Shown here: piece by piece, positions 1-64,000 of the stretch | How the letters are laid out: each line of letters opens with the position of its first letter | How positions within the stretch are numbered: position 1 is the first letter of the stretch | Assembly (NCBI GenBank): GCA_028286905.1 | Contig: JAQBQP010000002.1 | Location: 453,358 to 517,357 of the forward strand | Direction: 5' to 3' | Origin: Candidatus Doudnabacteria bacterium | Lineage (GTDB): Bacteria > Patescibacteriota > Doudnabacteria > UBA920 > VMFF01 | Length of the DNA stretch: 64,000 nt | The notes under the pieces: generated by a model | Told to the model about the DNA's origin: nothing | Databases searched by the model: none | What the model saw: only the letters and a program-made list of their open reading frames with translations | Translations under genes and position numbers: made by a program

Positions 1-192
1 TTTTATCAAAACGATAAATATCATTACTCGATTAGCTATCCAGACCTTTGGTATCTAAACGATACCTTCGCTAATGATGACTTTAGCGGCCGAAATGAAG
101 AGAATCAATGCATCGGCGGCGATCTAAATATTACTAACCAAAATCCGTTATATTCCAACAAAGAACAAGCAATAGCCGCAGACAATTTAGTT

Positions 193-462
193 ATGTATAT
201 CTTTAAAGTGAATCCTAAAACAACTTTAAAAGGATTTGCAAAGCTTTATTTTAAAAACGATACTGCGATCACTACATCTGAATTTTCTTTTAACGGCACC
301 CCTGGTTTATTGATTTATACTACTACTCCAGATAATGACAACAAATCAATTACCCAAACCTGGGCGGTAACGAAACGCGATAATCAATTGTTCTTATTTG
401 GCTCAAGCAATGATAAAAATGCATTTAACAAAGTTATTAGTAGTTTTAAATTTATTCAATAA
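193..462 (+). CDS. hypothetical small protein (89 aa)
   Basis: ORF-track ORF at the window edge. No recognisable motifs. Confidence 0.3.
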   Translation: MYIFKVNPKTTLKGFAKLYFKNDTAITTSEFSFNGTPGLLIYTTTPDNDNKSITQTWAVTKRDNQLFLFGSSNDKNAFNKVISSFKFIQ

Positions 463-504
463 TTAATGCTGTACTTAAACAATAATTCTTTGTAGACTAA
501 ATAT

Positions 505-1137
505 ATGAAAATAACAAAAATTGGCCATTGCTGCTTAATTATCGAGACCAAGGGTAAAAAAATTGTTACCGACCCTGGGTCTTATACAATTGAAGCAAAT
601 GCTAAAATCGAAAACATCGACTACATTCTCTTCACCCATGAACACCAAGATCACTACCATCTTGAATCATTGAAGGAAATGATGACAAAAAGCCCCCAAG
701 CAGTTGTATACTGTAATGATTCTGTTGCGGCATTATTAAAGACAGCGAACGTCCCGCATACTCAAATTAACCACAACGATACAATTTCCCTTGGAGAAAT
801 TAAAGTTACCGGCATCGGAGAGAAACACGCGATATTACACAGTTCAATTCCGGTTACTTCAAACATTGGCTTCTTAATTGATGACAAACTTTGGTATCCA
901 GGTGATAATTTCACCAATCCAGAATTAGAAATAGAAGTTTTGGCTTTACCAGCGGTAGCACCTTGGTTAAAATTAAGCGAAGTAATTGATTATGCAATTG
1001 CTTTAAAGCCTAAAATTATATTCCCTGTTCACGACAGCGGTGCGCACAGTTTTATGCACCTAATGCTCGAGAAAATACTTAGCAGCCATGATCTGGAATT
1101 TGTGCCAATGTCCGAAAATGATGTAAAAGAGTTTTAA
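505..1137 (+). CDS. MBL-fold metallo-hydrolase
   Basis: The THEHQDH motif is the H-x-H-x-D-H signature of the metallo-beta-lactamase fold. The 210-aa ORF is followed by a hairpin with a T-run at about 1140-1175. Confidence 0.7.
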   Translation: MKITKIGHCCLIIETKGKKIVTDPGSYTIEANAKIENIDYILFTHEHQDHYHLESLKEMMTKSPQAVVYCNDSVAALLKTANVPHTQINHNDTISLGEIKVTGIGEKHAILHSSIPVTSNIGFLIDDKLWYPGDNFTNPELEIEVLALPAVAPWLKLSEVIDYAIALKPKIIFPVHDSGAHSFMHLMLEKILSSHDLEFVPMSENDVKEF

Positions 1138-1172
1138 ATAAAAATTCCCGCCTAATCACAAGGCGGGAATTT

Positions 1173-1727
1173 TTATTGCAATTCTGCTTCTGGTTTTAAA
1201 TGATCTTTAAAGTTTTTATAGAGTTTTTGAATTTTGGGATCAATAACCAACTGACAGTATGGATTGTTTGGGTTGCGCTTATAATAATCCAAATGATAGT
1301 CTTCGGCAGAGAAAAACTTCGTGAATGGTTCTAATGTTGTAACTATTGGATCAGAAAAATCCTTTAAGTGGTTTTGAATTGATTTTTCTGCCGCTTCTTT
1401 TTGCATTTGGTCGTGAAAGAATACTGCCGAACGATACTGAGTGCCAACATCGTTACCCTGTTTGTTTAATGTTGTTGGATTATGGGTTGCAAAAAATACA
1501 TCTAAAATATTTTCAAAGGAAATTATTTCAGGATCATACTTAATCTGAACCGCTTCGGCATAAGGCGTATTGCCCATGCTAACGCGGTCGTAATTAGGAA
1601 TTTTACCGTCATCTCCGGCATATCCAGAGAGAACTGATTCCACACCCTTTAAACGCTTAAAAATCGCTTCTGTGCACCAGAAACAGCCGCCTGCCAATGT
1701 TGCTACCTCGACTTGGTTGCTATTCAT
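1173..1727 (-). CDS. msrA: peptide methionine sulfoxide reductase MsrA
   Basis: N-terminal GGCFWC catalytic motif typical of MsrA. Length 184 aa. Confidence 0.85.
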   Translation of the reverse strand: MNSNQVEVATLAGGCFWCTEAIFKRLKGVESVLSGYAGDDGKIPNYDRVSMGNTPYAEAVQIKYDPEIISFENILDVFFATHNPTTLNKQGNDVGTQYRSAVFFHDQMQKEAAEKSIQNHLKDFSDPIVTTLEPFTKFFSAEDYHLDYYKRNPNNPYCQLVIDPKIQKLYKNFKDHLKPEAELQ

Positions 1728-1897
1728 AGTACTCCTTTTATTACGGGTGAACTAAATTCAAATTAAATATATCATAATTATTATATATCGTCGTGCGCTT
1801 CTTCGACGTAATTCTAAGTTGTGATAAAGGCTGCCCACCAATCCAGAATTAAAAAATCCGCCCCGACTTAGTCGGAACGGATTTTGAGCTGTAAAAA

Positions 1898-2266
1898 CTA
1901 CATGCTTGGCTGAGAAGGAGAAGACATTTTGCTTGTTCCGAAACCTAAGTACAAAAGTACTAAAGTCAAAACGATGTGCAAAATATTGTCAGCCATGTTT
2001 ACATTGATCAAGCTAGTCATCAAAGATGGGGTCACAAAACCAAGGATTGTAACAAGCGCGTAGATAACACCAAAAGTCTTTGCAGCCATTTGGGCAGCGT
2101 CTTCACTCTTTGAAGCTGCGAAGATAAGCAAAAGACCAGAAATTAAGTGAACTAGGTTGTGTACCAAATTTGTACCAAAGATACCCAAGATTGGCATACT
2201 AAAAAAACCAAGGATACCTACTAAAACAAATACTACACCTAGAATCATAACTGCTTTTTTAAGCAT
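1898..2266 (-). CDS. small integral membrane protein
   Basis: The 122-aa ORF is almost entirely hydrophobic helices. Confidence 0.4.
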   Translation of the reverse strand: MLKKAVMILGVVFVLVGILGFFSMPILGIFGTNLVHNLVHLISGLLLIFAASKSEDAAQMAAKTFGVIYALVTILGFVTPSLMTSLINVNMADNILHIVLTLVLLYLGFGTSKMSSPSQPSM

Positions 2267-2412
2267 AATTTTATATAAATTTTAATTTTTACCAAATAAG
2301 AAACTTATAAATATGGCGTTCGACCTACGCTTTTCATAAATTAAGCATAATACATTTAAACAAATAAGTAAATTAAGAATTATACTTAATGTATATACAA
2401 AAAGTACAATAT

Positions 2413-3984
2413 TTATGCCAATTCTTCCCCAAAAACCTCTAAAGCTATACTAGAGGTGTCTGAGTTTTCCGCAGCTTCTACTTTCTCTAAAATTGTAGTC
2501 AAACGGAATTTGGTATTAAAATGACCATTCATTACACCCAAAAACGTGCTTTTATTTTTATAGGCATCCAAACTATCTTTATGAAATTTATAATTAAAGG
2601 CAATCACAATTATATTTTGTTCAACGCTTTTTACCTGAGCGCTTTTCATTACAGTCAGCAAAGTACTAGCCACCGCGCGCACCTTCTGCATTAGCTCCGG
2701 CCAGGCCAATAAAACCTCTTGGTAAGATACTATTTTCAAATCTGCGAAGTCTTGATCTGATTCTTCCTCTAAATTTTGTTGCACCACGGGCTTAAAAGAT
2801 TCTTCTTCTACAAAATTTGTTGAGTGCTGAGGCTTCGCAGCTGATGCAAGTGAGCTGACCGGCGTGGTTTTTACACTGGCGGTGCTTTGTAACGATGCCG
2901 GCATGGCATTAAGCTGCTGCCCAAGGCAGGCTTCAGCTGCTGCAATCTCCACTGGCAGTTCAGAATTCGGACTAATTTGAAAATCTTTATTGGCGCGCAA
3001 AAACAATCGAATAATAAATAACAACTGGTTCGGTTTAATCTGTTCTACTTGGCGATTTAAATTTTTAATTTGATTTTGGTCAAAAGCGAAGTTAATATTA
3101 CCGCCTAGCGATACTAACAAAACTTTTCTTAAATATTCTAGAAAATCTTTATTAAACTGAATTGGGTCTACTCCCCCAGCAAACTGCTCTTGTAAAAAAT
3201 TTAGCGCTTTTGCAGAGTCTTTTACAACTAGCAAGTCTAAGAAGTTTTGTGCAGCCAGTATATTTGTTAAACCCAAAAGTTTTTCTGCCTGAGCAATATC
3301 AATATTATCAAATGTAGAAAGTTTGTCTAAAATGGAAAGCGCGTCACGTACGCTCCCCTCTGCGCTGTTCAAAACTAGTTCTAAACTAGCGTCATCAATT
3401 TTAATTTTCTCTTTTTTTGAAATGTCTTTTAAATGCGCGAGCAGCTTTTGGTTGTCGATTTTTTTAAAATCAAAGCGCTGCGTTCTTGAAATTATTGTTG
3501 CTGGCACCTTATGTATTTCTGTGGTGGCTAAGATGAACACCGCGTGCTGCGGCGGTTCTTCTAAAGTTTTCAGGAGCGCGTTAAAAGCCCCTTTTGAAAG
3601 CATGTGCACTTCGTCGATAATAAAAACTTTGTACTTTGATTGGGTTGGACTAAACTTCAAATGTTCAATTATCTCGCGAATGTTTTCAACTCCGGTATTT
3701 GAAGCAGCGTCGATCTCAATCAAATCTAAACTATTATTTTCCAAAAACTGTTTGCAAATTGCACAGTTATTGCAAGGTTCACCATTTTTTTGCTCTGGAC
3801 AGTTTATTGCTCTAGCTAAAATTCGAGCGACTGATGTTTTACCTGTACCGCGAGTGCCTGTAAACAAATAGGCATGTGCAAAACTCCCGGCTGCAACAGC
3901 CTTCTGTAGAGTTGTTTTGATATGTTCCTGGCCAATTACTTCTGCAAAGTTTTTAGGCCTATAATTTCTGTATAAAACCGGCAT
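2413..3984 (-). CDS. dnaX: DNA polymerase III subunit gamma/tau
   Basis: Walker A GTRGTGKTS. A zinc-binding Cys cluster (CPEQKNGEPCNNCAICK). The overall clamp-loader AAA+ layout. Confidence 0.85.
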   Translation of the reverse strand: MPVLYRNYRPKNFAEVIGQEHIKTTLQKAVAAGSFAHAYLFTGTRGTGKTSVARILARAINCPEQKNGEPCNNCAICKQFLENNSLDLIEIDAASNTGVENIREIIEHLKFSPTQSKYKVFIIDEVHMLSKGAFNALLKTLEEPPQHAVFILATTEIHKVPATIISRTQRFDFKKIDNQKLLAHLKDISKKEKIKIDDASLELVLNSAEGSVRDALSILDKLSTFDNIDIAQAEKLLGLTNILAAQNFLDLLVVKDSAKALNFLQEQFAGGVDPIQFNKDFLEYLRKVLLVSLGGNINFAFDQNQIKNLNRQVEQIKPNQLLFIIRLFLRANKDFQISPNSELPVEIAAAEACLGQQLNAMPASLQSTASVKTTPVSSLASAAKPQHSTNFVEEESFKPVVQQNLEEESDQDFADLKIVSYQEVLLAWPELMQKVRAVASTLLTVMKSAQVKSVEQNIIVIAFNYKFHKDSLDAYKNKSTFLGVMNGHFNTKFRLTTILEKVEAAENSDTSSIALEVFGEELA

Positions 3985-4010
3985 AAATCTATTATAGCAC
4001 CTAAAGTTTT

Positions 4011-4463
4011 TTAGCGAATAGTTGGCAGCTCACTCTTCTTAAAAACAACGAGCTTATAGCCAAAAAAGTTCCAAACTAAGCCAATTGCGGTACCGCAAAG
4101 CGCGCCGAACCCTGGCCAATAAACAGCCAAGCTCTCCGGATGGCCAATGTATTTAACTACCAGAGTAGCCACGCCAACATTTATAAAAAATCCGATTATA
4201 CTAACAATAAAAAATTCACTTAATTCCACAACCTCATTTTGCTTGCGACTCCCAGCGAAGGTCCAATATTTATTCATGAAATAGCTGTTTACCAAAGCAA
4301 TGACGAAAGATATCGATTTAAATACTATATAATAAATGCCATCTTTACCTTTTCCGCCACTAAGCCCAATTAGCAAATATAAAATTACCAGATCAATTCC
4401 GGTATTAATTATCCCAACTATAATGAAGCGAAAGATCTGTTTCGCTAATTGTTTATCAATCAT
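4011..4463 (-). CDS. GtrA-family membrane protein
   Basis: About 150 aa with 4 TM helices and a layout like GtrA/polysaccharide-synthesis flippase-associated proteins. Confidence 0.45.
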   Translation of the reverse strand: MIDKQLAKQIFRFIIVGIINTGIDLVILYLLIGLSGGKGKDGIYYIVFKSISFVIALVNSYFMNKYWTFAGSRKQNEVVELSEFFIVSIIGFFINVGVATLVVKYIGHPESLAVYWPGFGALCGTAIGLVWNFFGYKLVVFKKSELPTIR

Positions 4464-4484
4464 AGGTTTTAGGTGCTACTTAAA

Positions 4485-5117
4485 TTAAACTTCGTCCATT
4501 TCGTGCTCTTCTGGATTTGTAGCGCGTTTTGGAGATTCAGAATCATCGTTAAGTTCAAAGTCGGCCGGATGATCGCCAGGATTTTTAATAACATTTTCTA
4601 CTGCTGCCCAATTCGAATCTGAATCTTTTGGCACCACAATAGTAACTTGGTCACCAACATCAGCTTTAAAATAAGTTAAAGATGCTAGTAAAACTTTATA
4701 AGCTTTTCCGTCGGCAATAATTTTGTGGTCGCCCTTGTCATCTTTAGTTAACAAGCCAATGATTTTTCTGCGTTCAATTGGACCAATTTGTTTGTAAATA
4801 AAGGAGCCATCTTCGCTGATGGTTAACTTCAAAACATCGCCCTCGATCAATTTGCTCTTAGAGGCATAGTTCGCTGGAACTGGATATTGCTTGCCGTCCG
4901 GCCCAATCATGTTCTGACCATCAAAAACACCTTCTACTACCTTACCGCCATCGGATACCGAAAGCATCTGAGCTTTCTCAGTAAATTTAGCGCTTTGATC
5001 AAAGCTTAATTCTTTTCCGCCCATCATCTCCTTTAATAACTGTTTCGCAGAACGAATATTCTTTTCCGCTGAATCAATCATCTGGACGATAAGGGCCAAA
5101 TTCGATAATTTATCCAT
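4485..5117 (-). CDS. hypothetical protein (210 aa)
   Basis: ORF track. Sits immediately upstream of the T4SS-like ATPase on the same strand. Confidence 0.4.
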   Translation of the reverse strand: MDKLSNLALIVQMIDSAEKNIRSAKQLLKEMMGGKELSFDQSAKFTEKAQMLSVSDGGKVVEGVFDGQNMIGPDGKQYPVPANYASKSKLIEGDVLKLTISEDGSFIYKQIGPIERRKIIGLLTKDDKGDHKIIADGKAYKVLLASLTYFKADVGDQVTIVVPKDSDSNWAAVENVIKNPGDHPADFELNDDSESPKRATNPEEHEMDEV

Positions 5118-5275
5118 AATTTCCTTATATTTATTTTAAATTTATTTTTGTTTGCGTTTGGCTATATTTAGCCTGGGACCGGCCTTTTGTTTTTATATCA
5201 AATAGATCCGTTCTTAACAATGTATATTATAACACAGGTTTTATGAAGAATAGGTGAAGAGTTGTCCCCTGCTGT

Positions 5276-7786
5276 TTATAACCCTTTTTCAACCGCGGCA
5301 GGGCCTGCAGACATGAATTCAGCCACCTGGCTGCTCTCTAACAAATTTGCTTCCACTTCTTGGCGTGAGCGGCCAAACTTTAAACGTGAAAGCTGTCGAA
5401 TAGCATTAGCGATCTCTTTAGAGCCTCCTGCAGGTGGTGGTAAGGTTCCAATATTAAAAGGCTTTGATGCAGTGCCTTTTACCATTAATTTTACGTACGC
5501 ATTAAAACGATCGATGTTAACCAAATCAAACTCATTAAAGACTGGGGCAAATTCTTTAGCCATAACTTCGGCATCTTCAACTCCAATACGGAAAGCTATT
5601 TCAGTACCGACGTTTCCGAACACCGCATCGCGAACATCTTTGCTACCTGCACCAGCCGCTCCCGCGCCTTGTTCCAATTGTCCTAAATATTGGTGGGCAA
5701 TAATTAAGTTCAAGTGATATTTTCGGGCTTCTGAAAGAATTGATGAGAAAGCATCTGTAATAAAGTTTTGGAATTCGTCGACATACAGATAAAAATCTTT
5801 ACGATCATCTTCATTTGGAATATCTGTTCTAGAAAGCGCGGCCATCTGTAATTTAGAAACGATCATTAAACCTAAAAGCTTGGCATTAATTTCGCCGGTT
5901 TTGCCTTTTGCCAAATTTACCAACAAAATCTTTTTATTATCCATGACATCACGGAAGTCAAAACCGGATTTTGATTGACCAATAATATTACGGATCATTG
6001 AATTTTCCACAAATCTTCCCACTTTTGAAATTAAATAGCCAAGCATTTCGGATTTATGAAAATCGGAAGTCTTTGCCATTTCTTTTTCCCAATAATTTCG
6101 AACAACTAGGTCCTTAACCTTGGAAACTTTATATTTTTGGAATTCCACATCGGTAAAAATTCTTGGAATATCTGCAATTGTCCCTGGGTGCTCATCATCT
6201 GCCATTAAAGTCAGCATCGCGTTACGCATGTTGTGTTCGAACATCGGACCAAGCATTGCTGGATCTGTCACTAACTTATAGAAAATTGAAATCATCTCCT
6301 GAACAGCAAAATCTTTTTGTTCTTCGCTTTTTACTTCCAGAATATTCAAACCCATCGGTCGGTCCAGATCAAACGGCTCAAAAAGAATTACATCTTCAGC
6401 GCGCTCTTTCGGAATATGCGGCAAAATATGTTCGATCAAATCACCATGCGGGTCAACCACACAAACGCCTTCGCCGTTAATGATGTCCTGGATTACCATG
6501 TTTTCCATCAAAACTGATTTACCCGAACCAGTACGGCCAATAATGTACATATGTTTGCCGCGGTCTTCTCTGGCAATTTTTATTTCGGTTTTAACATTGC
6601 GGAAATTATTTATTCCCAACAAAGTTCCTTCGGTAGCCAGGTTTGTAGGTGCCGGCGCTTTTTTGGATAGCAGCCATTTAATATTTGGCGTTTCAACAAA
6701 CGGTGTTGGCAAATGCCAAATACTTGCCAACTCTTCAGTATTTAAAATAGTTTCTTTACCGTAATCATTAAAAACACGGAAAATGTAATCCAATAAAATG
6801 CTTTTATCGTTGCGCTTTTTAACTTTGAAACCATTAAAAGGCGGCATCGAATATTGCATGAAAGAGGATAGCAGGTTGCGCATATGCAAATCGGCGCTAG
6901 TCATATCCGTAGCAGAAGTAATAATTCGAAGATTAGTTTTGAAGCCCGGCCTGCTGGCCTTTTCTTCTAAGCGCTTAACGATATCCTGCTGCATCGGCGT
7001 TAAATTTATCGGACTATGTTGGCCCGTTAAATCTTTGTGGTCGTGAGACTTGGATTTATTTGAAGAAGAAAAAATATCATGAATCGCACGGGCAAATACA
7101 CCCTTCTCTACTAATGAAGGGTTTTTGCCTTGCTGAATTTCTAAAGCCATATGCCTTGGCTTACTTTGCCAGGAACTACCCGCCGGACTAACAATAAGCT
7201 GAATAACCGCGCCTTCATTTTGATCCATCTTAGACATTGCACTGGTAATCGCATTTAAAGGATCCGATTCCATTAGCTTGTAGGTGCGAAATGGATAAAC
7301 ATAATTCTTTTGTAAGACTAATTCTGCGGTAGACTGAACTGTTTTTGGCGCGAAGGGGTTGTAACCATGTACTTTCTCAATTTGAGCTTCCGGATATTGG
7401 CCATGCACTTGCTTTTCAATTAAGTCCTTAAGCTCGTTTGAGCAGTTAATATAAAAAGAAATTTTCTTATCAACAGCTGCTATTTCGAAAGAAATGTAAT
7501 CATGGTGGCTAAAAAAGCCTTCTTTTCTGCCAGCTTCTGCTAAAGTGGTATAAATTTGTTCAGCAACAGCAATCATCTGCTTCTGATGTTCTTGATCTCG
7601 GTTTTTATCACCTTCTGCGATTTGTTTTGGTACTTGAATTTCAAAAAATACCGAAGTTTTCAAACGTGGCATTACTAATTTAGAAAACTTCCGATGACGT
7701 TTCCAATAATGCCAAACGACAATAAAAAACCCTACAACCGCAATTGCAAGGATTAAATATAAGATTAAAAGTGTAGTTGAGTTCAT
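5276..7786 (-). CDS. T4SS coupling-protein-like ATPase (TraD/VirD4/TraG-family; membrane-anchored)
   Basis: N-terminal TM helix. Walker A GRTGSGKS. A long AAA/HerA-FtsK-like ATPase body, 836 aa. Confidence 0.55.
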   Translation of the reverse strand: MNSTTLLILYLILAIAVVGFFIVVWHYWKRHRKFSKLVMPRLKTSVFFEIQVPKQIAEGDKNRDQEHQKQMIAVAEQIYTTLAEAGRKEGFFSHHDYISFEIAAVDKKISFYINCSNELKDLIEKQVHGQYPEAQIEKVHGYNPFAPKTVQSTAELVLQKNYVYPFRTYKLMESDPLNAITSAMSKMDQNEGAVIQLIVSPAGSSWQSKPRHMALEIQQGKNPSLVEKGVFARAIHDIFSSSNKSKSHDHKDLTGQHSPINLTPMQQDIVKRLEEKASRPGFKTNLRIITSATDMTSADLHMRNLLSSFMQYSMPPFNGFKVKKRNDKSILLDYIFRVFNDYGKETILNTEELASIWHLPTPFVETPNIKWLLSKKAPAPTNLATEGTLLGINNFRNVKTEIKIAREDRGKHMYIIGRTGSGKSVLMENMVIQDIINGEGVCVVDPHGDLIEHILPHIPKERAEDVILFEPFDLDRPMGLNILEVKSEEQKDFAVQEMISIFYKLVTDPAMLGPMFEHNMRNAMLTLMADDEHPGTIADIPRIFTDVEFQKYKVSKVKDLVVRNYWEKEMAKTSDFHKSEMLGYLISKVGRFVENSMIRNIIGQSKSGFDFRDVMDNKKILLVNLAKGKTGEINAKLLGLMIVSKLQMAALSRTDIPNEDDRKDFYLYVDEFQNFITDAFSSILSEARKYHLNLIIAHQYLGQLEQGAGAAGAGSKDVRDAVFGNVGTEIAFRIGVEDAEVMAKEFAPVFNEFDLVNIDRFNAYVKLMVKGTASKPFNIGTLPPPAGGSKEIANAIRQLSRLKFGRSRQEVEANLLESSQVAEFMSAGPAAVEKGL

Positions 7787-7831
7787 TTATTTTTTATTTT
7801 GATTTTGATTTTGAGTTTTTGAACGATCTGG

Positions 7832-8236
7832 CTATTTATTTTCTTCGTCTGAGTTCTTACCAACGAATTTTAGCATGTCATTTACTAAGTCATGCGGGTC
7901 TTTGTTAAATATTTCTGATTCAGCCGCCGGATCCTCGCCATCCCCAATCACCTTTTCAATCAGCTGAATCGTGTCGGATTTAGATGTAGTATCTGCAGAG
8001 ATATGGATTTCTGAACCTTGCAAAGGCACTTCTTTTTCGATAAGCCTACCATCAGCGCTAAAAATCGGCACATTTGATGGTTCCTCGATTGAATAATGCT
8101 TTACCGGCTCAGGAGCTGGCACTTCCAGTTTTTCTGAACGATCTAGTCTTGGCTTAAGTGAAACTTCTTTTTCTGTTTTACTTAAGTCTAATTTTTCGGA
8201 TTTAATTTCTTCTGGCATAATTTCCTTATTTAACAA
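7832..8236 (-). CDS. hypothetical acidic protein (134 aa)
   Basis: ORF track. Highly acidic and low complexity. Confidence 0.35.
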   Translation of the reverse strand: MLNKEIMPEEIKSEKLDLSKTEKEVSLKPRLDRSEKLEVPAPEPVKHYSIEEPSNVPIFSADGRLIEKEVPLQGSEIHISADTTSKSDTIQLIEKVIGDGEDPAAESEIFNKDPHDLVNDMLKFVGKNSDEENK

Positions 8237-8327
8237 TATTATAACACTAATTTGCCTTTAAGTTAACATCGAATTATAATACAAATGAAGTTAGTTGTAA
8301 AGACTGAAACAAAAACTATAAAACTAG

Positions 8328-9248
8328 ATGAGTTTAAAAATAATCCATACTAAAAATCTTCGTTGGATTGATATCATGAACCCAGGTAAGGAGGAGATCG
8401 ATTACTTAAAGAAGAATTTCGATTTTCATCCATTGGACTACGAGGACATTTTAGGCAATTCCCAACATACTAAAATGGAGACCCACAAGGACTACAGCTT
8501 GTTGGTGCTTCTTTTTCCGGTTTATAATCGCCAAACTAAAGAAATTTCTCCCGGAGAAGTAGATTTTTTCGTGGGTAAAGATTATTTAATCACAATTCAT
8601 GATGGTGCAATGTACACTTTGGTGAAGCTAGTGAACAGTACTCATACGGAATTAGCAAACCGCCAAGAGTTCATGTCCAAGAACTCCGGATATCTGCTTT
8701 ACCAAATTCTTGAGTCTTTATTTAGACGCAGCTTTCCAATTCTGGATCATATCAATAAGGATATGAATGAGATTGAAAAAAATGTTTTTTGGGACTTAAG
8801 CTTACGAATGTTAGAGAATATTTCTTTAATGAAAAGGAATATAATTGATTTTCGCAGAATAATGAAAACTCACCACTTGGTGATCAAACGTTTAATTCAG
8901 AAAAAAGAAACTTACCTAACTTTTACGGACAGCAAAGTTTATTACAGCAATCTTTTAGAACATTCGGAAAGCATTTGGGATATTTTAGCCATTCAAAAGG
9001 AAACAATTGAAGCGCTTCAAGACGCCAGCACTTCACTAGCGACCAACCGCTTAAACAAAACTACAAAAATAGTAACCATTCTATCGGCATTGTTTCTGCC
9101 AGCCACATTTGTTATGTTTATGTTTGGAGTAAAGACCGCAAGTTTGCCACTTGAACACAATCCTTATGGCTTCGAAATAATTGTGGCGATTTCTGTTGGC
9201 AGCTCGGTACTCACTTACATATTGTTCAAAAAGAAGAAATGGCTTTAA
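8328..9248 (+). CDS. CorA-like divalent cation transporter (MIT superfamily)
   Basis: Soluble N-domain followed by two C-terminal TM helices. The usual GMN motif position reads FGVK, which is atypical. Confidence 0.5.
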   Translation: MSLKIIHTKNLRWIDIMNPGKEEIDYLKKNFDFHPLDYEDILGNSQHTKMETHKDYSLLVLLFPVYNRQTKEISPGEVDFFVGKDYLITIHDGAMYTLVKLVNSTHTELANRQEFMSKNSGYLLYQILESLFRRSFPILDHINKDMNEIEKNVFWDLSLRMLENISLMKRNIIDFRRIMKTHHLVIKRLIQKKETYLTFTDSKVYYSNLLEHSESIWDILAIQKETIEALQDASTSLATNRLNKTTKIVTILSALFLPATFVMFMFGVKTASLPLEHNPYGFEIIVAISVGSSVLTYILFKKKKWL

Positions 9249-9252
9249 ATCT

Positions 9253-10671
9253 ATGAAATTTAGCTTTTATAACACTCTTAAACACCGGATTGAACAGTTT
9301 AAACCGCTAAATAAAGCTGAGGTTAAGCTATACACTTGCGGACCTACTGTTTATAACCATGCCCATATCGGCAACCTTCGAGCTTATCTAAGTGCGGATA
9401 TTTTAAAGCGCGCATTGCAATTTAATGATTACGATGTAAATTGGGTAATGAACATTACGGATATTGATGACAAAACAATTGCAAATACAATAAAAGAACA
9501 TGGAAACAGTGCAAATGTTGAAAATTTAAAAGAATTTACCAATCGTTTTTACCAGATTTTTTTAGAAGATTTAAAAAAAATTAATATCGAACCAAAGGAT
9601 ATCAGTTTCGTAAAGGTTACCGAAAAAATTGCTGATATCCAAGAGTATATCGTTAAGCTAATGGAAAAAGGCTACGCTTACAAAACTGAAGACGGATCAA
9701 CTTACTTTAGCATCGCAAAATATCAAAAAGACTTTGGCGATTATGGCGATTTAGTTGGAGAGAAGTTTATCGAAGGAAAAAAGATTGGCGCACGAGTTAA
9801 GGTAGATGAATACGATAAGGAAAATTTATCAGACTTTGCTTTGTGGAAAGCACATGGCGATGATGATGCAGAAATTTTTTGGGACCATCCAGTGCTCGGC
9901 AAAGGCCGTCCTGGCTGGCATATTGAGTGTACTCTAATTAACTATTACAAATTCCCTTCCGGAACCGACATTCATACTGGCGGTATAGACTTATTATTTC
10001 CGCACCACACTAACGAGATCGCCCAAGGCCAAGCTTTGTATCGTCCTTATGTAAACTATTGGATGCACTCCGACCATATTCAGGTTAAAGGCACAAAAAT
10101 GGCAAAAAGTGCTGGAAATTTTCTATTGTTAAGTAATTTAGAGCAGCGTTATATTAATCCCCTGGCTTTTAGATATTTAATATTACAATCTCACTACAAG
10201 AGCAAGTTAAATATTACTGATGAGAGCTTGGCGGCGGCACAATCTGGTTATAACAATATTATTAAAGAGATCAGTAAATTAAAAAACGAAAGTAATCCTA
10301 GCATTACGGCTACCCCAAACGCTATATTAGTGGATAAATTTAGACAAGCGATCAATAATGATTTAAACACTTCCGAAGCAACTGCGATAATATTTAAAAT
10401 ATTAGATTCGGAAATATCCGTTGAAGAAAAGTTACAGACTCTTTATAAAATAGATGAGGTTTTAGGTTTAAGCTTAGAGAACTCTTACGCCCCTGATATT
10501 ATTAAAATTTCTGATCTACCGGAAAAAATTCAAATTTTAATTCAAAAAAGAGACGCCGCTCGAAAAAATAAAGATTATAGCGCTTCCGACCAACTTCGCT
10601 CCGAGCTCGAAGAACTTGGCTATCTGGTGGAAGATTCTCCGAAAGGCACCAAAGTTCAAAGAAAACCATAA
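9253..10671 (+). CDS. cysS: cysteine--tRNA ligase
   Basis: HIGN (HIGH-like) and KMAKS (KMSKS) class-I motifs. A zinc ligand Cys is present. Start refined to the in-frame ATG at 9253 (MKFSFYN...); the track ORF runs from 9181 and overlaps the upstream gene. Confidence 0.85.
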   Translation: MKFSFYNTLKHRIEQFKPLNKAEVKLYTCGPTVYNHAHIGNLRAYLSADILKRALQFNDYDVNWVMNITDIDDKTIANTIKEHGNSANVENLKEFTNRFYQIFLEDLKKINIEPKDISFVKVTEKIADIQEYIVKLMEKGYAYKTEDGSTYFSIAKYQKDFGDYGDLVGEKFIEGKKIGARVKVDEYDKENLSDFALWKAHGDDDAEIFWDHPVLGKGRPGWHIECTLINYYKFPSGTDIHTGGIDLLFPHHTNEIAQGQALYRPYVNYWMHSDHIQVKGTKMAKSAGNFLLLSNLEQRYINPLAFRYLILQSHYKSKLNITDESLAAAQSGYNNIIKEISKLKNESNPSITATPNAILVDKFRQAINNDLNTSEATAIIFKILDSEISVEEKLQTLYKIDEVLGLSLENSYAPDIIKISDLPEKIQILIQKRDAARKNKDYSASDQLRSELEELGYLVEDSPKGTKVQRKP

Positions 10672-10723
10672 GCAGCAGTACAACCTTGCCATAAGCAAGG
10701 TTTTATTGTAGAATAAATCCCAT

Positions 10724-11698
10724 ATGTCAGAAAAATTTTCTTGGGAAAAATTAAAACACCCTGTTGTTGCTTTAGCGCCAATGTCTGGTATCTCAGATTC
10801 ACCAATGCGCTTAATGGCAAAGAAATTCGGCTCAGATATTGAGTTCTCCGAGTTTATTTCAGCTGCCAGTTTATTTTACAAAACTGAAAATGAAAAAAGC
10901 TTTGCCTTAGCACACTTTCTAGAAGAAGAGCGCCCATACATAATCCAGTTATTTGGCAACGATCCGGCGCATTTTAAAGTGGCTACGAAAATTTTAGCAG
11001 AAAAATACAAGCCGGACGGCTTTGATATTAACTTTGGCTGCCCAGCACACTCGGTTGTTAATTCAGGGGCTGGCTCCGCGTTGTTTTGCGAACCTGCAAA
11101 AGCGAAGCAAATTATTGAAACCGTAAAAGAAGCCAGCGGTGGGTTGCCAACCTCTATAAAACTACGCGCAGCATACAAAAAAATCCCTGCGGCTGAGTTC
11201 ATAAACAATATTCAAGGAGCTCCATTTGAAAATGTGACTTTACATATGCGCACTTATGAGCAATTGCATACCGGAGAACCTAACTGGGACACTGCTAAAG
11301 AGCTTAAACAGATTTTAAAAGTGCCATTAATTATAAACGGCGGAATTAACAGCGGGGAAAAAGCCAAAGCAGCTTTAGAATATACAGGCGCCGATGGCGT
11401 TATGATTGCTCAAGCTTCCTTAGGTAACCCTTTTATCTTTAGAGAAATACAGGCGGCTTTAAATAACCAACCAATCCCTGTTACGACTTTACAGGAACGA
11501 ATAGAAACAGCCTTAGAGCATGCGCGCTTAATGGTACAAACCAAAGGACCAAAACATGGCGTAATCGAAATGCGAAAACATCTAGCATGGTACTTTAAAG
11601 GCTACCCAAACGTTTCAGAATTGCGTTCTAAGCTAGTTAGAGTTGAATCATTGGCTGAACTAGAAGAAACATTAAAAAGTGCTGTTTTTAGTGTTTAA
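10724..11698 (+). CDS. dus: tRNA-dihydrouridine synthase
   Basis: TIM-barrel Dus-family layout. It starts ALAPMSGISD and has a conserved catalytic Cys region. Confidence 0.75.
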   Translation: MSEKFSWEKLKHPVVALAPMSGISDSPMRLMAKKFGSDIEFSEFISAASLFYKTENEKSFALAHFLEEERPYIIQLFGNDPAHFKVATKILAEKYKPDGFDINFGCPAHSVVNSGAGSALFCEPAKAKQIIETVKEASGGLPTSIKLRAAYKKIPAAEFINNIQGAPFENVTLHMRTYEQLHTGEPNWDTAKELKQILKVPLIINGGINSGEKAKAALEYTGADGVMIAQASLGNPFIFREIQAALNNQPIPVTTLQERIETALEHARLMVQTKGPKHGVIEMRKHLAWYFKGYPNVSELRSKLVRVESLAELEETLKSAVFSV

Positions 11699-12390
11699 AA
11701 TAAATCTGGGTACAACTCCCCTATACTGGTAAATTCGTTTGCTCCGACAACAATATGGTCAATTAATTGAATGCCCACGACCTTGCCAGCGTCGGATACT
11801 TGTTTAGTTACTTCCAAGTCCGCTTTACTAGGGAGACTAGCTCCTGACGGATGGTTATGTGCCAAAATTATGCGTGAAGCATAATTTTTTATTGCAGCAA
11901 TATAAATTTCTCGAGGGTGCAATAAAGAAGAGTCCAGTGTTCCTATTGAGATGGTTCGAGGGTCTGTTATTAATCTTGATCTACTGTCTAAGCAAAAGAG
12001 TAAAAGGTGTTCTTTTTTCTCGTTTTTTAAATACTTGTCTGCTAGCTTAAAAGCATCTAAAGAATTAAAAATATTACCCGATTGAGGTTGGACATATTCC
12101 ACTTGTAATCTTTTGCCTAGCTCAAATGCTGCTTTAATTTGGACAGCTTTAACATAGCCAACCCCTTCAATGGAAGTTAGGTCTGGAATGCTTGCATCAT
12201 TAAGCTCTTCTAAGCTTTTATATTTGGAAAATATGTTTTTTGTAAGATTTATCACCGAACCAACCTTAGAACTTCCATGCCCGAGTATAATCCCCAACAG
12301 TTCTTGCAAGGACAATGAACTCGCACCAAAACTGCGTAGGCGCTCTCGAGGTCGATCTACTAATGGTAAATCTTGAATTGTTACTGACAT
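11695..12390 (-). CDS. radC: RadC-family JAB/MPN domain protein
   Basis: C-terminal HNHPSG motif of the JAMM/MPN+ fold. N-terminal helix-hairpin-helix-like region. Confidence 0.8.
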   Translation of the reverse strand: MSVTIQDLPLVDRPRERLRSFGASSLSLQELLGIILGHGSSKVGSVINLTKNIFSKYKSLEELNDASIPDLTSIEGVGYVKAVQIKAAFELGKRLQVEYVQPQSGNIFNSLDAFKLADKYLKNEKKEHLLLFCLDSRSRLITDPRTISIGTLDSSLLHPREIYIAAIKNYASRIILAHNHPSGASLPSKADLEVTKQVSDAGKVVGIQLIDHIVVGANEFTSIGELYPDLF

Positions 12391-12639
12391 TTAACCCTCG
12401 CTATAAACTTGCTCTAGCTTCCACTGCAAGTTCTTAGTATTGAACGCTAATTTAAAGAAATTAGCACTATCTGAAACAGAGAAATAATGAATTAGCGTTT
12501 GTCCTTCTAAAGTTTGATGGCGCATATTTACTTTGTTTATATTGTAAACACGACCATTCCACTTTAAAGCCTTCGGCCAAACCAAATTTTTCTTGAATAT
12601 TGTCATCACTTCTACAACTTCATTTACTTCTGACAACAT
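12391..12639 (-). CDS. hypothetical protein (82 aa), within the apparent lexA operon
   Basis: ORF track. It is contiguous with radC: the stop of this ORF abuts the radC start. Confidence 0.4.
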   Translation of the reverse strand: MLSEVNEVVEVMTIFKKNLVWPKALKWNGRVYNINKVNMRHQTLEGQTLIHYFSVSDSANFFKLAFNTKNLQWKLEQVYSEG

Positions 12640-12656
12640 TTGCCTCCTAACGAAAT

Positions 12657-12836
12657 ATTATTCCACGAAATTCATCGTTAACTATTAATGGTATGCCTCT
12701 AATAGAAGATACTTGGTCAGATATTTTTTGAATAGGACAATCATGTTTTTGACCGTTAACGCAGTGTGCGCAAAGCCTTTGAATGTTTTGTATTATTGTA
12801 TTTTTAGTTTTTTCAAGCTCTGACATACAACCTCCA
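12657..12836 (-). CDS. small Cys-rich protein (about 59 aa), within the apparent lexA operon
   Basis: Hand translation gives MSELEKTKNTIIQNIQRLCAHCVNGQKHDCPIQKIS.... It starts immediately after the lexA stop. It is below the ORF-track length cutoff. Coordinates approximate. Confidence 0.3.
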
Positions 12837-13457
12837 TTAATCTTCTAGATTTCTAATTACACCAACTACTTTACCTTGTACGGTCCATTCTTCTTGAGGA
12901 TAAATATTTTTAAAATTTTCATTTTCTGGCTTTAGATAAGCTCTGTTCTGTACTTTAATAAAGCGCTTAACCGTAGCTTCATCGTGAAGCAATGCCACAA
13001 CTATATCATTATTCTTAACATCTTTAGTTGGCTTCACAATAACTAAATCGCCTTCTAAAATTCCTGCATTTTTCATACTTTCTCCTCTAACCCTAAGCAA
13101 GAAAACATCTTTTCTACTTTTAGTTAAAGTTTGAGGCAAATTAATCCAATCTTCGATATGCTCTTCAGCCAAAGTTGGCATACCTGCTTGGATGTTTCCC
13201 AAAATTGGCGCTCTAAACATTCCTTTATTAAGAGATTCGCCCATTGTCTGTAAAACTTCTATTCCTCTAGCCTTTCCCGATATTTTGATATATTCCTTTT
13301 CTTCAAGTTGATCCAAAAGCTTTGATACCGCATTCTTTGAGCTTACTCTTAAGTACTTTGCCATTTCAGATAATGACGGCGGCAAACGCTTTTCTCTAAC
13401 CTCAGAAACTATAAAGCTAAGAAGTTTGGATTGTTTTTCTGTTAATTCTTCCATCAT
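12837..13457 (-). CDS. lexA: LexA repressor
   Basis: N-terminal wHTH. C-terminal S24 peptidase domain with the Ser (GESM) and Lys (KVVGVIR) dyad. Confidence 0.85.
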   Translation of the reverse strand: MMEELTEKQSKLLSFIVSEVREKRLPPSLSEMAKYLRVSSKNAVSKLLDQLEEKEYIKISGKARGIEVLQTMGESLNKGMFRAPILGNIQAGMPTLAEEHIEDWINLPQTLTKSRKDVFLLRVRGESMKNAGILEGDLVIVKPTKDVKNNDIVVALLHDEATVKRFIKVQNRAYLKPENENFKNIYPQEEWTVQGKVVGVIRNLED

Positions 13458-13522
13458 CGGGATTAAGTAAAAAAGTTAGATTTGATCCCGACAACTTATG
13501 CCAGGATATATCTATAGTAAAC

Positions 13523-13536
13523 GATCGTTCACCTGG
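13523..13536. promoter_or_regulatory. candidate LexA operator (palindrome AACGATCGTT; Cheo-box-like AAAC-N4-GTTC)
   Basis: A perfect 10-bp palindrome about 70 nt upstream of the lexA start. It resembles the GAAC-N4-GTTC class of SOS boxes. Position approximate. Confidence 0.3.
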
Positions 13537-13617
13537 TGTCAACTCTAAAATTATCTAGGCTTTTTAAGCGCTAGACGCAGTTATCCACAAAAAAAATAGA
13601 ACACAAAAAGGTTCTAT

Positions 13618-13767
13618 TTGAATTCCGCTATAACATCGTCATCTTCCCCAGCACACTCTTTGCAAAGGTCCGGCTGAGTTACAGATCGATTAGTTGCACT
13701 TAAATGCCGCCCGCAAATTGCACAAGTATCAGCATCGGCATCTAATTGATCATATGGGTCTGCCATA
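13618..13767 (-). CDS. small zinc-ribbon protein (about 49 aa)
   Basis: Hand translation gives MADPYDQLDADADTCAICGRHL...CKECAG..., with two CxxC pairs. Followed by a hairpin and T-run. Coordinates approximate. Confidence 0.3.
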
Positions 13768-13781
13768 TATCTTCTTTAATT

Positions 13782-14063
13782 TTATTTTTTTGCTAAAAGA
13801 AAATTTATTATATGAACCACTGATTCCCAAATATTTTTTAATATCGGAAGAGACGCTGGGAGCAAAATTATCAAGGCAATTATCCAAATAAAGTCTTTCG
13901 ACAGTACTTTGAATATTCCATAAATAATCAATATTGCCAACAAAAAAGAAATTACCGGGTGCAAACTAACTGGGAAATAACCTAAAAATTGATTGTAAAT
14001 TGAGTATATTCCATCCATGTCTATATTGTAGCAAATCCACGCTAATTGGAAAGTGTTGACCAA
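13782..14063 (-). CDS. small membrane protein (93 aa)
   Basis: ORF track. Two or three hydrophobic helices. Confidence 0.35.
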   Translation of the reverse strand: MVNTFQLAWICYNIDMDGIYSIYNQFLGYFPVSLHPVISFLLAILIIYGIFKVLSKDFIWIIALIILLPASLPILKNIWESVVHIINFLLAKK

Positions 14064-14074
14064 GAGAGCATTTT

Positions 14075-14422
14075 ATGGGATTATCCAGATATGAACGAGC
14101 GTCGTCGCTAGCAAGCACGAAGGCCTTCAGATTGATGGAGGATTTCATCATGGAGCTGGAGCAACAGATACCGCTGTTTCCGGAAGACGCAGAGAAGTTG
14201 CGTCAAATCGCGATGGTAAGATCATCTCTCGAAGGTGTTCGTCGCCATAACGACGACATTCAGCTGAGGGTTGTCTGCATGGACGGCCTTCTGCAGCTTG
14301 AGACTTACTACCACAGTCCTCGCGGAGACACCATCTACTACCTCGTTTTGTATCCCGGAAACAAGGGGTACCGCCGAGTCACTGGCCTCCGGTTTGCCTA
14401 CAACCAGGTCACAGCCTCGTAG
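14075..14422 (+). CDS. hypothetical protein on a GC-rich insert
   Basis: The ORF sits on a roughly 400-bp segment that is visibly much more GC-rich than its flanks. It is followed by a hairpin with T-run at about 14455-14495. Confidence 0.4.
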   Translation: MGLSRYERASSLASTKAFRLMEDFIMELEQQIPLFPEDAEKLRQIAMVRSSLEGVRRHNDDIQLRVVCMDGLLQLETYYHSPRGDTIYYLVLYPGNKGYRRVTGLRFAYNQVTAS

Positions 14423-14513
14423 CCACATAACGCCCTACGGTAAGCCCCGCTTCACGAAAACGAAAAGCGCGAACGACATATTATGCTCGTCCGCGCTTTT
14501 TCTATTCCAATTG

Positions 14514-15077
14514 TTATTTCAGCTTATTCACAATTACGATATGCGGATTTTCAAAAATATCTTTCATAAACCGATCAAAAATACTTTTGCGGTATTCATA
14601 CTCTTTTGTTTCAAAAACTGCGTAGTTTAATTCTAAGCCCATAATTTTCTCTGCACCAGCAATAAAATTTGATAGCGCCTTCTCAGAAATATCTCCGGCT
14701 AACAAAATATCGCAGTCTGTCTCGGTATCTGCGCAAAAAATTCCGCAAAGAACTCCAACTTTCAAATTTGGAATTTTTTTCATATTCCGAACCAACTCAT
14801 CTTCATAATTTTTAAAGGTTTTGGAAACAGACAAACGCAAATCATTTAAAAAAGGATTTTTCTTATTCACGAGATAATAGCGTTTTTCTTTCTTGGTAAA
14901 GGTCATCAAAAGGCCGGTTTTAACAAAAAAACTTAAATGCGGCGCCAAGGCCTTAGAAGATAATCTTTTTTCCAATTCACCCAAGTAAAAACTTCTTTCC
15001 GGGCTTGCCAATAACAAGCCAATGATTTTGGTTTTAAGGTTATTTTCTAGAATGCTTTCAAGCAGGTTCTCTGACAT
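14514..15077 (-). CDS. hypothetical protein with N-terminal wHTH-like region
   Basis: ORF track, 187 aa. Divergent from the 647-aa membrane protein. Confidence 0.4.
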   Translation of the reverse strand: MSENLLESILENNLKTKIIGLLLASPERSFYLGELEKRLSSKALAPHLSFFVKTGLLMTFTKKEKRYYLVNKKNPFLNDLRLSVSKTFKNYEDELVRNMKKIPNLKVGVLCGIFCADTETDCDILLAGDISEKALSNFIAGAEKIMGLELNYAVFETKEYEYRKSIFDRFMKDIFENPHIVIVNKLK

Positions 15078-15149
15078 ATGAAAAAGTATACCACAGGCTT
15101 GAATTTTTGTTGAGTTTTTCCATAATTTATGCTATTTTTTAGGTAAGAA

Positions 15150-17093
15150 ATGAACTCTTTAGAAACACAAGTCGGCCAAATATTTATCAGCGACAAAAAG
15201 CTTTCCAAAAGCTTTGTTTGTTTATTATCAGAAAAAGTGCCGGAGACTAACGCAGAGATTTTTTCGCTCGTTGAAATACCGATTCTAAATCCAAGCGCTT
15301 GGTCTGAATATGAAAAGTTGGCCAAACTAATCCAAACTATTTTACGAAAGAACTTCCGCAAAACTAATGAAAATGCTTTTGAAAACTCGATTGCCCAAAT
15401 AAATGATGAGTTAGCAAAGTTTGCCGCCGCTGGACAGACCGCTTGGGTTGGTAAAATTAATGCTTGCCTGGCAGTTCGACAAAACGATAATTTATTTATT
15501 TCCACAACCGGCAAGATTCATGCTTATCTTTTCCGAGATAAACAACTTTCTGATATTGCTGACTCGCCTACAAAAATAAATCCTTTGAAAACTTTTGAAA
15601 ACTTTGCAGTTGGAAAAGTTGCCAAAAAGGATTTTTTGATTTTTACAACTACCCAGCTTTTAAATTACATTTCAATTGAGCGATTAAAAGATATTATCAG
15701 CAAGGCTGACCTCGGTGTTGCCTGCCAAAGCATTGCTGGTATTATTAAAGATTTAGCTGATCAAACTGTTTCTTTTGGGACTTTCATTTTGGAGTTAGGA
15801 ACTCCCAAAGAAAACGGAGTTGAAAGTGTTTTAAAATTCACAGGCTTAACAGAACAGAAATCGTCTCAAAAAATAATTTCGAACTTAACGCCGGTAATCG
15901 GCACTTTTTATAAAAAAGTCCTTTGGAAGATAAAAAACTTTAAAAAGCCGCAAATTAATTTAAAAGATGTTAACCCGATGCTAATTGCAGAACGGGCTAA
16001 AAAGATGACCGATTTAAATAAGATTAAAGCTTTGCCAAAAGCAAAAAAGTTCTTTTTAGCATCTGCGGCATTGTTTATTATCATTCTTTTAATAAATCTT
16101 TTTGTTGCAATCCATGTCCGTTCAAAGCACAAATTAACTGACCAAGCGAATCAAGTTTTTGCGGACATCCAAACTAAGATTAACCAAGCAAACAGTGCTT
16201 ATATTTATAACGATAAAACTCAAGCAGCTACATTGCTTGCGGAAGCCCAAGCAGAGTTAACAAAAATTCCTAGCGGAACAGCTTTTGAAAGCCAAAAAAA
16301 TAAAACTAACTCGGATATAATTGATCTACAAAACAGCTTAGGCGGCCTAAGAACAGTTCAAGTTACTGAAGTCGCTAAATATTCTGATAATACAGTGAGT
16401 AATTTTAAAAGTGCCGGGGGCTCGATGTATCTCAGTAATGCCTCTGGATTGTTCGTACCATTCAAAAACGGCTCGCTAGGACAAGCATTTACTCTTTCGA
16501 ATACATCTATCGCCGGCATAAATACTACTGACAGCAGCTTAATTTTTAGCGATAACAATGGACAGCTGTTTCAAGTCGACCCAATAAATAAAATCGGCGT
16601 AAAAGAAGCTGCGAATTTAACCTTGGGCAAGGGCTTGGCCTTTTACGGGAATACCGTGAAAGCTTATACGGTAGATACTAGATCTAACCAAATTCTAAAC
16701 GTGACCTTGAATAAGAATGCCCAGCAAACGAACTACTTAAAACAATCTTCTGATTTATCTAACGTCATCGATTTAGCGATTGATGGATCAGTTTATCTTT
16801 TATACCCTGATCGTATCAAAAAGTTTGTTTCTGGCAACGAAAAAAGCTTTACAAATCCAAGTTTAAAATATTCAACAAAAGCAAAAATCTACGCAAATAG
16901 CAATTGGAAATACCTTTATGTTCTTGATCCTGATGCAAAAAAGATCATAGTATTAGATAAGAGCGGCAGTGTGAAAGCACAGTACACATCAGATAAATTT
17001 ACAAACCTCAAAGACATGGTTGTTGATGAAGCCGCTAAAAATATTTACCTTTTAAACGACACGAGCATTCTAGAATTTCAATCGCCAATATAA
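15150..17093 (+). CDS. membrane protein with N-terminal PP2C-like domain, one TM helix and a beta-rich C-terminal domain
   Basis: GKINACLAVRQNDNLFISTTGKIHAYLFRD resembles the PP2C/SpoIIE core. There is one TM helix (FFLASAALFIIILLINLFVAIHV). The C-terminal half is a long S/T/N-rich region. Confidence 0.4.
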   Translation: MNSLETQVGQIFISDKKLSKSFVCLLSEKVPETNAEIFSLVEIPILNPSAWSEYEKLAKLIQTILRKNFRKTNENAFENSIAQINDELAKFAAAGQTAWVGKINACLAVRQNDNLFISTTGKIHAYLFRDKQLSDIADSPTKINPLKTFENFAVGKVAKKDFLIFTTTQLLNYISIERLKDIISKADLGVACQSIAGIIKDLADQTVSFGTFILELGTPKENGVESVLKFTGLTEQKSSQKIISNLTPVIGTFYKKVLWKIKNFKKPQINLKDVNPMLIAERAKKMTDLNKIKALPKAKKFFLASAALFIIILLINLFVAIHVRSKHKLTDQANQVFADIQTKINQANSAYIYNDKTQAATLLAEAQAELTKIPSGTAFESQKNKTNSDIIDLQNSLGGLRTVQVTEVAKYSDNTVSNFKSAGGSMYLSNASGLFVPFKNGSLGQAFTLSNTSIAGINTTDSSLIFSDNNGQLFQVDPINKIGVKEAANLTLGKGLAFYGNTVKAYTVDTRSNQILNVTLNKNAQQTNYLKQSSDLSNVIDLAIDGSVYLLYPDRIKKFVSGNEKSFTNPSLKYSTKAKIYANSNWKYLYVLDPDAKKIIVLDKSGSVKAQYTSDKFTNLKDMVVDEAAKNIYLLNDTSILEFQSPI

Positions 17094-17617
17094 AAACGTC
17101 GCAACATTTTTTCCGCATAATTAATCCTAGTTTTCACGGAATACACTGGGATCTTTATGATCGCACTAATTTCCTTGTAAGTGAGATTTTGGAAGTAATA
17201 AAGCTCTAAAATTATTGAGTGCGTTTTATTGATTAAGCTTAATGATTCAAATAGCTTGTGGCTTATTAAAGTCTTTTCCAACTGCGCATCCGGTAAGATA
17301 TCACCGGCAATGCTAAAATTATCAAGCGGTTCAGCGACAGGTTTCATCAAAAAAGTTTTTACGCAATTAATCGCAATGGTATAAAGCCAGGTCTTCCATT
17401 TTTTGGTTTGATCAAAAGTATCGCTTTTAAGATAAGCTCGGATGAAAGCTTCTTGAACAATATCCGCTGCTTGATCATAATCTCTTAAGTAATTATGATA
17501 AATGAAATTTAGCAAGGGTTCTTGATGACGGTCCACCAAAATTCTGTAAGCATCCGGATTTGAAACGGTTTGAATTGCTAACTCTTCGTCGCTTTGCGGA
17601 TAATGGAAGCTGAGCAT
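17078..17617 (-). CDS. ECF-type RNA polymerase sigma factor (sigma-70 family)
   Basis: Region 2 (LNFIYHNYLRDYDQAADIVQEAFIRAY) and region 4 HTH. The likely start is the internal ATG (MLSFHYP...), because the track start lies inside a terminator hairpin. Confidence 0.7.
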   Translation of the reverse strand: MLSFHYPQSDEELAIQTVSNPDAYRILVDRHQEPLLNFIYHNYLRDYDQAADIVQEAFIRAYLKSDTFDQTKKWKTWLYTIAINCVKTFLMKPVAEPLDNFSIAGDILPDAQLEKTLISHKLFESLSLINKTHSIILELYYFQNLTYKEISAIIKIPVYSVKTRINYAEKMLRRFYIGD

Positions 17618-17689
17618 ATTTTTAGTTTTAATACTGCCCACTAAACATACTCCAACAAAATTAAATAAAAATAAAAAAAGCACCGTATA

Positions 17690-18170
17690 CTTTTTCGACC
17701 TTGGGAGGCCTAGAAGTATACGGTGTGCTCGTGGGAGGCACGATTTCTTTTTTTGTTTTACCGGCCTATCGGTAAGCGATTGGGTTGGGATTGGGCCCCT
17801 ACCGACGCTTGCGAGAGTTCTCTCCGATTCAGCGAAGCCGAATAAGAAAGCTGTTCGCCAAACAAACTAAGAAACCAACACAGTGAGTGACCGGCCCAAG
17901 ATCGAGACTCTTTTCAAAGCTTCCTTGCGGTTGCCTCTAGAAAGTTTTCGTCTTGTGACGATATCTGACTGTTGTACCTACAGCGCATGGTGCAGTCGAC
18001 CGATGTGACACATCTCGTTCAGGTTCACCGGCAAAGGCTTGCCTGTTCGAGGGCCGCATGATGCTGGACCGAACACTGTTTGGATAACTCCTCCTACGAG
18101 CTGTCCTTTTTCGCGGATCTTTCCTGCTAATCCCCTCCACCGGAAGGTTGTCGCAGACCAGATTTCGCGA
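17690..18170 (-). ncRNA. candidate structured non-coding transcript (class unknown)
   Basis: About 480 nt, relatively GC-rich, with only short overlapping ORFs on both strands. On the minus strand there is a sigma-70-like promoter (TTGACC-17-TATTCT) at about 18170-18200. A strong hairpin with T7 run at about 17690-17740 closes it. Class unresolved. Confidence 0.3.
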
Positions 18171-18284
18171 TTCAGTAATTGCAGAATACTCCCAACCAAT
18201 AGTATGGTCAAGCACGGTTACAAGCATCTTTTCCACCAAGTTATCCAGTTCTTATCCACTTTTGCTTCAAAATTAGTGACATTA

Positions 18285-18315
18285 AAAAAAACGGCCCTTT
18301 CGGACCATTTTTATA
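18285..18315 (-). terminator. rplL terminator
   Basis: GGTCCGAAAGGGCCG followed by a T8 run on the minus strand. Confidence 0.45.
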
Positions 18316-18339
18316 AACTTAGTAGAACTGAGGCAGTAG

Positions 18340-18732
18340 TTATTTCAAAACTGCTTTACCACCAGCTTCTTCAATTTTCTTTTTCATTTCTTCAGCTTCA
18401 GCCTTAGCAACATTTTCCTTGATTGCTTTTGGAGCGCCATCGACTAAGTCCTTAGCTTCCTTTAGACCAACGCCTGTGATTTCACGAACAACTTTGATTA
18501 CGCCAATTTTGTTAGCGCCACTTTCAGTTAATTCTACTGTGAATTCTGTCTTTTCTTCAGCGGCAGCAGCACCACCGGCGGCAGGCATAGAGCCCATCAT
18601 CATTGGAGCAGCAGCTGAAACGCCAAACTTTTCTTCTAATACTTTAACTAATTCTGAAAGTTCCAAAACTGATAGTTTTTCGATTTGTTCAACCAAACCT
18701 TGGAATTTTTCAGGAACTTGTGTGTCTGCCAT
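18340..18732 (-). CDS. rplL: 50S ribosomal protein L7/L12
   Basis: Characteristic Ala/Gly-rich hinge and the C-terminal EAK...GAP...KEAEE domain. Confidence 0.9.
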
Positions 18733-18751
18733 ATAATAAATTCCTTTCTAA

Positions 18752-19273
18752 TTATGCTTTAGATTCTTTAATTGCATTCAATACATTAACGATGCTGCGA
18801 ACATTGCCTGCAAGGACGTTAACAAAACTGGAGATCGGCGCGTTGATTGTACCAACCAATTTGCCAAGCATTTCTTGCTTGCTTGGAAGCGCTGCCAAAG
18901 CACCGACTTCTTCTGCACTCAAGAATTTATTATCCATAACACCAGCCAAAATCTTAACATTCTTGTTTTCTTTTACGAAAGCCGCGAATATTCTTGCTGG
19001 AGCTACTTCATCCAATTTAGAAACACCTAGAACTACAGGAGCCTTAAAATCCATGCCGCTGATATCAACACCATGTTTTTTTAGAGCTCTTCTGATCAAA
19101 GTAATTTTAGCTACTTTGGTGACAATGCCTTCTTTACGAAGATTGCTTCTCAGTTCGTCAATTTTCTTTACAGTTGTGCCGCGGTAATCCGCGAAAACAA
19201 TTGATTTAGCATTTTCTAACTGCGCTTCTAGCTCAGCTAAGATTTGCTCTTTTGCACTTCTTTTAACAGCCAT
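18752..19273 (-). CDS. rplJ: 50S ribosomal protein L10
   Basis: L10 fold. It lies immediately upstream of rplL with a 20-nt spacer. Confidence 0.9.
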   Translation of the reverse strand: MAVKRSAKEQILAELEAQLENAKSIVFADYRGTTVKKIDELRSNLRKEGIVTKVAKITLIRRALKKHGVDISGMDFKAPVVLGVSKLDEVAPARIFAAFVKENKNVKILAGVMDNKFLSAEEVGALAALPSKQEMLGKLVGTINAPISSFVNVLAGNVRSIVNVLNAIKESKA

Positions 19274-19480
19274 TTAGGTTTATCCTTCTGACCTTATTTG
19301 GAATAGAGCCGACCGTATCCCTGTTAAAAATAAATCTCGGTTCTCACCGAGTTTGAACTAGCAATTTAGCGCTTAACGCCAGTATCGCATAGATCCTCGG
19401 TAGGCTTGCCGCTGAGCGGATTATGTCTTTATCAGACGCCGACTTTCTTAGGAATATTCTATTCTGCTGAAACTATAACA
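19274..19480 (-). promoter_or_regulatory. rplJ 5' leader (probable L10(L12)4 autoregulatory leader)
   Basis: A roughly 200-nt untranslated, GC-enriched, hairpin-rich region between rplJ and mltG, in the position of the known L10 leader. Confidence 0.35.
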
Positions 19481-19508
19481 AAAACAACACCATAAGTCAA
19501 TAATACGG

Positions 19509-20345
19509 CTATTTTAAGTACTTGGCCTTGTTTGCGTTCTGCTCATCCAAGGTCTTAGCATAAACGGCAGTGCCATCGGGCTTGCTTAAGAAATAAATAT
19601 AGTTTGATGGTAGGTAATGAACTACTGCCAAAATAGATGACAAGGAAGGGTTTCCAATCGGTCCAGGAGGCAGTCCTTTGTATTTATAAGTGTTATAAGG
19701 AGAATCAATTTGCAGCTGAGCCAAAGTGGCAGAGGGGCTCTTACTTTTAGTTATATAGCCGATCGTGGCATCGCTTTGAAGCGGCATGCCTCCTTTTAAG
19801 CGATTGATGAAAATACCGGCGACAGTTTCCCTTTCTGTTTGCAAAGTAGCTAAATCAGATGCCGAAACGGTGCTGGTATTACGGCCCACTTCCCTTTCAA
19901 CAATTGAAGCTAAAGTCAGTACCTCATAAACCGTTTTCTTTTGAGCATGAATATCTGAAACGATTTCAGGAGTTATTTTTGTAGAAGTATTAGCCAAAAT
20001 CTTATTAATTACATCCGCTGCGGTAGCGTCTTTTGCAAAAAAATAAGTGTCTGGAAATAAATAGCCTTCAAGGTTTTTTATTGGCACTTTTTCACCAAAA
20101 TAATCAAACGTTAAAGCTGATTGTGCTAATTGCTTATCAAAAGCATTTTTTGAAACAATGCCTTTTTGCGCTAAATCATCTGAAATGTTTTGATTAGTCC
20201 AACCTTCCACTGCCCGCCATTTAATTTGCACCGGCGCGGCCACAGGCGGCTTGCTGACTCGGGTAAAATGGTTATATACGCGCGGGCCTAAGCTAATAAC
20301 TCCAGCTAGAATTAGAATAAAAACCAAGAACTTAAATATCTTCAT
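19509..20345 (-). CDS. mltG: endolytic murein transglycosylase MltG (YceG family)
   Basis: N-terminal TM anchor followed by a YceG-like domain. Confidence 0.7.
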   Translation of the reverse strand: MKIFKFLVFILILAGVISLGPRVYNHFTRVSKPPVAAPVQIKWRAVEGWTNQNISDDLAQKGIVSKNAFDKQLAQSALTFDYFGEKVPIKNLEGYLFPDTYFFAKDATAADVINKILANTSTKITPEIVSDIHAQKKTVYEVLTLASIVEREVGRNTSTVSASDLATLQTERETVAGIFINRLKGGMPLQSDATIGYITKSKSPSATLAQLQIDSPYNTYKYKGLPPGPIGNPSLSSILAVVHYLPSNYIYFLSKPDGTAVYAKTLDEQNANKAKYLK

Positions 20346-20410
20346 AAATTAACTTTAGCACAAACAAAAAAATCCCGCCTGGCTCAAAAAGCCGGCGGGA
20401 TTTTTAAAAA

Positions 20411-21100
20411 CTATCTAGTAATATCTTTTTCGATCGCATCCAAGACCTTTTTAGCATGGTCTCTTCCACCTAAACCAAAAGCTAAACCACCAGCAATTGA
20501 TAGCATTGCTACAATTCCGATAAATAAGCTCTTGATAAATTCAGTGTCAATGCTCAACTGACCCATTGCAGTAAGAACTGCCATGATGATTATTGACCAA
20601 CGAGTAACAGCTGCTAGAGCGTTAGCGCTGCGCATCTGTCCTGCTTGCAAAGCTCCTTTAACCAAATCGGCTAAGAAGTTTGCAGCAATAATACCAATCA
20701 TTAACATTGCTACTGCTACGATAACGTTGCCAAAATATGGGAATATTCTGCCATACAAGAAAGCACTTACTTGGGTTAAGCCAAGAATTTCAGCGGCAGC
20801 AATAAAGACTCCAATCAAAACAAACCATTTAATCAGCCATTCGCCCAAACCAGAAATTGTTAATTTTCGGCCGGTACGTTGAGATAAAGTGTCCAAACCT
20901 AAACGATCTGCAAATTTATCAACCTTAAGAGATACTAAAATCTTCTTAACTAATTGACCCAAAAAGATCGCGATCAACCAACCTAATATCAAAAATATGA
21001 TTGCTGCGATAATGTTTGGTAGAAAACTTAAAACTTTAAACCATAGCGCTTGCAGTGAATCCACTACGCTGCTTTGGTAAGTTCCATTGTAATAATTCAT
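20411..21100 (-). CDS. polytopic membrane protein (229 aa), possibly mechanosensitive-channel-like
   Basis: Five or six TM helices. No diagnostic motif. Confidence 0.35.
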   Translation of the reverse strand: MNYYNGTYQSSVVDSLQALWFKVLSFLPNIIAAIIFLILGWLIAIFLGQLVKKILVSLKVDKFADRLGLDTLSQRTGRKLTISGLGEWLIKWFVLIGVFIAAAEILGLTQVSAFLYGRIFPYFGNVIVAVAMLMIGIIAANFLADLVKGALQAGQMRSANALAAVTRWSIIIMAVLTAMGQLSIDTEFIKSLFIGIVAMLSIAGGLAFGLGGRDHAKKVLDAIEKDITR

Positions 21101-21157
21101 TATATTTATATTTCTTAATTAATTTATTTTTTAATCCAAAACCGACCATTCGGATTG

Positions 21158-21598
21158 TTAATCACCCATTATTTGAATGATGTAATCGCGTTTGCGCGAT
21201 CCATCCATTTCAACAAAGAAAATACTCTGCTTTTCCCCAAGCATCAATTTTCCAGCATGTACGGGGATCGTTTCTGAAGAACCTAGCAAAAAGGCTTTAA
21301 TATGAGCGTGTCCGTTGCTTCGTTCGTTTACGGAAACATTCTCCCTAATCTCAAAAACATCATGGGCATACCCCACATTAACCGGAACCAGCCGATGTAA
21401 CATCTTCATAAAATCCTGAAGCAACAATGGTTCGTTATGATTTATTCGGATTGCTGCAGTGGTATGATTAGAAAAAATCAGCGCCATTCCGTTCTTTACT
21501 CCAGATTCTGCTAGCGTTTCTTTGACTGTATCTGAAATGTCAATCGGTTCAAATTGTTTATTGGTCTGAAGCTCTGCTTTTTTGGTATGTACTTTCAC
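21158..21598 (-). CDS. YjbQ/UPF0047-like protein
   Basis: About 146 aa with a YjbQ-like pattern. Weak call. Confidence 0.35.
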   Translation of the reverse strand: MKVHTKKAELQTNKQFEPIDISDTVKETLAESGVKNGMALIFSNHTTAAIRINHNEPLLLQDFMKMLHRLVPVNVGYAHDVFEIRENVSVNERSNGHAHIKAFLLGSSETIPVHAGKLMLGEKQSIFFVEMDGSRKRDYIIQIMGD

Positions 21599-21834
21599 TT
21601 TTTTGTTTCGAGATTTTAGTGCTTTTAACTAGTCTAATTATACCACAACAAGGTCAGTCCTTCCACCCACACCTCCTATCGGGAGGAACGGGTGCGAGGG
21701 CAAACCTTTTTTGCTAAAACGTTTTGCCAAAAATAAAACCACCGGGCATATGAACCGGTGGCTTATTTTGTTTCTACTTATTGCTACTAAGCATTTTACT
21801 GCTTTTAGGCAATCGCTTACGCTAGAGCTATCAA

Positions 21835-22119
21835 TTAAAGGATAGCGTCTTTTGCAGCCTTTGAGACCCTGAACTTTACGACAGTCTTGGCAGGAATGCT
21901 GATAGATTCGCCAGTAGCAGGATTGCGACCCATGCGAGCTGCACGAGCTTTCTTTTGCAATTTGCCTAGACCAGGAACAGTGAACTCACCATTCTTTTTA
22001 GCTTCGCTATAAGCTAGGTCGACGATCATCTCAAGCATTTCAGACACTTCCTTACGGGTTTTGCCGGACTTTTCTGCCAACGTCTGCAACAGTTGGGATT
22101 TATTCATTGGTTTTGCCAT
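21835..22119 (-). CDS. hup: DNA-binding protein HU
   Basis: The 94-aa ORF has the HU arm motif RMGRNPATGESISIPAKTVVKFR. Confidence 0.85.
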   Translation of the reverse strand: MAKPMNKSQLLQTLAEKSGKTRKEVSEMLEMIVDLAYSEAKKNGEFTVPGLGKLQKKARAARMGRNPATGESISIPAKTVVKFRVSKAAKDAIL

Positions 22120-22217
22120 ATTTAGATTTTTAATTATCTCCTAAGAAGTATAGCATAGATGTCAAAATATGCTAATAAAACCGAGTGTTTCTGAGAACCT
22201 GTCAACTCCTTAGTGTA

Positions 22218-22673
22218 CTATTGAATACCGCCAGGGCTTAAAGTATGCAAGCCAGAGGCAAAGTTTTCAACGCTTTGACCAAGACAAAAAGTATAGGTAA
22301 ACGTTGGGAAAACATTAGTTGTATTATCTTTTGGACTTAGGAAACTGCTTCCACCATTGGCATATGTATAGGTATTTTGAGGATCGCTACAAGACCCGTC
22401 GGCAGGCATCGGAGCTGTAGGCAATGCACCAATATAACTAGGAGATAAATCGGTGTCGGCGTTAGGATATCCACCCCATTCATTATTATATTCTTCCATT
22501 GCAGTACTAATTTGGTGTACATCGGCCAAACGCTTAGCATCACGGGCTTTAACCCTAGCGATGTTAAGAGCTAGCAAAACCACACCAGCTAACAAACCAA
22601 TAATTGCGATTACAACTAACAATTCAATCAAAGTAAAACCTTGGTTGCTATGTTTTTTTTGCACTTTTTGCAT
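22218..22673 (-). CDS. type IV pilin / pseudopilin (prepilin N-terminal methylation domain)
   Basis: [18 protein letters not shown] class-III signal peptide with the conserved Glu5. Confidence 0.7.
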
Positions 22674-22790
22674 TTTGTTTCAAAATTTATGAATATTTTT
22701 AGATGAAACCACTAGACCTTATAATTTTATAACGAAATTGCAGTTATAACAAGGAGCAATAAAACCACCTCATAATTGAAGTGGTTTTAT

Positions 22791-22973
22791 TTATCTCTTT
22801 TTCTTTGGCACCTTCGCACCTGCCTGGCGTGCTTCAGACAAGCCAATTGCGATTGCCTGTTTGCGGCTCTTCACTTTTTTATTACTTTTACCGCTTTTTA
22901 AATCCCCAGCTTTATACTCTTCCATAACCTTTTTTACTTTGGTTTGAGCTTTTTTTGAATACTTTCTAGGCAT
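22791..22973 (-). CDS. small basic protein (60 aa)
   Basis: ORF track. Lys-rich. Confidence 0.3.
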   Translation of the reverse strand: MPRKYSKKAQTKVKKVMEEYKAGDLKSGKSNKKVKSRKQAIAIGLSEARQAGAKVPKKKR

Positions 22974-23006
22974 ATAGTTCCCTTTCTATACCCGCTGCTA
23001 AAATTA

Positions 23007-23684
23007 TTAGTTTATAAACTTAAAATAATTTGTATAAGGTCTTAAAGCGTTGCTGCCGCGCAAGTAATAAACATTGTTTCCGTATGCTAAAGCAATTACC
23101 TTAGAACCGCCGAACCTTTGATCGTTAAATATTAGTGCTGGCTGACCATTAATAGTAATTTGCTGAATGTTCGAAACATTTTTGTTCGCAGAAATTTCAT
23201 TACTCAAAGATTCAAAAGACTGTTCTGCATCGGAAATAACTTCAATCTGCCCAAATTCGGTTCCGCCTGGATTATAAAAGGCTAAAACGTTCCCAGCTGC
23301 GGTTTCTAAGCGAGGCTGTAAATTACTTGGCACGCTGATAGAAAAATTAAGCTCAGCAATTTGATAGTTACTAAGTCCTGTAGGAGCTGAAGTTACTGGC
23401 TTTGGGACAGGGGCTGACACTGGAGTTTTCACGACCGGCTTTTCAGTTGCACCAAGCACCGCACCGCTTGAAGGCTGAGTATTAGTAGGCGCCGGAGTAG
23501 ATACTACCGGACTTTGAACTGGAGCAGTGGAAACATTGGTATTGTTGGAATTATCTGCAGGATTTGGATTTAAAATACCGTACTGTTGAATCGGAGTGGT
23601 TCCAGATTTATGCGCGCTATAAATAAAAAAGATGCCTCCTCCTAAAACCAAAAGCAGTAGTACTACATATACAATTTTTTTCAT
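23007..23684 (-). CDS. secreted Pro/Thr-rich hypothetical protein
   Basis: N-terminal signal/TM helix followed by a low-complexity PT-rich linker. Confidence 0.4.
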   Translation of the reverse strand: MKKIVYVVLLLLVLGGGIFFIYSAHKSGTTPIQQYGILNPNPADNSNNTNVSTAPVQSPVVSTPAPTNTQPSSGAVLGATEKPVVKTPVSAPVPKPVTSAPTGLSNYQIAELNFSISVPSNLQPRLETAAGNVLAFYNPGGTEFGQIEVISDAEQSFESLSNEISANKNVSNIQQITINGQPALIFNDQRFGGSKVIALAYGNNVYYLRGSNALRPYTNYFKFIN

Positions 23685-23757
23685 ACGGATCTAATAGATT
23701 ATTCCTAAATTATAATGGTTCTGTATCGATTGAAAATTATAGCATTTAACCAATAAA

Positions 23758-24117
23758 TTAGCTAATAACATTAGCTTTTTTGAACCTAACGGAGAATAAT
23801 GGCTCATATTCGTTATTATCTTGGTCGACTACTTTGACGGTTTCGCCTTTCATTAGAGTAGAAAGGGCTAGGTCGCTAAGCATCTCACGATCTTGTTTTA
23901 GATCTAATTTTGTAGTTTCAAATTTATCTCTGCTACCCGCTTCTTCCCAAGCGATACCTTCTAACTGTTTTTTACGAGCACGAAGCTGCTCTAATTTTTC
24001 GGCAATTTCACGATACTCCCCGGAAGATTCTAGAGCATCTTTATATAATAACTTAATACTTCGGGTTTCTTTTTTGCTTTCCTGAATTCTATTAAATACG
24101 TCCTGAATATTTTGCAT
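23758..24117 (-). CDS. hypothetical protein (119 aa)
   Basis: ORF track. Coiled-coil-like. Confidence 0.35.
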   Translation of the reverse strand: MQNIQDVFNRIQESKKETRSIKLLYKDALESSGEYREIAEKLEQLRARKKQLEGIAWEEAGSRDKFETTKLDLKQDREMLSDLALSTLMKGETVKVVDQDNNEYEPLFSVRFKKANVIS

Positions 24118-24139
24118 TACAAGTTTTATTTTTAATTAT

Positions 24140-24676
24140 TTAGTTATTAACCTTTGTATTATCTCCAATTGGATCACTTAACGCAAATTTCATAGCGGCA
24201 ATACCGCCCGCAACAATTAGAATTAAACCAATCCAAAATAAAAAGGCTGCGATTTGATCAGTATATTTCAAGGCATTCAAATCACTCAAAATCCAATGCC
24301 AATCATGAATTGAGGTTTCCCCTCCTAACAATGGCAGTTCCATTCTTACCGAGTCCCCGGCGTAGACTGAAACATTTATAAAATTCTGACCGACCCATAA
24401 TAACAATAAAGCCGCAGAGTAAAATTCTTTGCGGATCCAAAAATAAAAAACAAAAATCGTTGGCAGCAAACACTGCATCAAACTACCGCCTAAAACATAA
24501 ATAAACATTCCGAACGGCATAAACACAATATGGCCGCCTTCATGAATTAATAAGTTTACGTTATCGATAAAATGCCAGTTATCGCCGGAAGCATTATTAA
24601 ATGCGCTGGAAGCGTAATAAAGAAAATAACTCAGTGCTAAGGCCGCGAAAATCGCTTTGTAATATTGTTTATTCAT
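24140..24676 (-). CDS. membrane protein (178 aa)
   Basis: ORF track. Four TM helices. Confidence 0.4.
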   Translation of the reverse strand: MNKQYYKAIFAALALSYFLYYASSAFNNASGDNWHFIDNVNLLIHEGGHIVFMPFGMFIYVLGGSLMQCLLPTIFVFYFWIRKEFYSAALLLLWVGQNFINVSVYAGDSVRMELPLLGGETSIHDWHWILSDLNALKYTDQIAAFLFWIGLILIVAGGIAAMKFALSDPIGDNTKVNN

Positions 24677-24693
24677 CTTAGAATTTGAAGCTT

Positions 24694-25935
24694 TTAATCG
24701 GTATAAATTTTTATTTTGCCTTTTTGAATAATACTACTAACTACCAGAAAGCTTAAGCCGCTTAAAAACACTAAGCCGGTTACCAGCTCTAAACCAAATC
24801 GCAAGCCAGCATGCGAACCAAATAGCGGTGAATTGGTTAGGTCGGAGATTTTTCCCACTACTGCTGGAGCAGGAGTGTCCCCTAGTAGATGGATGATCAA
24901 AACATAAACAGCAAAAGCGCTAGCACGCATGTGTTTGGGCACAACGTCGTGAATTACCGCTGTAGCAGGACCATGATAAAAACTTAACAATACGGTGCCG
25001 CTAAAAAATAAGAACAGGAAAAGGAATTTCGAATGATCGTCGTGTACTCCAAAATACATCAAGGGCGCTGCTAATATTAAAGAAAAAGCAATCGTTAAAC
25101 TGCGTCCCCAGGCGATGCTCCGTTGCAAATAATCTGCAATATAGCTGCCCAGAAAAACTCCTATGACTCCAGCGAGCATCATCGTTACACCCAGTATTAT
25201 ACTGGCTTGTTGCAAATTATAACCTTTATATCTTCGAACAAACTCGACGCCCCAGGAAACATAAGCACCTACCGCAAAGGTTACCAAAGTTCCGCTAATA
25301 ATGATCCAAACAAAAGCCGGATTTTTAAATAGCTGCCAGAGCGGAATAGTCTCTTCTTCGTGAACTACAATTTTTTCTTTAAGTTTCGTACTTAACCACG
25401 CCAAAAAGAATCCTGGAATCGAAACTAAGAAGAACGCATAGCGCCAGCTAAAATGATATGCGATAATTCCGCCAATCATCGCACCGAGCGTGCCACCCAC
25501 AAACATTCCAATATTAAAATAGCCTTGGGCTTCAGCTCGATTTTCAGACGGAAAATTATCTGAAATCATCGCAGTAGCTGCAGGTGCATAGCTAGCTTCA
25601 CCTATTCCAACCATTGAACGAATGCCAAGCAAAGCGCTAAAATTCGGAGCTAAACCAGAGAGAAAAGATGTAATGCTCCAAAATGTTACTCCGGATGCAA
25701 TCAGTTTTTTTCGAGAATACTTATCTGCTAGCAGTCCCAATGGCACGCTTGCCAAGGAGTGCACCAACATGAAAACAGTTCCCAATAAGCCCAGCTGGGT
25801 GTCAGTGACATGAAATTCATTTTGGATACTATGAAATAAAGGAAAAATGACCTGACGATCAATATAATTAAAAAAGTTTATAAAAGCTAAAACCCATAAT
25901 ATAAACTTCTGATCACGTGTGAGATTTTTTATCAT
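24694..25935 (-). CDS. MFS transporter
   Basis: Twelve TM helices. An MFS signature-like G-x-L-x-D-K/R loop (GLLADKYSRKK). Confidence 0.7.
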   Translation of the reverse strand: MIKNLTRDQKFILWVLAFINFFNYIDRQVIFPLFHSIQNEFHVTDTQLGLLGTVFMLVHSLASVPLGLLADKYSRKKLIASGVTFWSITSFLSGLAPNFSALLGIRSMVGIGEASYAPAATAMISDNFPSENRAEAQGYFNIGMFVGGTLGAMIGGIIAYHFSWRYAFFLVSIPGFFLAWLSTKLKEKIVVHEEETIPLWQLFKNPAFVWIIISGTLVTFAVGAYVSWGVEFVRRYKGYNLQQASIILGVTMMLAGVIGVFLGSYIADYLQRSIAWGRSLTIAFSLILAAPLMYFGVHDDHSKFLFLFLFFSGTVLLSFYHGPATAVIHDVVPKHMRASAFAVYVLIIHLLGDTPAPAVVGKISDLTNSPLFGSHAGLRFGLELVTGLVFLSGLSFLVVSSIIQKGKIKIYTD

Positions 25936-25960
25936 TACTTACAAAGTGTAGCAAATAAGC

Positions 25961-26446
25961 TTACTTTGTTGTAGTTGCGTAAATTAAATGGTTGGTTAAA
26001 TCTTGAGCATCTTTTTGGCTTAAGCCAAGCTGCTGCTTAATTTGATCTGCACTTACAGCTTTATGCAATATTCCTTTTAGGTTTATTTTTGCGCCAACTT
26101 TTGGACTTAACTTAATATCTGGAGAAAAAACATAGAGCATCAAAACATTTTTAGAATCTGTGCTAACAATAAAAACTTTATCCGATATCACTTTAGTGAT
26201 TACCAATCCGTTAATCTCAAATGGACGGTCCTGAAGATTATCAATATTTGCAGTATGGTAAATGCCGTCAAAAGTTGTCAGCACTGAAGTTTCTTTAACA
26301 AAAACAGGTTCGGTGCTTGGTTTAATAACATTCGTACTACTATCTTTACCATGTTTGGTAACGACGATTCCCGTGACAATTACAATAATTACAATCACAG
26401 CTATGATTATTATTTTATTTCTAGTCATTTCTGAAGGCTTATTCAT
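25961..26446 (-). CDS. hypothetical N-anchored protein
   Basis: ORF track. One N-terminal TM helix. Confidence 0.35.
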   Translation of the reverse strand: MNKPSEMTRNKIIIIAVIVIIVIVTGIVVTKHGKDSSTNVIKPSTEPVFVKETSVLTTFDGIYHTANIDNLQDRPFEINGLVITKVISDKVFIVSTDSKNVLMLYVFSPDIKLSPKVGAKINLKGILHKAVSADQIKQQLGLSQKDAQDLTNHLIYATTTK

Positions 26447-26452
26447 AATGTT

Positions 26453-27103
26453 TTATTTAATTAATTCTTGATAATCTAACCAGCTTGCAAGCTCATTTTT
26501 ATTTTGGACATAACCGCGATATTCAATCGCAGTGCCCTTATGGATACTAAGGTGCAAATGTTTTCTTTCACCATCGGTATCGTGGCTTTGCGCTGCCCCA
26601 AGAATTGCTATTTTATCACCTTTCTTTTCTATAGTGCCAATTTTTGGCAGCGAACCTAGGTTTAAGTGGCCATAAAGCACGGTTACATCCGCGCCTGAAA
26701 TAACACACTTTTGGATGATAACTCCGCCGTAGCCATTTACAAAACCCGATACCACTATTTTACCATCACAAATTGCTGAAATTGGAACAGCTAAATCCTT
26801 TTCGGCAGCTGTTGTTTCAAAATCCACACCGGTGTGATAACCGGTGAATTTTTCCGGCTGGACCGGTGAATTTTTCGGTGTAACATAGGTTCCAAAAAAT
26901 TTCTTTGTAATCCTGGTGTTGGCATTAGATATCGGCTCCGCTAATACAGTTATAGCAGTTGGAATGACTGGAGTAGTTGTTGGTGGAGTGCTAAGGGTCG
27001 GCTTGGCAGGGTTGGTTGGAACAGAAGTATTTACTGAGATAGCCTTAGTTGAACCGCAGCCGACAGCCAAAAATAAGCATCCACAAATTAAATATTTCTT
27101 CAT
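26453..27103 (-). CDS. M23-family metallopeptidase (lipoprotein)
   Basis: HxxxD (GYHTGVDF) and HxH (HLHLS) zinc-binding motifs. Lipobox-like start MKKYLICGCLFLAVGCGS, which is why the start was moved to the internal ATG. Confidence 0.7.
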   Translation of the reverse strand: MKKYLICGCLFLAVGCGSTKAISVNTSVPTNPAKPTLSTPPTTTPVIPTAITVLAEPISNANTRITKKFFGTYVTPKNSPVQPEKFTGYHTGVDFETTAAEKDLAVPISAICDGKIVVSGFVNGYGGVIIQKCVISGADVTVLYGHLNLGSLPKIGTIEKKGDKIAILGAAQSHDTDGERKHLHLSIHKGTAIEYRGYVQNKNELASWLDYQELIK

Positions 27104-27122
27104 ATTGGAAGTATATAGGTTT

Positions 27123-27791
27123 TTAACCAAAAAGGTTAGCAATTTCTTGCGCACTTTTATTAAAGTTTCCCAGATTCTTATTGTAGCTTTCAATAAAAGT
27201 TAAAAGGTCTCTTTTCTCGGTGATAAAAATGCTTTCCGATTCACGAGGACCATTTAACAGTTTTCCACGGGATAAGGCCAAAATTCCAAACACCCAAATG
27301 TTTAGACCAAGGCGCTTTTGGATGTACCGGCGTAATTGCTGTGCTTCATAATTTGTCTGACGAACAAATCGATTTATTCTTGGGTCTTTGTAGCTAAACC
27401 GTCCGCGATGGCTTTTAACTTCAACTGCAAAGACTCCGTTCGGGCCGATTACAACATAATCAATATCTCCAACCCCTTCGATTTTTAAATTGTGCAAAAC
27501 AATGTAGTCATCAGATAATTTTTTAAGTTCTCGTCCGATAGCTTGTTCTCCGACAATGCCGAAAGCATATAAATCTGATTTGATTAAAAATATTTTTGAT
27601 AGCTTATAAAAAATTACGATTAAAATAATCATCATTAAATATAAGAAATATAAAGAATCTGGAGTTCCAGAAAGGTAAATTGAAATCCATTTTATTCCGC
27701 CGATCACCGCCAACAGGCATAATAAAAACAAGGAAGTATATAACAATTCCTTGCCTCTTAGATAACTGCTTTTATTATAAAATTTTGCCAT
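27123..27791 (-). CDS. NERD-domain protein with N-terminal TM helices
   Basis: The nuclease-related-domain pattern around ...VVIGPNGVFAVEVKSH.... Two N-terminal TM helices. Confidence 0.55.
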   Translation of the reverse strand: MAKFYNKSSYLRGKELLYTSLFLLCLLAVIGGIKWISIYLSGTPDSLYFLYLMMIILIVIFYKLSKIFLIKSDLYAFGIVGEQAIGRELKKLSDDYIVLHNLKIEGVGDIDYVVIGPNGVFAVEVKSHRGRFSYKDPRINRFVRQTNYEAQQLRRYIQKRLGLNIWVFGILALSRGKLLNGPRESESIFITEKRDLLTFIESYNKNLGNFNKSAQEIANLFG

Positions 27792-27809
27792 CGATTATTT
27801 ACACTAAAA

Positions 27810-29111
27810 CTAAAGGAAGAACGAAGCAATTGCAGCAATACCTGAAACGGTCATTAACGCTACGGTTAGCCACCCAATCCAGCGGACAAACTTATGATTC
27901 TCATTACCTTGCATTATTTCTTTGCTACTGCTCATTTTCACGATCAAAACTAAAATTATTGGCGCAACAACGCCATTAGCCACTGCCGAATAAATTAAAG
28001 CCTTAATCGGATCTAATCCGATAAAATTCATTAGAATTCCAAATACCATCGACACCACAATTACTCCGTAAAAAGCATAGGCTTCTTTTAACTTTCGATA
28101 GAGGCCATGCTTCCATCCAAAACTTTCAGATAGAGCGTACGATGTTGAACCTGCTAAAACTGGAATTGCCAACATACCGGTGCCAATTATGCCGACTGCA
28201 AAAAGCCAAAAAGCCGCGTTGCCTCCAAATGGACGCAAAGCCATTGCAGCGTCCGACGCAGTAGCGATATTGGTTATGCCATGGGCGTACAACGTCCCAG
28301 CACAGGCCGCAATAATAAAAAACATTACAACATTTGAAAAAAACATTCCTGACCAAACATCAGCTTTTAGATCACTAAGCTGTGCAGATGAAACAGGTTG
28401 ATGCCAAGTATCCTCTTCTTTACCTTGTAGGTTTTGTTCTTCTACTTCCTGAGAAGTTTGCCAAAAAAATAAATAAGGCGAGATAGTAGTGCCTAAAATT
28501 CCGCAAATGATTAACAACTCATTCTTATTAAAGTGGATCGAAGGAATAACACTGTGAATAAAAACTTCCCTCCAATTCAAGCCGCTTAAAAGCGCGGAAA
28601 TAATATAAGCGAACAAAACCAAGGCCAAATATTTTAAATACCTTGCGTAAACAACGTATGATGTAAAAATTTGCAACAGCAAACTTAGAGCGGCAAAGAA
28701 TATTACTAAACCAGCAAAATTAATTTGCGGGTTTAAAAGTTGGGCGCCCTTGGCCATTGCCCCAAGGTCTGCGCCAATGTTAAAAGTATTAGCTGCAAAA
28801 AGTAGTGCAGTAGTTAGATACAAGACCGGTTTAGAATAGTTGTGCCTGATGTTCGCTGCCAATCCTCTGCCAGTAACAACTCCGATTCGGGCACACATTT
28901 CCTGAATAACACCCATTAAAGGAAGGGTGAACCATGCTAACCATAATAACCGATAGCCATAGCGGGCACCGGTTTGTGAATATGTTGCTATTCCAGAAGG
29001 GTCATCGTCTGAAGCGCCAGTTGTTAAGCCAGGGCCAAGCTTATGCCAGTATTGTTCCGCTCTTTTTAAAGGAACTTCGATTTCTGTTTCGAAGTTTTTT
29101 TTCTGTTGCAT
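27810..29111 (-). CDS. Nramp-family divalent metal transporter
   Basis: GPGLTTGASDDDPSGIATYSQTGA matches the Nramp TM1 DPGN-region pattern. Eleven or twelve TM helices. Confidence 0.7.
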   Translation of the reverse strand: MQQKKNFETEIEVPLKRAEQYWHKLGPGLTTGASDDDPSGIATYSQTGARYGYRLLWLAWFTLPLMGVIQEMCARIGVVTGRGLAANIRHNYSKPVLYLTTALLFAANTFNIGADLGAMAKGAQLLNPQINFAGLVIFFAALSLLLQIFTSYVVYARYLKYLALVLFAYIISALLSGLNWREVFIHSVIPSIHFNKNELLIICGILGTTISPYLFFWQTSQEVEEQNLQGKEEDTWHQPVSSAQLSDLKADVWSGMFFSNVVMFFIIAACAGTLYAHGITNIATASDAAMALRPFGGNAAFWLFAVGIIGTGMLAIPVLAGSTSYALSESFGWKHGLYRKLKEAYAFYGVIVVSMVFGILMNFIGLDPIKALIYSAVANGVVAPIILVLIVKMSSSKEIMQGNENHKFVRWIGWLTVALMTVSGIAAIASFFL

Positions 29112-29150
29112 AACTAAATTATAGCAATTAACGCTTGTAATTAAAATCTA

Positions 29151-29552
29151 TCAGGCTGTTTCCGAATGTTCTTTTTTCAAAAGCAAACAAGCAGAATTTA
29201 TACAAAAGCGCTTGCCAGTGCTTTCAGGACCATCATCAAAAACATGGCCTAAATGCGCGCCGCAACGTGAACACGTAACTTCGGTACGATTCATATCAAA
29301 TGCATGATCATGCTGCATTTTTACACTTCCAGGAATGGCTTGGTCAAAGCTTGGCCAGCCGGTACCAGATTCAAACTTAGCATCCGATTCAAAAAGTTGC
29401 TGACCACAAGCGGCACAACTATACATTCCTTTATCCTTAGTATGGACGTATTCTCCTGTAAAAGGTGCTTCGGTCCCTTTTTCTCTCATTATGTGATATT
29501 GTTCAGGAGTTAACTCTTTCTTCCAATCTTGATCAGTTTTTTGATTTTGCAT
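29151..29552 (-). CDS. msrB: peptide methionine sulfoxide reductase MsrB
   Basis: Two CxxC zinc pairs and the GTGWPSF ... [10 protein letters not shown] catalytic region. Confidence 0.85.
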
Positions 29553-29573
29553 TAGATCTCCTTAAAATTACTT

Positions 29574-29804
29574 TTAAGCGCTTTGGTTTTCCTGAACAAC
29601 AGCGAACCATTTCTTTTCAATTTCATCACGCTTTGCTTTTAGCTGCTGCAGAGCTTCTGCATCTTCCTTACGATGAAAGAATTTTGTTGCTTCCTGATAA
29701 GTTCCGGCGGTAGTTTCGGTGAAGAACTCTTTTAGCAGATCGTGGTAATCGTGCATTACCTTTTTATACTCTTCGGTCAATTTAATATATTCTAAATTTT
29801 CCAT
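29574..29804 (-). CDS. small hypothetical protein (76 aa)
   Basis: ORF track. Adjacent to msrB on the same strand. Confidence 0.3.
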   Translation of the reverse strand: MENLEYIKLTEEYKKVMHDYHDLLKEFFTETTAGTYQEATKFFHRKEDAEALQQLKAKRDEIEKKWFAVVQENQSA

Positions 29805-29907
29805 AAGGTTTATACTTTTAATACCTTAATTATACCAGAATACTGTTAAAATCCACAATTGTTAATTTAATTTACTAGCTTATGCTTAACTAAAGGAATA
29901 CAAATAT

Positions 29908-30222
29908 ATGGGCCAAACTAATGGAGTAAACACACCGTTTTATGATAAAGATCTGCCAGGGACAACATCAGAAGACAACAGACAATTAAAAAACGCCGAA
30001 GATTTTATGGATTCTGAAGGCATTTTTACTAATGATAAAATTAATCAACTAGAACATGATGCCAGCGAAGGCTCTTTAGAAGCCTTAGAAGAGCTTTTGG
30101 AGATGGCGGATAAATACGGCATTTCCGCTGACAATACTTCTGATATTAGTTCAGTAGTCCAGCAACTGATTATGTTCAGAGATAATCAAGATGCTCCAAA
30201 CACCTTTAATGGCACTGAATAG
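29908..30222 (+). CDS. acidic hypothetical protein (104 aa)
   Basis: ORF track. Confidence 0.35.
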   Translation: MGQTNGVNTPFYDKDLPGTTSEDNRQLKNAEDFMDSEGIFTNDKINQLEHDASEGSLEALEELLEMADKYGISADNTSDISSVVQQLIMFRDNQDAPNTFNGTE

Positions 30223-30240
30223 ACGTGCTAGAATAAAACC

Positions 30241-30945
30241 ATGAATAGCTTCCAAAATAACTTAACCACAATAGACCCAGTTGTAATAAAAGATCAATCG
30301 GCTTTTCTTAGTAGAGTTTTCGGCTGGATGGCTTTGGCATTGTTTATTAGCGCAGGATTAGCTTACTTTGTTGCTGGCTCCGTTGCGGTTCAACAAATAG
30401 TATTTGGCAGCCCGCTGATATTTTTCGGATTGATGATTGCAGAATTAGGTTTAGTAATTTATTTGAGCGCAAAAATCACAAAAATGTCAGTTTCTGCCGC
30501 TAAAATATCATTCTTTTTATACGCTGCGTTAAACGGACTTACACTTAGCGCTATATTTTTGGCATATACTGCAAGTTCGATTGCCGGAACTTTTATTGTG
30601 TCGGCTGCAACGTTTGGAGTAATGGCTTTATATGGATATATTACAAAAAGAGATTTAACCTCTTGGGGCCACCTGCTAATGATGTTCCTGTTCGGAATAA
30701 TCATTGCTGGAATTGTAAACATTTTTATCCAAAGCACTACCTTGTACTGGACTACGACCGTAATTGGCATCGGTCTGTTTGTCGGTTTGACCGCGTACGA
30801 TACTCAGCGCATTAAAAATATGAGCATCGGTAATATTAACTCTCCTGATGAACAAAAAGGTGCGATCCTGGGAGCGTTAATTTTATATCTTGATTTTATA
30901 AACTTATTTCTGTTTGTATTAAGAATTTTTGGTAAAAGAAAATAA
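30241..30945 (+). CDS. Bax-inhibitor-1/YccA family membrane protein
   Basis: Seven TM helices with a BI-1-like layout and a charged C-terminus. Confidence 0.6.
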   Translation: MNSFQNNLTTIDPVVIKDQSAFLSRVFGWMALALFISAGLAYFVAGSVAVQQIVFGSPLIFFGLMIAELGLVIYLSAKITKMSVSAAKISFFLYAALNGLTLSAIFLAYTASSIAGTFIVSAATFGVMALYGYITKRDLTSWGHLLMMFLFGIIIAGIVNIFIQSTTLYWTTTVIGIGLFVGLTAYDTQRIKNMSIGNINSPDEQKGAILGALILYLDFINLFLFVLRIFGKRK

Positions 30946-30972
30946 ACTAAAAAGACTCTAGTCCTTCTGTGG

Positions 30973-32652
30973 TTAGCTGTTCTTTTTGATTAACATTCTT
31001 GCAATCTTCAACTGTTCGTAAGTGTATCGCCCTTTTAGCTTAGCGAAGATTGGAGTTAGCTTATCTTCTTTTGTTTCTCTAAATATAGTGTGAATTTCTG
31101 GAAGCGCTCGCTCCAATTCTGGCGAAAGTAATCTGGATAAATCTTTTTGATTAATTTTTTGTTCCTCTAACAACTCTTCTAGGTGTCCTAAAATAGTTGT
31201 TTGTTTTAGGTTTCTAGCAACGCAAATTTGTTCCAGAGTCTTGCCTTCTTTCCACAACGTCAGCGTTTCTAAGGCAGTATCGCCTTTTTCTTTTTTCTTT
31301 GGCTCTTGCACTTCGTGGGCATCAACTGTGCCACCAATACTGCTGAGATATTTTCGCTGAATCTTTATCAGGTCCTCAGGAGTTAGTGCGCTGAAGTTTT
31401 TTTGTGCTTCTTTTGAAGCGGATTTAAAATTACTGTCTTCCTGTAAAATTTCCGGGTGCACTTGGAAAGCTTTTTCATTTATTCCAAATAAGTGCAGTCC
31501 GGAAAGCCTGCGCACTCTGGAGATTGCAACATAGCCTTGGCCGTATTCAAAAACATCGCTTAAGTCGATTGCTGCTGCATCCATGCTCATACCTTGGCTT
31601 TTGTGAATTGTGATCGCCCACGCTAAGCGCAACGGCAGCTGACTAACCATCGCTCTAAGTTTGCCGCCTTCTTCCGATTTCCAATCTTGAGGAGTAACTA
31701 CAACTCTTTTACCGCCACGAATTTCAACCAGTGGGAAACCTTCGCTAAGATCCCGAACCACGCCAAGGGTGCCGTTGGCATAGCCGGCTTGAGGATTGTT
31801 CTTAGTAAACATTACCACTGCGCCAACCTTTAAATAAAGCTGTTCTGGCGAGAGACAGCCTTTTTTAAGCGTATCTACCAAAGAGCTGCGCCCGGTGTTA
31901 GTCATTACATAAAGGCGGTGCTCGCCAGGAAGCTTTTGCAGCCGTTCATCGTTTAATTTATCTACAGAAACATTTCGAGTAAACAATCGCGGAATCTGGA
32001 TTGGCGTTACAGCTCTTTGTACAATTCGAGATTGAATCGATTCAAAATGCTCTTCTTCTAATTCATTCCGGCGAATTGCTGCAAGCATATTTAAAAAAAC
32101 CGGATCGTCTTGGCGGTGCTGCTCAGTTAAGTAACAAACGGTCGGATTCGCACGTTGCCATGCTGGAGAGTTATATGCAAATTGCTTATGCGGACTTTCT
32201 AAAGTAGCTTGTTTTAGAATTGGCGGCAGTTGAAAAAAATCACCAACAAAAACCACTTGCATCCCGCCAAAAGGTTCTTGAATTTTTCGAACCGATCTAC
32301 AAACTGCATCCACCATTGAAAGTGTTCGCTGAGAGAGCATTGAAATTTCATCGATAATCAAAACTTGGGCTCGCAAAATTCTTTTGGCAAATTTTGGATC
32401 AGCAGCGAGCTTATGCAAATCTGAAGAAGTTAAATCTTCTTTTATTCCAATGCCGCTCCAAGAGTGAATAGTCATTCCGCCGATATGAGTTGCAGCAATA
32501 CCGGTAGAGGCTGTTACTGCCGGTTCAATGCTATGCTCGCGCAAGTAGCGCACAAATTTATTGATCGTATGAGTTTTGCCAGAACCCGGCTCCCCTGTTA
32601 AAAAAACGTTTGCGCCGGATTTCAAAATGTCTAAAGCTTGCTGTTGAGTCAT
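30973..32652 (-). CDS. PIF1/RecD-like superfamily-1 helicase
   Basis: Walker A LTGEPGSGKTH. Walker B/DExx-like LIIDEISM. A C-terminal HTH-like tail. Start moved to MTQQQALDIL, because the track's N-terminal extension runs into a foreign GC-rich segment with no stop. Confidence 0.7.
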   Translation of the reverse strand: MTQQQALDILKSGANVFLTGEPGSGKTHTINKFVRYLREHSIEPAVTASTGIAATHIGGMTIHSWSGIGIKEDLTSSDLHKLAADPKFAKRILRAQVLIIDEISMLSQRTLSMVDAVCRSVRKIQEPFGGMQVVFVGDFFQLPPILKQATLESPHKQFAYNSPAWQRANPTVCYLTEQHRQDDPVFLNMLAAIRRNELEEEHFESIQSRIVQRAVTPIQIPRLFTRNVSVDKLNDERLQKLPGEHRLYVMTNTGRSSLVDTLKKGCLSPEQLYLKVGAVVMFTKNNPQAGYANGTLGVVRDLSEGFPLVEIRGGKRVVVTPQDWKSEEGGKLRAMVSQLPLRLAWAITIHKSQGMSMDAAAIDLSDVFEYGQGYVAISRVRRLSGLHLFGINEKAFQVHPEILQEDSNFKSASKEAQKNFSALTPEDLIKIQRKYLSSIGGTVDAHEVQEPKKKEKGDTALETLTLWKEGKTLEQICVARNLKQTTILGHLEELLEEQKINQKDLSRLLSPELERALPEIHTIFRETKEDKLTPIFAKLKGRYTYEQLKIARMLIKKNS

Positions 32653-32659
32653 GGAATGA

Positions 32660-32738
32660 GCATAACAAAAAAACTTTCGATCGGCGAGGTGAACGAAAAA
32701 ATACACCGGCGATACTCTCCTTTCGGATTTCTCGCCGG
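32660..32738 (-). promoter_or_regulatory. terminator hairpin plus TTTTTTTGTTATGCT motif 6 nt before the helicase ATG
   Basis: Hairpin CCGGCGA...TCGCCGG with T-run, then the TTTTTTTGTTATGCT motif, a 6-nt spacer (CATTCC) and the ATG. Confidence 0.45.
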
Positions 32739-32759
32739 TTACAGCTTCTGGCCGAGGCT

Positions 32760-33278
32760 CTACCAGCGCTTCTGCGCCAGCGTTACCATCAGGACTGTGA
32801 ATGCGATGCCCAGCAGAATGCAGCCGGACGCGATGTTTGCGAACCGTTCGGCGCCGAGCAGAACCATCTGTCCGTGGCACTCATAGAGCATCCAGAGCAG
32901 GCCGCTGGCTGCGAAGATGTCCACGAAGAACATCAGCTTCCGCGACCGCAGCTTCGCCTTGGCGGTTTCCCAGCCCGACTGCTGCTGTTCACCCTCGACG
33001 CTTCGGATGTACGCCGCGATTCGATGGATCGAATAGTCGCCGCGCGCGATCCAGAAGACCATCGTCATTCCGAGCGCGTAGACGAACTTGTACAGCGCAA
33101 CGTTCAGGGTCATCTCAGCAGCGATGAAGCTGAGGAACATGCTGAACGCCAGCAGGAACACTCCGTTGATCATCAGCTTATCTTGCTCGATGATCTCCTT
33201 GCGGAGCTTCTTATTTTCCGCAGCATTCTGCTTCAGTGCCCGCATCTTCTCGTCAACATCCTCGAACATGGGCCTCAC
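32760..33278 (-). CDS. hypothetical membrane protein on a GC-rich insert
   Basis: A roughly 520-bp segment that is strikingly GC-rich relative to its flanks. It has its own TTGACA-17-TATTTT promoter and RBS upstream, and a hairpin with T-run downstream. Confidence 0.5.
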   Translation of the reverse strand: MRPMFEDVDEKMRALKQNAAENKKLRKEIIEQDKLMINGVFLLAFSMFLSFIAAEMTLNVALYKFVYALGMTMVFWIARGDYSIHRIAAYIRSVEGEQQQSGWETAKAKLRSRKLMFFVDIFAASGLLWMLYECHGQMVLLGAERFANIASGCILLGIAFTVLMVTLAQKRW

Positions 33279-33346
33279 TTTTATACCCTCTTGTTGAATT
33301 GTGGACTATTTTATGAACAATCACAAAATACCATATTTAATGACAT

Positions 33347-33964
33347 TTGTCAAAGGTATCCTTCTTACAATTGATAATATATAATAAAAACATGCATAAA
33401 AAAGCTACTTTTGATGAAATATTTAATATTTGGCTTGATTCCGAAGCCAATCAAATTGAGGGCAGAAATATCTTGCCCGTAGCTAAAGCTAAGGGTTTTA
33501 ACTCAGTTGCAGAGTGGCGCCTATCCACTGCTTTAAGATTGGGTATGGATACCAAAATCTGGTCCTTGGAAATAATAGAAAACCCAAACGAAACGCTGCC
33601 TAATATTATTATTGGCCCATATCAAGGATGGTCAAAGTTTTTTAATAACCAATTGCAAACTAGTTTTGCAGAAGCGCTAAAATATAAAGAGTTCTCGGAA
33701 TGGTGCAAAACTCACGATCGGATCATTCCAATATCAAATAATTTTCCATTACCCACGACGATTATTTTATTTCGCAAGCCAAATGGCGATTTGATGCATA
33801 TTGAAGGCGGCCATCGAATTTGTGCAGTAGCATATAAAAAATCAATTGGTTCACCAATTGATTTTGAAAACAAACCAAGCATTACCGCAGCAATCGCAAA
33901 TGTAACTGATTCAGAAATTGCACAGATGCTAATTTTTTTGAAAGAAGGAACTTTTAAAATCTAG
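33347..33964 (+). CDS. hypothetical protein (205 aa)
   Basis: ORF track. It has an IEGGHRICA motif of unknown meaning. Confidence 0.4.
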   Translation: MSKVSFLQLIIYNKNMHKKATFDEIFNIWLDSEANQIEGRNILPVAKAKGFNSVAEWRLSTALRLGMDTKIWSLEIIENPNETLPNIIIGPYQGWSKFFNNQLQTSFAEALKYKEFSEWCKTHDRIIPISNNFPLPTTIILFRKPNGDLMHIEGGHRICAVAYKKSIGSPIDFENKPSITAAIANVTDSEIAQMLIFLKEGTFKI

Positions 33965-33990
33965 TTTAAAAACTAATTCTTTAGCGGTGT

Positions 33991-34365
33991 TTAAAAATTA
34001 TCAAAAAAATCTTTTACTTTCGCCTTAATAGCACTTTCTACTACATCCCGTTTATCCTTAGAAATATCAATTCTTTCAAAATGTTCGTGCCCAGAAAGCG
34101 ATAAGCCAATACTACCGTTAAGGTGCTTCTGTACGTAGCCTTCAAGAACCAACTCATTTTTATCCAAACCCAATGATTGAATTATGCGATTATGGAAATC
34201 CGTTCCTAAATACACATCCCAATTTGATGTGATTATAATTCGCAAATCTCCTTTATCTAAAAAGCGTAAAATCATTTTTTTGTCTTCAGCTGAAGAAACC
34301 CTTATAGTAAAGAATTCTTTCATCGCTTCTATCTCATTTAAGCCTCTGGTTTCAAATTCTGTCAT
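33991..34365 (-). CDS. hypothetical protein (124 aa)
   Basis: ORF track. Confidence 0.35.
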   Translation of the reverse strand: MTEFETRGLNEIEAMKEFFTIRVSSAEDKKMILRFLDKGDLRIIITSNWDVYLGTDFHNRIIQSLGLDKNELVLEGYVQKHLNGSIGLSLSGHEHFERIDISKDKRDVVESAIKAKVKDFFDNF

Positions 34366-34416
34366 GATTTTATAATATCAAAAAAACATCACTCCTACGA
34401 GTGATGTTTTAGATTA

Positions 34417-34893
34417 TTAATTTTGTGTATCCGCACTTGGACCATAAATTGATGGAACCACTGCTCCCATCGCTCGCAAGTATGTAGTCAGTTGTCCGCG
34501 ATGATGGATAGCGTCGAATAAGAATCCCCAAGCCATATGATATTTTTTATCTTTCCAAGTTTCACCCCAACCAGAATCACCGTTTTCCCAATCTTCTTCA
34601 GAAATTTGCTCAAGGTCTGTTTGTAGCTGCGCCATTCCCTGATCAAACTTAACAAGCATATCCTCTTTGGTTTGCTTTTCCATTTCATGCGGGTTAAAGG
34701 CAGGTACGCCTGTAGTTATAATTCCAGAAATAGCTTTCCATTGCAAAGATAATTGTGCGGCCAAGTTTCCAGCGGCACGAGATCTTTCATGAACTTTATG
34801 AGAGTGCTTATCTTCGGACAAAGCTTCTATCGCCACTCTAAACTTTGGTGCTTCTTCTTGCAGAGTTTTTAGGAAAAATTCCTTGTTTGTCAT
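34417..34893 (-). CDS. DinB/YfiT-like (DinB_2) putative metal-dependent hydrolase
   Basis: His-rich four-helix-bundle pattern with a HHRGQ motif. Confidence 0.45.
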   Translation of the reverse strand: MTNKEFFLKTLQEEAPKFRVAIEALSEDKHSHKVHERSRAAGNLAAQLSLQWKAISGIITTGVPAFNPHEMEKQTKEDMLVKFDQGMAQLQTDLEQISEEDWENGDSGWGETWKDKKYHMAWGFLFDAIHHRGQLTTYLRAMGAVVPSIYGPSADTQN

Positions 34894-34937
34894 ATATTTT
34901 TTTATTAGTTATAAATTCATTATACCATATCCACTAT

Positions 34938-36575
34938 TTAGTGCGCTGCTGCAGGTTGCTCTAAAGTCTCTACATTTTTTTCTTTTGGAAGTTTAACAGA
35001 AATCAATAAAGCAAAAAGTATAAAGACAATGCCGTAGGTTAGAACGGCCTTATTCGCTTTAACAGTCGCCTCATGGCTGATGCTAATTATTTCATTTGTA
35101 ACATTTTGCGGTGTCCCTGCCCCAAGGTTAGCGCCTGAGCCAAATTCAATATTTGAACTTTGCTGGACGACTGCCTGGCTTATTGCCGGCTTCATTTCTG
35201 ATGATAAAACGTTACTAGAATTTACACCCGCAGCCAGGTTTGAAGATATGGTGGTAAGCAAAATAGCTCCGAGAATTGCTGAACCCAAAGTTTGCCCCAA
35301 GGTTCTTATTGTACTTGTTACTCCTGAAGCCTCGCCTGCCTGCTGGGCAGAAACAGCTGAAAGAGTTAGATTGCTAGTTTGAGCCATCATTAATCCCATG
35401 CCCATACCAAATAAAGCGAAACCGGGGGCCAAGACCCACGGATTTGCACCAACGTGCAAGCTTTGTCGCAAAACAATAAATCCTAAAACATCAAATAAAA
35501 TACCAATTTGAATTATTCTCTTTGGCGAAATATATTTGCTGACCCAAGCAGACAACGGTGCAGCAATCAAAATAACTGCGGTCATAGGAATCATAGCAAT
35601 GCCGGTGTGCACCGGATCAAGTTTTAAAACTGATTGAAAATAAACAGGCACAGAAAAACTTAAACCTGCTTGACCTAACGCTAGCACTGCAGAGACTGTA
35701 GAACCTACCACAAACGGAGAGTTTTTAAAAAGTTTTAAAGAAACCAACGGAGTTCTACCTTCACGTTCATGCGCTATTTCCCAAACTATAAAAAGTGCCA
35801 ATATTATTATTCCAAGCAGTATGAATACTGGCGTCATTGATAAGCTTCCGAAGCTTAGAGCTGTGGATCCAAGAGTAAATATTTCTTTTGCTTTCCACCA
35901 GCCATAGGTTGAAGCTTCTATCGCACCAAATACGACGAAAAACATTCCTGAAGCAGATAATAGTACTCCCATAAAATCTAAGTCCGACTTCTCATCTGTA
36001 TCCCGAGATTCTTTTATAAACCATGCTCCTATCACCAGCATTGCAGCGATAAAAATATTAATTCGAAAAGCCCATCTCCAGCTATAAGCAGTTGCCAACC
36101 ATCCGCCAATAACTGGTCCAAGCGCTGCCGCCGCCGCGACTATTCCGCCCCAGACACCAAACGCAATTTGACGATCCCTGCCTTCATAACTGGTTCTTAG
36201 CAATGATGCCGTAGCGGGTAACATAAGCGCTGCTCCAATTCCTTCAATTATAGCTTCGCCAATAATCATTGTCCCAACGGTATGGCTAATTGAGGTAATA
36301 AAGGAACCGACCGCAAAAATAACCGCGCCATAAGCAAACATTTTTTTACGTCCAAATAAATCGCCAAGACGGCCGCCGGTAATGGTAAAAGCGGCAAGCA
36401 TCAAAGAGTAGGCTGTTATAACCCATTGAATTTTTTGAATGGTGGTATGCAAATCGCCGATTATAGTCCTTAGCGTAACATTAAGGATGGTTGTATCTAG
36501 AATAATAATAGTAAGGGCAAGGCTCATTACTAATAATGGAATCCATTTCTTGAACCCGGTGTTTTGAGTTGTCAT
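34938..36575 (-). CDS. MFS transporter, DHA2 (EmrB/QacA-like, 14-TM) drug:H+ antiporter family
   Basis: 545 aa with about 14 TM helices and an MFS motif A (GRLGDLFGRKK). Confidence 0.7.
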   Translation of the reverse strand: MTTQNTGFKKWIPLLVMSLALTIIILDTTILNVTLRTIIGDLHTTIQKIQWVITAYSLMLAAFTITGGRLGDLFGRKKMFAYGAVIFAVGSFITSISHTVGTMIIGEAIIEGIGAALMLPATASLLRTSYEGRDRQIAFGVWGGIVAAAAALGPVIGGWLATAYSWRWAFRINIFIAAMLVIGAWFIKESRDTDEKSDLDFMGVLLSASGMFFVVFGAIEASTYGWWKAKEIFTLGSTALSFGSLSMTPVFILLGIIILALFIVWEIAHEREGRTPLVSLKLFKNSPFVVGSTVSAVLALGQAGLSFSVPVYFQSVLKLDPVHTGIAMIPMTAVILIAAPLSAWVSKYISPKRIIQIGILFDVLGFIVLRQSLHVGANPWVLAPGFALFGMGMGLMMAQTSNLTLSAVSAQQAGEASGVTSTIRTLGQTLGSAILGAILLTTISSNLAAGVNSSNVLSSEMKPAISQAVVQQSSNIEFGSGANLGAGTPQNVTNEIISISHEATVKANKAVLTYGIVFILFALLISVKLPKEKNVETLEQPAAAH

Positions 36576-36577
36576 AG

Positions 36578-37009
36578 TTATACGGGAAAATTATTATTTA
36601 ATTCTTTTAGCAACTCTAAAAGTTGTTTTTGTTTAGCTACACTCAATTTAGAAAAAGCTTTGTTCAAACCAGACTCACTGTCCCCCATTGGAAATTTGCT
36701 GAGCAACTGAGTTCCTTTTTTGGTAATTACCAGATTAAGATTCCTACGATCTTTTTTATCCGGCTTTCGCAAAAGATACTTTTCGTCTTCCAAAACATCA
36801 ACTAAGGGAACCAACGAAGGGGGCTGCATACTAAAAGTCTTAGCCATTTCTTTGATTGTAATTGGTTTGGACTTAATTAAAACCAAAATGCCGTATTGCA
36901 ATGGCGTTACGCTTATCTTGGCTGCAGAAAAGCGCTTCTCCGCATCGGCTTTAGCGGTCTTAACCAATTGATACAACAATTGTTTTAGAGGATTTGATTT
37001 GAATATCAT
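36578..37009 (-). CDS. MarR-family transcriptional regulator
   Basis: Winged HTH of the MarR class, 143 aa. Its stop abuts the MFS gene start, so an efflux regulator-transporter pair is likely. Confidence 0.7.
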   Translation of the reverse strand: MIFKSNPLKQLLYQLVKTAKADAEKRFSAAKISVTPLQYGILVLIKSKPITIKEMAKTFSMQPPSLVPLVDVLEDEKYLLRKPDKKDRRNLNLVITKKGTQLLSKFPMGDSESGLNKAFSKLSVAKQKQLLELLKELNNNFPV

Positions 37010-37189
37010 TCAATAATAATAAGGTACCTAATCATTACTGTCAAGTTACTTGGCAAGCATGCAGTTTTCATAACAAAAACTAAAAGCGTAGGCCAAGATG
37101 AAAGAACCTCCGTCAAAACAAAAGAGCCTCGACAAATGAATGTCGGGCTCTTTTCGTTAGCGCATCATGCGCAATTAGAAGTTCCTCCT

Positions 37190-37540
37190 TTACCTTAGAA
37201 CCGGCGCCGGCAACCCGCGGCCCCGAGCGTACCGCCGCGCAAAGAACATACACAGCGGATTAATCGTCCGAACACTGAGGCTCACCCCAAGTACTAAACC
37301 AACCACGGTGACCACCAGCTCCCGCTGCCACGGGATGGGCATTCTCACCAACACCGCTACCGCCATCGAGGTGAACAACGCGACCAGCCCGATGAACGAT
37401 ATGACCATACCCATGATGATTCGGAAGAAGAACGCTTTCTCAACGTACGCTACTCCCGCCATCGATGCCCCAAAGAGAGCCACGAACGCAAAAAAAACAG
37501 GCAACAGGACCAACTCCCACTGGATTAAAAAGCTTTGCAT
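37190..37540 (-). CDS. small membrane protein on a GC-rich insert
   Basis: GC-rich segment. RBS GGAGG before MQSFLIQW.... Three TM helices. A hairpin with T-run follows downstream at about 37140-37170. Confidence 0.45.
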   Translation of the reverse strand: MQSFLIQWELVLLPVFFAFVALFGASMAGVAYVEKAFFFRIIMGMVISFIGLVALFTSMAVAVLVRMPIPWQRELVVTVVGLVLGVSLSVRTINPLCMFFARRYARGRGLPAPVLR

Positions 37541-37655
37541 TGAAACCTCCTGTGGAGGACTTGTTACGGGGATAAATAAAAATAGCACTAATAAGTGCTA
37601 TTTGCAAGATCGGAGTTTCGCAGACCTATAAGATAAACTGGAATAACAAAGATCG

Positions 37656-38510
37656 CTAAATCGTATATTCCAATATTTCTTTGCCTTCCAGCAAAGAACT
37701 CAAATCAAACCTTCTACTTTCCTTCAATTCTTTTGGTTCCCCTGAAAGATCACCCGGCTCAACAAACACAGCAAGTTTTCTGTTACGAGAAAACTCAGGT
37801 CCATTTTTAAAATCTTGCTGCCCTTCAGGGTCAACGCCTTCTAATATTCTTTGAACTAAATTAGGATTAGAAAATAATAAGCCTTTTTCTCGATCTGTTC
37901 CGATTAATGCAAGAATAAGGTTCTTAGGCAAAGCAAGTTCGTAAGTCATATTATTCCTTCTCTTCACTGAATCCCGAAAAGACGCCCGCCTAATTATAAT
38001 CATATTAAAAAATGAATTTCCCATTCCAGGATTTATATCTTCATATTTAACGGGGACTACGGCCTTTTCATAACTAATATCATCGACCATCTCCCTCTTT
38101 TCTTTCCCAAACAATCCCTTAGCAGGTATAATCTTTTCTCGCCTATTAGAGACGCTTCTTTGTACGCTCTGGCGAGCAGCGCCAATATATAAAAGTTCTG
38201 CTTCTTTTTCGTCTACTCCTGGAATTATAGGAGGTTCGTCCATGCGAACATTATTTACAACACGTAATTTTGAGAACGATAATACTTTATACACATCATT
38301 AATTAACCTAGTGCATGAATACGGATACTTTCCGGTTTTAATCCCTTCTACTATATCATTAACAATTCCTTTTTCGTTAAATTCTGGAGTAGTTGAAAGT
38401 AACTCTTGAGCTTGCTGATAAGTATGATCTGGAACATCTCCAGCATTAATATTTTTCAGCATTTTTTGAGACTCTTCCCAAGCTTCTTCGGAGCTATATC
38501 TTTCGGGCAT
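37656..38510 (-). CDS. hypothetical protein (284 aa)
   Basis: ORF track. Low GC. Confidence 0.4.
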   Translation of the reverse strand: MPERYSSEEAWEESQKMLKNINAGDVPDHTYQQAQELLSTTPEFNEKGIVNDIVEGIKTGKYPYSCTRLINDVYKVLSFSKLRVVNNVRMDEPPIIPGVDEKEAELLYIGAARQSVQRSVSNRREKIIPAKGLFGKEKREMVDDISYEKAVVPVKYEDINPGMGNSFFNMIIIRRASFRDSVKRRNNMTYELALPKNLILALIGTDREKGLLFSNPNLVQRILEGVDPEGQQDFKNGPEFSRNRKLAVFVEPGDLSGEPKELKESRRFDLSSLLEGKEILEYTI

Positions 38511-38599
38511 AGTATATTTTTAATTAACATTAGCATATCAAAAAATCATCACAATTACGAATAATGAATTCTTGGCGCCGCTATAAGGACTATTAAAAA

Positions 38600-38650
38600 A
38601 AACAGAGGTGATAAAACTAAAAGCGCGGGACCAAGATGTTTGTCCGCGCT
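38600..38650 (-). terminator. rho-independent terminator after the 38671-39099 gene
   Basis: CAGCGCGGACAAACATCTTGGTCCCGCGCTTTT. Confidence 0.5.
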
Positions 38651-38670
38651 GTTTATTTTGTGGCTTCCTC

Positions 38671-39099
38671 CTACATAATGATTCCGCAGTACCCCGTGCT
38701 CGTACCCTCCAGCCACTCCAATCGATAAAGCGGATGGCTCAAAATGAGCTTACCGCTCTCCCTCTCGAAACGGAAAGGGCAGAAACTCAGCTGTTCAACT
38801 GGCCCCCATGTCCCATCCGGATTGAGGCGCTGCACCGGGAAAGTTACATCCTTCTTCGCTATGGAATCCTGGGCCGTCTTCACATCCGGCGACTGGATCA
38901 ACCGATACCAACGATCCTTCGAGCCCCTTGCAACCACTTCTTCGAAAAGATTCATGGGCCAGGGCTTCGAACTATAAAAAGCTCTGCCGCCGCTTGCTTC
39001 ATCAACGACGATGGGATCGACAAGCGGAGCTTCGCAGTTTGCTACCGCGCCCTTCTTCCGATTCCGATACCAGTTGCTAAAGAACAGTAGGACCCGCAT
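38671..39099 (-). CDS. hypothetical protein on a GC-rich insert
   Basis: GC-rich. RBS AAGGGGG before the ATG. A clean rho-independent terminator follows at about 38600-38650. Confidence 0.45.
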   Translation of the reverse strand: MRVLLFFSNWYRNRKKGAVANCEAPLVDPIVVDEASGGRAFYSSKPWPMNLFEEVVARGSKDRWYRLIQSPDVKTAQDSIAKKDVTFPVQRLNPDGTWGPVEQLSFCPFRFERESGKLILSHPLYRLEWLEGTSTGYCGIIM

Positions 39100-39162
39100 A
39101 TTACCCCCTTAGTTGAACCCAAGTGAGAGATAAATAAAATTACCATGGGTAATGGGAATTGT

Positions 39163-39196
39163 CAAAAGCCCACCTCAATTACAAAGTGGGCTTTTG
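39163..39196. repeat. degenerate copy 0 (hairpin only)
   Basis: CAAAAGCCCACCTCAATTACAAAGTGGGCTTTTG has the same CTCAATTAC loop as copies 1 and 2. Confidence 0.4.
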
Positions 39197-39288
39197 ACAC
39201 GAGTTGTACAGAAAAACTATCCACAAAACACCATATAAAATGATGCGCTCTGGGTAGACGCTCTCGAAGTTTCGAGAGCGCACCGAAT

Positions 39289-39615
39289 TCACGAGATCTT
39301 GAAATATTGATGCCATAACGCCTCTCCTTCCTGATCCAGTGGCAGTCGCAGAATCAGCGGTGGATGATTCCCTGGCAGGATGGTTTCGTCCATGACCAGG
39401 TGTCCGTTTTCCAGATAGAAGCGCCGGGCAACGATCGTACTCTGAACGACCAGAACTCTGGTATGGCGATCCACTATCGCCTGCTTGCTTTCGCCGTGAT
39501 ACACCACGGAGTAGTGCTCTTTCTGGGCGGCGTCCCAAGCCAATGCCCCCAAAACAAATGCGTGCAAGGTCAGAACCAAGAACGCGGCACAGAGTTCTTT
39601 GCAAATCATTTTCAT
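39289..39615 (-). CDS. small secreted protein on a GC-rich insert
   Basis: Signal peptide MKMICKELCAAFLVLTLHAFVLGALA. GC-rich. A strong hairpin follows downstream at about 39245-39280. Confidence 0.4.
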   Translation of the reverse strand: MKMICKELCAAFLVLTLHAFVLGALAWDAAQKEHYSVVYHGESKQAIVDRHTRVLVVQSTIVARRFYLENGHLVMDETILPGNHPPLILRLPLDQEGEALWHQYFKIS

Positions 39616-39720
39616 CTTCAGCTCCAGATCAACGTGATTTAGAATCCTCCTCGAAACCGACCCAATTGCCGGATTAAATAAAATACCACGATTAGTGGTA
39701 TTCGTCAAAGAATTGGAAAA

Positions 39721-40452
39721 TTACCGCTGCCCTTTAAACAAAGCAACGTGAAATCCAAAATCTTTCCCATACTCACCAATAAATATTGGCACGTAAATTA
39801 AATCTAAAGAAAGTCCTAGCTTCTTTTTATCAGATTTATTAAACGCTTTAAAATTAGTCAGTTTTTGGATATCTACATTAGCCCGAGCCAAATCTTTTTT
39901 ATAGAACGTTTTCCCGGTAAATTCAAAAAGATCTGCTAATCCATTTTGAGTCGGAAATGGCAATTCGAGCGCGCTTAACTTTTCCATTATATATTTTACC
40001 GTATATATTTTTGAATTTCTTTCTAATTCGATAGAAAAAAAGTTATCAGGATTAAAACTTGATACGGAACCCTTTCTTGGCATAATAAGAACTTTATTTA
40101 GTTTAAAATATTTAGCTAAATTTATATGTGCTTTATTAGGTTTGGTCACAATAATTCCGCAGTCGTTACTCTTACTTTTGGTATTATGGAACTCTATAAT
40201 AAAACCTGATTTCTTAAATGTCTTTTTTAGAGATTTCGCCAATTTATGCTCGTAGGTTTTGCCTGGCAAATCAAAATTCCTGTTAAGATCTGCTTCGATG
40301 AATCTTAAATTCTTCTCTACAGCTTTCGGATTTGCGATTAAAGCTTCTAAATTTTTATATTCTTTCCTTTGAAGGCTTTTCACTACAGACACGCCGGTCT
40401 TTTCATTACCATGAGTTCCGCCAAGTATCAAGATTTTATTTTCTATTTTCAT
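39721..40452 (-). CDS. succinylglutamate desuccinylase/aspartoacylase-family zinc hydrolase
   Basis: The GGTHGNE motif is the GxHGNE zinc-binding hallmark of the AstE/AspA family. Start set to MKIENKIL.... Confidence 0.6.
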   Translation of the reverse strand: MKIENKILILGGTHGNEKTGVSVVKSLQRKEYKNLEALIANPKAVEKNLRFIEADLNRNFDLPGKTYEHKLAKSLKKTFKKSGFIIEFHNTKSKSNDCGIIVTKPNKAHINLAKYFKLNKVLIMPRKGSVSSFNPDNFFSIELERNSKIYTVKYIMEKLSALELPFPTQNGLADLFEFTGKTFYKKDLARANVDIQKLTNFKAFNKSDKKKLGLSLDLIYVPIFIGEYGKDFGFHVALFKGQR

Positions 40453-40459
40453 AGCAAAA

Positions 40460-40530
40460 GCATAACAAAAAACCACCTCAATTACGAGGTGGGCTTTTGG
40501 CAGGGATTGAGGGAGCAAGTTAGAATAATA
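40460..40530 (-). repeat. cassette-boundary repeat, copy 1 (full)
   Basis: GCATAACAAAAAA, then hairpin CCACCTCAATTACGAGGTGG, then GCTTTTGGCAGGGATTGAGGGAGCAAGTTAGAAT. Confidence 0.6.
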
Positions 40531-40624
40531 TTAACAAATAAGTGCCGTTGACTTTTACCACAAAACATCATAAAATATCATATTCCTGGCGAACGCCTTG
40601 AACACACTCCAACGGAGGCAACAA

Positions 40625-40981
40625 ATGAAGATGCATATGCCGCGTCTCACCACGATTCTTTCCACCCTTCTCCTGACGGGTTGCGCGGGTTTCTCACGTT
40701 CCTGCTCTTCGTGGAATGCGAGAAACTTCGCAAGCGACTGGGTCGTCGTGCAGTACAAGTTCGACGGATCACCCATCAACTGCTGGACTCTCAAGGGCAC
40801 CAGCGTTTCGAACGAGGGAGGGTCTGACGGCATCTACTGGAAGGACGGGACAAGCGGCCATCTGGTTCACATCTCGGGATGGTACAACCGAGTCCAGGTC
40901 GCCAACAACCAGTTCGCGCAAGCCGCGACGCTGATGGGGGTAGACGCAAGCAAGTGCGCAAACGGCAAATACCAACCGTAA
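40625..40981 (+). CDS. lipoprotein on a GC-rich insert
   Basis: Lipobox LLLTGC. RBS GGAGG. Its own TTGACT-17-TAAAAT promoter sits at about 40548-40576. A terminator follows at about 40990-41040. Confidence 0.5.
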   Translation: MKMHMPRLTTILSTLLLTGCAGFSRSCSSWNARNFASDWVVVQYKFDGSPINCWTLKGTSVSNEGGSDGIYWKDGTSGHLVHISGWYNRVQVANNQFAQAATLMGVDASKCANGKYQP

Positions 40982-41091
40982 CGTTTGTGCCGAGCACCAA
41001 AACCACCAGGTTCTTATTGAGCCTGGTGGTGTTTTATTTAAAATAAGCGATGTGGGTTGCTAGAAGAAGTTAGAACTTCAATTGAATATTC

Positions 41092-41544
41092 CTAGTTTTT
41101 GAGTTCCTCGGCCAATCCAATAAGAATTCCTTCGGGCCCACGAATATAACAAAGCCTATAAGAATTCTCATATTGAACCACATCGCCTACGAGTTGGGCG
41201 CCTAACTTTTTAAGCCGTTCAACCAGCTCATCAATGTCACTTACAGTGAACATTGCTCTCAAATAACCAAGAGCATTCACTGGAGCATTTCGATGGTCGG
41301 CAATGACAGGAGGAGTAAAAAAACGCGAAAGCTCAATTCGACTGTGGTTGTCGGGTGTGACCATCATCGCTACCTCAACGTTCTGGTCACCTAATCCAGT
41401 AACACGTCCCGCCCACTCTCCTTCTACAATAGCGCGACCTTCAAGCTTTAAACCAAGCTCGGTAAAAAAAGAAATAACTTCATCGAGGGATTCCACAACG
41501 ATGCCGATGTTGTCCATGCGTAGCACTTTACTTTTTTCTGTCAT
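41092..41544 (-). CDS. VOC-family (glyoxalase/bleomycin-resistance fold) protein
   Basis: Paired beta-alpha-beta-beta-beta modules, 150 aa. Confidence 0.6.
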   Translation of the reverse strand: MTEKSKVLRMDNIGIVVESLDEVISFFTELGLKLEGRAIVEGEWAGRVTGLGDQNVEVAMMVTPDNHSRIELSRFFTPPVIADHRNAPVNALGYLRAMFTVSDIDELVERLKKLGAQLVGDVVQYENSYRLCYIRGPEGILIGLAEELKN

Positions 41545-41582
41545 TTTATTCCGTTATTATTTTAACTGTTGATACCTAAAAA

Positions 41583-41655
41583 GCATAACAAAAAACCAGC
41601 TCCATTACGAGGTGGCTTTGGCACGGGCTATGGGAGCAAGTTGGAACTAGAATTG
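41583..41655 (-). repeat. cassette-boundary repeat, copy 2 (full)
   Basis: GCATAACAAAAAA, then hairpin CCAGCTCCATTACGAGGTGG, then CTTTGGCACGGGCTATGGGAGCAAGTTGGAAC. Confidence 0.6.
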
Positions 41656-41689
41656 CTCAAAAAAACCACCAAATTTAGACAGTTATTTT

Positions 41690-42310
41690 TTACAACAGGA
41701 TTAGAATAAGAGCTATGATCGCCATTCCGAAATCCTCAATAAGCGTTACGTAGGTAAGTGGGACTTTGAGAAACGTTCCTAAACAAGCGCACATAAAAGG
41801 TTCTCGCCTTGCAAACTTAATCGCGACTCCTAATCCGCTAAAAACCATTACAACAAATTCCGCCCACAACAGCCACATCGAATGCAATCCTGATAACATA
41901 GCAAAACCAAAACCTAATTCGATGAACGGATATATGTACCCATATCCGAACCACTTTTTAGCCAAAAGATCATAGGTAGAATAACCTTCAGCAAAACCTT
42001 TTACGTCCATCAATTTAAATCCACCGAAGACTAAAAAGAATCCAGTCATAAAATTCAGAAGAAAACCTGTCAAAGAAATTCGTCCGTTCCAAGCAGTAAT
42101 TACCGAAGCAATAAATATCAGAAGAATGATCACTATCAAAGGTTGATAACTTTTCCAAGTGATCACACCTAAACCTTGTTCAGAGGTTGTGTGCGCCATT
42201 GGTTTGATCTGATCCTTTAAGACAAGCGTCATTCCACATTTTGGACAGCGGCCTAGTTGATCTGAAACAATATCAAGGTGCATCGGGCAAGTATAAATTT
42301 GATTATCCAT
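41690..42310 (-). CDS. membrane protein with N-terminal heavy-metal-binding zinc-ribbon (CPxH...CPxCGM) and DoxX/MauE-like TM domain
   Basis: CPMHLDIVSDQLGRCPKCGMTL matches the HMBD/YHS-like metal-binding ribbon. Four or five TM helices follow. Confidence 0.5.
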   Translation of the reverse strand: MDNQIYTCPMHLDIVSDQLGRCPKCGMTLVLKDQIKPMAHTTSEQGLGVITWKSYQPLIVIILLIFIASVITAWNGRISLTGFLLNFMTGFFLVFGGFKLMDVKGFAEGYSTYDLLAKKWFGYGYIYPFIELGFGFAMLSGLHSMWLLWAEFVVMVFSGLGVAIKFARREPFMCACLGTFLKVPLTYVTLIEDFGMAIIALILILL

Positions 42311-42390
42311 AATTTTGACCTTTCTTAATAAAGTTTCATTATTTCAACAAAATTTTCTTATCATAAGACGATTATACCATACACTAAAAT

Positions 42391-42422
42391 TACGGGCTGT
42401 GGGAGCAAGTTAGAACTGAAAT
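42391..42422 (-). repeat. cassette-boundary repeat, copy 3 (truncated; no hairpin)
   Basis: TACGGGCTGTGGGAGCAAGTTAGAACTGAAAT. Confidence 0.5.
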
Positions 42423-42440
42423 AAGACAAGAATGCTCGTT

Positions 42441-43631
42441 TTAATGCGGATGGTTATGCAGTGGTTTATCGTTTGGGTCGTGCTTCATCCGAGTCAAAAA
42501 AGTCACAGCCAACACAGTCGATATCGGAACTGCAAGTATTAAAGAGATACTTCCTACCAAAGTCCTAACTATTTCTTCCATCACGAACTCGCTATTCAAA
42601 GTAACCCACAATGGTTGAGCCGTATTTAAAACAAATAGCAAAAAAAGCGGTAACGAAGCGCCGGCATATGCAAGCACCAATGTATTCACCAAAGAAGCTA
42701 TGTGCTCTTTCCCGACAGATATACCACCTTGGTATAATCTCTTCTTTTCGATTTGCGGATGCACTTTACGTATTTCATCAACAGAAGCCACTTGGCTTGT
42801 GGTAACATCATCCAGTACTCCCAGAGTTCCAATAATTATTCCACTTAAAAGTAACCCCTGAAGATTTAAAACACTTCCATAGCCTGCTTGGAGATAATAC
42901 GCTTCTTCCGAGCCAAGCCCAAATAACTTTGCTAAGTGCACAAAAAGTGCAGCCATCCCAATTGAAATTACCAATGTTATCAAAGTACTTAAAACAGCAA
43001 TGCTAATACGCTTATTAAAACCATGTGCTAAATAAATAGAACCAACAGATATTACGATGGAGCCGATTAGGGTTACCAATAACGGATTACTGCCATGCAA
43101 GATGGATGGAACTATGAATTTTAATAAAATAAAGATTGTGAAAACTAAACCTAGAATTGATGTGAAGCCACGTAATCTGCCAAAGAAAATAACTACTGCT
43201 AAAAATATTACGATCATTATGCCCAATGCTGGCAAACGATATCTGTCGACAACCGCATATTCGGTTTGTCCTTGATTCATATTTTTAGTTACAACAACTA
43301 TTTCGCCTTTAACAAGCCATTGTTTATACGTATCTGGATTTTCATTAATTCGATAATTAATGACTTTATCTTTTTCTGGACCGTCTAAAATTTGTAGTTT
43401 AGAATCTTGCTCTCGGGCAGGGATCGTCTGACTGCTGTGGGTTATTTCGCTGTTCCATCGCTCATCTTTAGTTATTTCAAGAACTTTGGCCTTTTGAAAA
43501 CTTTGTGGCACTACTGCTCCGGGCTCTACCACCTCTAAGGGAATATTGCCAACACTTTGATTGTCTTGTGCTTTGGACAATAAAGGCACTGAGGATAAAA
43601 GTATACAGATAATTAAAAACAGTTTTTTCAT
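42441..43631 (-). CDS. YibE/F-like polytopic membrane protein
   Basis: Signal peptide, then an extracellular N-domain, then seven to eight TM helices. Confidence 0.45.
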   Translation of the reverse strand: MKKLFLIICILLSSVPLLSKAQDNQSVGNIPLEVVEPGAVVPQSFQKAKVLEITKDERWNSEITHSSQTIPAREQDSKLQILDGPEKDKVINYRINENPDTYKQWLVKGEIVVVTKNMNQGQTEYAVVDRYRLPALGIMIVIFLAVVIFFGRLRGFTSILGLVFTIFILLKFIVPSILHGSNPLLVTLIGSIVISVGSIYLAHGFNKRISIAVLSTLITLVISIGMAALFVHLAKLFGLGSEEAYYLQAGYGSVLNLQGLLLSGIIIGTLGVLDDVTTSQVASVDEIRKVHPQIEKKRLYQGGISVGKEHIASLVNTLVLAYAGASLPLFLLFVLNTAQPLWVTLNSEFVMEEIVRTLVGSISLILAVPISTVLAVTFLTRMKHDPNDKPLHNHPH

Positions 43632-43710
43632 ATATTAGGATTATAGCAATAAAATACTGTAAGCCCCCAAGATATAACACTCAGGGGCTCACAAGTGATC
43701 AGTCTGACGA

Positions 43711-44103
43711 TCAGCAATCTGCCGAAGCCAAAGCGCCGTTCTGAAGCTGAATCTGCTCCAACGGCGACATCGCCAGTAGCTCGCGGGTTGGCGCTGCCAC
43801 AGAACCGCAGCAGTTGTAGAGACCGAAAGCGACGCCGAACTCAGCTTCGCAGATACTGCGAGCGATATCCGTTCCAAGCAGACGGGTGATCTGCTTACCC
43901 AACGCTGTGTTCGGGTCCTGAGGATCCAGGATCTTCGCAGCAGACGCCTTCGTCCTTGCTGCGAGCTCGCCCAGATAAGCGACGCCGAGCGGCAGGTCAC
44001 GCTGAAACGCTTCGAAGAGTGCGCTACGCATCTGACCCTCACTTGCGGTATCCAAATCAACACCGCGCTCGTCCAGCACAGACACGATCGACTGATAAGA
44101 CAT
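43711..44103 (-). CDS. hypothetical protein on a GC-rich insert
   Basis: GC-rich. RBS GGAGGA. It lies 64 nt downstream of the CooC-like gene on the same strand. Confidence 0.45.
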   Translation of the reverse strand: MSYQSIVSVLDERGVDLDTASEGQMRSALFEAFQRDLPLGVAYLGELAARTKASAAKILDPQDPNTALGKQITRLLGTDIARSICEAEFGVAFGLYNCCGSVAAPTRELLAMSPLEQIQLQNGALASADC

Positions 44104-44167
44104 ACATCCTCCGATGATATTCTGAGTACCAGGGCCAAACAGAATGTTTGGAACTGGTTACAAAATA

Positions 44168-45103
44168 TCAATCTCTCAAAACAAAATCTGGGTCGACTTG
44201 TTTTCGCAAATCCTTACCAATAGAAACATTTCCCCAACTTTCCGAATTCTTTATATGAAACTCTACTGTCTGTCTGTAAAACTTCGTCCAATCTTTTTTT
44301 GACTCTCCTACTATTTGGATTAATTTTTTCAGCGCCTGGATATTTTGCTCCTCCAGAAAATTAATCGATATAACCTCTCCTCTTTCTGAATTTTTAACGA
44401 AATCAGATTGGCCAAAATAAACCAACAAGTCTTCACCTAGTTTGTTTTGCAAAAATTGTAAGTCTGAATTATCAGAAATTTTATTTCCAATTGCGACAAC
44501 CTTTACATCGTAATCTTTCGCAAACTTTTTATACTGTTCAAATACTGATACTGATTTTAAGGTAGGCTCAACGACAACAAAAGTAATATCGAATTTTGTA
44601 AACATACCGGAAGCAAAGGTGTCCGCACCCGCGGTCATATCCACGACAACATATTCATCTTCTCTGTCCAACATATGGTTTAACAATAATTCCACTGCGC
44701 CCACTTTGGAGTGATAACATTTAACTCCCAAGTCCTCTTCGCTAAACTCACCGACAGCCATAAATCTTAAGCTACCAGCTGAAATAGAAAACTTTTCAAA
44801 TAGTGGGTTCGTTTCTTTTAACCTTAATAAATTAGATCCTGCGCCAGGTGGGGAAGTTTTTATCATTTCTGAGGCTGATTCTATTCGGGGATTAGAACCT
44901 CTTAAGTACTCCTTTATCTCTGGAAGATACGTACCCAAAGACAAGACTTCAATTAATGGCAACCCTAAAGATCCTTTCATGTGCTGATTAATGTCGGCCT
45001 CAATTGCAAGGACAGGACAATTATTCTGTTGTAAGTATCGGCAGAAAAGTGTGCTGGTAGTGGTTTTCCCACTACCGCCTTTCCCCACAAAAGCTATTTT
45101 CAT
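44168..45103 (-). CDS. CooC/MinD-family P-loop ATPase (metallochaperone-like)
   Basis: Deviant Walker A KIAFVGKGGSGKTT. VVDMTAGADTFASG resembles the CooC switch region. Start set to MKIAFVG.... Confidence 0.55.
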   Translation of the reverse strand: MKIAFVGKGGSGKTTTSTLFCRYLQQNNCPVLAIEADINQHMKGSLGLPLIEVLSLGTYLPEIKEYLRGSNPRIESASEMIKTSPPGAGSNLLRLKETNPLFEKFSISAGSLRFMAVGEFSEEDLGVKCYHSKVGAVELLLNHMLDREDEYVVVDMTAGADTFASGMFTKFDITFVVVEPTLKSVSVFEQYKKFAKDYDVKVVAIGNKISDNSDLQFLQNKLGEDLLVYFGQSDFVKNSERGEVISINFLEEQNIQALKKLIQIVGESKKDWTKFYRQTVEFHIKNSESWGNVSIGKDLRKQVDPDFVLRD

Positions 45104-45166
45104 AAATGCAAATGATTTGCATTTACTATATACGAGGTCAGGAACAAATGCAAGTGACTTGCATTT
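45104..45166. promoter_or_regulatory. two 21-bp perfect palindromes (AAATGCAAATGATTTGCATTT and AAATGCAAGTGACTTGCATTT) in the divergent promoter
   Basis: Read directly in the 84-bp intergenic region between the CooC-like and Fur-family genes. Positions are within about 2 nt. Confidence 0.5.
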
Positions 45167-45187
45167 AGCTAAACTTTGTGCCATACT

Positions 45188-45595
45188 ATGATTATGGAAA
45201 ACAAAGAGCTGGTAAAATCTTACGGCTTAAAAGCAACCCCCACTCGCCTTTCAGTATTAGCGGCGCTACAGAAATATTCAAAACCTGTGAGTGTATTTGA
45301 TATATTAAAAAACTTGAACAAAAATACTGATCAAACCACAGTATACCGAATACTAAATGTATTCGTTGAGAAAGGTATGATAAAAAAAATTGACCTAAAA
45401 AAAGATTTTTCATTTTTTGAAATCAATGAAGGAAAACACCATCACCATTTGGTGTGTCAAAGTTGTTCCAAAATAAAAGAGATTGAATCTTGCGATATCT
45501 CTGCCATAGAGAAACAAGTGTTAAAAAAAAGTGGTTTCAAAAGTATTGATGAGCATGCTTTAGAGTTTTACGGACTTTGCGAAAACTGCGCATAA
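45188..45595 (+). CDS. Fur-family metalloregulator
   Basis: wHTH plus a metal-site region HHHHLVCQSC...C. The track ORF starts at a TTG; MIMENKEL is the likelier start. Confidence 0.7.
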   Translation: MIMENKELVKSYGLKATPTRLSVLAALQKYSKPVSVFDILKNLNKNTDQTTVYRILNVFVEKGMIKKIDLKKDFSFFEINEGKHHHHLVCQSCSKIKEIESCDISAIEKQVLKKSGFKSIDEHALEFYGLCENCA

Positions 45596-45615
45596 AATTT
45601 TTATAATAGACTATC

Positions 45616-45681
45616 AAAAAATCTCCACCCTATTCGGGTGGAGATTTTTTGGCACGGGCTGTGGGAGGTTAGAACTGAAAT
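45616..45681 (-). repeat. cassette-boundary repeat, copy 4
   Basis: Hairpin AAAAAATCTCCACCCTATTCGGGTGGAGATTTTTT, then GGCACGGGCTGTGGGAGGTTAGAACTGAAAT. Confidence 0.55.
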
Positions 45682-45726
45682 GACAAAACAAAACGGAAAG
45701 GTGCCTTTTGACAGCTGTAATTAAAT

Positions 45727-46155
45727 ATGTCATTGTGTGACATTGGCATTCACCCTCTTACCTTTATTTCCATGCCTAGCAGAGAAGAACTAGCGGCACA
45801 GGTGATATGGAACAGCGGTGGTTCCGGTCTCGGTATTTGCCGAGTCGCTAACGCCCTGATACGGGCGATGGACCGGCCGGGACCTAACAATCCCGACTAC
45901 CCTTCCATCGTAGCTGTGTCCGATCCACCAGAGAAGTACACGGACGAGGAACTGACGCTGATCGTAGAATTCGCTCAACGTGCAACGGCCAAACACGACG
46001 AGATGTTTCGCTTCCGTCGTGGCGCAAACCTCATACTGTTCGACAAGGAGGAGTGGAACGGAAGAACTGTGTGGATGCGAAAGCGTCTAACATGGGAGTA
46101 CGGTCCGATGTTCTCACCGACGTTAGTGGAAGCAATTGCGTCCATGGATCGGTAA
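45727..46155 (+). CDS. hypothetical protein on a GC-rich insert
   Basis: GC-rich, 142 aa. Confidence 0.45.
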   Translation: MSLCDIGIHPLTFISMPSREELAAQVIWNSGGSGLGICRVANALIRAMDRPGPNNPDYPSIVAVSDPPEKYTDEELTLIVEFAQRATAKHDEMFRFRRGANLILFDKEEWNGRTVWMRKRLTWEYGPMFSPTLVEAIASMDR

Positions 46156-46270
46156 AACCACAAATCACAGGAGGCTGTAGTTCACGTCATTCTTGGCGTG
46201 AGGTCCCGGGGAACAATAGCATGTTCCCCTTTCCTCTAAGCTCATCAATACTGGTGATCTTAGAGAAAAT

Positions 46271-46330
46271 AACCCCCCTCGAAAGGGTGTTTTTTGATAC
46301 GGGCTATGGGAGCAAGTTGGAACCGAAATA
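46271..46330 (-). repeat. cassette-boundary repeat, copy 5
   Basis: Plus-strand read: hairpin, then GATACGGGCTATGGGAGCAAGTTGGAACCGAAAT. It sits between convergent genes. Confidence 0.55.
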
Positions 46331-46331
46331 A

Positions 46332-47015
46332 CTAAATACCCTGTCGCTTTACTGCTTTAAGTATAAAAAAGCCTGGGTATTTTTTTCCATCAATTTGTTC
46401 CGCTGATGGGTCCCATTGTTCGTCAAATAATTGAACATCGAAATTTTTAAAAAGAAAGTCGTTTAAGTACTCGTTCATGGTATGGGAAGGTTCCTTTACT
46501 AGAATAGTATTGTTCAAAATATTGGAATCAACGATTTGTTGCTCAAAATAATCTGCTGTATTATCTTTCTTTTCAAAGTATTGTCTAAATGGATGCGTTA
46601 CCAAATACATCATTACTCCGCCAGGTTTCAACACTCTGTGTACTTCTTTAAAAACTGGTTTCAGGTCAGAAGAAGTCATAATTGCATATTTGGAAAGTAC
46701 AACATCAAAAAAGTTTTCCTCAAAAGGGAGACTTTCAAAAAGACCTGTTCTAATGTCAGCGTCAGGCATTCTGGATTGGGCTAAAGCTACCATTTCTTTG
46801 GATGCATCAATTCCGTATACCGCAGCCCCCAATTCTTTATAGTAAAGTAAATCTAGACCATCGCCACAAGCCACATCCAGTAATTTCATTCCAGGCTTAA
46901 CAAAATCTAAATAACTATAAAACAACTTCCTGTTTAAATTATTACTGTTTTCACCGGTGTCATGAACCTCGGAAAACTTCTTAGCAAAATTATTATATTG
47001 TGTAGATAATTCCAT
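46332..47015 (-). CDS. class I SAM-dependent methyltransferase
   Basis: Motif I LLDVACGDGLD. Start set to MELSTQYNN..., 6 nt after the GTTATGCT motif. Confidence 0.7.
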   Translation of the reverse strand: MELSTQYNNFAKKFSEVHDTGENSNNLNRKLFYSYLDFVKPGMKLLDVACGDGLDLLYYKELGAAVYGIDASKEMVALAQSRMPDADIRTGLFESLPFEENFFDVVLSKYAIMTSSDLKPVFKEVHRVLKPGGVMMYLVTHPFRQYFEKKDNTADYFEQQIVDSNILNNTILVKEPSHTMNEYLNDFLFKNFDVQLFDEQWDPSAEQIDGKKYPGFFILKAVKRQGI

Positions 47016-47022
47016 AACCCTA

Positions 47023-47077
47023 GCATAACAAAAAATCCCCACTACGACGAGTGAGGAGTTTTTGGCACGGGGCTTGC
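47023..47077 (-). repeat. cassette-boundary repeat, copy A (nearest tRNA-Trp)
   Basis: Minus-sense read: GCAAGCCCCGTGCCAAAA, then a hairpin, then TTTTTTGTTATGCT. The segment GCCCCGTGCCAAAAA is identical to the tRNA-Trp 3' end plus flank. Confidence 0.6.
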
Positions 47078-47206
47078 AGCTCCTTACAGTCGCTGCATTC
47101 CCTCTTCGTTTTGCTAACGCAAAACAAATCAAAGAAGGTCAGGAATCGAGTCGTATTCCATAGCTACCAAATCAAAAATACTCCATCCTGATGGATGGAG
47201 TATTTT

Positions 47207-47280
47207 TGGCACGGGGCGTAGGAATCGAACCTACGTAAGCGGTTTTGGAGACCGCCGTAATACCACTATACGAGCCCCGC
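47207..47280 (-). tRNA. tRNA-Trp (anticodon CCA), CCA end encoded
   Basis: Hand-folded cloverleaf. Acceptor GCGGGGC/GCCCCGT. Anticodon stem GCGGT/ACCGC with loop CTCCAAA. T-arm GTAGG-TTCGATT-CCTAC. A terminator hairpin follows the 3' end. Confidence 0.8.
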
Positions 47281-47350
47281 ATGATCACACTTAAATTATA
47301 CACTACTTAAGAAAAACAGCTTCCGAGCATATAGCGCGCAAGCTGTTTAA

Positions 47351-47506
47351 TTACTTGGTTTCTTTGTGCAAGGTCATCTTACGTTCATGCTTGCAATATT
47401 TCATGATTTCCAAGCGCTTCTGATTTAGCTTCTTATTCTTTCTAGAATGATAATTCAGGTTTTTACACTCTGTGCATTCTAGCTTTATTAGGTTATCTTG
47501 TGACAT
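47351..47506 (-). CDS. rpmG: 50S ribosomal protein L33
   Basis: Hand translation gives [51 protein letters not shown], which fits the L33 zinc-ribbon pattern. It is below the ORF-track cutoff. Confidence 0.7.
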
Positions 47507-47523
47507 ATTTTCCTATTAGGTTA

Positions 47524-47599
47524 TGGAGCCGGCTGTCGGACTCGAACCGACCACCTACGGTTTACAAAACCGTTGCTCTACCGGATGAGCTAAGCCGGC
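47524..47599 (-). tRNA. tRNA-Thr (anticodon UGU), CCA encoded
   Basis: Hand-folded. Acceptor GCCGGCT/AGCCGGC. Anticodon loop TTTGTAA. T-arm GGTCG-GTTCGAG-TCCGAC. Confidence 0.8.
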
Positions 47600-47656
47600 A
47601 AGTGAATGCCGTAGGTCAAATTAACTACTAAAATTTAACACAAATTCCCAAAACTG

Positions 47657-48124
47657 TCAAAGACTATGAGGCTCGCTTCGTGCCTTATAGACTCTCCAAG
47701 AAGCCTTACCTCTCACTATAATCCAATTAACAGGCTGATCCCATTCTTGTCTTATAAGCTTAAGATCTGAAAATTTTGTACTATCAATAATACCTACTTT
47801 TACCCAATTAGAGGGAATTTTAGAAAGAAAACGATCATACCACCCAGCGCCTTTTCCATGCCTGGTACCATAAACATCAAACATTGTTCCTGGAATAAAA
47901 ACCGATACCGGGCCATTCTTAAATCTAGCTAGACAATTATCTGCCCACTCAAATGGATCACTATTTTTATCTTTTGGAATGACAATGAGATTGTTTTTGT
48001 TTATTTCTAAAGGAAATGATAAATCGTTATAATCAACTTCACTTTTTGTGGGTACGTATAAAACAAACCCCGCGCATTGGGAAAATATTTCTTGTAATTC
48101 TTTTAATGCGGCTACTTCTTCCAT
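47657..48124 (-). CDS. 5-formyltetrahydrofolate cyclo-ligase family protein
   Basis: GTRHGKGAGWYDRFL matches the 5-FCL G-x-G-x-G-(Y/W)YDR motif. It is short, at 155 aa. Confidence 0.55.
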   Translation of the reverse strand: MEEVAALKELQEIFSQCAGFVLYVPTKSEVDYNDLSFPLEINKNNLIVIPKDKNSDPFEWADNCLARFKNGPVSVFIPGTMFDVYGTRHGKGAGWYDRFLSKIPSNWVKVGIIDSTKFSDLKLIRQEWDQPVNWIIVRGKASWRVYKARSEPHSL

Positions 48125-48194
48125 AGATGTATTTTAAAAAAAGATGCTGGAGCGGTGAAACTCCAGCATCGGTGGCAATTGCCCGGCGTTTTGA

Positions 48195-49205
48195 TTAGTG
48201 CTCCATGTGTTTGAGAACCTTCACGTATAACTCCTCCACGACCTTCTCTTGCGCTTTGCCAATCTTGGCGTAGTGATCCAGCCCTGGCGCAGAGTTGACT
48301 TCGAGAACCCAAAATGTACTTGGTTTCTGGCTGATGTCGCCCTCAATCATGAGATCAACGCCGCAAAGGCGCAACCCCATATCACGAGTAAGCTTCACGG
48401 CCAGTTTCCTGAACTCCGGATGCACCTTATCGGTTACATCAACAGAATCGCCCCCAGTGGATAGATTGGCGTTGTCCAAAAGGTAGACCCTCTGACCCTT
48501 TGCAGGGACCGAACGTAAGCTAAGCCCTTGATGGAGCAGCTTTATCGGAATTCGCGGGTCGTCCGCCTTGATTTGGGTGTCTCGACTTGAAGCGACAAAC
48601 TGCCTTTGCTTGATCTTCAAGAGCCGTTCGACTGTGGATTTTCCATCGCCGACAATATTGAGCGGGATGCGCTCGTAGGCAGAGATCACTTTTTTGTCGA
48701 GTACGACCAGGCGATAATCCACCCCAAGTACAGGCTGCTGAACGAGCGCTATTCGATCGCGTTTGAAAACAGCGCGAATAGCTTTGTAGAACTCTCGCTT
48801 GTTGTGGACTAGCGAAACACCGGCGCCTTGGCTGCCGCTGTTCGGCTTCACGATGACCGGAAAACCAATCTTACGTGCGTGCCTATATGCGGCGTCCATA
48901 TTTCTGCGAGGGGCGCCAATCGCTCGGCCCCACTGTTCAGAAAAAAAGGTCTTTGAGCCTGGCACGATCGGGTAACCCATCTCTTTCATGAAGAAGTTCG
49001 AGTAGTCCTTGTCACGAGCGATTTCTGACCCTCCCATTGGGTTCAGATCGAGAGTGTTATAGCGGAAGTAGGAGTGCTGACCACTTTTGAAAGTGATCTG
49101 GCCGACGATTTCCCATTCCGGCTCCATAAGAACAGTCGCCCCAATACGAGGAGCGATCTTCTGCAACATCCTTCCGAGCACTAATGATTCTTTCTTCTTT
49201 TTCAT
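48195..49205 (-). CDS. ATP-grasp ligase (RimK/alpha-L-glutamate-ligase-like)
   Basis: ATP-grasp fold pattern (VIVKPNSGSQGAGV... DLMIE... LEVNSAPGL). Its GC is somewhat above the backbone. Confidence 0.6.
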   Translation of the reverse strand: MKKKKESLVLGRMLQKIAPRIGATVLMEPEWEIVGQITFKSGQHSYFRYNTLDLNPMGGSEIARDKDYSNFFMKEMGYPIVPGSKTFFSEQWGRAIGAPRRNMDAAYRHARKIGFPVIVKPNSGSQGAGVSLVHNKREFYKAIRAVFKRDRIALVQQPVLGVDYRLVVLDKKVISAYERIPLNIVGDGKSTVERLLKIKQRQFVASSRDTQIKADDPRIPIKLLHQGLSLRSVPAKGQRVYLLDNANLSTGGDSVDVTDKVHPEFRKLAVKLTRDMGLRLCGVDLMIEGDISQKPSTFWVLEVNSAPGLDHYAKIGKAQEKVVEELYVKVLKHMEH

Positions 49206-49370
49206 CGTATCTCCTATGACTTGGGCTAAGGAAGCAGAGACTGAAATTTCAGCTTTTTCTGGTTCAAAAACTAATGCAAAGATAGCACTTTATTAGCTTT
49301 TAATCAACTTAATTAGATACCTCTTTTCTAAGATATATGTTATATTTTTAGCGAATCAAAACAGAAATCT

Positions 49371-50645
49371 ATGAACAAATTTGAAAAGTACCACAAAGCA
49401 ATTAATTTTCTTGAAGGCTTAAACAATCTGCCCTTACAAGGAGATTATATGATCGATAAACATCATGCGGATGTGTATCTCAAAAGGATGCGATATTTCC
49501 TTGAACTCCTTGGCAATCCAGACGAAAAAATAAAATTTATACACATAACTGGAACTTCAGGGAAAGGAACAGTTACAAATACAATCCATGAGATATTAAA
49601 TGCTGCAGGCAAGAATGTCGGTTCTTTTACTTCCCCATCTGCCTCTACATCTCTTGAAAAAATTAAAGTAAAAGATAAATACATAGCGCCTGACGAACTT
49701 GCTGTAATTGTTGATTACTTGAAACCTTTCATAGACAAAGCTTACATAGAGGGTCCATATGGCAGACCATCTTATTTCGAGATATTTTTAGCTATTGCGC
49801 TAGTCTACTTTAAAAGACAGAAGTGCGAGTGGGTGGTCTTGGAAGTAGGTCTTGGTGGCAGATACGATGCGACAAATGTAATTAAGAGACCAGTTATTAC
49901 TGCTATTACAAACATTGATTACGATCATACTGAGCTTTTAGGTAAAACCTTAAAGAAAATTGGATTTGATAAGGCGGGAATAATCAAGAAAGGATCCATA
50001 GCTTTCACAACTGAACAACGTCCTTCAATTTTAAAAATATTTAGTGAAATCTCTAAGAAGAAAGGCGTAGAGCTAAATGTGTTATCCAAGGAAAACAGTT
50101 ACAGAAAATACAATGCAGAGTTGGCAACAGCTATTACTGGACGCATTGGTATTCAGGACAAATATATTATCCAAGGAATAAATAGCGCTCGCCTTGTATG
50201 TCGGTTTGAGCTTATACAGGATAAACCGATGGTAGTTCTCGACGGTGCGCATAACCGATCTAAAATAAATACTACAATCTACAATTTAAAGCAGCTAAGC
50301 TTTAAAAAGCTATACTTAATTATTGGGGTTGCAGATAATAAAGATCACATCTCTATTTTAGAGCAAATAATTCCAGAAGCTGACCATATCTTCTTTACTA
50401 GATTTCAAAACAAAGAAAGAAAATGTGCTCACCCTAAAGAACTATTAGAGAAATCTAAAGCATATTTTAAAAAAGGAGTGGAAACAGAAATCTATCTTGA
50501 TCCAGAAGATGCTTTATCTAAAGCTCTAAGACTTGCGAAGACTAATGACCTAATATTGGTTGCTGGCTCCTTCTTCTTAGCAGGTGAGCTACGCAAACGA
50601 TGGTACTCCGAAAATGCAGTATTACAGAAAAGAAAAAGTTTTTAA
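49371..50645 (+). CDS. folC: folylpolyglutamate synthase/dihydrofolate synthase (Mur-ligase family)
   Basis: P-loop TGTSGKGT and a Mur-ligase middle domain (DATNVI..., DGAHN). Confidence 0.75.
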   Translation: MNKFEKYHKAINFLEGLNNLPLQGDYMIDKHHADVYLKRMRYFLELLGNPDEKIKFIHITGTSGKGTVTNTIHEILNAAGKNVGSFTSPSASTSLEKIKVKDKYIAPDELAVIVDYLKPFIDKAYIEGPYGRPSYFEIFLAIALVYFKRQKCEWVVLEVGLGGRYDATNVIKRPVITAITNIDYDHTELLGKTLKKIGFDKAGIIKKGSIAFTTEQRPSILKIFSEISKKKGVELNVLSKENSYRKYNAELATAITGRIGIQDKYIIQGINSARLVCRFELIQDKPMVVLDGAHNRSKINTTIYNLKQLSFKKLYLIIGVADNKDHISILEQIIPEADHIFFTRFQNKERKCAHPKELLEKSKAYFKKGVETEIYLDPEDALSKALRLAKTNDLILVAGSFFLAGELRKRWYSENAVLQKRKSF

Positions 50646-50654
50646 CCCCAAATT

Positions 50655-51188
50655 ATGAAAATTATTTTATTAATGGTTACCTCCCTTGATGGCAAGACAA
50701 CAAGATGGAACGAATCAAGAATATTTCAATGGACATCAAAAGAGGATCAAGATAATTTCTCCTCTCTTATCAAAAAAAAATCTTTGCTTATTATGGGAAG
50801 AAAGACTTTTGATGCTGCTAAAAAAATGATAAAGCTTTCTCCAAAAATATTACACGTAGTTTTCACGACGGAACCTGAAAAGTATCTAGACTTAGTGGTC
50901 CCAGGACAGCTTGAGTTTGTAAACGGTAGTGCTATTAACATTATCAACAAACTTGACGATCGTGGTTATAAAGAAGCACTGCTGCTTGGTGGAGAGCACC
51001 TAAATACGGAATTCTTTAAAGAAAAATTGGTGAATGAAGTGTGGCTTACTCTTGAACCCTATTTATTTGGTATTGGAAATCAGCTAGTCCTCTCCGAAAA
51101 ATTAAATATTGACCTAACTCTTCAGAGTATTACTAAACTTAACAAAAAAGGCACACTTCTTTTAAAATATGAAGCAAACAAGAATTAA
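50655..51188 (+). CDS. RibD C-terminal domain / dihydrofolate-reductase-like protein
   Basis: MKIILLMVTSLDGKTT ... LLIMGRKTF is the YwjB/RibD_C-type DHFR-like fold signature. Confidence 0.55.
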   Translation: MKIILLMVTSLDGKTTRWNESRIFQWTSKEDQDNFSSLIKKKSLLIMGRKTFDAAKKMIKLSPKILHVVFTTEPEKYLDLVVPGQLEFVNGSAINIINKLDDRGYKEALLLGGEHLNTEFFKEKLVNEVWLTLEPYLFGIGNQLVLSEKLNIDLTLQSITKLNKKGTLLLKYEANKN

Positions 51189-51312
51189 GGTCTAATACTT
51201 TTTTAAAAGAATTTCCATTATTTGTATAAAACAACCCTTGCTATTAGCCAATTGCTATGCTAACATGTTTAAAGTCTCGATTAAACAATTAACTATCTGG
51301 AGAATTAAATCC

Positions 51313-51423
51313 ATGTTTATAGACGAAACTGAAGAAAAGCAAGACGACGCTGCTGCTATGCCAGCTGAAGGTGCTGCTGATGAAGCTACACCAGCTGCTG
51401 ATGATACAGAAGCCGCTGCTTAA
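51313..51423 (+). CDS. small acidic Ala-rich peptide (about 36 aa)
   Basis: Reads MFIDETEEKQDDAAAMPAEGAADEATPAADDTEAAA. A GGAG RBS sits about 8 nt upstream. A clean terminator follows at about 51446-51482. Weak call. Confidence 0.25.
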   Translation: MFIDETEEKQDDAAAMPAEGAADEATPAADDTEAAA

Positions 51424-51445
51424 TATTGATTCTCTGAAATCAAAA

Positions 51446-51482
51446 TGAGAAAAGGCGATCGCATTGTGCGGTCGCCTTTTTC
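51446..51482. terminator. bidirectional terminator hairpin
   Basis: AAAAGGCGATCGCATTGTGCGGTCGCCTTTTT sits between convergent genes. Confidence 0.5.
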
Positions 51483-51526
51483 GTTTGCTTTGATATCTAT
51501 CCTCCCTACTTGATGTGCTCGGCTGT

Positions 51527-51811
51527 CTACACGACCGCCATGCCTCGTGGCTGAGCAGCCAATCCGCCGCACTGTACAGCGGGCGGCAGGCCTTCGTGCA
51601 GTCTACGCTGCCACTCGACGACGTCTGCTCGTGTGATTCCCAGGATCTCCACGAACCGATCCATGTCTCCGTCGCAATCGGTGACGAACTGATCGCGCTG
51701 CTGTTGGAACAACGGCAGCGCATTCAGTTCGCCTGCCTTTAGGCGCGCCACGGTTTCCCTGGCCTTGCTCAGCAGCCCTTCGCGAACCGCTTCGAGCGAT
51801 TCTCTTTGCAT
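51527..51811 (-). CDS. hypothetical protein on a GC-rich insert
   Basis: GC-rich. RBS GAGGGGGG before MQRESLEAV.... Confidence 0.35.
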   Translation of the reverse strand: MQRESLEAVREGLLSKARETVARLKAGELNALPLFQQQRDQFVTDCDGDMDRFVEILGITRADVVEWQRRLHEGLPPAVQCGGLAAQPRGMAVV

Positions 51812-51876
51812 AATCGGTGCCCCCCTCGGTGAAACGGTGAGTTGGCTATGCCCTAATTCTATTGCCATCAACAGAA

Positions 51877-52308
51877 TTAGTCAAAGCTTCTTACCGCAAT
51901 CACCAGCGTCAATGGCAGAACGTCGCCAAAGGGGTTAAGTTCGACATACGGTTGCTGCATTTTCCAGCTCCGCTTGTAGAAACCAGGCGGAACTGGTGCT
52001 ACAACCCGCGGCTCGAAGATTACTGAATCGCCGGGTTTTACTTCTGGCAAAAAAATCTTCGCGACTAGGTCTGCCGGTTGAATGCGAACTGATTCGAACC
52101 AGCGGTCTTTCCATACCACGCCGCCGCAATTCCGCAACAGCCATTTCTTCTCGACTACTTGTCCGGGAGTAGCCTGAACTGTGTCGATGTGGAAATAGCT
52201 TTCGCTAAACTTCATGCAGTCATCCGACCCGCGCGAAATATTTATCCGACCCTGAGCGCTACTCGTGATCGGGGCCGCAATAAGCAAAGCGATCAACAAG
52301 TAACGCAT
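51877..52308 (-). CDS. secreted protein on a GC-rich insert
   Basis: Signal peptide MRYLLIALLIAAPITSSAQG. Its own TTGACC-17-TATTCT promoter lies immediately downstream of the tRNA-Thr 3' end. Confidence 0.45.
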   Translation of the reverse strand: MRYLLIALLIAAPITSSAQGRINISRGSDDCMKFSESYFHIDTVQATPGQVVEKKWLLRNCGGVVWKDRWFESVRIQPADLVAKIFLPEVKPGDSVIFEPRVVAPVPPGFYKRSWKMQQPYVELNPFGDVLPLTLVIAVRSFD

Positions 52309-52397
52309 CTATTTCTCCGTTGGGGATTTTTGAGAATACAATAAAAAAACCACGCGGTCAAGCGAGGAAAATTGTTCTATTTACTTCTGGTTATTTC

Positions 52398-52473
52398 TGG
52401 AGCCGTTGATCGGAATTGAACCGATGACCTACTCCTTACCATGGAGTTGCTCTACCAACTGAGCTACAACGGC
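52398..52473 (-). tRNA. tRNA-Thr (anticodon GGU), CCA encoded
   Basis: Hand-folded. Acceptor GCCGTTG/CAACGGC. Anticodon loop ATGGTAA. T-arm GGTTCAATTCC. Confidence 0.8.
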
Positions 52474-52500
52474 ATGTCGCCATTCGACAACTTATGGTTT

Positions 52501-52587
52501 TGGTGGGCGGTGAAGGATTTGCACCTTCGAAGCCGTAGAGGCAGCTGATTTACAGTCAGCTCCGTTTGACTACTTCGGTAACCGCCC
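52501..52587 (-). tRNA. tRNA-Tyr (anticodon GUA), long variable arm, CCA encoded
   Basis: Hand-folded. Anticodon loop CTGTAAA. T-arm GAAGG-TGCAAAT-CCTTC. About 87 nt. Confidence 0.75.
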
Positions 52588-52592
52588 ATGAT

Positions 52593-53432
52593 TTATTGTT
52601 GAATTTCAACCAGCTTTTGCTGGATCTCTAGATTCTCCGGATAACGATTGTTTGCCGCGCTTAACATTTCAATCGCGGCGTCTTTGTCGCCTTTCTTTAA
52701 CAAGGCATCCGCAAAGATAACTAAGTATTGCATATTGGCTGGGTCCAAGTCTACCGCTTTCTGGAAGCTCTCGATTGCTTGACCTAATCTACCTGCGCCC
52801 TGCAATGACAGACCTAAGTTCACAAACCTTGCTGGAATTGAACTATTCAAGGCTAAAGCTTTTTCATAAGCTCTTACTGCTTCGTCATATTTGCGCAATG
52901 AAAGGTTGGCATTACCAAGCTGCGCTAAGTACGAATCATTCTGAGGATTGTGTGATACTAGATATTCTAAAATTTCAATAATATCATCGTACTTCTTTTG
53001 CTTAAAATAAATTTTTATCAAGCCTTCATAAGCGCTGTACTCATGCGGATGCTTGCGAATCACTTGAATGTAGGTTTGTTCCGATTCTTCGTCTTTGCCT
53101 TCTTGGAACAGACGCGCCGCTTTGCCAATGCTATTGTAGGCGCCAATATTTATTACCCGAGCTTTTGGTTTAACAAAAGAAGCGAATTTGGAAGCCAAGA
53201 TCTGACCTTGTTTCAAATCCTTGGCTTCCAACATAAAGTGCCAAATTTTATTTATTATTCCAACAAAGAAAGAGTAAACTGCAGATTCCGAAGGTTCTGA
53301 GCTCCCAGCGCTGCCGCCAAATTGTAATTGACCGTTTTCTTCTACGACTTCAGGAATTCGGCGCAAAAATATCACTAGAATTCCCAGTACGCAAAGAACG
53401 ATAATTAAATTAGCGATGAACTGAAAGGACAT
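52593..53432 (-). CDS. TPR-repeat protein with N-terminal TM anchor
   Basis: Four or five tandem TPR-like 34-aa repeats (AYEGLIKIYF..., AVRAYEKALAL...). Confidence 0.55.
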   Translation of the reverse strand: MSFQFIANLIIVLCVLGILVIFLRRIPEVVEENGQLQFGGSAGSSEPSESAVYSFFVGIINKIWHFMLEAKDLKQGQILASKFASFVKPKARVINIGAYNSIGKAARLFQEGKDEESEQTYIQVIRKHPHEYSAYEGLIKIYFKQKKYDDIIEILEYLVSHNPQNDSYLAQLGNANLSLRKYDEAVRAYEKALALNSSIPARFVNLGLSLQGAGRLGQAIESFQKAVDLDPANMQYLVIFADALLKKGDKDAAIEMLSAANNRYPENLEIQQKLVEIQQ

Positions 53433-53468
53433 AAACCTCCGACCCTGCCCTACAAATTTAGGTGGGTA

Positions 53469-54050
53469 CTAATTACCTAAATGATAGCGTGTAAATCGTC
53501 TTACGACAACATTCTCGCCAAGTTTCGCAGCTTTTTCTGCAATAAAATCTTTTATCTTCTTTTCAGGCTCTTTTACGAAGGGTTGTTCCATTAAACAAGT
53601 CTCCTCAAAGTACTTTGCAAGTTTGCCTTCGATCATCTTTTCCACAACTGCTTCTGGTTTTCCGGAATCTTTTGCCTGTTCTTTGTAGATTTCCTTTTCC
53701 TTTTCAATAACTTCATTAGGAACATCTGCTGTAGTTACGTACAAAGGGTTTGCAGCTGCAATGTGCAAAGCTAACTCTTTAGCAAGATTCTTAAAATCAT
53801 CGGTACGCGCTACAAAATCTGTTTCAGTATTAAGCTCCAGCAATACGCCAACTTTTCCGCCGGCGTGGATGTAGCTTTCGATCAGACCTTCGTTTGCAAT
53901 ACGGTCGGATTTTTTCAACATCTTTGATTGGCCTTTTTTGCGCAAAATATCGATTGCTTTTTCTTTATCATTGCCAGCTTCATCTAGAGCTGCTTTGATG
54001 TCCATCATCCCCGCGCCAGTTAAGTCGCGAAGTTCTTTTAATAGTTCCAT
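53469..54050 (-). CDS. tsf: elongation factor Ts
   Basis: N-terminal UBA-like ELRDLTGAGMMDIKAAL, then the EF-Ts core. Confidence 0.9.
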   Translation of the reverse strand: MELLKELRDLTGAGMMDIKAALDEAGNDKEKAIDILRKKGQSKMLKKSDRIANEGLIESYIHAGGKVGVLLELNTETDFVARTDDFKNLAKELALHIAAANPLYVTTADVPNEVIEKEKEIYKEQAKDSGKPEAVVEKMIEGKLAKYFEETCLMEQPFVKEPEKKIKDFIAEKAAKLGENVVVRRFTRYHLGN

Positions 54051-54162
54051 GTTTAACGTCTCCGAAGGTCTGCCCTTACGCCTGCGTCCTCCACCAGGAG
54101 GACCGGGTGGAAGGACGGACCTTGTTGTTATTTTTATCTTGTAATAAAAGTATTAGTACGTA

Positions 54163-54942
54163 CTACTTCGCAGCTTCTGTTGCTGGCGCTTCTTTTGCAG
54201 CGACGGGTGCTGGCTTTGGCGTATTTACCGCATTGATCGGAGCATTTACCGGCACAAAAGAGTTTTTGCCATCGATAATTGCATCAGCCAAAGCATTTGC
54301 AACTAATTCAACGGCTTTAATTGCATCATCGTTTGCAGGAATAACGTAATCAATTTTATCTGGGCTGCCGTTTGTATCAACAACTGCGATAATTTTAACT
54401 TTTGATTTCTGAGCTTCTGTTAAAGCAATTTCGTCATGCTTAACGTCGAAAATTACAACTGCTTCAGGAAGCTTACGTAGGTCTTTGATACCTTCGAACA
54501 AAGTCTTCATTTTTGTAAGCTCGCGTTCCATCATCAAACCTTCTTTTTTAGTGTAATTCTTTTCCATTTCGCCGGTAGCTTTCAAGTTTTCGTATTTTTC
54601 CATCTTCTTGATAGATTTCTGGATTGTACGGAAGTTTGTGAAAGTACCACCCAACCAACGCGTGATAACATAAGGCATTCCAGCTGAAATTGCAGCTGCT
54701 TTTACAGCATCTTTGGATTGACGCTTTGTGCCTACGAACAAAACATAACCGCCCTTAGCAGCAACCTCTTTTGAGAAAGTCATGGCATCTAATAGCTTCG
54801 CACGGGTCTTTTCAAGATCCATAATATGGATATTGTTGCGGACTGTGAAAATATAAGGACGCATCTTTGGATTCCAACGTGAAGTTTGGTGACCAAAATG
54901 CGCGCCGGACTTCAACAGTTCCGGTAAGGAAACATCTTTCAT
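54163..54942 (-). CDS. rpsB: 30S ribosomal protein S2
   Basis: S2 signature region. rpsB-tsf gene order. Confidence 0.9.
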   Translation of the reverse strand: MKDVSLPELLKSGAHFGHQTSRWNPKMRPYIFTVRNNIHIMDLEKTRAKLLDAMTFSKEVAAKGGYVLFVGTKRQSKDAVKAAAISAGMPYVITRWLGGTFTNFRTIQKSIKKMEKYENLKATGEMEKNYTKKEGLMMERELTKMKTLFEGIKDLRKLPEAVVIFDVKHDEIALTEAQKSKVKIIAVVDTNGSPDKIDYVIPANDDAIKAVELVANALADAIIDGKNSFVPVNAPINAVNTPKPAPVAAKEAPATEAAK

Positions 54943-55110
54943 TCGATAAACCTTTCTTTGATAACCGCTGGCAGCATTAAAGCGCCAGGCAGAGATCCTT
55001 GTACTTCTATTTCGGTGATCTCGATTGAAGCCCGCAGGCCATCGAGACAGGATCTGTCCGAAATATGTTTAATTAATAACAAGTGGATTATAACAGGTTA
55101 TCTATAATAT
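54943..55110 (-). promoter_or_regulatory. rpsB leader (possible S2 autoregulatory structure) with TTATAAT -10
   Basis: A roughly 150-nt GC-enriched, hairpin-rich 5' UTR. Confidence 0.3.
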
Positions 55111-55161
55111 GACAAATAGTCCCTGGCATGCTTTAATTAGATATATAAAAACAAGAATTCT

Positions 55162-55773
55162 ATGAAAAGATACATACTGACATCAACCGGCTTATCAGAT
55201 CCAAAACTTAACAAAGAGATTGCTAAATTATTAGAAACAGATCCGAAAGAAAAAGCAGTTATTATAACAACTGCTGCAGAAGAAAAAGACCATAGTAAAT
55301 ATGTTCAAGTGGCAAAAGAACAGCTAATTAAGCTTGGTTACAAAACCGTGCTATTTGTTGATTTTGAAAACGAAGGTTTAGAGAAAATTATTGACGCTGA
55401 TTTAATTTATGTTGCCGGCGGCAATACTTTCAAACTTATGAAGTTTGCTCGAATGCGAAAGTTCGGCTCTCTTTTAAGATTAGACCTTTCGTCGACTAAG
55501 ACCTATATCGGAGTCAGCGCAGGTAGTATTATTTTGGGTAACTCCGTAGAAATTGCTGGTGCGTTAGGCGGCGACTACCGTGATTCAAATGAGGTCGAGT
55601 TAAAAGATCTTACTGCGATAAGATTAGTTATGCGAGACATTTACCCACACTATACGCCAGACCAAGAACAAGAAACACAAAAGTATGAAGAACAAAAAAA
55701 CATCGAAGTGCTTCGCATTGCCGATGATCAAGCGATGCTATATGACAGCAATGGTTTAACTTATTTGGAATAA
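55162..55773 (+). CDS. peptidase S51 family (dipeptidase E/cyanophycinase-like)
   Basis: YVAGGNTF and GVSAGSII motifs place the catalytic Ser in the S51 context. Confidence 0.6.
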   Translation: MKRYILTSTGLSDPKLNKEIAKLLETDPKEKAVIITTAAEEKDHSKYVQVAKEQLIKLGYKTVLFVDFENEGLEKIIDADLIYVAGGNTFKLMKFARMRKFGSLLRLDLSSTKTYIGVSAGSIILGNSVEIAGALGGDYRDSNEVELKDLTAIRLVMRDIYPHYTPDQEQETQKYEEQKNIEVLRIADDQAMLYDSNGLTYLE

Positions 55774-55855
55774 ATCCCTTAATCCATAAAAGGCTGGTTT
55801 TAAAGGCTTGGGCCATAGGTTTACAAAACCCGTCCTATATGTTATTCTATTGGGT

Positions 55856-56128
55856 ATGAAAAACGAACTACACCCAAAATATAATCCAAACGCGAAGTTT
55901 AGCTGCGCATGCGGCAATAGCTTCACATCTGGTTCTACTAGAGATGAAATCCATGTAGAAATCTGTTCAAATTGCCATCCTTTCTATACAGGCAAGCAAA
56001 AGCTTATGGATACAGCTGGTAACGTTGATAAGTTCAGAAAGCGCGCTGAAAAAGCTGTCGTTTACGCTGAAACTAAGACTGTAAAGAAGCCTCGTAAAAG
56101 TCAGGCTGAAAAGAAGACTGCTAAGTAG
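55856..56128 (+). CDS. rpmE: 50S ribosomal protein L31
   Basis: [10 protein letters not shown]... with a CxxC...C zinc ribbon. Start moved to the internal ATG. Confidence 0.85.
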
Positions 56129-56303
56129 CTACTATAAAAAACGGGCAGGGGTCCTGTCGGGGTAGTAATTTTTTACCGAAACTCACGAACAGCAAAAGTT
56201 CGTTCCGTTAAAAAATTCTACCACCGCCACCCCCAAAGCCCGTTTTTTATATGCCCTAAATTAAGCTGTCCCAGTTTTAGACATTAGATGTTACAATATA
56301 TCC

Positions 56304-57350
56304 ATGAAGCCTTCGTATACCAAAATTTTAGAAGAATACCATTCCCTTTCTGAAAAGCTTAGTCACGCTACTCCGGAAGAAATTGCTAAGTTCGGCAAAC
56401 AACAGTCGGACCTTTTTCCAGTTGTTGAGAAAATTCAAGAATTAGAAAAACACGAAAAAGAACTTGAAGAAAATAAAATTTTAGCCGAAGGCAAGGATGA
56501 ATTGGCAGAAATCGCTCAAGAAGAAATTCGTGTAATATCTAAGCGCGTTGCGACATTAGAAGAAGAAATCGAAACCTTGTTAATTCCAAGCGACCCTTTG
56601 GATGAAAAAAACATCATCATTGAAATTCGAGCTGGAGCGGGCGGTGATGAATCGGCTTTGTTTGCTGCAGAACTTTTTAGAATGTACGCGAAGTACGCGG
56701 AAAAACAAAAGTGGCAAACCAGCATTATTTCTGCCAGCCGCAACGATATTGGCGGATACAAAGAAGTCGTTTTCGAAATGAAAGGCAAAAAAGTTTATTC
56801 CAAAATGAAGTTTGAATCTGGGGTGCATCGCGTTCAAAGAGTGCCGGAAACCGAAAAAGCCGGGCGCGTACACACCTCTACTGTAACAGTGGCTGTGCTT
56901 CCAGAATTTGATCAGACCGACATCGACATTCCAATGAAAGACTTGGAAATGACAGCGAATACTGCCTCAGGACACGGCGGACAAAGCGTAAACACCACAT
57001 ACTCCGCTATTAAAATTGTGCACTTGCCTACCGGCATCACTGCACAGTCCCAAGATGAACGCAGCCAAGCCCAGAACCGCGAAAAAGCCCTTGCGGTTAT
57101 TCGCAGCCGTGTAGCTGCTTTCTACCAAGAACAGCGAGAAAAAGAATATAAAGATAAGCGTAAAGCTCAAATTGGCAGCGGCGACCGTTCTGAAAAAATT
57201 CGTACTTATAATTTCCCCCAGGATCGCTTAACCGACCATCGAATCAACCAAAACTTCAACCAAATCTACACAATTCTCGAAGGGAATTTAGATTTGATTA
57301 TTAATGCTTTATTAGAAGAAGACTTGAAACTAAAAAAAGCGGCAATTTAA
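56304..57350 (+). CDS. prfA: peptide chain release factor 1
   Basis: GGQ motif (SGHGGQSVNTT). HLPTGITAQSQDERSQAQN is RF1-like. Confidence 0.9.
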   Translation: MKPSYTKILEEYHSLSEKLSHATPEEIAKFGKQQSDLFPVVEKIQELEKHEKELEENKILAEGKDELAEIAQEEIRVISKRVATLEEEIETLLIPSDPLDEKNIIIEIRAGAGGDESALFAAELFRMYAKYAEKQKWQTSIISASRNDIGGYKEVVFEMKGKKVYSKMKFESGVHRVQRVPETEKAGRVHTSTVTVAVLPEFDQTDIDIPMKDLEMTANTASGHGGQSVNTTYSAIKIVHLPTGITAQSQDERSQAQNREKALAVIRSRVAAFYQEQREKEYKDKRKAQIGSGDRSEKIRTYNFPQDRLTDHRINQNFNQIYTILEGNLDLIINALLEEDLKLKKAAI

Positions 57351-57381
57351 CAGTACATGGTACTGAATACTAAGTACTTAT

Positions 57382-58182
57382 ATGAACCTACAAGTTGAAA
57401 AAGAAATAATTCTTTCGGAAATTACTGGAAAGAGCAAAGAGTTCTTAATTGCCCATCAAGATTTTGTATTGAATAAAAAACAATCAGCTGGATACAAAAA
57501 AATGCTTTCGCAACTGCAACGCGGAAACCCTTTAGCGTACGTCGTGGGGTACAAGTGGTTTTTTGGAAACAAATTTACAGTAACTAAAAACGTTTTAATC
57601 CCCCGTCCAGAAACAGAGCAGTTAGTAGAACGCGCAATTCAGTTAAACGACAAAGCAACTTTTAAAAAAGTAATAGATGTCGGTGTTGGCTCTGGAGCAA
57701 TCATTATTTCTTTAGGAAAGACTTTAAACAAACTCAAAGCGGATTTTTATGGAATTGATATTTCCAGTAAGGCCTTAGCGATTGCCAAAAAGAACTCTAA
57801 AAATATTTTAAAAAACTCTTCAATCAAATTTGTTAAAGGCAACTTGATTAACCCTTTAGCTAAAAAACTTTCTGGGCAACAAAAGGTTTTAATAACGGCA
57901 AACCTTCCTTATCTTTCCAAAAAGGAGTTAAGAGAGCCAACGATTAAAAAAGAGCCGCGATTGGCTTTGTATGGCGGTAAAAACTCTTACGATTTAATAG
58001 AAAAATTTATTAAACAAGTTTCTTTATTGGATTTGAAACAATCTGTAATTTTGTTAGAGATAAATTACAATCAAGCCAAAGCTTTAAGCTCAAAGATAAA
58101 AAAGTATCTGCCGAACGCAGATATAAAAATTCATCAAGACTTTTCGAAGTTTGACCGAATTATTGAAATTACCTTGGCTTAG
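57382..58182 (+). CDS. prmC: release factor glutamine N5-methyltransferase (HemK/PrmC)
   Basis: SAM motif VIDVGVGSGAI and substrate motif NLPY (NPPY variant). It is downstream of prfA. Confidence 0.8.
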   Translation: MNLQVEKEIILSEITGKSKEFLIAHQDFVLNKKQSAGYKKMLSQLQRGNPLAYVVGYKWFFGNKFTVTKNVLIPRPETEQLVERAIQLNDKATFKKVIDVGVGSGAIIISLGKTLNKLKADFYGIDISSKALAIAKKNSKNILKNSSIKFVKGNLINPLAKKLSGQQKVLITANLPYLSKKELREPTIKKEPRLALYGGKNSYDLIEKFIKQVSLLDLKQSVILLEINYNQAKALSSKIKKYLPNADIKIHQDFSKFDRIIEITLA

Positions 58183-58188
58183 GTTTAG

Positions 58189-59052
58189 CTACTTATGCAG
58201 GGTTATTCCAAGCGATTCAGCAAAACGATCAATCCCTTCCACACCATGCACGCGCACCCGAGGCATCTCGTATGCGTTTTTATTTTCGCCGTAAAATCCT
58301 GGAGCGGTAGTGAAAGCCATTTTAAAACCACTGCCGGCAACAATCGCTTCTGTTTCTAAATCATGGTGCCCATAAGGATAAACAAAGGTAATCGGTGCTG
58401 TATGCAGATGCGCTTGGATATCTTTGAGACTGCCTTGAATTTCGTTGATCTTATCCTGATGGGAATATTTTCTGGATGTGAAATCGATATGGTGCTGGCT
58501 ATGCGAAACTATTTCCATTCCGACGGTTTGTGCTCCTAAAATTGTCGGCCAGCTAGCATATTCGGAGTTTGCAACATATTGAGTTATTACCGCGAAAGAA
58601 CCAGTCATGCGATATTTAAGCAAAGTTGGAATAGCATTCTTAAAAGCATCATCAAAACCATCGTCAAAAATTATAACGCACGGTTTTTTTGCCAAATCTA
58701 CTTCGCCCTGCTGGTATTGATACAACGCCTGAGTACTAATGCAGCTATAGCCGGCGGCATATAAAAACTTTACTTCTGCTTCGAAGTCAGCAGTGCTAAC
58801 AGTTAAGTCTCTTCGGTAACGATCGGGGTTAGAGGGCATTTCACCAATGTGGTGATACATCAAAACCGGCACCCGTACCGAACGCGGTATTCCTGGTTGA
58901 GCCGCGGGATGAATATTTATTTCTGCCGGAAGCTCTGATACCGGCGGCGTGCTGAATACCGGAGCGCTGTTATCTGGACGGGTAAATACTCCAAAGATAA
59001 TTAAAAGTCCGGCCACAAATAAAATTCTGCCCAATTCTCTGATATATTTCAT
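58189..59052 (-). CDS. polysaccharide deacetylase (NodB-homology domain)
   Basis: FDDGF... and HSQHH metal-binding motifs. N-terminal TM anchor. Confidence 0.7.
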   Translation of the reverse strand: MKYIRELGRILFVAGLLIIFGVFTRPDNSAPVFSTPPVSELPAEINIHPAAQPGIPRSVRVPVLMYHHIGEMPSNPDRYRRDLTVSTADFEAEVKFLYAAGYSCISTQALYQYQQGEVDLAKKPCVIIFDDGFDDAFKNAIPTLLKYRMTGSFAVITQYVANSEYASWPTILGAQTVGMEIVSHSQHHIDFTSRKYSHQDKINEIQGSLKDIQAHLHTAPITFVYPYGHHDLETEAIVAGSGFKMAFTTAPGFYGENKNAYEMPRVRVHGVEGIDRFAESLGITLHK

Positions 59053-59053
59053 T

Positions 59054-60199
59054 TTATTGTGCCGTAACAGTGTTAGCAGGAGGAACTATTTCAATCCAAA
59101 TCTGACCGCGGTTTAAAGCAATCTCATTACCGGTTTGGTCAAAATATTTTGTGCGACCATCAACCAGTTTCCAGGTACCGTGAATTACCCCGCCATCCAT
59201 ATAAACATCAGCGTCACCGCCCTCGCGAGTACCCATGCTGATCGCATAAAGAGTGTCGGATTTTACCGGCCAATTACGGACGCGCTGCACTATAAGATCT
59301 TTAGCATTTACGCTTTTATTATTACCAGCGTCGATTGTGGCCACACCAGCGTTATATCTTTTATATGTGTTTGTTTTAGAGTCATAAAGCCATTTCACAG
59401 TGTAAGCCGGCAAAGAAAAATTTATGTTTATCTTTGATGCAGTTGGTTGCGCTAAAGCGGCATCGTCTTTAAAAATGTAATCGCTGTAAGTTTTTGTGGC
59501 GCTAAATTTATCATGCTTAGCCATCGCAAACAATTTGTCAGTAGAACTATAAGTGTTATGCGGGGGCAAGCGCGGTGGAATACGGGTCATGTAAGCGCCG
59601 TTCACAAACTGATCCGCATCAGACAGTCCAGGAATGCCTTGCTTTAAATAATACAAGGCGTCACTATTGCCACCGACGTGGGCAAAGATTGCCCCTAGTT
59701 CTTGTGCCCAATCATTAAAATATGTTCTAGCGCTGCGAATTGGCCCGATTGATTTAACTTGTTGGGTTTGGAAAACCGCCAGGAATCGCGTAATGCCGCC
59801 TTCTGCCAAAGCTTCGTAGACAATATCTGCCTGAGAAAGTCCGGATTGCGGTCGAGCGGCAGGAAGATTTTCAATCACTACTGCAAAAGGACGCTGCACC
59901 AAAGCGCTTGGAGTCATTACGCCATTTATAGCAGGGATTTTATCAGCATTGGCTAAACTGTTTTGATAATCGCTTTGGGATTGAAAGATTTTTGAATCTT
60001 GTTCCGCTGCAGAGCCAGAAACGGTTTTAATGCTTTTCTTTGTAGCAGCGTGAACCATAGCGAAAATGCCAACAAAAATTATCAAAGCGGCAATGCCAAT
60101 GAATAAGTTTTTTCGTGGCTTATTTAGGTTTTTACTTGATCGATTCGAATAGCCTTGCATAAAGTCATTATAACATATCAAAAATAAGCGATCGCACAA
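59054..60199 (-). CDS. secreted/anchored protein, possibly DUF3048 (YerB-like)
   Basis: N-terminal TM anchor, 381 aa. Its stop abuts the deacetylase start. Weak call. Confidence 0.35.
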   Translation of the reverse strand: MCDRLFLICYNDFMQGYSNRSSKNLNKPRKNLFIGIAALIIFVGIFAMVHAATKKSIKTVSGSAAEQDSKIFQSQSDYQNSLANADKIPAINGVMTPSALVQRPFAVVIENLPAARPQSGLSQADIVYEALAEGGITRFLAVFQTQQVKSIGPIRSARTYFNDWAQELGAIFAHVGGNSDALYYLKQGIPGLSDADQFVNGAYMTRIPPRLPPHNTYSSTDKLFAMAKHDKFSATKTYSDYIFKDDAALAQPTASKININFSLPAYTVKWLYDSKTNTYKRYNAGVATIDAGNNKSVNAKDLIVQRVRNWPVKSDTLYAISMGTREGGDADVYMDGGVIHGTWKLVDGRTKYFDQTGNEIALNRGQIWIEIVPPANTVTAQ

Positions 60200-60237
60200 G
60201 TGCGATCGCTTATTTTTTGCCTGTAGTAAGGTATAAA

Positions 60238-60897
60238 CTATTCTTTCTTATCAGCTTTATCAGCTGCTTCATCTTCTGGTTTAGTTTCAGCTGCGCCTTC
60301 AACCTTAGAAACGTCTTCCACAATTGGAGCGGCTAATTCTGCTTCAACGTCACGAGGAGGGTTAACTTTAGCAACCATTTCTTCATGATCAGTCAAAATT
60401 TCTACTTTAGAATCAACTTTCAAATCTTTAACGTGGATAGAGTCTTCAAATGTATTCAAGACAGAAATATCAACCACAAAGTTGTGTGGCAAATCTGCTG
60501 GCAAACATTCTACTTCTACTTCCTGCAATACTGTTACCAATGTACCGCCATTTGCTTTAACAGCATTTGAAACACCAATAAATTCTAATTGTACTGTTGC
60601 TTTCAATTTTTCAGTCATACTTACTTCGTAGAAATCGGCATGAATGTATTTACCTGTTAAGTAATGTCTTTGAACATCTTGGATAATTACATTCTTTGCC
60701 TTGCCTTCAATAACTAGATTAACCAAGGTTGATTCTCCAGCCTTACGAAAAGCTTTATCAAACAAAGAATAGGACAACGCCAAATGTTCAGTAGCTTTGC
60801 CATGTCCGTATATGATTGCAGGGATTGAACCTTCTTTTCTTAGTTTTTCAACTGAGTAAGTTGGTCTAGCAACTGCTTGTAATTCAATCTTTTCCAT
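60238..60897 (-). CDS. rplY: 50S ribosomal protein L25 / general stress protein Ctc
   Basis: MEKIELQAVAR...IPAIIYGHGK matches the L25 beta-barrel N-domain. An acidic C-terminal tail follows. Confidence 0.8.
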   Translation of the reverse strand: MEKIELQAVARPTYSVEKLRKEGSIPAIIYGHGKATEHLALSYSLFDKAFRKAGESTLVNLVIEGKAKNVIIQDVQRHYLTGKYIHADFYEVSMTEKLKATVQLEFIGVSNAVKANGGTLVTVLQEVEVECLPADLPHNFVVDISVLNTFEDSIHVKDLKVDSKVEILTDHEEMVAKVNPPRDVEAELAAPIVEDVSKVEGAAETKPEDEAADKADKKE

Positions 60898-61003
60898 TCT
60901 ATAAAACCCCGGGTACTCTTTCCGCACTAATAAGTAGTGCGATACCATCCCCTTTTAATGTGCACGTATTCTAACAGCTTTAAGTGGTTTTGCCAAGTGC
61001 TGA

Positions 61004-61360
61004 TTATTTCCCTAATGCCCGGGCAAAGTCCCCATCAAAACCATTCAAAAACTGATGCACGCTATAGACATCGTCTGCGCGCAAAGGGTCTTGTTTGGAA
61101 AACTTCTTGGTATCATTGCTGGTTAGATCTGTAACCATAACCGCCGAGAAAATCTCCCCGCCTTCAATAGAAATGCCAAAAACTACCGAGCTTTTGCATC
61201 GGGTACAGTCAGAATGTACTAATAAAGTTGCGTGGGTTTGGTCTTCTTGCTTAGTATCAATGATTTTGGTGGTTTCCAAGTTGTATTCGTAACCGCAAAT
61301 CGGACAGCGCAGGGCTTTGGATAACCATTCTATAACCTTTTTGAAATCGATTCTTTTCAT
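61004..61360 (-). CDS. zinc-ribbon hypothetical protein (118 aa)
   Basis: CPICG ... CTRC pairs. Confidence 0.35.
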   Translation of the reverse strand: MKRIDFKKVIEWLSKALRCPICGYEYNLETTKIIDTKQEDQTHATLLVHSDCTRCKSSVVFGISIEGGEIFSAVMVTDLTSNDTKKFSKQDPLRADDVYSVHQFLNGFDGDFARALGK

Positions 61361-61442
61361 TTTTTTCCTTCCTTAATTTCATTTTAACAGAGTCGATTTT
61401 TCAGTCAATTATTTATTTTGAGTTTAGCTTAATTAAGCCGTT

Positions 61443-62540
61443 TCAGAGCCGAATTCCTCTGGCGTTAATTGCTACCGCTTCTGCAATACCCATGCTAATT
61501 GCAACAGTGAGTAGCGAACTGCCTCCGTAGCTAAGCATTGGCAAAGGAATTCCGGTAACCGGCATAATCCCCATGTTCATACCAACGTTAATAACCACCT
61601 GAGAGAGCATCATAAAAAATATTCCGATAATCAAAAAACGCGACAAATCATCCCGGCACTGCCGATAGATAATCAGTAATCTAAATAACAAAATAAAGTA
61701 AAGGGTAATGATTACCATTGAACCCAAAAAACCAAGCTCCTCTGATGCCGAAGCAAAAATAAAATCGGTTTGCCTTTCAGGTAAAAACCGTAACTGGCTT
61801 TGCAAGCCTTTGCCCAAGCCACGCCCAAACACCCCGCCAGAACCAATCGCAATTGTCGCCTGGCGAACATTGTAACCTTTACCTTTTGGATCGCGATCCG
61901 GATTTAAAAATATTTCAATTCTATTTTTCTGATAATCGTGCAGCAAAGTTTTCCATGCTACTCCAGAAAATAACGCCAGTGCAATGAACAGATAGATAAA
62001 AACTTTTTTATTAACCGTACTGAAAAATAACATTCCCAACCAGATTACAAAAATTACAATTGCCGAACCTAAATCCGGTTGTTTTGCAATTAAAAGCATT
62101 GGAATCAAAACGTATAAAAAAGACAGGCTAACATTTTTAAAAGTGTTGATCTCCCCTCTTCGAAGTGCAAAAAACCGCGCTAAAACTAAAACCATAATTA
62201 ATTTCATCAATTCTGCCGGCTGCAAATTGATCACCCCTAGGTTAAACCAGCGGCTGCTTCCCTGTACTGCTCTACCTACTAAAATCAGCCCGCCTAATAA
62301 GGCTACGAATAGCAAGTAATAATAGCGGCTTTGCTTAGTTAAAGTACGATAATCAAAAAAAGCAAAAAATAAAAACAACCCGATCGCAATTAAAGAATAA
62401 ATAATTTGATGGTAAAAAATTGCTTTACTGCCATTTAAGCTAGTGCTATATATCAAAGAAAGACCAACCAGCAATAAAAGAAAGCAGATTACTGCCACCG
62501 TTATGTCCAAATATTTAATCTTTGAAAAAAAGTTATTCAT
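61443..62540 (-). CDS. SEDS-family peptidoglycan glycosyltransferase (FtsW/RodA)
   Basis: Ten TM helices and a conserved FtsW/RodA/SpoVE pattern (e.g. GVINLQPAELMK, LPERQTDFIFA). Confidence 0.8.
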   Translation of the reverse strand: MNNFFSKIKYLDITVAVICFLLLLVGLSLIYSTSLNGSKAIFYHQIIYSLIAIGLFLFFAFFDYRTLTKQSRYYYLLFVALLGGLILVGRAVQGSSRWFNLGVINLQPAELMKLIMVLVLARFFALRRGEINTFKNVSLSFLYVLIPMLLIAKQPDLGSAIVIFVIWLGMLFFSTVNKKVFIYLFIALALFSGVAWKTLLHDYQKNRIEIFLNPDRDPKGKGYNVRQATIAIGSGGVFGRGLGKGLQSQLRFLPERQTDFIFASASEELGFLGSMVIITLYFILLFRLLIIYRQCRDDLSRFLIIGIFFMMLSQVVINVGMNMGIMPVTGIPLPMLSYGGSSLLTVAISMGIAEAVAINARGIRL

Positions 62541-62548
62541 TTAATTCA

Positions 62549-63370
62549 TTATTTGATATTTTCGGGATCTAAAACGTTGGTTTCAATTATTATCCGCGGT
62601 GTGCCAGACACTTGTGTTGCTAATGGAATTGGCCAAAACATTTTATAATCTCGAACTTCTTTAGGTGCCAAAGTGTTTTCGGTGCGCTGATTTACGCCAA
62701 TGATCTTATTGTTTTTATCAAAAACCACCGCACTAATTCGCACTGCACCGATTGTGGAATTGCTTTGATTGCTAATATTGCTTTGCAGGGTAAAACCGAT
62801 CGGATCAGTTTGGTCTTGATATTGCGGAATACCGGCTTTAATTAAAATGTTTGGGATACTGAACCTGCGCTTCCAAACTGGATCAGTAATTTCAACTTGA
62901 ACTTGATCCGGCTGTTGCTTTAAATGAATGTTTGGTAAGATCAAATATTTTTGTTCACCGCCAAGCAAATAGGTTTTATCGCTATCACTACCCAACTCCT
63001 TACCGGCAGCGTCCAAAAATATAAATTTATACTTTAGCTCTTTTGTAGAAAGATCTTGGTTTGGATTTTTTATTAAGGCATAAGCGGAATAATTATCACC
63101 AACCATTGTAAGCGCTTTAGTTTCTACTATTTGCACTGGCAAGGCTTGAACTATCGCTTGATGTGCAGTAATTTCATTTTTTGAGAAACCATTAAGGTAT
63201 ACTTCGGCGACCGCAAACTTTGCAACAAAATAAATCGGAATCAAAAGAATAATAAGAACAAAAAAAGCACGACGGTTAAATTTTGAAAAATTGGCGAAGA
63301 AGTCTTTCAACTTAAGCTCCTTCTCGGCAACCTCAATTTCAAGCTTTTGTTTTTCTATTGATTCGCTCAT
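62549..63370 (-). CDS. bitopic hypothetical protein (273 aa)
   Basis: One N-terminal TM helix. It follows the SEDS gene. Confidence 0.4.
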   Translation of the reverse strand: MSESIEKQKLEIEVAEKELKLKDFFANFSKFNRRAFFVLIILLIPIYFVAKFAVAEVYLNGFSKNEITAHQAIVQALPVQIVETKALTMVGDNYSAYALIKNPNQDLSTKELKYKFIFLDAAGKELGSDSDKTYLLGGEQKYLILPNIHLKQQPDQVQVEITDPVWKRRFSIPNILIKAGIPQYQDQTDPIGFTLQSNISNQSNSTIGAVRISAVVFDKNNKIIGVNQRTENTLAPKEVRDYKMFWPIPLATQVSGTPRIIIETNVLDPENIK

Positions 63371-63404
63371 GGTGACTTAATTATACCATGTTATAATGAA
63401 CTCA

Positions 63405-64000
63405 ATGAAATTCACCCATCTCCACGTGCATAGCCACTTTTCCCTATTGGACGGACTCTCTCAGATTGAGCCGCTTTTAGAACGCGCCCAGGCGCTAAAT
63501 TTCGAAGCACTGGCTCTAACCGACCATGGCGTAATGTATGGCGCAATCGAGTTTTATAATAAAGCACTGGAATTGGGCATTAAGCCGATTATCGGGTTTG
63601 AAGCTTACATTGCAATCCGAGACCTTACAGACAAGCAGGTTAAAGTCGACGACGATTACTATCATCTAACTTTAATTGCAAAAAACTATGAAGGCTACAA
63701 AAATTTAATCCAGCTAACCACCACCGCGCATTTAGACGGCTACTATTATAAGCCACGCATTGATAAGAACTTAATGCGCAAATACTCTGCTGGAATTATT
63801 GCCTTATCTGGTTGTCCGCGCGGTGAAATATACAAAGCTATAAAAAACAAAAGCTTAGATGCTGCGGAACAGGTGCTCAGCGAATACGTGGATATTTTTG
63901 GTAAAGAAAATTTCTTTTTAGAAGTGCAGCGCAACGAACGCGGCAACCGTGATGCTACAAATGAAAAAATTATCCAAGGCTTGGTAACTTTGGCGAAGAA
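63405..64000 (+). CDS. dnaE: DNA polymerase III alpha subunit, N-terminal PHP domain (runs off window end)
   Basis: MKFTHLHVHSHFSLLDGLS...LALTDHGVMYG is the PHP-domain start. There is no stop before the window end. Confidence 0.8.
   Translation, partial: MKFTHLHVHSHFSLLDGLSQIEPLLERAQALNFEALALTDHGVMYGAIEFYNKALELGIKPIIGFEAYIAIRDLTDKQVKVDDDYYHLTLIAKNYEGYKNLIQLTTTAHLDGYYYKPRIDKNLMRKYSAGIIALSGCPRGEIYKAIKNKSLDAAEQVLSEYVDIFGKENFFLEVQRNERGNRDATNEKIIQGLVTLAK

Follow-up and report, generated by a model that had tools for sequence, protein, structure and literature searches.

The DNA analysed here (64 kb in all, hereafter the window) is a chromosomal stretch from a MAG of Candidatus Doudnabacteria (Patescibacteria/CPR). 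Eleven of its segments, each with a GC content of 51-61%, stand out from a low-GC backbone; together they amount to 4,881 bp (7.6% of the window) and have a pooled GC of 54.4% versus 38.2% for the rest. The backbone ORFs (n = 69) have a mean GC3 of 0.34 (sd 0.045, maximum 0.46) whereas the GC-rich ORFs (n = 11) range from 0.58 to 0.82, which is 5-11 sd over the backbone (Mann-Whitney p = 6e-8), and gene-level GC and GC3 are bimodal with zero overlap between the two groups. These computed values agree with the initial annotation, which had described about 11 strongly GC-rich segments differing from their flanks, although its estimate of 55-60% GC holds for some segments and is slightly too high for several. 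Ten of the eleven GC-rich genes lie within a 20-kb zone with tRNA genes on both sides, which is a plasticity zone. A scan of the window with Rfam returned four tRNAs and nothing else. There is also an additional GC island at 17690-18260, non-coding, which the initial annotation had missed.

The GC-rich genes are named here g1 to g10, along with an ATP-grasp gene. Gene g1 (14075..14422, + strand) codes for 115 aa and has a GC of 52.9% against 34-36% in its flanks, with GC1/2/3 of 0.56/0.38/0.65; no relatives were found in Pfam, NCBIfam, PHROG or viral sequences. Two genes on the minus strand code for multi-TM proteins, namely g2 (32760..33269; 169 aa, MDB4940319; GC3 0.82), a singleton cluster whose segment (32760-33278) has a GC of 57.4%, and g3 (37190..37540; 116 aa; GC 55.6%, GC3 0.66), with a strong GGAGG Shine-Dalgarno (SD) sequence and a terminator at 37136-37109. 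The latter has no gene call in NCBI or Logan, its place being blank in L001 and between MDB4940324 and MDB4940325. Gene g4 (38671..39099, -; 142 aa, MDB4940326; GC 53.8%, GC3 0.64; SD AAGGGGG) is also a singleton cluster and has degenerate copies of an intergenic module on either side (~38517-38600 and 39141-39220). It is followed by g5 (39289..39615, -; GC 52.3%, GC3 0.59), a secreted protein of 108 aa from its Met (annotated as 139 aa, MDB4940327) with a signal-like segment at its N-terminus.

The unannotated g6 (40625..40981, +; GC 56.9%, GC3 0.73) encodes a lipoprotein of 118 aa with the lipobox LLTGC, preceded by a GGAGG SD and followed by a terminator at 41002-41030. Gene g7 (43711..44103, -; MDB4940332; GC 58.3%, GC3 0.64; GGAGG SD; terminator 43694-43657) codes for a Cys-containing protein of 130 aa, and g8 (45727..46155, +; MDB4940335; GC 53.1%, GC3 0.58) for one of 142 aa, its start likely being at 45772 to give 127 aa. 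The product of the ATP-grasp gene (48195..49205, -; 336 aa; GC 51.2%, GC3 0.60; AGGAG SD; terminator 48170-48143) matches Pfam RimK/ATP-grasp as well as positions 209-454 of the NCBIfam cyanophycin synthetase, and so resembles the ATP-grasp half of that enzyme. Gene g9 (51527..51811, -; 94 aa; GC 61.4%, GC3 0.65) has the SD GAGGGGGG. Gene g10 (51877..52308, -; 143 aa, MDB4940343; GC 51.2%, GC3 0.58) codes for a secreted Ig-like protein (N_BRCA1_IG, PF16158, E = 4e-9) with only remote relatives (at most 41% identity among 1.84 billion representatives). It lies ~90 bp downstream of tRNA-Thr(GGT), which with tRNA-Tyr occupies 52398..52587 (-) directly upstream of the g10-g9 pair.

The two classes of gene also differ in their expression signals. 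The backbone genes are mostly leaderless and largely lack an SD, with an SD-like motif in 9 of 54, compared with 9 of 11 GC-rich ORFs, six of them strong (Fisher p = 6e-5); none was found upstream of g1 and g8. The suggestion that the inserts usually carry a canonical SD of their own, unlike their neighbors, is thus upheld, and all three sigma-70 promoters named alongside it are present: TTGACT-17-TAAAAT at 40548-40576 (g6), TTGACA-17-TATTTT at 33353-33325 (-) (g2) and TTGACC-17-TATTCT at 52361-52333 (-). The sequence upstream of the GC-rich ORFs is AT-rich, and the promoter region of g2 is 82% identical to that upstream of g8. GC-rich hairpin terminators lie 3′ of g1-g4, g6-g9 and the ATP-grasp gene. 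The claim of a terminator for each fails at g10, which lacks one and probably shares a transcript with g9. Likewise, the products are not mostly secreted, lipoprotein or membrane proteins as had been proposed; this applies to about half (g2 and g3 multi-TM, g5 and g10 with signal peptides, g6 with a lipobox), while g1, g4, g7, g8 and g9 look cytosolic. Taken together, the data support the view that each GC-rich segment is a self-contained unit of expression, foreign in composition.

The GC-rich ORFs are real protein-coding genes, given their coding-type codon-position GC, the third-position bias of their differences between strains and the homolog families found for three of them. In comparison with a second strain (96% identical; contig L060), 12 of 20 differences in g9 and 13 of 19 in g10 fall at third codon positions; in g9, 13 of the codon changes are synonymous and 7 non-synonymous. 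The junctions are not assembly artefacts, since two assemblies of the same sample, the 540-kb contig of the NCBI MAG and the contig from Logan, agree at them and an independent JGI metagenome reproduces both the tRNA-g10-g9 order and the flanks of g8. MAGs can be chimeric, and g3 and g6 were not called by annotators, so that contaminant fragments or GC-rich structured RNAs might be considered instead of genes. However, eleven precise inserts of 0.3-1 kb flush with AT-rich promoters are implausible as mis-joins, and with Rfam yielding tRNAs only, such an artefact is scarcely credible.

Three of the genes belong to traceable families. Relatives of g6 (44-65% identity) are lipoproteins found in a 485-kb uncultured phage and nine IMG/VR contigs, with a GC3 of 0.27 in phages of 34% GC and 0.59-0.65 in those of 50-52% GC. 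The g8 family has 24 homologs, in CPR genomes, one phage-like contig and four IMG/VR viral contigs, and its GC3 is 0.38 in a phage of 37% GC and 0.79 in one of 56% GC. For g7, 62 homologs were identified, whose GC3 is 0.61-0.73 in genomes of 53-56% GC but 0.27 (GC 37%) in L084, a genome of 39.6% GC. AlphaFold models of g7 and g8 are confident (pLDDT 94 and 89). As the homologs of all three take on the GC of the genome or phage in which they reside, GC-richness is not intrinsic to these families and the copies present here are compositionally foreign. Horizontal acquisition of singly packaged genes, as put forward in the initial annotation, is therefore the best explanation of the GC-rich segments.

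Gene g7 is not a free-standing insert. Across the CPR there is a FUR-linked operon with a conserved slot, which g7 fills. In each of the seven loci fetched, the homolog lies beside a FUR gene in divergent orientation, and g7 itself sits inside a FUR / ParA-like / YibE_F cluster. This position suggests replacement in place by a foreign copy. It could also be taken to favor native genes held GC-rich by selection or biased gene conversion, without any transfer, particularly as the g7 homolog of another low-GC CPR (L008) is GC-rich too (57% vs ~40%), which, unless explained otherwise, would mean that replacement happened twice independently. Against this, the nearest relatives of g7 (63-65% identity) are in CPR genomes of 53-54% GC, to which its neighboring genes are only 38-44% identical, and the GC-rich genes differ from the backbone in their mode of translation initiation. 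A native origin is largely refuted by the AT-rich homologs (L084, L086, L090) and is considered highly improbable.

As regards the source, the initial annotation had looked to high-GC donors such as Actinobacteria and Proteobacteria, and direct transfer from non-CPR bacteria of this kind, for example the host of an episymbiont, would fit GC-rich genes led by an SD, the weak match of g7 to the actinobacterial SCO5389 family (NF040488 / PF20704, E = 2e-5) and the lack of traced relatives for g1-g5, g9 and g10. However, all relatives of g6, g7 and g8 at 44-65% identity are in Patescibacteria, CPR-like contigs or phage contigs, no match was found among 72,556 plasmids, and the ORFs are preceded by AT-rich sequence, all of which makes such donors unlikely. 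No donor above 65% identity was found for any of the GC-rich genes, and we infer the direction and timing of transfer; for g1-g5 and g9, origin is deduced from composition and signals.

Two of the genes are associated with a repeated site of ~40 bp, TTTTGGCACGGGCTRTGGGAGCAAGTTRGAAC. Six copies of this motif were identified by nhmmer, all in one orientation (+), within the 3′ UTRs of native genes on the minus strand: site d (40496..40538, E = 7e-8) between an AstE-like gene and g6, site e (41048..41088, E = 2e-7) between g6 and the 3′ end of a glyoxalase gene, site f (41617..41659, E = 1e-11) between the latter and an HMBD/MauE gene, site g (42391..42428, E = 1e-10) between this and YibE_F, site h (45648..45687, E = 3e-10) between FUR and g8, and site i (46293..46335, E = 3e-11) between g8 and the 3′ end of a methyltransferase gene. 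The motif thus stands as a direct repeat on both sides of g6 (unit 40539-41047) and of g8 (unit 45688-46292), and no clear copies bounding the other nine GC-rich genes were found with nhmmer. Its left half occurs in two forms, a cassette-borne GATRYGGGYT and a chromosomal TGGCACGGGCT, the latter resembling the end of tRNA-Trp (TGGCACGGGGC). A contig of 1,074 bp (L061) from one other strain suggests that the g8 unit has moved, a reading that rests on this single contig. There, the unit adjoins the glyoxalase gene through a hybrid junction, in which the left half comes from site i and the right half from site e. Its far side is bordered by another GC-rich gene (X), one not present in the window. 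The homology of L061 has its left breakpoint at 45650, within site h, and the g8 ORF is 99.5% identical between the strains versus ~95% in the backbone next to it.

Single-gene units of 0.5-0.7 kb between repeated sites of one orientation, a position that varies by strain and functions typical of cassettes (glyoxalase, methyltransferase, small ORFans) recall the integron cassettes proposed in the initial annotation, that is, a chromosomal array or CALIN in which the motif is attC and IntI captures promoterless cassettes. The GTTRGAAC of the motif is also close to the attC core GTTRRRY. However, the motif is not self-complementary and shows no attC-type fold with an R″-L″/L′-R′ hairpin, the hairpins nearby being ordinary terminators; the GC-rich units come with promoters and run in the opposite direction from their neighbors; and the crossover deduced from the hybrid site lies mid-motif, not at G|TT. 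No tyrosine recombinase, nor any other integrase or recombinase, was found among the ~75 ORFs of the window, and no prophage. With integrase, attC structure and prophage all unfound in the window, this is not an integron, and that mechanism is rated very unlikely; what stands of the proposal is a repeated site bounding g6 and g8 and the changed position of g8 in L061.

A tentative alternative is that the 3′ end of tRNA-Trp gave rise to the motif copies as att sites, at which an integrase with its gene elsewhere inserts small satellites, themselves integrase-less, in tandem, similar to islands of the tycheposon type. The 3′ end of tRNA-Trp (47207..47280, -) is directed into the motif array, which begins 130 bp downstream with all sites in the orientation of the tRNA. 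Site j (47049..47079, +) is a partial copy (TTTTTGGCACGGGGC, shared with site k) of the tRNA-Trp 3′ end plus terminator. The motif aligns to the acceptor and T-arm at ~20 of 27 positions if a single gap of 5 nt is allowed, and its match to the 3′ end is 9 nt exact or 14 of 17 nt. In shuffles, this likeness has p ~0.007-0.02 for two of the six copies (site h, 14/17 nt, p = 0.007), but it is not significant for the other four. Similarly, g10-g9 lies directly 3′ of tRNA-Thr, but no flanking repeat of the tRNA-Thr 3′ end was found. The hybrid junction also speaks for such elements, whereas the lack of an integrase in the window and units far smaller than known integrative elements tell against them.

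It is equally possible, and no more than that, that no dedicated system operates, and that motif, terminator and -10 box form a duplicated native intergenic module, at which homologous or homology-facilitated illegitimate recombination occurs after DNA uptake. Reliance on DNA uptake is generally assumed for CPR bacteria, and the window contains genes for pilin-like proteins and RadC. The 'TTTTTTGTTATGCT' element near the motif is also found at ordinary gene starts (e.g., PIF1 and methyltransferase), the motif is missing at 9 of 11 GC-rich genes, and the crossover within shared sequence is what homologous recombination would yield. On the other hand, 40 imperfectly matched base pairs make a short substrate for RecA, and g6 and g8 are oriented alike with respect to the site and carry halves of it distinct from the chromosomal form, as predicted by attP x attB recombination.

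The explanation preferred here, considered probable as a whole, is that the eleven GC-rich genes would have entered this lineage horizontally from GC-richer sources, each arriving or being kept as a 'moron-like' unit of sigma-70-type promoter, SD, ORF and GC-rich intrinsic terminator. Such a self-sufficient unit could be expressed wherever it lands, and these would have yet to ameliorate to the composition of the host. The traceable source appears to be a gene pool shared by Patescibacteria and their phages, with g6 as a phage-type lipoprotein, g8 as a member of a family of CPR genomes and phages, and g7 as a foreign copy in a slot conserved within a FUR-linked metal operon. More tentatively, g6 and g8 may have inserted into pre-existing copies of the ~40-bp site, and recombination there, whether site-specific through a recombinase whose gene lies elsewhere or homologous from copy to copy, may shift units among copies, which would produce differences from strain to strain.

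Moron-like acquisition of single genes is of a known kind. A published study (PMC12455944) attributes as much as 13% of genome length to horizontal transfer of individual genes, mainly among Patescibacteria, compared with the 7.6% of the window that is GC-rich here. The locus is thus a case of ordinary horizontal transfer except for two genes, g6 and g8, which lie in a repeated site with strain-variable gene order, and on limited evidence this ~40-bp cassette landing site is possibly new.

The sharply bounded GC islands described in the initial annotation were borne out by a 300-nt GC profile. The eleven segments listed there, holding ten small ORFs (designated g1-g10) and an ATP-grasp gene (48195-49205, minus strand), have GC contents of 51.2-61.4% (pooled 54.4%) against 38.2% for the rest of the window, and their near flanks lie mostly at 33-39%. 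In the reading frames proposed for them, the GC-rich ORFs are of coding type, with GC1 of about 0.55, GC2 of about 0.35-0.48 and GC3 of 0.58-0.82. Backbone genes possess GC3 values of 0.24-0.46 (mean 0.34, sd 0.045), and the two sets do not overlap, the islands lying 5-11 sd higher (Mann-Whitney p=6e-8). Compositionally foreign DNA makes up 7.6% of the window, and the GC-rich genes cluster in a 20-kb zone with tRNA genes on both sides. A composition deviating from that of the host is a criterion for horizontally acquired genes, and these genes display it. The ATP-grasp gene matches positions 209-454 of cyanophycin synthetase and is divergent from an AT-rich Mur-ligase-like gene (49371-50645, plus strand), the counterpart of the remaining half of CphA-type enzymes; as the members of this split pair are discordant in composition, only one of them looks imported. 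It is worth mentioning that in two further low-GC CPR-like loci, L038 (4116-5163 and 17653-20578) and L008 (3996-5946), some ORFs reach a GC3 of 0.54-0.73 although their surroundings have 37-44% GC; two small ORFs of this type in L038 are located between tRNA-Arg and tRNA-His. Such mosaics may be common in low-GC Patescibacteria.

The window lies on a 540-kb contig (proteins MDB4940319-MDB4940343, locus tags JWO40_744 onward, from exact protein look-ups) and its sequence is also found on a 56-kb Logan contig of run SRR13312974. The genes surrounding the islands are ordinary chromosomal ones, including those for ribosomal proteins S2, L25, L31, L10 and L7/L12, EF-Ts, RF-1, CysRS, FtsW, transporters and FUR, as well as a run of tRNA-Thr, rpmG and tRNA-Trp. 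Pfam scans of the approximately 75 ORFs of the window identified no integrase, transposase or phage structural gene. In many bacteria such a tRNA run is followed by secE-nusG-rplK-rplA. This order is not seen after the run here (47207-47599), and rplJ-rplL is situated 28 kb away (18340-19273), the stretch between holding accessory-type genes such as those for transporters, MarR, DinB, a NERD nuclease and a PIF1 helicase. The Logan contig stops at 47582, inside tRNA-Thr (47524-47599) and at the edge of the tRNA/variable zone, which may reflect strain heterogeneity in the assembly graph. A scan of GTDB genomes with the neighbouring YibE_F gene returned 58 loci, all with at most 54% identity and none a close relative of the window. 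Exact-cluster look-ups of ten backbone and GC-rich proteins gave singletons in every case, and so further strain contigs were not found by this route.

A strain with approximately 96% identity is present in JGI metagenome 3300064033. One of its contigs (L060) is colinear with the window across tRNA-Tyr, tRNA-Thr, g10 and g9, and all 45 differences between the two fall within or between the g10 and g9 ORFs. In the annotated frames, 13 of 19 differences in g10 and 12 of 20 in g9 are at the third codon position, and synonymous codon changes outnumber non-synonymous ones by about two to one, a pattern that is absent from shifted frames. The products of g6, g7 and g8 belong to conserved families of matching length, and the structure models of g7 (pLDDT 94) and g8 (pLDDT 89) are confident. 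Two of the ORFs, g3 (37190-37540, minus strand) and g6 (40625-40981, plus strand), were missed by both the NCBI and the Logan gene calls; g6 nonetheless has lipoprotein homologs with 44-65% identity, and gene callers whose training reflects the low-GC host apparently overlook imports of high GC.

GC-rich islands can also be structured RNAs, as in AT-rich thermophiles. For the eleven listed segments this is excluded by Rfam together with codon-position GC; the only RNA genes that Rfam identified in the window are four tRNAs, so the islands are not known structured RNAs. A further island, absent from the initial annotation, is located between rplL and a sigma-70 gene (17690-18260, minus strand; 50-55% GC). 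It has coding-type codon-position GC in no frame, stops in all six and terminators at its bounds, its RNA fold has a z of -2.85, and no Rfam match was obtained even at E<=1. It looks non-coding and is a candidate structured RNA of approximately 500 nt.

The initial annotation held that GC-rich ORFs usually carry their own Shine-Dalgarno (SD) sequence, unlike the genes around them. This is largely the case, as nine of the eleven have an SD-like sequence, six of them strong, compared with 9 of 54 backbone genes (Fisher p=6e-5); two GC-rich ORFs lack one. The three promoters named there are all present. Terminators had been attributed to each unit, and GC-rich hairpins do follow most of them but not every one. 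Regions upstream of the GC-rich units that contain promoters are AT-rich, so that the high GC is confined in essence to the ORF and its terminator. In many backbone genes a -10 box of the TGnTAnAAT type lies 6-10 nt ahead of the ATG, and these genes are therefore probably leaderless, SD-less examples being those at 2413-3984, 27810-29111, 30973-32652, 42441-43631 and 46332-47015, all on the minus strand. This suggests that leaderless mRNAs are widespread in the backbone. An intergenic module consisting of a terminator hairpin, a T-run and GTTATGCT recurs in the window and has the features of both a terminator and a promoter. Judged from sequence, the GC-rich segments represent functional genes whose composition and translation signals are both foreign. 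Incoming genes would retain the base composition of their source together with its SD-led translation, and atypical composition combined with an SD-led start in a mostly leaderless host could serve as a two-signal marker for recent imports in CPR bacteria.

A gene may be GC-rich because it was imported or because constraint holds a native gene so, and the comparison of these two readings covers three families, those of g6, g7 and g8. The 130-aa g7 has 62 homologs. In 7/7 fetched loci the homolog adjoins FUR in divergent orientation, often with a ParA/CbiA-like ATPase gene and YibE_F (window 43711-45595; loci L008, L079, L080, L082, L083 and L084), which indicates that g7 occupies a conserved operon slot. 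The homolog in L084, from a 39.6% GC genome with the same arrangement of FUR, ParA-like gene and g7, is host-like with 37% GC and a GC3 of 0.27, and homologs in genomes of 53-56% GC have GC3 values of 0.61-0.73. The g7 of the window is closest to copies from genomes of 53-54% GC (63-65% identity); its adjacent FUR and YibE_F share 38-44% with the neighbors of those copies. As a residual oddity, the homolog in L008, another low-GC CPR locus, is GC-rich too. The g7 family has an invariant C-terminal ...ADC and an NCC motif and is weakly linked to the actinobacterial SCO5389 family, which is the sense of the Pfam entry "NucS shadow ORF"; its confident model has no match in the PDB. The g7 product is probably a FUR-regulated, metal-related protein distantly related to the SCO5389 family.

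The 24 homologs of g8 occur in CPR-like genomes, a Saccharibacteria MAG, a phage-like contig and four IMG/VR viral contigs, their lowest GC3 (0.38) being that in a phage of 37% GC and their highest (0.79) that in a phage of 56% GC. Homologs of the lipoprotein g6 were identified in an uncultured phage of 485 kb and nine IMG/VR contigs, with GC3 of 0.27 in 34% GC phages and 0.59-0.65 in phages of 50-52% GC. In the phage contigs examined, the g6 homologs are members of tightly packed runs of genes rather than singly packaged units. Homologs of all three genes thus take the composition of their carrier, which does not support constraint on a native gene and marks the copies in the window as mismatched imports. 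Two of these three traceable imports (g6 and g8) come from phage-carried families, one of them of lipoproteins, and this points to phage-derived surface functions domesticated by the symbiont.

High-GC donors among the Actinobacteria or Proteobacteria, as originally proposed, are unsupported for the genes in which this could be tested, since every relative of g6, g7 and g8 is in a Patescibacteria-type or viral contig. For none of the GC-rich genes was a relative with more than 65% identity detected. A tblastn search of the ten small ORFs against 72,556 plasmids returned nothing, none of the ten has a PHROG match, and scans of viral sequences gave no relatives of g1, g2, g4 or the g7 family. 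Among 1.84 billion representatives, g10 has only remote Ig-like repeat relatives with at most 41% identity. In a published survey, most single-gene transfers into Patescibacteria were from other Patescibacteria (PMC12455944), and the CPR and phage relatives of g6, g7 and g8 fit that survey.

Repeat finding identified a motif, TTTTGGCACGGGCTRTGGGAGCAAGTTRGAAC, of approximately 32-45 nt, in most cases directly preceded on its 5' side by a bidirectional terminator hairpin. A profile search gave six copies (sites d-i), all on the plus strand and all within 40.5-46.3 kb (40496-46335; E 1e-11 to 2e-7). Elsewhere in the fetched loci, which amount to a further 1.18 Mb, no convincing copy (E <1e-4) was detected. 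The best match there is weak (E=4e-4), an intergenic partial one, CTACGGGCTATGGGACGATGTTAGAACC, followed by a hairpin, on a 33% GC metagenome contig (L064, 9944-9974) with uninformative context and no other similarity to the window. A viral scan for the motif was blank and the core pattern has no exact match in viral contigs. In metagenomes, ten single matches were obtained, nine of them in contigs of 52-66% GC and none window-like; these are apparently due to chance. The copies sit in the 3' UTRs of native minus-strand genes, namely those for a glyoxalase, HMBD/MauE, YibE_F and a methyltransferase. Two copies flank g6 (d and e) and two flank g8 (h and i); both genes have promoter-like sites of their own and face the same way relative to the site and opposite to the adjoining genes. 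The other nine GC-rich genes have no clear copy adjacent, and around g4 and g5 there are just degenerate versions of the module. Reading the TGGCAC-N-TTGC within the motif as a sigma-54 promoter was rejected on its spacing and -12 element, and Xer/dif-type modules were rejected as the motif is without palindromic arms.

Half-sites borne by the cassettes read GATRYGGGYT, and those on the chromosomal side read TGGCACGGGCT. The latter resemble the 3' end of tRNA-Trp, TGGCACGGGGC, which lies at 47207-47280 (minus strand) and points into the array from 130 bp away, with a partial copy (site j, 47049-47079) between the two. The match is short (9 nt exact, or 14/17 nt) and convincing in two copies only, h and f (shuffle p 0.007-0.02), not being significant for d, e, g and i, and the alignment of the motif with the tRNA end is suggestive. 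The g10-g9 pair begins approximately 90 bp 3' of tRNA-Thr(GGT), and no repeat of the 3' end of this tRNA flanks it.

Gene order at the site differs between strains. A second contig of the other strain (L061) has the g8 unit with 97% identity and with boundaries exactly at the motif, and on one side of it g8 directly joins the 3' end of the glyoxalase gene. This junction combines a left half resembling site i with a right half resembling site e. Beyond the opposite end of g8 is a different GC-rich, SD-led gene X (MEDVSKVRGEQVTLDML..., L061 1-203), which has no counterpart in the window and is therefore a strain-specific member of the same class. At least one unit thus occupies different copies of the repeated site in two strains, the basis for g8 being the single short L061 contig. 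Comparison of the two strains gives 2 differences in the 384 nt of the g8 ORF and 5% divergence in the adjoining glyoxalase segment, which suggests that g8 moved more recently than the strains diverged.

At least three of the GC-rich genes belong to families circulating among CPR genomes and phages. The GC-rich genes were probably acquired one by one from CPR or phage DNA of higher GC, each as a self-expressing unit; g6 and g8 may have been inserted into pre-existing site copies via recombination at the site, and g7 may have been replaced in place by a foreign copy. That the recombination is site-specific is a tentative reading, and simple homologous recombination between site copies is just as tentative. 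Rather unlikely is the wider proposal that the site of approximately 40 bp, with its likeness to a tRNA-Trp 3' end, is the landing pad of an integron-independent and undescribed cassette system of Patescibacteria, in which a recombinase encoded elsewhere would shuffle promoter-bearing single-gene cassettes, some of them phage-derived and each with a half-site of its own (GATRYGGGYT...GTTAGAAC), between the chromosomal site copies. Such a system, if true, would equip a streamlined episymbiont with surface and accessory genes that can be exchanged rapidly, and a repeated site that is a true recombination target would open a new way of exchanging cassettes outside integrons. Gene transfer recognised by atypical GC is textbook, and that of single genes is already documented in Patescibacteria; the window provides a clean, quantified case of an ultra-small CPR bacterium gaining genes singly. 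The more interesting parts are the SD-led imports set against a leaderless backbone and the possible landing site.

The likeness to integron cassettes proposed initially can be weighed feature by feature. With integrons and CALINs the window shares small single-gene units, a repeated one-way site, strain-variable order and many ORFans. However, integrons have an intI tyrosine recombinase beside an attI site and a Pc promoter, and Pfam identified no Phage_integrase or other recombinase among the approximately 75 ORFs of the 64-kb window. The site, which is linear and not a folded attC, bounds no more than two GC-rich units and a few AT-rich genes. Four sites folded as DNA on both strands gave only the neighboring terminator hairpin, leaving the 32-nt motif unpaired (z -0.3 to +0.7 where a strong terminator was not included), and the GTTRGAAC of the motif only approximates the attC core GTTRRRY. 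With promoter-like sites of their own and an orientation opposite to the adjoining genes, g6 and g8 are unlike the promoterless, co-oriented cassettes under Pc. With no attC-like fold and with promoters of their own, the units fail the tests that define integrons, and this part of the initial annotation is not supported.

The tycheposons of Prochlorococcus, said to have been described by Hackl and colleagues in 2023, are reportedly tRNA-linked integrative islands with satellite cargo. The window has in common with these a streamlined low-GC genome, a variable zone 3' of tRNA genes (the array being 130 bp from tRNA-Trp and g10-g9 approximately 90 bp from tRNA-Thr(GGT)) and sites resembling a partial tRNA 3' end. 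It differs in having no cognate integrase (which might be encoded in another part of the genome) or replication module within its 64 kb, in units that are single genes of 0.5-0.7 kb and in a tRNA likeness that is short and partly significant. Morons, in the definition attributed to Hendrix and Juhala, are said to be single ORFs with their own sigma-70 promoter and intrinsic terminator, inserted between genes and atypical in composition. The units of the window are likewise self-contained promoter-ORF-terminator units of atypical composition, their products are often lipoproteins or membrane proteins, and the g6 and g8 families occur in phage contigs. Unlike morons, whose place is in a phage or prophage genome between genes that adjoin each other in related phages, they lie in a bacterial chromosome with no prophage around them; PHROG matches and phage structural genes were not found, and their neighbors are cellular (FUR, YibE_F, MFS, MarR and tRNAs). 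The survey of Patescibacteria, the text of which mentions neither tRNA nor integrons, concerns the same phylum and reports horizontal transfer of up to 13% of genome length, with single-gene transfers mostly between Patescibacteria (mSystems 2025, PMC12455944).

Follow-up and report, generated by a model that had tools for sequence, protein, structure and literature searches.

The stretch of DNA analysed here, a window of 64 kb from an uncultivated Doudnabacteria (CPR) bacterium, contains on its minus strand a tRNA-Trp(CCA) gene (47207-47280; ARAGORN; Rfam 59.7 bits), as reported in the initial annotation. The gene anchors an array of one- to four-gene units, 0.55-3.3 kb in size and each closed by a 35-base repeat. 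The tRNA ends in ..CCTACGCCCCGT|GCCA, with the CCA encoded, and differs from the tRNA-Trp of a relative (L008) by one mismatch. Next on the minus strand is a non-coding unit 0 (47067-47206; fold z = -5.8; alignment to L008), comprising an A-run, a terminator hairpin (47179-47202), a T-run, a ~75-nt stretch conserved in L008 and a small hairpin ending ..AAGCCCCGT. It is followed by copy A (47059-47073, minus strand), a direct repeat of the tRNA 3' end (GCCCCGTGCCAAAAA) that is exact over 15/15 nt, as had been proposed, although it lies 133 nt rather than ~110 nt from the end of the tRNA. The 15-mer has two exact occurrences, at the tRNA end (47203-47217) and at copy A, with ~0.14 expected by chance, and among the four tRNAs in the window only tRNA-Trp has repeats of its own 3' end. 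Copy A has its own hairpin on the 3' side (47036-47057), then TTTTTTGTTATGCT and the methyltransferase ATG at 47015.

The gene contents listed earlier were borne out by Pfam. Cassette 1 (47066-46299) encodes a SAM-dependent methyltransferase (46332-47015, minus strand; Methyltransf_11, E = 9e-24), and cassette 2 (46298-45654) carries on the opposite strand a GC-rich 142-aa ORF (45727-46155, plus strand; GC3 = 0.58; 25 homologues) that likely starts at M16, giving 127 aa. Cassette 3 (42392-45649, minus strand), delineated by Pfam, nhmmer and a terminator scan, is composite: it holds Fur (45176-45595, plus strand; Pfam), a CbiA/CooC-like ATPase (44168-45103; Pfam), a GC-rich 130-aa ORF (43711-44103), a hairpin (43657-43694; terminator scan) and YibE/F (42441-43631; Pfam), and is closed by core c3. 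By eye, a possible degenerate core was spotted at 44130-44157; nhmmer did not find this 44.1-kb core. Cassette 4 (42391-41623) encodes an HMBD and MauE-like membrane protein (41690-42310, minus strand; Pfam), and cassette 5 (41622-41052) a VOC/glyoxalase-family protein (41092-41544, minus strand; Pfam), the gene for which shares 66-71% nucleotide identity with VOC genes on Bacillus/Priestia and Rhizobium plasmids, and thus resembles plasmid genes from other phyla. The GC-rich lipoprotein-like ORF of cassette 6 (41051-40502), again on the opposite strand (40625-40981, plus strand; GC3 = 0.73), has 130 homologous clusters, the best at 60% identity. Gene calls on the Logan contig omit this ORF, and the numbering of the NCBI protein accessions is continuous across the locus. 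Cassette 7 (39199-40497, minus strand; Pfam; fold z = -4.9) contains an AstE/AspA-family hydrolase (39721-40452; Pfam), a truncated core with a hairpin module (39675-39712), a GC-rich 108-aa ORF (39289-39615) and a relic core, ..CAACTCGT|GTCA, with a hairpin (39163-39215); the relic had been taken for a hairpin only, but retains part of the core.

Beyond cassette 7, the distal units (37190-39198, minus strand; GC3 and repeat families D2/D4/D7) have decayed boundaries and gave no Pfam match. They comprise a GC-rich 142-aa ORF (38671-39099), a hairpin with TTTTTTGATATGCT (38517-38566), a 284-aa ORF (37656-38510) and a GC-rich 116-aa membrane ORF (37190-37540). The cargo is of mixed composition (GC3 of 0.58-0.73 versus 0.28-0.40), and its genes are real, with homologues. 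The remainder of the lineage-specific block (25961-37189, minus strand; Pfam/NCBIfam and tblastx synteny) is devoid of cores and encodes MarR, MFS, DinB, a Pif1/RecD2-like helicase, Bax1-I, MsrB, NRAMP, a NERD nuclease and an M23 peptidase. By tblastx synteny, the conserved backbone resumes at an MFS gene (24694-25935), followed by HU, MscS and YceG.

The core of the repeat reads TTCYAACTTGCTCCC(AY)AGCCCGT at 46299-46322, 42392-42415 and 41623-41646; the copies at 45654-45681 and 40502-40528 conform less closely. The five boundary cores described at 46.30, 45.65, 42.40, 41.62 and 40.50 kb all scored strongly (27-40 bits) with an nhmmer profile run over the 64-kb window; these hits occupy the minus strand from 40.5 to 46.3 kb. 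Degenerate copies accompany them, one of them a weak match at 41067-41082, and the other 57 kb gave no comparable match. All repeat copies (7/7) lie in tRNA orientation. Nearest the tRNA is core c5 with ATCA (46295-46330, minus strand; 39.9 bits; hairpin 46272-46288), followed by c4 with GCCA (45650-45681, minus strand; 32.2 bits; hairpin 45622-45644; fold z = -6.6), which lacks the TTG of the core, c3, which runs into AATT (42392-42423, minus strand; 36.4 bits; no hairpin), and c2 with GCCA (41619-41654, minus strand; 38.8 bits; hairpin 41596-41615, then TTTTTTGTTATGCT). The degenerate core AAGTTCTAACTTCTTCTAGCAACCCAC, then ATCG (41052-41082, minus strand; nhmmer E = 0.4; hairpin 41002-41030), precedes c1 (40498-40528, minus strand; 27.3 bits; fold z = -4.2), which ends ..CAATCCCT and is followed by GCCA, a hairpin (40473-40492) and TTTTTTGTTATGCT. 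The GCCA ascribed to every core is thus present after c4, c2 and c1 but not after c5 or c3, and the hairpin after all of the five except c3. Degeneracy does rise with distance from the tRNA, but the relation is rough (39.9, 32.2, 36.4, 38.8, 7.1, 27.3 and 1.8 bits going outwards).

As a mimic of the tRNA end, the ~35-nt core holds good for its last 9-11 nt only; its 5' 24 nt do not match, showing a weak resemblance to the T-arm of tRNA-Trp. Copy A shares 15 nt with the tRNA end, against 9-10 nt in c4 and c2. No full-length tRNA identical to the 35-nt core was found. The closest partial match came from the tRNA-Trp allele carried by the relatives L016/L017, and the c1 tail CCCTGCCAAAAG agrees with the tRNA-Trp end found in the L016-L018 type. 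The core had no match in three sequence collections, nor in the other genomes, metagenomes or viral contigs searched, and the system may therefore be of very recent origin, very local in range or no longer active.

A hairpin with a T-run lies 3' of the tRNA, copy A, c5, c4, c2, c1, the 41.0-kb boundary and the 39.17-kb relic. In L016/L017, the hairpin plus TTTTTTGTTATGCT forms the native flank of tRNA-Trp, and core-less occurrences of this terminator-promoter motif are found at 34364-34406 and 38517-38566. The whole boundary segments of c5, c3 and c2 folded no better than shuffles (z = -0.6, +0.4 and -0.3, respectively). At every boundary the downstream terminator hairpin alone is paired, and the core, unfolded, has neither the dyad symmetry nor the fold usual for recombinase core sites.

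Exchange of a cassette at the core was observed in a 1,074-bp metagenome contig (L009) of a near-identical relative, from another sample than the window. The contig contains the whole of GC-rich cassette 2 (interior 98.1% and CDS 99.5% identical) between other neighbours, the 3' end of the VOC gene of cassette 5 adjoining it on one side and an unrelated third unit on the other. The two flanks lose homology at CCCGT|ATCA and after CCCGTGCCA, respectively, both break points corresponding to ...AGCCCGT|RYCA and falling in the final ~10 nt of the core or at its margin; at the c4 boundary homology stops directly past GCCA. At c5 the left part is swapped for the VOC-linked core, and ATCA and the hairpin are kept with the next unit. 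The left part of the core thus goes with the upstream gene, and RYCA and the hairpin with the downstream unit, despite the cargo lying on the opposite strand. The left half of the degenerate core at 41052-41082 is common to the VOC-linked core of L009, and the hairpin module of cassette 7 shares 86% identity with the beginning of the third L009 unit. CDS identity to the window is higher for cassette 2 than for the adjacent VOC gene (99.5 versus 96.1%; Fisher p = 0.006), and the cores are far more diverged than the interior (p = 6e-9). Since a close relative has one unit between other neighbours, these one- to four-gene units at tRNA-Trp, which lack an integrase of their own, look like small mobile cassettes. 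Their mobility is suggested by the sequence of this single contig; that it is a chimeric assembly is unlikely, and would take two mistaken joins, each at a short repeat.

In four other Doudnabacteria (L008, L016/L017 and L018) the L33-tRNA-Trp flank is kept, and the genes directly 3' of the tRNA differ in each. L016, L017 and L018, for which the stored locus is long enough, also keep the further backbone (MFS, HU, MscS, YceG and a 121-aa gene). Between tRNA-Trp and this backbone lies about 21 kb of window-specific DNA. In L018, whose tRNA-Trp end is spelled differently, that end recurs 411 nt downstream as a 21-nt direct repeat, the counterpart of copy A, and a hairpin, TTTTTTGTTATGATT and ATG come next.

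The initial proposal of an array of separately acquired cassettes at a mimic of the tRNA-Trp 3' end is supported by these comparisons: gene order varies among relatives rather than being common to them, cassette 2 is relocated in L009, and the repeat is confined to this locus within the window rather than dispersed. The 3' side of tRNA-Trp in this Doudnabacteria lineage is probably a site-specific integration hotspot for tandem, integrase-less mini-cassettes, shuffled by a recombinase whose gene lies elsewhere. The ~75 ORFs of the window, in which the initial annotation had recognised no integrase or recombinase, yielded no tyrosine or serine recombinase, transposase or HUH protein, and none was found beside tRNA-Trp in relatives either. 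In this reading a cassette starts with RYCA, usually GCCA, which restores the tRNA's discriminator base and its CCA. The A-run, bidirectional terminator hairpin and T-run with an extended -10-like TGTTATGCT that come next copy the native tRNA-Trp 3' flank. Cargo follows this module in either orientation, and the cassette ends with a ~24-nt conserved arm (..AGTTCYAACTTGCTCCCAY) and AGCCCGT, a mimic of the last acceptor-stem bases. Recombination at or beside ..CCCGT|RYCA, between a circular cassette and the tRNA end or from core to core, would lead to insertion at the tRNA, excision or re-ordering. We infer the recombinase, which would act in trans from beyond these 64 kb, the circular intermediates, and the choice of the tRNA, as opposed to any core, as the insertion site. 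Separately, the ~35-nt cores could also allow occasional RecA-dependent exchange.

An unlikely, if credible, alternative is that the repeat is a lineage-specific intergenic module (duplicated tRNA-Trp 3' end, terminator and promoter) with an insulator and promoter role, spread locally by segmental duplication, gene conversion and RecA exchange, possibly after natural transformation, with no dedicated recombinase. The hairpins are good intrinsic terminators between A- and T-runs, TGTTATGCT resembles an extended -10 and lies 7-50 nt upstream of start codons, and both the native flank of L016/L017 and the core-less copies are in keeping with such a role, as is the position of the region between conserved flanks, like the transformation-exchanged 'minimal mobile elements'. 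However, the core keeps the tRNA orientation even with an inverted cargo gene and is thus not a gene-linked UTR; the L009 breaks are not random along the module; 35 nt is short for efficient homologous exchange; and the repeat is missing from the window's other intergenic regions. Marginally less probable still is the successive entry into tRNA-Trp of integrative elements (phage- or IME-like, each once with an integrase), the units being deletion debris later re-ordered by homologous recombination between att repeats. Tandem accretion followed by decay to integrase-less forms is documented (PMC5704250; PMC3146451), no integrase is left in the window, and the Pif1/RecD2/TraA-like helicase and NERD nuclease of the 21-kb block are possible element remnants. 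Such a history would, however, require six or more elements, every one of them cut back to a single undamaged gene that kept its terminator/promoter modules intact, the conserved 24-nt arm implies one family for all, and the L009 cassette moved as a precise core-bounded unit with a nearly unchanged CDS.

A canonical integron or integrase-less attC cluster (CALIN) adjoining the tRNA gene by chance is very improbable. The mostly single-gene units of mixed composition, the hairpin-associated repeat and the lack of a nearby integrase would fit, but the integron-like alternative raised earlier is contradicted by the site structure: the cores do not form hairpins, paired R''/R' boxes are absent, and the exchange point mapped in L009 is 5' of the hairpin rather than in a GTTRRRY box. 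The units also have terminator and promoter-like sequences of their own, and no IntI was found in the 64 kb. We give least credence to an assembly or binning artefact in which foreign GC-rich fragments were stitched into an AT-rich contig, as the sharp GC alternation over a few hundred bases might suggest, since an independent Logan assembly has the same sequence, L009 combines a GC-rich unit with the same AT-rich boundary elements in another sample, and GC-rich genes occupy the same positions in other Doudnabacteria.

Several known systems share features with the cassettes favoured here. In the E. coli tyrT/rtT locus the tRNA 3' end is repeated downstream in short non-coding tandem units that arose by unequal crossing-over and are not known to contain foreign genes; copy A is superficially like these repeats, and neither rtT nor any other Rfam family was found here. 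Prochlorococcus-type islands (Coleman et al. 2006) reportedly contain several partial tRNA 3'-end copies in a hypervariable island beside the tRNA, read as integration scars, but are said to span tens of kilobases, with repeats that are plain tRNA fragments lacking an extra conserved arm and single-gene periodicity. The array resembles integrons and CALINs in its ordered, small, compositionally mixed and mostly single-gene cassettes with recombination sites between them and one fixed point, and CALINs in having no integrase nearby. In contrast to attC, an imperfect palindrome recombined as a folded single strand with crossover in the R' box, the site here is a non-palindromic 35-nt core ending in a tRNA-end mimic, with exchange upstream of the hairpin. 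Unlike integron cassettes, those described here have their own promoter-like and terminator elements, and the array is anchored at a tRNA gene instead of at attI beside intI.

Cis-mobilizable elements (CIMEs) are integrase-less, keep attL/attR-type repeats and can be moved by a recombinase in trans (Pavlovic et al. 2004; reviewed in PMC5704250), and the array shares with them and with tandem accretion the piling up of integrase-less elements at the 3' end of a target gene. They are, however, described as decayed ICEs/IMEs of several kilobases in Firmicutes, unlike rows of single genes with their own terminator-promoter modules, and no description of CIMEs in CPR was found in the literature searched. 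The closest published parallel is the ssrA islands of Dehalococcoides, in which the direct repeat is preceded by a conserved motif not matching the target gene (McMurdie et al. 2011; PMC3146451). Both systems have tandem units 3' of a small stable-RNA gene, bounded by a repeat of the gene's 3' end with such a motif just 5' of it, in a region hypervariable between strains, and some ssrA units have no integration module, their mobilisation being presumed to occur in cis (PMC3146451). The Dehalococcoides target is tmRNA rather than tRNA-Trp, the repeat is 20 bp with crossover in the T-loop, and most units, kilobases to tens of kilobases long, possess a six-gene integration module with a CcrB-like serine recombinase, whereas the units described here are 0.55-3.3 kb in size and none encodes a recombinase.

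On the minus strand of the window, the genes run in the order S2, EF-Ts, a TPR protein, tRNA-Tyr, tRNA-Thr(GGU), a 4.8-kb block, tRNA-Thr(UGU), rpmG (encoding L33) and tRNA-Trp (47207-47280); secE-nusG-rplKA, sought as the far flank, does not adjoin rplJ-rplL in the window. The encoded proteins correspond to NCBI entries MDB4940326-336 (locus tags JWO40_751-762) on a 540-kb contig of a metagenome-assembled genome of Candidatus Doudnabacteria (CPR/Patescibacteria), and the same sequence is present in an independent Logan assembly of run SRR13312974. The background GC content of ~37% is interspersed with many short GC-rich stretches.

The initial annotation described a row of small gene units beyond tRNA-Trp, bounded by repeats that mimic the end of this tRNA. 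The repeats, their orientation and the gene contents of the units check out, which leaves the observation standing apart from minor corrections. After the tRNA end, ..CCTACGCCCCGTGCCA, come an A-run, a strong hairpin and a T-run, and GCCCCGTGCCAAAAA is repeated exactly at 47059-47073 (copy A, 15/15 nt; chance expectation 0.14 matches). Copies of the ~35-nt core that ends each unit lie at 46.30, 45.65, 42.40, 41.62 and 40.50 kb (c5 to c1, in order from the tRNA outward). An nhmmer profile built on TTATTTCAGTTCYAACTTGCTCCCAYAGCCCGTGCCA scored the five copies at 27-40 bits, all within 6 kb, and gave a weak sixth match 3' of the VOC gene (41067-41082, E = 0.4), with no comparable match in the remaining 57 kb of the window; a core-like match on the minus strand directly upstream of a GC-rich ATP-grasp gene (49213-49236, E ~ 1) is probably due to chance. 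Every copy shares the strand and orientation of tRNA-Trp, the match to the tRNA end being 9-10 nt at c4 and c2, and end repeats of the other three tRNAs of the window were sought and not found. A hairpin and GCCA had been proposed to follow each core; a hairpin and T-run do follow most copies, but c3 has no hairpin and c5 is followed by ATCA.

The core matches the tRNA in its last 9-11 nt only. Its 5' 24 nt include the T-loop-like GTTCYAAC and align best to tRNA-Trp of the Doudnabacteria locus L017 (24/5000 shuffles gave an equal score), by a slight margin over other tRNAs, so descent of the core from a tRNA 3' half is possible; the idea that the core is the 3'-terminal part of a complete tRNA was rejected, the match being weak and barely better for L017 tRNA-Trp than for other tRNAs. 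Rfam at E <= 1 gave neither a family nor a partial tRNA match at any boundary, and relaxed ARAGORN calls were all implausible. Copy c1 terminates ..CCCTGCCAAAAG, which is the tRNA-Trp type of L016-L018 and unlike that of the window, a hint of exchange between lineages. The core lacks dyad symmetry by inspection and in DNA folds, where it remains unpaired, and the sole structure at the boundaries is the downstream terminator hairpin.

In the L016 and L017 loci tRNA-Trp is followed by a hairpin and TTTTTTGTTATGCT, and the cassette start, composed of RYCA (the 4 nt after the core), an A-run, a hairpin, a T-run and TGTTATGCT, thus copies the native 3' flank of this tRNA. A coreless module (an A-run, a hairpin whose loop is of the CGTA(A/G) type, TTTTTT(T)GATAT.., ATG) occurs twice on the minus strand, at 34364-34406, outside the range initially annotated and between DinB and a 124-aa gene, and at 38517-38566, in the distal array ahead of a 284-aa ORF. 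The terminator-promoter part thus has a wider distribution than the core. Separately, a ~75-nt stretch 3' of the tRNA-Trp terminator (GTAGCTATGGAATAYGAC .. GGGAATGCA) is kept on the minus strand of both the window (47090-47166) and L008 (~2020-2095). The hairpin inside it keeps its position and differs in sequence between the two, and the stretch may represent a leader or a small RNA, or else what is left of a short ORF (MEYD..).

The L33-tRNA-Trp pair is kept in 4/4 relatives. In L008, upstream synteny is the same and tRNA-Trp has one mismatch, and a GrpB-like gene and a GC-rich 316-aa lipoprotein lie downstream. The tRNA is followed in L016 and L017 by MFS transporters, IMPDH and HU, with tRNA-Cys first in L017, and in L018 by a PEP-utilising enzyme, S51 peptidases and an ABC protein. 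By tblastx, the backbone common to L016 and L017 resumes at the MFS gene of the window (24694-25935) and continues with HU (21832-22119), MscS (20411-21100) and YceG (19509-20345), and L018 shares with the window a gene of about 120 aa (119/121 aa; 23758-24117). Backbone genes reappear in L016, L017 and L018, and the intervening genes differ in the window, L008, L016/L017 and L018. From the point at which the backbone resumes, ~21 kb (25.96-47.2 kb) is specific to the window lineage, each lineage carrying different genes directly after tRNA-Trp. The proposal of inserted DNA at this tRNA is thus borne out by synteny interrupted between conserved flanks. An exact counterpart of copy A is found in L018, where the last 21 nt of the resident tRNA-Trp (GATTCCTACACCCCCTGCCAA, spelled unlike that of the window) are repeated 411 nt downstream, with a hairpin of their own, TTTTTTGTTATGATT and a start codon next; as the repeat matches L018's own spelling, it tracks the resident tRNA. 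The 5-FTHF cyclo-ligase gene was rejected as an anchor for relatives, since synteny is not kept and L003-L007 carry other tRNAs there.

Several further features accompany these loci. A conserved tRNA-like element lies 250-300 nt downstream of tRNA-Trp in L008 (~1868-1940, minus strand) and L018 (~2515-2640, plus strand), with an acceptor-like stem, a T-arm ACGGG-TGCAAGT-CCCGT and the end ..GGTCCACCA, and a consensus TTGACN17TATAAT promoter directly after; it is absent from the window and is called by neither default ARAGORN nor Rfam. Between rpmG and tRNA-Trp, L016 encodes a 217-aa protein (10227-10880, plus strand) with an N-terminal HTH_23 and no recombinase domain. The interval from tRNA-Thr(GGU) to tRNA-Thr(UGU) is variable too, spanning 4.8 kb in the window (47600-52397; folate genes, an ATP-grasp gene and two GC-rich ORFs), 0.7 kb in L008 (2613-3316) and ~5 kb in L016 (4952-9901; a 1005-aa beta-helix protein), and no tRNA-Thr end repeats were found.

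Exchange of a cassette is seen in L009, a 1,074-bp JGI contig encoding a protein (P0102) 98% identical to the 142-aa ORF of the GC-rich unit. Homology to the window spans from inside c4 to inside c5 (interior 98.1%, CDS 99.5% identical), and both flanks differ from the window's. On one side, the 3' end of a VOC gene and the VOC-linked core (..CAATTGAAGTCCTAACTTCTTCTCACAGCCCGT/ATCAAAAAACACCC..) precede the unit, whereas the window has the methyltransferase in this place and the VOC gene 5 kb away; on the other side, ..CATAGCCCGTGCCA is followed by a different hairpin and unrelated sequence. The break points fall between ..AGCCCGT and RYCA, ~45 nt upstream of the sole GTTATGC-like motif. The left part of the core thus goes with the upstream gene, and RYCA and the hairpin with the downstream unit, the exchange point lying inside ..CA(C/T)AGCCCGT or at its border. 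This partition holds despite a cargo gene on the opposite strand, and the GC-rich unit is therefore a DNA-level cassette, not a transcript-linked element. Between L009 and the window, the cassette CDS differs at 2/384 positions against 7/179 in the adjacent VOC CDS (p = 0.006), and the cores diverge far more than the cassette interior (p = 6e-9). The evidence for mobility comes from this one short metagenome contig, and a chimera, which would require sequences to be wrongly joined twice at repeats of <=15 nt, is unlikely. With one unit found beside different neighbours and broken off at its cores, the units appear to move as discrete repeat-bounded entities.

The GC-rich ORFs have a normal coding signature, with a GC3 of 0.58-0.73 against 0.24-0.40 in AT-rich neighbours. 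The 142-aa ORF has 25 homologues at 43-98% identity, and a lipoprotein-like ORF (40625-40981, plus strand; lipobox LLTGC, GC3 0.73) has 130 homologous clusters (top identity 60%); the latter was left uncalled in the Logan contig and is skipped by the unbroken series of NCBI protein accessions. The VOC/glyoxalase gene (41092-41544, minus strand) matches plasmid-borne VOC genes of Bacillus/Priestia and Rhizobium/Sinorhizobium over its full length at 66-71% nucleotide identity, an unusually high value for a gene from CPR. The cargo thus consists of genuine genes of mixed and diverse origin. When array DNA was compared with plasmids and phages, the VOC gene and the tRNA alone matched, and the GC-rich cassette protein had no relative in viral contigs. 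Six loci with homologues of the 142-aa ORF (L010-L013, L019, L020) have neither cores nor tRNA linkage; in L020 (1800-10735), from a GC-rich (57%) MAG labelled Saccharibacteria, the homologue sits in a row of ~18 small genes of 94-224 aa that, with few exceptions, share one strand, and neither a repeat family nor a tRNA was found there. A 130-aa ORF was not accepted as a NucS shadow ORF, the match being weak and under the Pfam cut-off and the antisense frame closed.

GC-rich genes (50-58% GC) are dotted through this 37-39% GC lineage, in the window (48195-49205, 51289-52308, 14001-14400, 32600-33300), L003 (5100-6110) and L008 (251-1201, 2976-3281, 6190-6567), and high GC is retained across species. 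The ATP-grasp gene beside 5-FTHF cyclo-ligase has ~50% GC in the window and in L003 alike, and the GC-rich ORF 3' of tRNA-Thr(GGU) (51530-51811 in the window) shares 47% protein identity with that of L008. Recent transfer alone, with amelioration still to come, does not account for genes that keep high GC across species. A TraD/VirD4-like coupling-protein homologue (5276-7786) and, in the lineage-specific block, a Pif1/RecD2-type helicase with weak TraA-relaxase similarity (30973-32880), both on the minus strand, may have been left behind by a conjugative or mobilisable element.

As initially annotated, the window lacks a recognisable recombinase: among its ~75 ORFs, no integrase, resolvase, other recombinase, transposase or HUH protein was found, and none matched Phage_integrase. 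None was found next to tRNA-Trp in the relatives either, and we therefore infer a recombinase acting in trans. An exact 20-mer of the core had no match in GTDB representative genomes, IMG/VR or JGI metagenome contigs, a degenerate 29-mer had none in metagenome contigs (a collection evidently without L009), and two viral-contig matches to a 25-mer, both within a phage coding region, were judged chance.

Site-specific accretion and shuffling of cassettes at tRNA-Trp is the reading we favour, with moderate confidence, and in its main line the tandem acquisition first proposed at the end of this tRNA is supported. Of the main rivals, spread of an intergenic module through homologous exchange, with no recombinase involved, seems to us unlikely, and so does decay of larger elements.

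Beyond accretion and shuffling, we tentatively raise the possibility of a hitherto undescribed gene-capture platform in CPR, integron-like in working but differently built. Its fixed insertion point would be an essential tRNA gene's 3' end, and its cassette site a non-palindromic 35-nt sequence with a tRNA-end mimic at its end. Each cassette would replace the CCA end and terminator of the tRNA and bring a promoter of its own, and a recombinase unrelated to IntI and encoded elsewhere would shuttle single genes in and out, part of this cargo coming from distant, GC-richer donors. CPR/Patescibacteria have tiny genomes and are host-dependent, and to our knowledge little is known of how they acquire genes; our literature searches turned up no description of an integron or cassette system in them. 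A locus that stacks and shuffles single accessory genes beside a tRNA, here for metal homeostasis, a methyltransferase, a VOC enzyme and small secreted or membrane proteins, would offer a concrete, testable route of gene gain in CPR, and would indicate that attC hairpins are not needed for integron-like organisation to arise at a tRNA attachment site. The 35-nt core and the ..CCCGT/GCCA junction are ready probes for circles, alternative junctions and the recombinase in read sets.

Among known systems, the array layout resembles an integron, and an attC-like site had been the alternative offered in the initial annotation. An attC is an imperfect palindrome (R''-L''..L'-R') folding as a hairpin, whereas the window core is unfolded and c3 hairpin-less; integron crossover occurs in the R' box (G/TTRRRY) at the attC 3' end, whereas the L009 breaks lie at ..AGCCCGT/RYCA; and the place of IntI, attI and Pc beside the first cassette is here occupied by rpmG and tRNA-Trp. 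With no attC fold, a wrong crossover position and no IntI in the window, a canonical integron or CALIN is rejected. Dispersed REP/BIME-like repeats or generic terminators, a concern of the initial annotation, have many copies scattered through intergenic regions in both orientations, whereas within the window the strong cores are confined to one strand of 6 kb, with none in the other 57 kb. Xer-dependent modules have a 28-bp dif site of two inverted 11-bp arms and a 6-bp spacer, in alternating orientation, and are dismissed, as the core lacks dyad symmetry and all sites point the same way. The tyrT-type tRNA-linked repeats are short non-coding tandem units with a tRNA 3' end, alike along their whole length, whereas the units here carry unrelated protein genes and are alike at their boundaries only. 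The closest likeness in working is to cis-mobilisable elements that accrete in tandem at a tRNA or tmRNA gene (PMC5704250; PMC3146451): the array shares the same-orientation tRNA-end repeat, interrupted synteny and discrete unit movement of such CIME-like accretion, and the cognate recombinase is the one component missing from the 64-kb window. It differs from described accretion arrays in its very small and regular units, in the terminator-promoter module that each unit carries and in its host phylum. In anatomy, the core is like the Dehalococcoides ssrA islands, in which a conserved element-specific arm is followed by a short segment identical to the target gene's end (PMC3146451).

Follow-up and report, generated by a model that had tools for sequence, protein, structure and literature searches.

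A repeated -10-like motif six nucleotides before start codons and its place in a tRNA-Trp-linked junction module of a Candidatus Doudnabacteria genome

In front of several minus-strand genes of Candidatus Doudnabacteria bacterium (contig JAQBQP010000002.1), one short sequence, TTTTTTGTTATGCT, follows a terminator-like hairpin and precedes the start codon. This arrangement raises a question: does the motif act as a promoter that starts mRNAs directly at the ATG, or does it mark the end of a sequence that was copied for other reasons? We analysed a stretch of 64,000 nt, referred to here as the window, and consider it probable (roughly 0.7) that TTTTTTGTTATGCT is an extended -10 promoter for leaderless starts, that this way of starting genes is a habit of the lineage, and that the motif is repeated here as the tail of a terminator-promoter module. 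The interpretation given in a preliminary description of this DNA is partly supported; it did not notice that the motif closes a longer module, the 5' part of which is a copy of a tRNA-Trp 3' end.

Recurrence of the motif and its distance to start codons

The 9-mer TGTTATGCT is found four times in the window, on the minus strand only (32659, 40459, 41582 and 47022), a mild excess over the 0.87 occurrences expected (a count of 4 is reached in 3 of 100 shuffles). At these four minus-strand sites the identity extends to the whole 14-mer TTTTTTGTTATGCT, and a fifth copy with one mismatch, GATATGCT, lies on that strand at 38532; these five occurrences with at most one mismatch stand against 0.13 expected, and none of 100 shuffles reaches 5. 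The recurrence reported in the preliminary description is thus confirmed. That a terminator T-run and any -10-like hexamer coincide by chance could be argued from the modest excess of the 9-mer and from three unrelated genomes in which a terminator is also followed by TTTTTTGTTATGCT. The 14-mer count effectively refutes this, the copies also share a loop, TCGTAAT, and an upstream segment, P5, and we leave chance next to no likelihood. The copies and the related MarR elements are positioned as follows.

40459..40467, minus strand: extended -10 TGtTATGCT of the AstE-like gene; TATGCT at 40459-40464, 6-nt spacer tttgct at 40453-40458, ATG at 40450-40452
32659, minus strand: TGTTATGCT of the PIF1 helicase gene; spacer cattcc, ATG 32652
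47022, minus strand: motif of the methyltransferase gene; spacer agggtt, ATG 47015
41582, minus strand: motif of the VOC gene, 37 nt 5' of ATG 41544
38532, minus strand: motif copy 21 nt 5' of the ATG of the ORF starting at 38510
37067-37079, minus strand: variant motif, 57 nt 5' of the MarR ATG 37009
37013..37044, minus strand: predicted promoter of the MarR gene itself; TTGACA, 17 nt, TATTAT, 6 nt, ATG 37009

In the AstE-like, methyltransferase and PIF1 helicase genes exactly 6 nt separate TATGCT from the ATG, and the spacer contains no Shine-Dalgarno (SD) sequence, as had been claimed. All four exact copies read TGtTATGCT, with TG one base 5' of the hexamer, and TATGCT is identical to the TATAAT consensus at 4 of 6 positions, A2 and T6 included. 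We propose that TGTTATGCT would serve as a sigma-70-type extended -10 element, that is, TGn plus a hexamer with the critical A2 and T6. With 6 nt between the hexamer and the ATG, transcription is predicted to start at or next to the A of this codon, and RNA polymerase starting there would yield leaderless mRNAs from these three genes. The spacings at the VOC gene (37 nt, as previously described) and at the ORF starting at 38510 (21 nt) indicate that the motif is not always leaderless. As for the MarR gene, the variant said to lie about 60 nt upstream is indeed present, yet the gene has an independent promoter-like sequence in which TTGACA is a perfect match at a distance of 17 nt.

The three start codons at spacing 6 are supported by homologues or by the position of a protein domain. 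Five AstE homologues all start at the residue aligned with ATG 40452, the methyltransferase has 227 aa here and 224-226 aa in its homologues, and the PIF1 domain begins at residue 11 of the helicase ORF. For the AstE-like gene, the deposited annotation uses a TTG within the terminator hairpin as start, which is 22 codons too early; locus tag JWO40_762 corresponds to positions 47657-48124 of the window.

The same geometry at other genes

Is the 6-nt distance peculiar to the motif? We compared the first ATGs of ORFs of at least 100 aa (n = 83, a mechanically chosen set that includes some spurious ones) with 369 internal ATGs. In the window, TGnTAnnnT at a spacing of exactly 6 nt precedes 10 of the 83 first ATGs and none of the internal ones (Fisher p = 2.7e-8), and for TAnnnT the numbers are 15 of 83 and 1 of 369 (p = 4e-11). 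Likewise, the distances of TGnTAnnnT to start codons within the window peak sharply and non-randomly at 6 nt, a spacing that holds 10 of the 26 occurrences found within 30 nt of a start (p = 4e-9). TG stands before 10 of the 15 hexamers at spacing 6 (background frequency 0.059; p = 1e-9). The reading of the motif as an extended -10 of leaderless genes, already offered in the preliminary description, holds on these statistics, with the site of transcription initiation predicted from position. Seven of the ten genes with TGnTAnnnT at spacing 6 carry a -10 sequence of their own and are not copies of the motif.

dnaX: TGCTATAAT
prfA: TGTTACAAT
mltG: TGCTAAAGT
NRAMP gene: TGCTATAAT
BAX-inhibitor gene: TGCTAGAAT
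ORF starting at 60160: TGTTATAAT
ORF starting at 34365: TGATATTAT

Beyond this genome, in 79 kb from nine loci of other Patescibacteria, TGnTAnnnT occurs 7, 4, 3 and 4 times at spacings of 6, 7, 8 and 9 nt, compared with 0, 1, 0 and 0 times before internal ATGs, and one of the closest homologues of the methyltransferase (75% identity) has TGGTATAAT, then 6 nt, then ATG. The 6-nt geometry appears to be a genome- and lineage-wide habit, specific neither to the motif nor to acquired cassettes.

Judged by its sequence, the enriched geometry corresponds to the leaderless signature known as "group C": in the genomes that GeneMarkS-2 assigns to this group the Pribnow box lies 6-8 nt from the start (PMC6028130). 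Group C includes Actinobacteria and Deinococcus-Thermus, M. tuberculosis and D. deserti among them, with 25-50% of genes leaderless (PMC6028130). The likeness extends to a -10 that ends 6 nt before the ATG without an SD sequence and to the mixture of leaderless-like and SD-led genes. Among 57 starts curated by hand in the window 17 are leaderless-like (~30%, vs the 25-50% reported for group C; PMC6028130) and 12 SD-like, and the Candidatus Doudnabacteria genome would, roughly, start about 30% of its genes in this leaderless-like way. The differences are that the host belongs to the Patescibacteria (Doudnabacteria), with a GC content of ~38-40%, and that its putative promoters are mostly of the extended -10 (TGn) type. 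Our literature search found no description of leaderless genes or of this architecture in Patescibacteria.

The hexamer could also be read by the ribosome. A TA-rich, non-SD ribosome-binding or enhancer signal in the RNA, similar to that of Bacteroidota "group B", would mean that the mRNAs are leadered; the distance of the hexamer is also typical of ribosome-binding sites (PMC6028130), and in dnaX and the NRAMP gene the hexamer lies just 26-39 nt past the preceding stop, with no terminator in between. This reading is at odds with the TG one base 5' of the hexamer, with conserved positions that are those of the Pribnow box (A2 and T6), and with the perfect TTGACA 17 nt upstream in the MarR gene. 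TG is a contact for the sigma subunit of RNA polymerase, whereas the dinucleotide is not known to us to take part in ribosome binding. Other genes in the window have clear GGAG/AAGG sites, which means that an anti-SD mechanism is present and further speaks against such a signal. We therefore regard a ribosomal role of the hexamer as quite improbable, and retain the promoter reading.

Two earlier assignments have to be corrected. The T-tract, previously taken for an UP-like element, belongs to the preceding terminator as its U-run, and given that core genes have the same promoter type without a T-tract, an UP-element role is unsupported. The TGCTATAAT ascribed to the GC-rich gene at 43711-44103 is in fact located 8 nt before the YibE/F ATG at 43631; the GC-rich ORF has its own ATG at 44103, preceded by GGAGG. 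A terminator-like hairpin at 43657-43694 lies 5' of this TGCTATAAT (43640-43648, minus strand).

The junction module and its hairpins

The repeat families D1-D5 and D7 show that the motif forms the 3' end of a longer repeat, a module of ~65-70 nt. In order, the module consists of the conserved P5 segment (28-30 nt, GTTCYAACTTGCTCCCAYAGCCCGTGCCA, ending in CCCGTGCCA), a putative terminator hairpin, a T-run and the extended -10. The loop TCGTAAT recurs among the copies, as does P5, and their stems vary in sequence from copy to copy while the pairing is kept. All are co-oriented on the minus strand, as is the tRNA-Trp gene, and are clustered at 32.6-47.1 kb, within 15 kb downstream of that gene. 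They bound short units of one to a few genes (0.65-3.3 kb), and some of these blocks have a deviant GC content. The copies, together with one gene that has a like architecture and another -10 sequence (34372), are listed here.

40459..40526, minus strand: full module of the AstE-like gene; P5 ATTCTAACTTGCTCCCTCAATCCCTGCCA at 40498-40526, A-run, hairpin (-17.4 kcal/mol, z = -5.4; terminator scan match 40492-40473), T-run, -10 tail
41582..41648, minus strand: full module of the VOC gene; P5 AGTTCCAACTTGCTCCCATAGCCCGTGCCA at 41619-41648, hairpin (-10.7 kcal/mol), TTTTTTGTTATGCT
47022..47073, minus strand: module of the methyltransferase gene; only the tRNA-identical 15-nt core GCCCCGTGCCAAAAA of P5, hairpin (-15.1 kcal/mol), TTTTTTGTTATGCT
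32659..32693, minus strand: degenerate module of the PIF1 helicase gene; 5' stem and loop start CACCTCG, T-run, TGTTATGCT; no stable hairpin (-6.9 kcal/mol, z = -0.08)
38532..38568, minus strand: module copy; hairpin, loop TCGTAAT, tail TTTTTTGATATGCT
45608..45676, minus strand: module copy; P5 AGTTCTAACC-TCCCACAGCCCGTGCCA, 16-bp hairpin (A/U-run pairs counted; -26.9 kcal/mol folded as RNA, -18.6 kcal/mol as DNA), variant tail TTTTTTGATAGTCT
46272..46324, minus strand: module copy without -10 tail; P5 GGTTCCAACTTGCTCCCATAGCCCGTATCA, 7 nt past the methyltransferase stop, weak hairpin
42390..42417, minus strand: P5-only copy AGTTCTAACTTGCTCCCACAGCCCGTAA, 23 nt past the YibE/F stop; downstream TGGTATAAT, 6 nt and the ATG of a 6-codon mini-ORF (42344-42379)
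39163..39196, minus strand: hairpin-only copy of family D5 (-26.7 kcal/mol), no -10 tail; stem and loop related to the 40459 copy
34372..34410, minus strand: hairpin, T-run, TGaTATTAT, 6 nt, ATG 34365

Folding yields stable hairpins in 8 of 10 copies, and the terminator scan also recognises hairpins. A stable, G+C-containing hairpin followed directly by a T-run, as in an intrinsic terminator, is present at 40459, 47022, 41582, 38532, 45608 and 34372 and at the tRNA-Trp gene, and folding finds no such stable hairpin at 32659 and 46272. Of the hairpins described earlier before the motif, those at 40459, 47022 and 41582 stand, whereas that of the helicase gene at 32659 does not. The P5-bearing copies at 46272-46324 and 42390-42417 have no tail, showing that parts of the module can separate. 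In the Rfam comparison only the four tRNAs exceed the gathering threshold in the window; with the threshold relaxed to E = 10, matches of the modules are at chance level.

We suggest that the module would terminate transcription of the preceding gene and restart it at the next ATG. No usable -35 is present because the upstream terminator hairpin fills that space, and the exact identity of the motif between copies would follow from its position at the end of a copied terminator-promoter unit. Like known extended -10 promoters of the sigma-70 type, the proposed element has TG one base before TAnnnT, and its -35 space is taken by the terminator stem; it differs in that TATGCT is weaker than the consensus and in that the promoter is here predicted from sequence. 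The compact terminator-promoter module that had been proposed for cassette boundaries is found insofar as the terminator abuts the promoter and the combination is reused, but the geometry is not a cassette device, being present in dnaX, prfA, mltG and the NRAMP gene.

Could the motif then be the mere end of an att-like or duplicated repeat, with its -10 likeness and 6-nt distance as by-products and transcription coming from elsewhere? The motif does sit inside a longer repeat, the 14-nt identity of four copies points to common descent and not to selection for promoter strength, the hexamer TATGCT is sub-optimal, and two copies are off spacing 6. Yet three of the five copies keep this spacing with spacers (tttgct, agggtt and cattcc) that differ while the distance is constant, spacing 6 is the very one enriched for unrelated -10 sequences, and the adjoining hairpin leaves no room for another promoter. 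We consider a repeat without promoter function unlikely, and favour a copied unit whose tail is a promoter.

The tRNA-Trp gene and the possible origin of the array

The 5' part of the module leads to a gene at the upstream end of the cluster.

47207..47280, minus strand: tRNA-Trp(CCA) gene, with the 3' end CCCCGTGCCA that recurs in the modules
47173..47206, minus strand: native terminator of tRNA-Trp; A-run, 16-bp hairpin (A/U-run pairs counted; -24.4 kcal/mol), T-run, then GATTTGGTAGCT

This terminator region aligns with the modules over their full length, and the final 12-15 nt of P5 are the 3' end of tRNA-Trp (CCCGTGCCA plus the A-run). The best match of P5 in the window outside the modules is this 3' end, 12 nt exact, which none of 2000 shuffles equals. 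Downstream of tRNA-Trp, CCCGTGCCAAAA (12 nt; 15 nt at 47022-47073) is found in three exact and three degenerate copies, all on the minus strand; among the tRNAs of the window only tRNA-Trp has such 3'-end copies. As in att repeats, these are direct repeats of a tRNA 3' end in tRNA orientation, with an identity that is short (12-15 nt). The module would have been copied between genes across an island of ~16 kb directly downstream of tRNA-Trp. We infer that a series of site-specific insertions at the 3' end of tRNA-Trp would have left the modules behind as att-type junctions; alternatively, the tRNA-Trp terminator region may have been duplicated locally.

Tandem integrative elements in tRNA-targeting islands, for example in accretion arrays or remnants of the CIME type, are bounded by directly repeated copies of a tRNA 3' end. 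By analogy, the co-oriented tRNA-Trp 3'-end copies found here downstream of the gene would separate unrelated gene blocks. The island differs from such systems in the small size of its blocks (one to a few genes, 0.65-3.3 kb), in the lack of an integrase in the window, and in junctions that contain, besides the tRNA copy, a conserved arm unrelated to the tRNA as well as a putative terminator and promoter; evidence of mobility was not found. Reading the ORFs of the window by eye revealed no integrase or recombinase. Scans with Pfam, PHROGs and NCBIfam, which covered 20 ORFs of the island and the tRNA flank, gave no recombinase, and PHROGs and NCBIfam gave none in ten island ORFs, nine of which have no Pfam family. 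An 11-6-11 Xer/dif-like palindrome was not seen by eye in P5.

A further idea, which we hold to be rather unlikely, is that this bacterium of the candidate phyla radiation has in the island an integron-like capture array, in which a recombinase encoded elsewhere adds short cassettes serially at the tRNA-Trp 3' end. The junction would then be a hybrid attP-like site, made of the P5 arm with its core CCCGTGCCA, a terminator and a leaderless promoter. Integron cassettes are typically promoterless and have attC sites with R''/L''/L'/R' symmetry and an intI gene. The units here would be analogous in being short, mostly single-gene and of one orientation, split by a conserved site of ~65-70 nt that begins a few nt past a stop and extends almost to the next start, a few nt short of it; they differ in that each has a putative promoter and terminator of its own and in that the window contains no intI. 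The modules are not attC sites: folded as single-stranded DNA, both strands pair only in the short terminator stem and leave the 26-30 nt P5 arm unpaired, and there is no R''/L''/L'/R' symmetry in the module.

The modules might also represent a small non-autonomous mobile element of the MITE or REP kind, with an outward promoter, that inserts between genes. They are short (~65-70 nt), intergenic and multi-copy, contain an internal hairpin and show a weak terminal similarity (TAAC...GTTA). Against this stand terminal inverted repeats of at most 4 nt, the absence of target-site duplications, a single orientation, which is that of tRNA-Trp, the location of all copies within 15 kb downstream of it, and a P5 end that is the tRNA 3' end. 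Moreover, no copies were found in viral and metagenome collections or among the genome matches listed, and we hold such an element to be highly improbable.

Among the matches that those searches listed, none is a relative of the module. Two module patterns had no match in viral contigs. The pattern TGCCAAAN{12,40}TTTTTTGWTATGCT had at least 118 matches in genome contigs, almost all of them chance or coding; no related module is among the matches listed, nor is the source genome. In metagenome contigs the P5 20-mer had no match, and a looser pattern had 49, with true tRNA-Trp genes and terminators at only two loci and no module relative. Orthologues of the neighbouring 5-FTHF cyclo-ligase gene (61-69% identity) are not beside tRNA-Trp and lack modules, the closest AstE homologues, just 44% identical, lie in conserved, non-island contexts, and the methyltransferase orthologues (65-77% identical) are in core operons or alone, again with modules absent. 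Plasmid and phage collections contain no near-identical match to the island. The exact proteins that were looked up are each recorded on one contig.

The tRNA-Trp-linked array as a recombination system is a lead and not a result, and it would be of wider interest only if proven to be such a system; were the island a capture array, captured genes, GC-rich foreign ones included, would arrive insulated and self-expressed. The terminator-promoter junctions suggest how a very compact genome may insulate adjacent genes within ~40 nt. If about one third of the genes of Doudnabacteria and related Patescibacteria are leaderless and driven by extended -10 promoters, start calling in these organisms needs a leaderless model and, should the reading proposed here be true, promoters of uncultured Patescibacteria would be predictable straight from sequence.

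Probable extended -10 promoters at gene starts

The minus-strand motif in which a T-run leads into the extended -10 TGtTATGCT reads TTTTTTGTTATGCT at 40459-40472 (-), and is followed by tttgct and ATG 40452 of the AstE-like gene. The 9-mer TGTTATGCT occurs four times in the window, each time on the minus strand (32659, 40459, 41582, 47022), a count that is only mildly unusual alone (0.87 expected; four reached in 3 of 100 shuffles). The 14-mer, however, is exact at these four positions and recurs with one mismatch at 38532, against 0.13 expected, and a total of five was reached in 0 of 100 shuffles, confirming the motif observation of the preliminary description. Counted from the hexamer end to the ATG, the spacing is indeed 6 nt at the AstE-like gene, the methyltransferase gene (ATG 47015) and the PIF1-type helicase gene (ATG 32652), and 37 nt at the VOC gene. 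The variant ahead of the MarR gene, described as lying about 60 nt upstream, lies at 57 nt, yet this gene has its own promoter, TTGACA-17-TATTAT-6-ATG. Three further proposals need correction. The T-tract taken for an UP-like element is the terminator U-run, and core genes carrying this kind of promoter lack it; the canonical TGCTATAAT, assigned earlier to the GC-rich ORF 43711-44103, is that of the YibE/F gene (ATG 43631, 8-nt spacing), the ORF having GGAGG ahead of its own ATG; and the helicase copy has no hairpin.

An exact protein match places the window in a MAG of Candidatus Doudnabacteria (Patescibacteria/CPR), on a 540,391-bp contig. Listing the upstream 60 nt of 62 plausible starts in the window, we find that the AstE-like geometry, without a Shine-Dalgarno (SD) site, recurs at many unrelated genes.

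Extended -10 sequences ending 6 nt before the start codon
dnaX: TGcTATAAT, 6 nt, ATG
prfA: TGtTACAAT
mltG: TGcTAAAGT
NRAMP gene: TGcTATAAT
BAX-inhibitor gene: TGcTAGAAT
ORF starting at 60160: TGtTATAAT
ORF starting at 34365: TGaTATTAT

In a mechanical comparison, 83 first ATGs, one for each ORF of 100 aa or more (some of these ORFs are spurious), were set against 369 internal ATGs. TGnTAnnnT ended exactly 6 nt upstream of 10/83 first and 0/369 internal ATGs (Fisher p = 2.7e-8), and occurred 0-3 times at every other distance from the first ATGs. TAnnnT at spacing 6 preceded 15/83 first ATGs and 1/369 internal ones (p = 4e-11), with TG ahead of the hexamer in 10 of these 15 (background 0.059; p = 1e-9). 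Among 57 curated starts, 17 are leaderless-like and an SD-like site precedes 12. A -10 hexamer spans -12 to -7, so that with six bases left before the ATG, +1 would fall on its A, a position that we infer from established promoter geometry rather than organism-specific data. The leaderless reading of the motif is thus supported in silico, but it is not motif-specific and would be the normal start mode of many genes of the lineage. At the sequence level, the gene-start pattern of the window is the signature defining group C of GeneMarkS-2, the class of genomes with frequent leaderless transcription, in which the Pribnow box lies 6-8 nt from the start and the leaderless share is 25-50% of transcripts (PMC6028130).

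Judged from the protein sequences and annotation, ATGs 40452, 47015 and 32652 are the real starts: the first Met of 5/5 AstE-like homologues aligns with ATG 40452, the methyltransferase has 227 aa as against 224-226 aa in homologues and ATG 47015 is the start used by the deposited annotation, and the PIF1 domain of the helicase runs from residue 11 on. The deposited AstE-like protein (39721-40518 (-)) has 265 aa, with a TTG start within the terminator hairpin; the five homologues, 242-244 aa long, align from ATG 40452, which gives 243 aa. The longer form is probably a start-codon error produced by leaderless architecture.

Nine other Patescibacteria loci, 79 kb in all, have TGnTAnnnT ahead of first ATGs 7, 4, 3 and 4 times (spacings 6, 7, 8 and 9, respectively) and ahead of internal ATGs 0, 1, 0 and 0 times. 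L182, among the closest methyltransferase homologues (75% identity), reads TGGTATAAT, 6 nt, ATG; in a Saccharimonadia contig (L016, 3687-3740) a terminator leads into TTTTTTTGTTATGCT, 6 nt, ATG. Unrelated Patescibacteria loci showing this spacing peak are L125, L127, L179, L182, L119, L121 and L016. These data suggest a lineage-wide leaderless habit in Patescibacteria, of which a literature search found no description.

A repeated junction module downstream of tRNA-Trp

The motif is the end of a longer repeat (repeat finder families D1-D5 and D7), whose full form on the minus strand consists of the P5 segment GTTCYAACTTGCTCCCAYAGCCCGTGCCA, an A-run, a hairpin, a T-run and G(T/A)TATGCT.

Module copies
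41582-41648 (-), full
40459-40526 (-), full
45608-45676 (-), full, tail variant
47022-47073 (-), tRNA core, hairpin and tail only
46272-46324 (-), P5 and weak hairpin, without tail
42390-42417 (-), P5 only
38532-38568 (-), hairpin and tail
34372-34410 (-), hairpin and TGaTATTAT
39163-39196 (-), hairpin only
32659-32693 (-), degenerate, keeping CACCTCG, T-run and tail

Stable RNA hairpins form in 8/10 cases (-10.7 to -26.9 kcal/mol), the copies at 46272 and 32659 giving no fold, and several are terminator-like by consensus scan too. Their stem sequences differ, a difference that speaks for maintenance of the pairing itself. All copies lie at 32.6-47.1 kb, directly downstream of tRNA-Trp(CCA) (47207-47280). 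They start 7-41 nt past the stop codon of any gene that precedes them, and three end 6 nt ahead of the next ATG; in this way the modules divide the region into compact units of 0.65-3.3 kb.

Units between modules
methyltransferase
reversed GC-rich ORF
Fur / ParA-like / YibE-F block
HMBD-MauE protein
VOC gene and reversed GC-rich lipoprotein gene
AstE-like gene

The P5-only copy is followed by TGGTATAAT, 6 nt and the ATG of a 6-codon mini-ORF (MIRKFC*, 42344-42379 (-)) upstream of the HMBD-MauE gene, which has its own AAGG site; one possibility is that the mini-ORF encodes a leaderless leader peptide, another simply that the promoter is leadered. The Fur-family (+) and ParA-like (-) genes stand head to head at 45106-45190 with nearly overlapping start codons (ATG 45188 and ATG 45184, respectively), and therefore each promoter must sit within the other's coding sequence. 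Patches of 200-1000 bp with 55-62% GC, in a ~38% GC genome, lie at 32800-33200, 37200-37400, 38600-39600, 40600-41000, 43800-44000, 45800-46200 and 51400-51800. Several contain small ORFs that match no family; two of these ORFs (40598-40981, lipoprotein-like; 45727-46155) run on the opposite strand. Modules bound some patches, not all, and the patches may be foreign fragments. ORF 43711-44103 (-), of 130 aa, has weak sub-threshold matches to the SCO5389 family (NCBIfam) and Pfam 'NucS shadow ORF' (both E ~2e-5); the name SCO5389 is in the style of Streptomyces loci, so an actinobacterial origin may be hinted at.

Likeness to tRNA-Trp and origin of the modules

The tRNA-Trp gene ends in ...CCTACGCCCCGTGCCA. 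An A-run, a 16-bp hairpin (-24.4 kcal/mol), a T-run and GATTTGGTAGCT come next, and this region can be aligned with the modules over their whole length. The best non-module match of P5 is the tRNA-Trp 3' end (12 nt exact; reached in 0/2000 shuffles), with which copy 47022-47073 has 15 nt in common; no 3'-end copies of the other three tRNA genes in the window were found. A metagenome tRNA-Trp gene (L131), ending in ...CTCAGCCCGTGCCA, is nearer to P5 than the resident one. The stretch from the tRNA-Trp terminator to the first module (47081-47172 (-)) contains only a small hairpin and a 10-codon ORF (47129-47161, MEYDSIPDLL*) that shares ATGGAAT with the start of the methyltransferase gene; the stretch may be a unit that was emptied or has decayed. 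The usual neighbourhood, tRNA / tuf / rpmG / tRNA-Trp / secE-nusG-rplKAJL, is broken up here (47207-52587 (-), 18752-19273 (-)): no EF-Tu-size ORF (~394 aa) or secE-nusG-rplK-rplA block was recognised among the window ORFs, the sole L10-like ORF recognised by eye is 28 kb from tRNA-Trp, and folate genes and GC-rich patches lie between the tRNA genes.

The module matches no Rfam family, an attC site is ruled out and MITE features are lacking. Tentatively, the modules may be att-type junctions left where DNA was inserted repeatedly at the tRNA-Trp 3' end; an internal junction would then join the newer insert's P arm, a shared core and the older insert's P' arm. The scheme fits because the tRNA likeness is confined to the core and because the P5 and hairpin/tail parts vary independently (P5 without tail at 46272 and 42390; tail without P5 at 38532 and 32659). 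Against it, no recombinase was seen among the window ORFs read by eye or in Pfam, PHROGs and NCBIfam scans covering 20 ORFs from the island and its tRNA flank, no module relatives were found in viral and metagenome collections or among the genome-collection matches listed, the methyltransferase gene is widespread in Patescibacteria and elsewhere lies in core operons, and some GC discontinuities are not at modules.

Whatever their origin, the observed geometry and its enrichment, start codons, hairpins and tRNA identity are accompanied by a well-supported prediction: each module would terminate the upstream transcript and restart transcription at the next ATG via a -35-independent extended -10 promoter. 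More unusual than this promoter geometry is the tRNA-Trp-linked repeated module, which is so far a lead.
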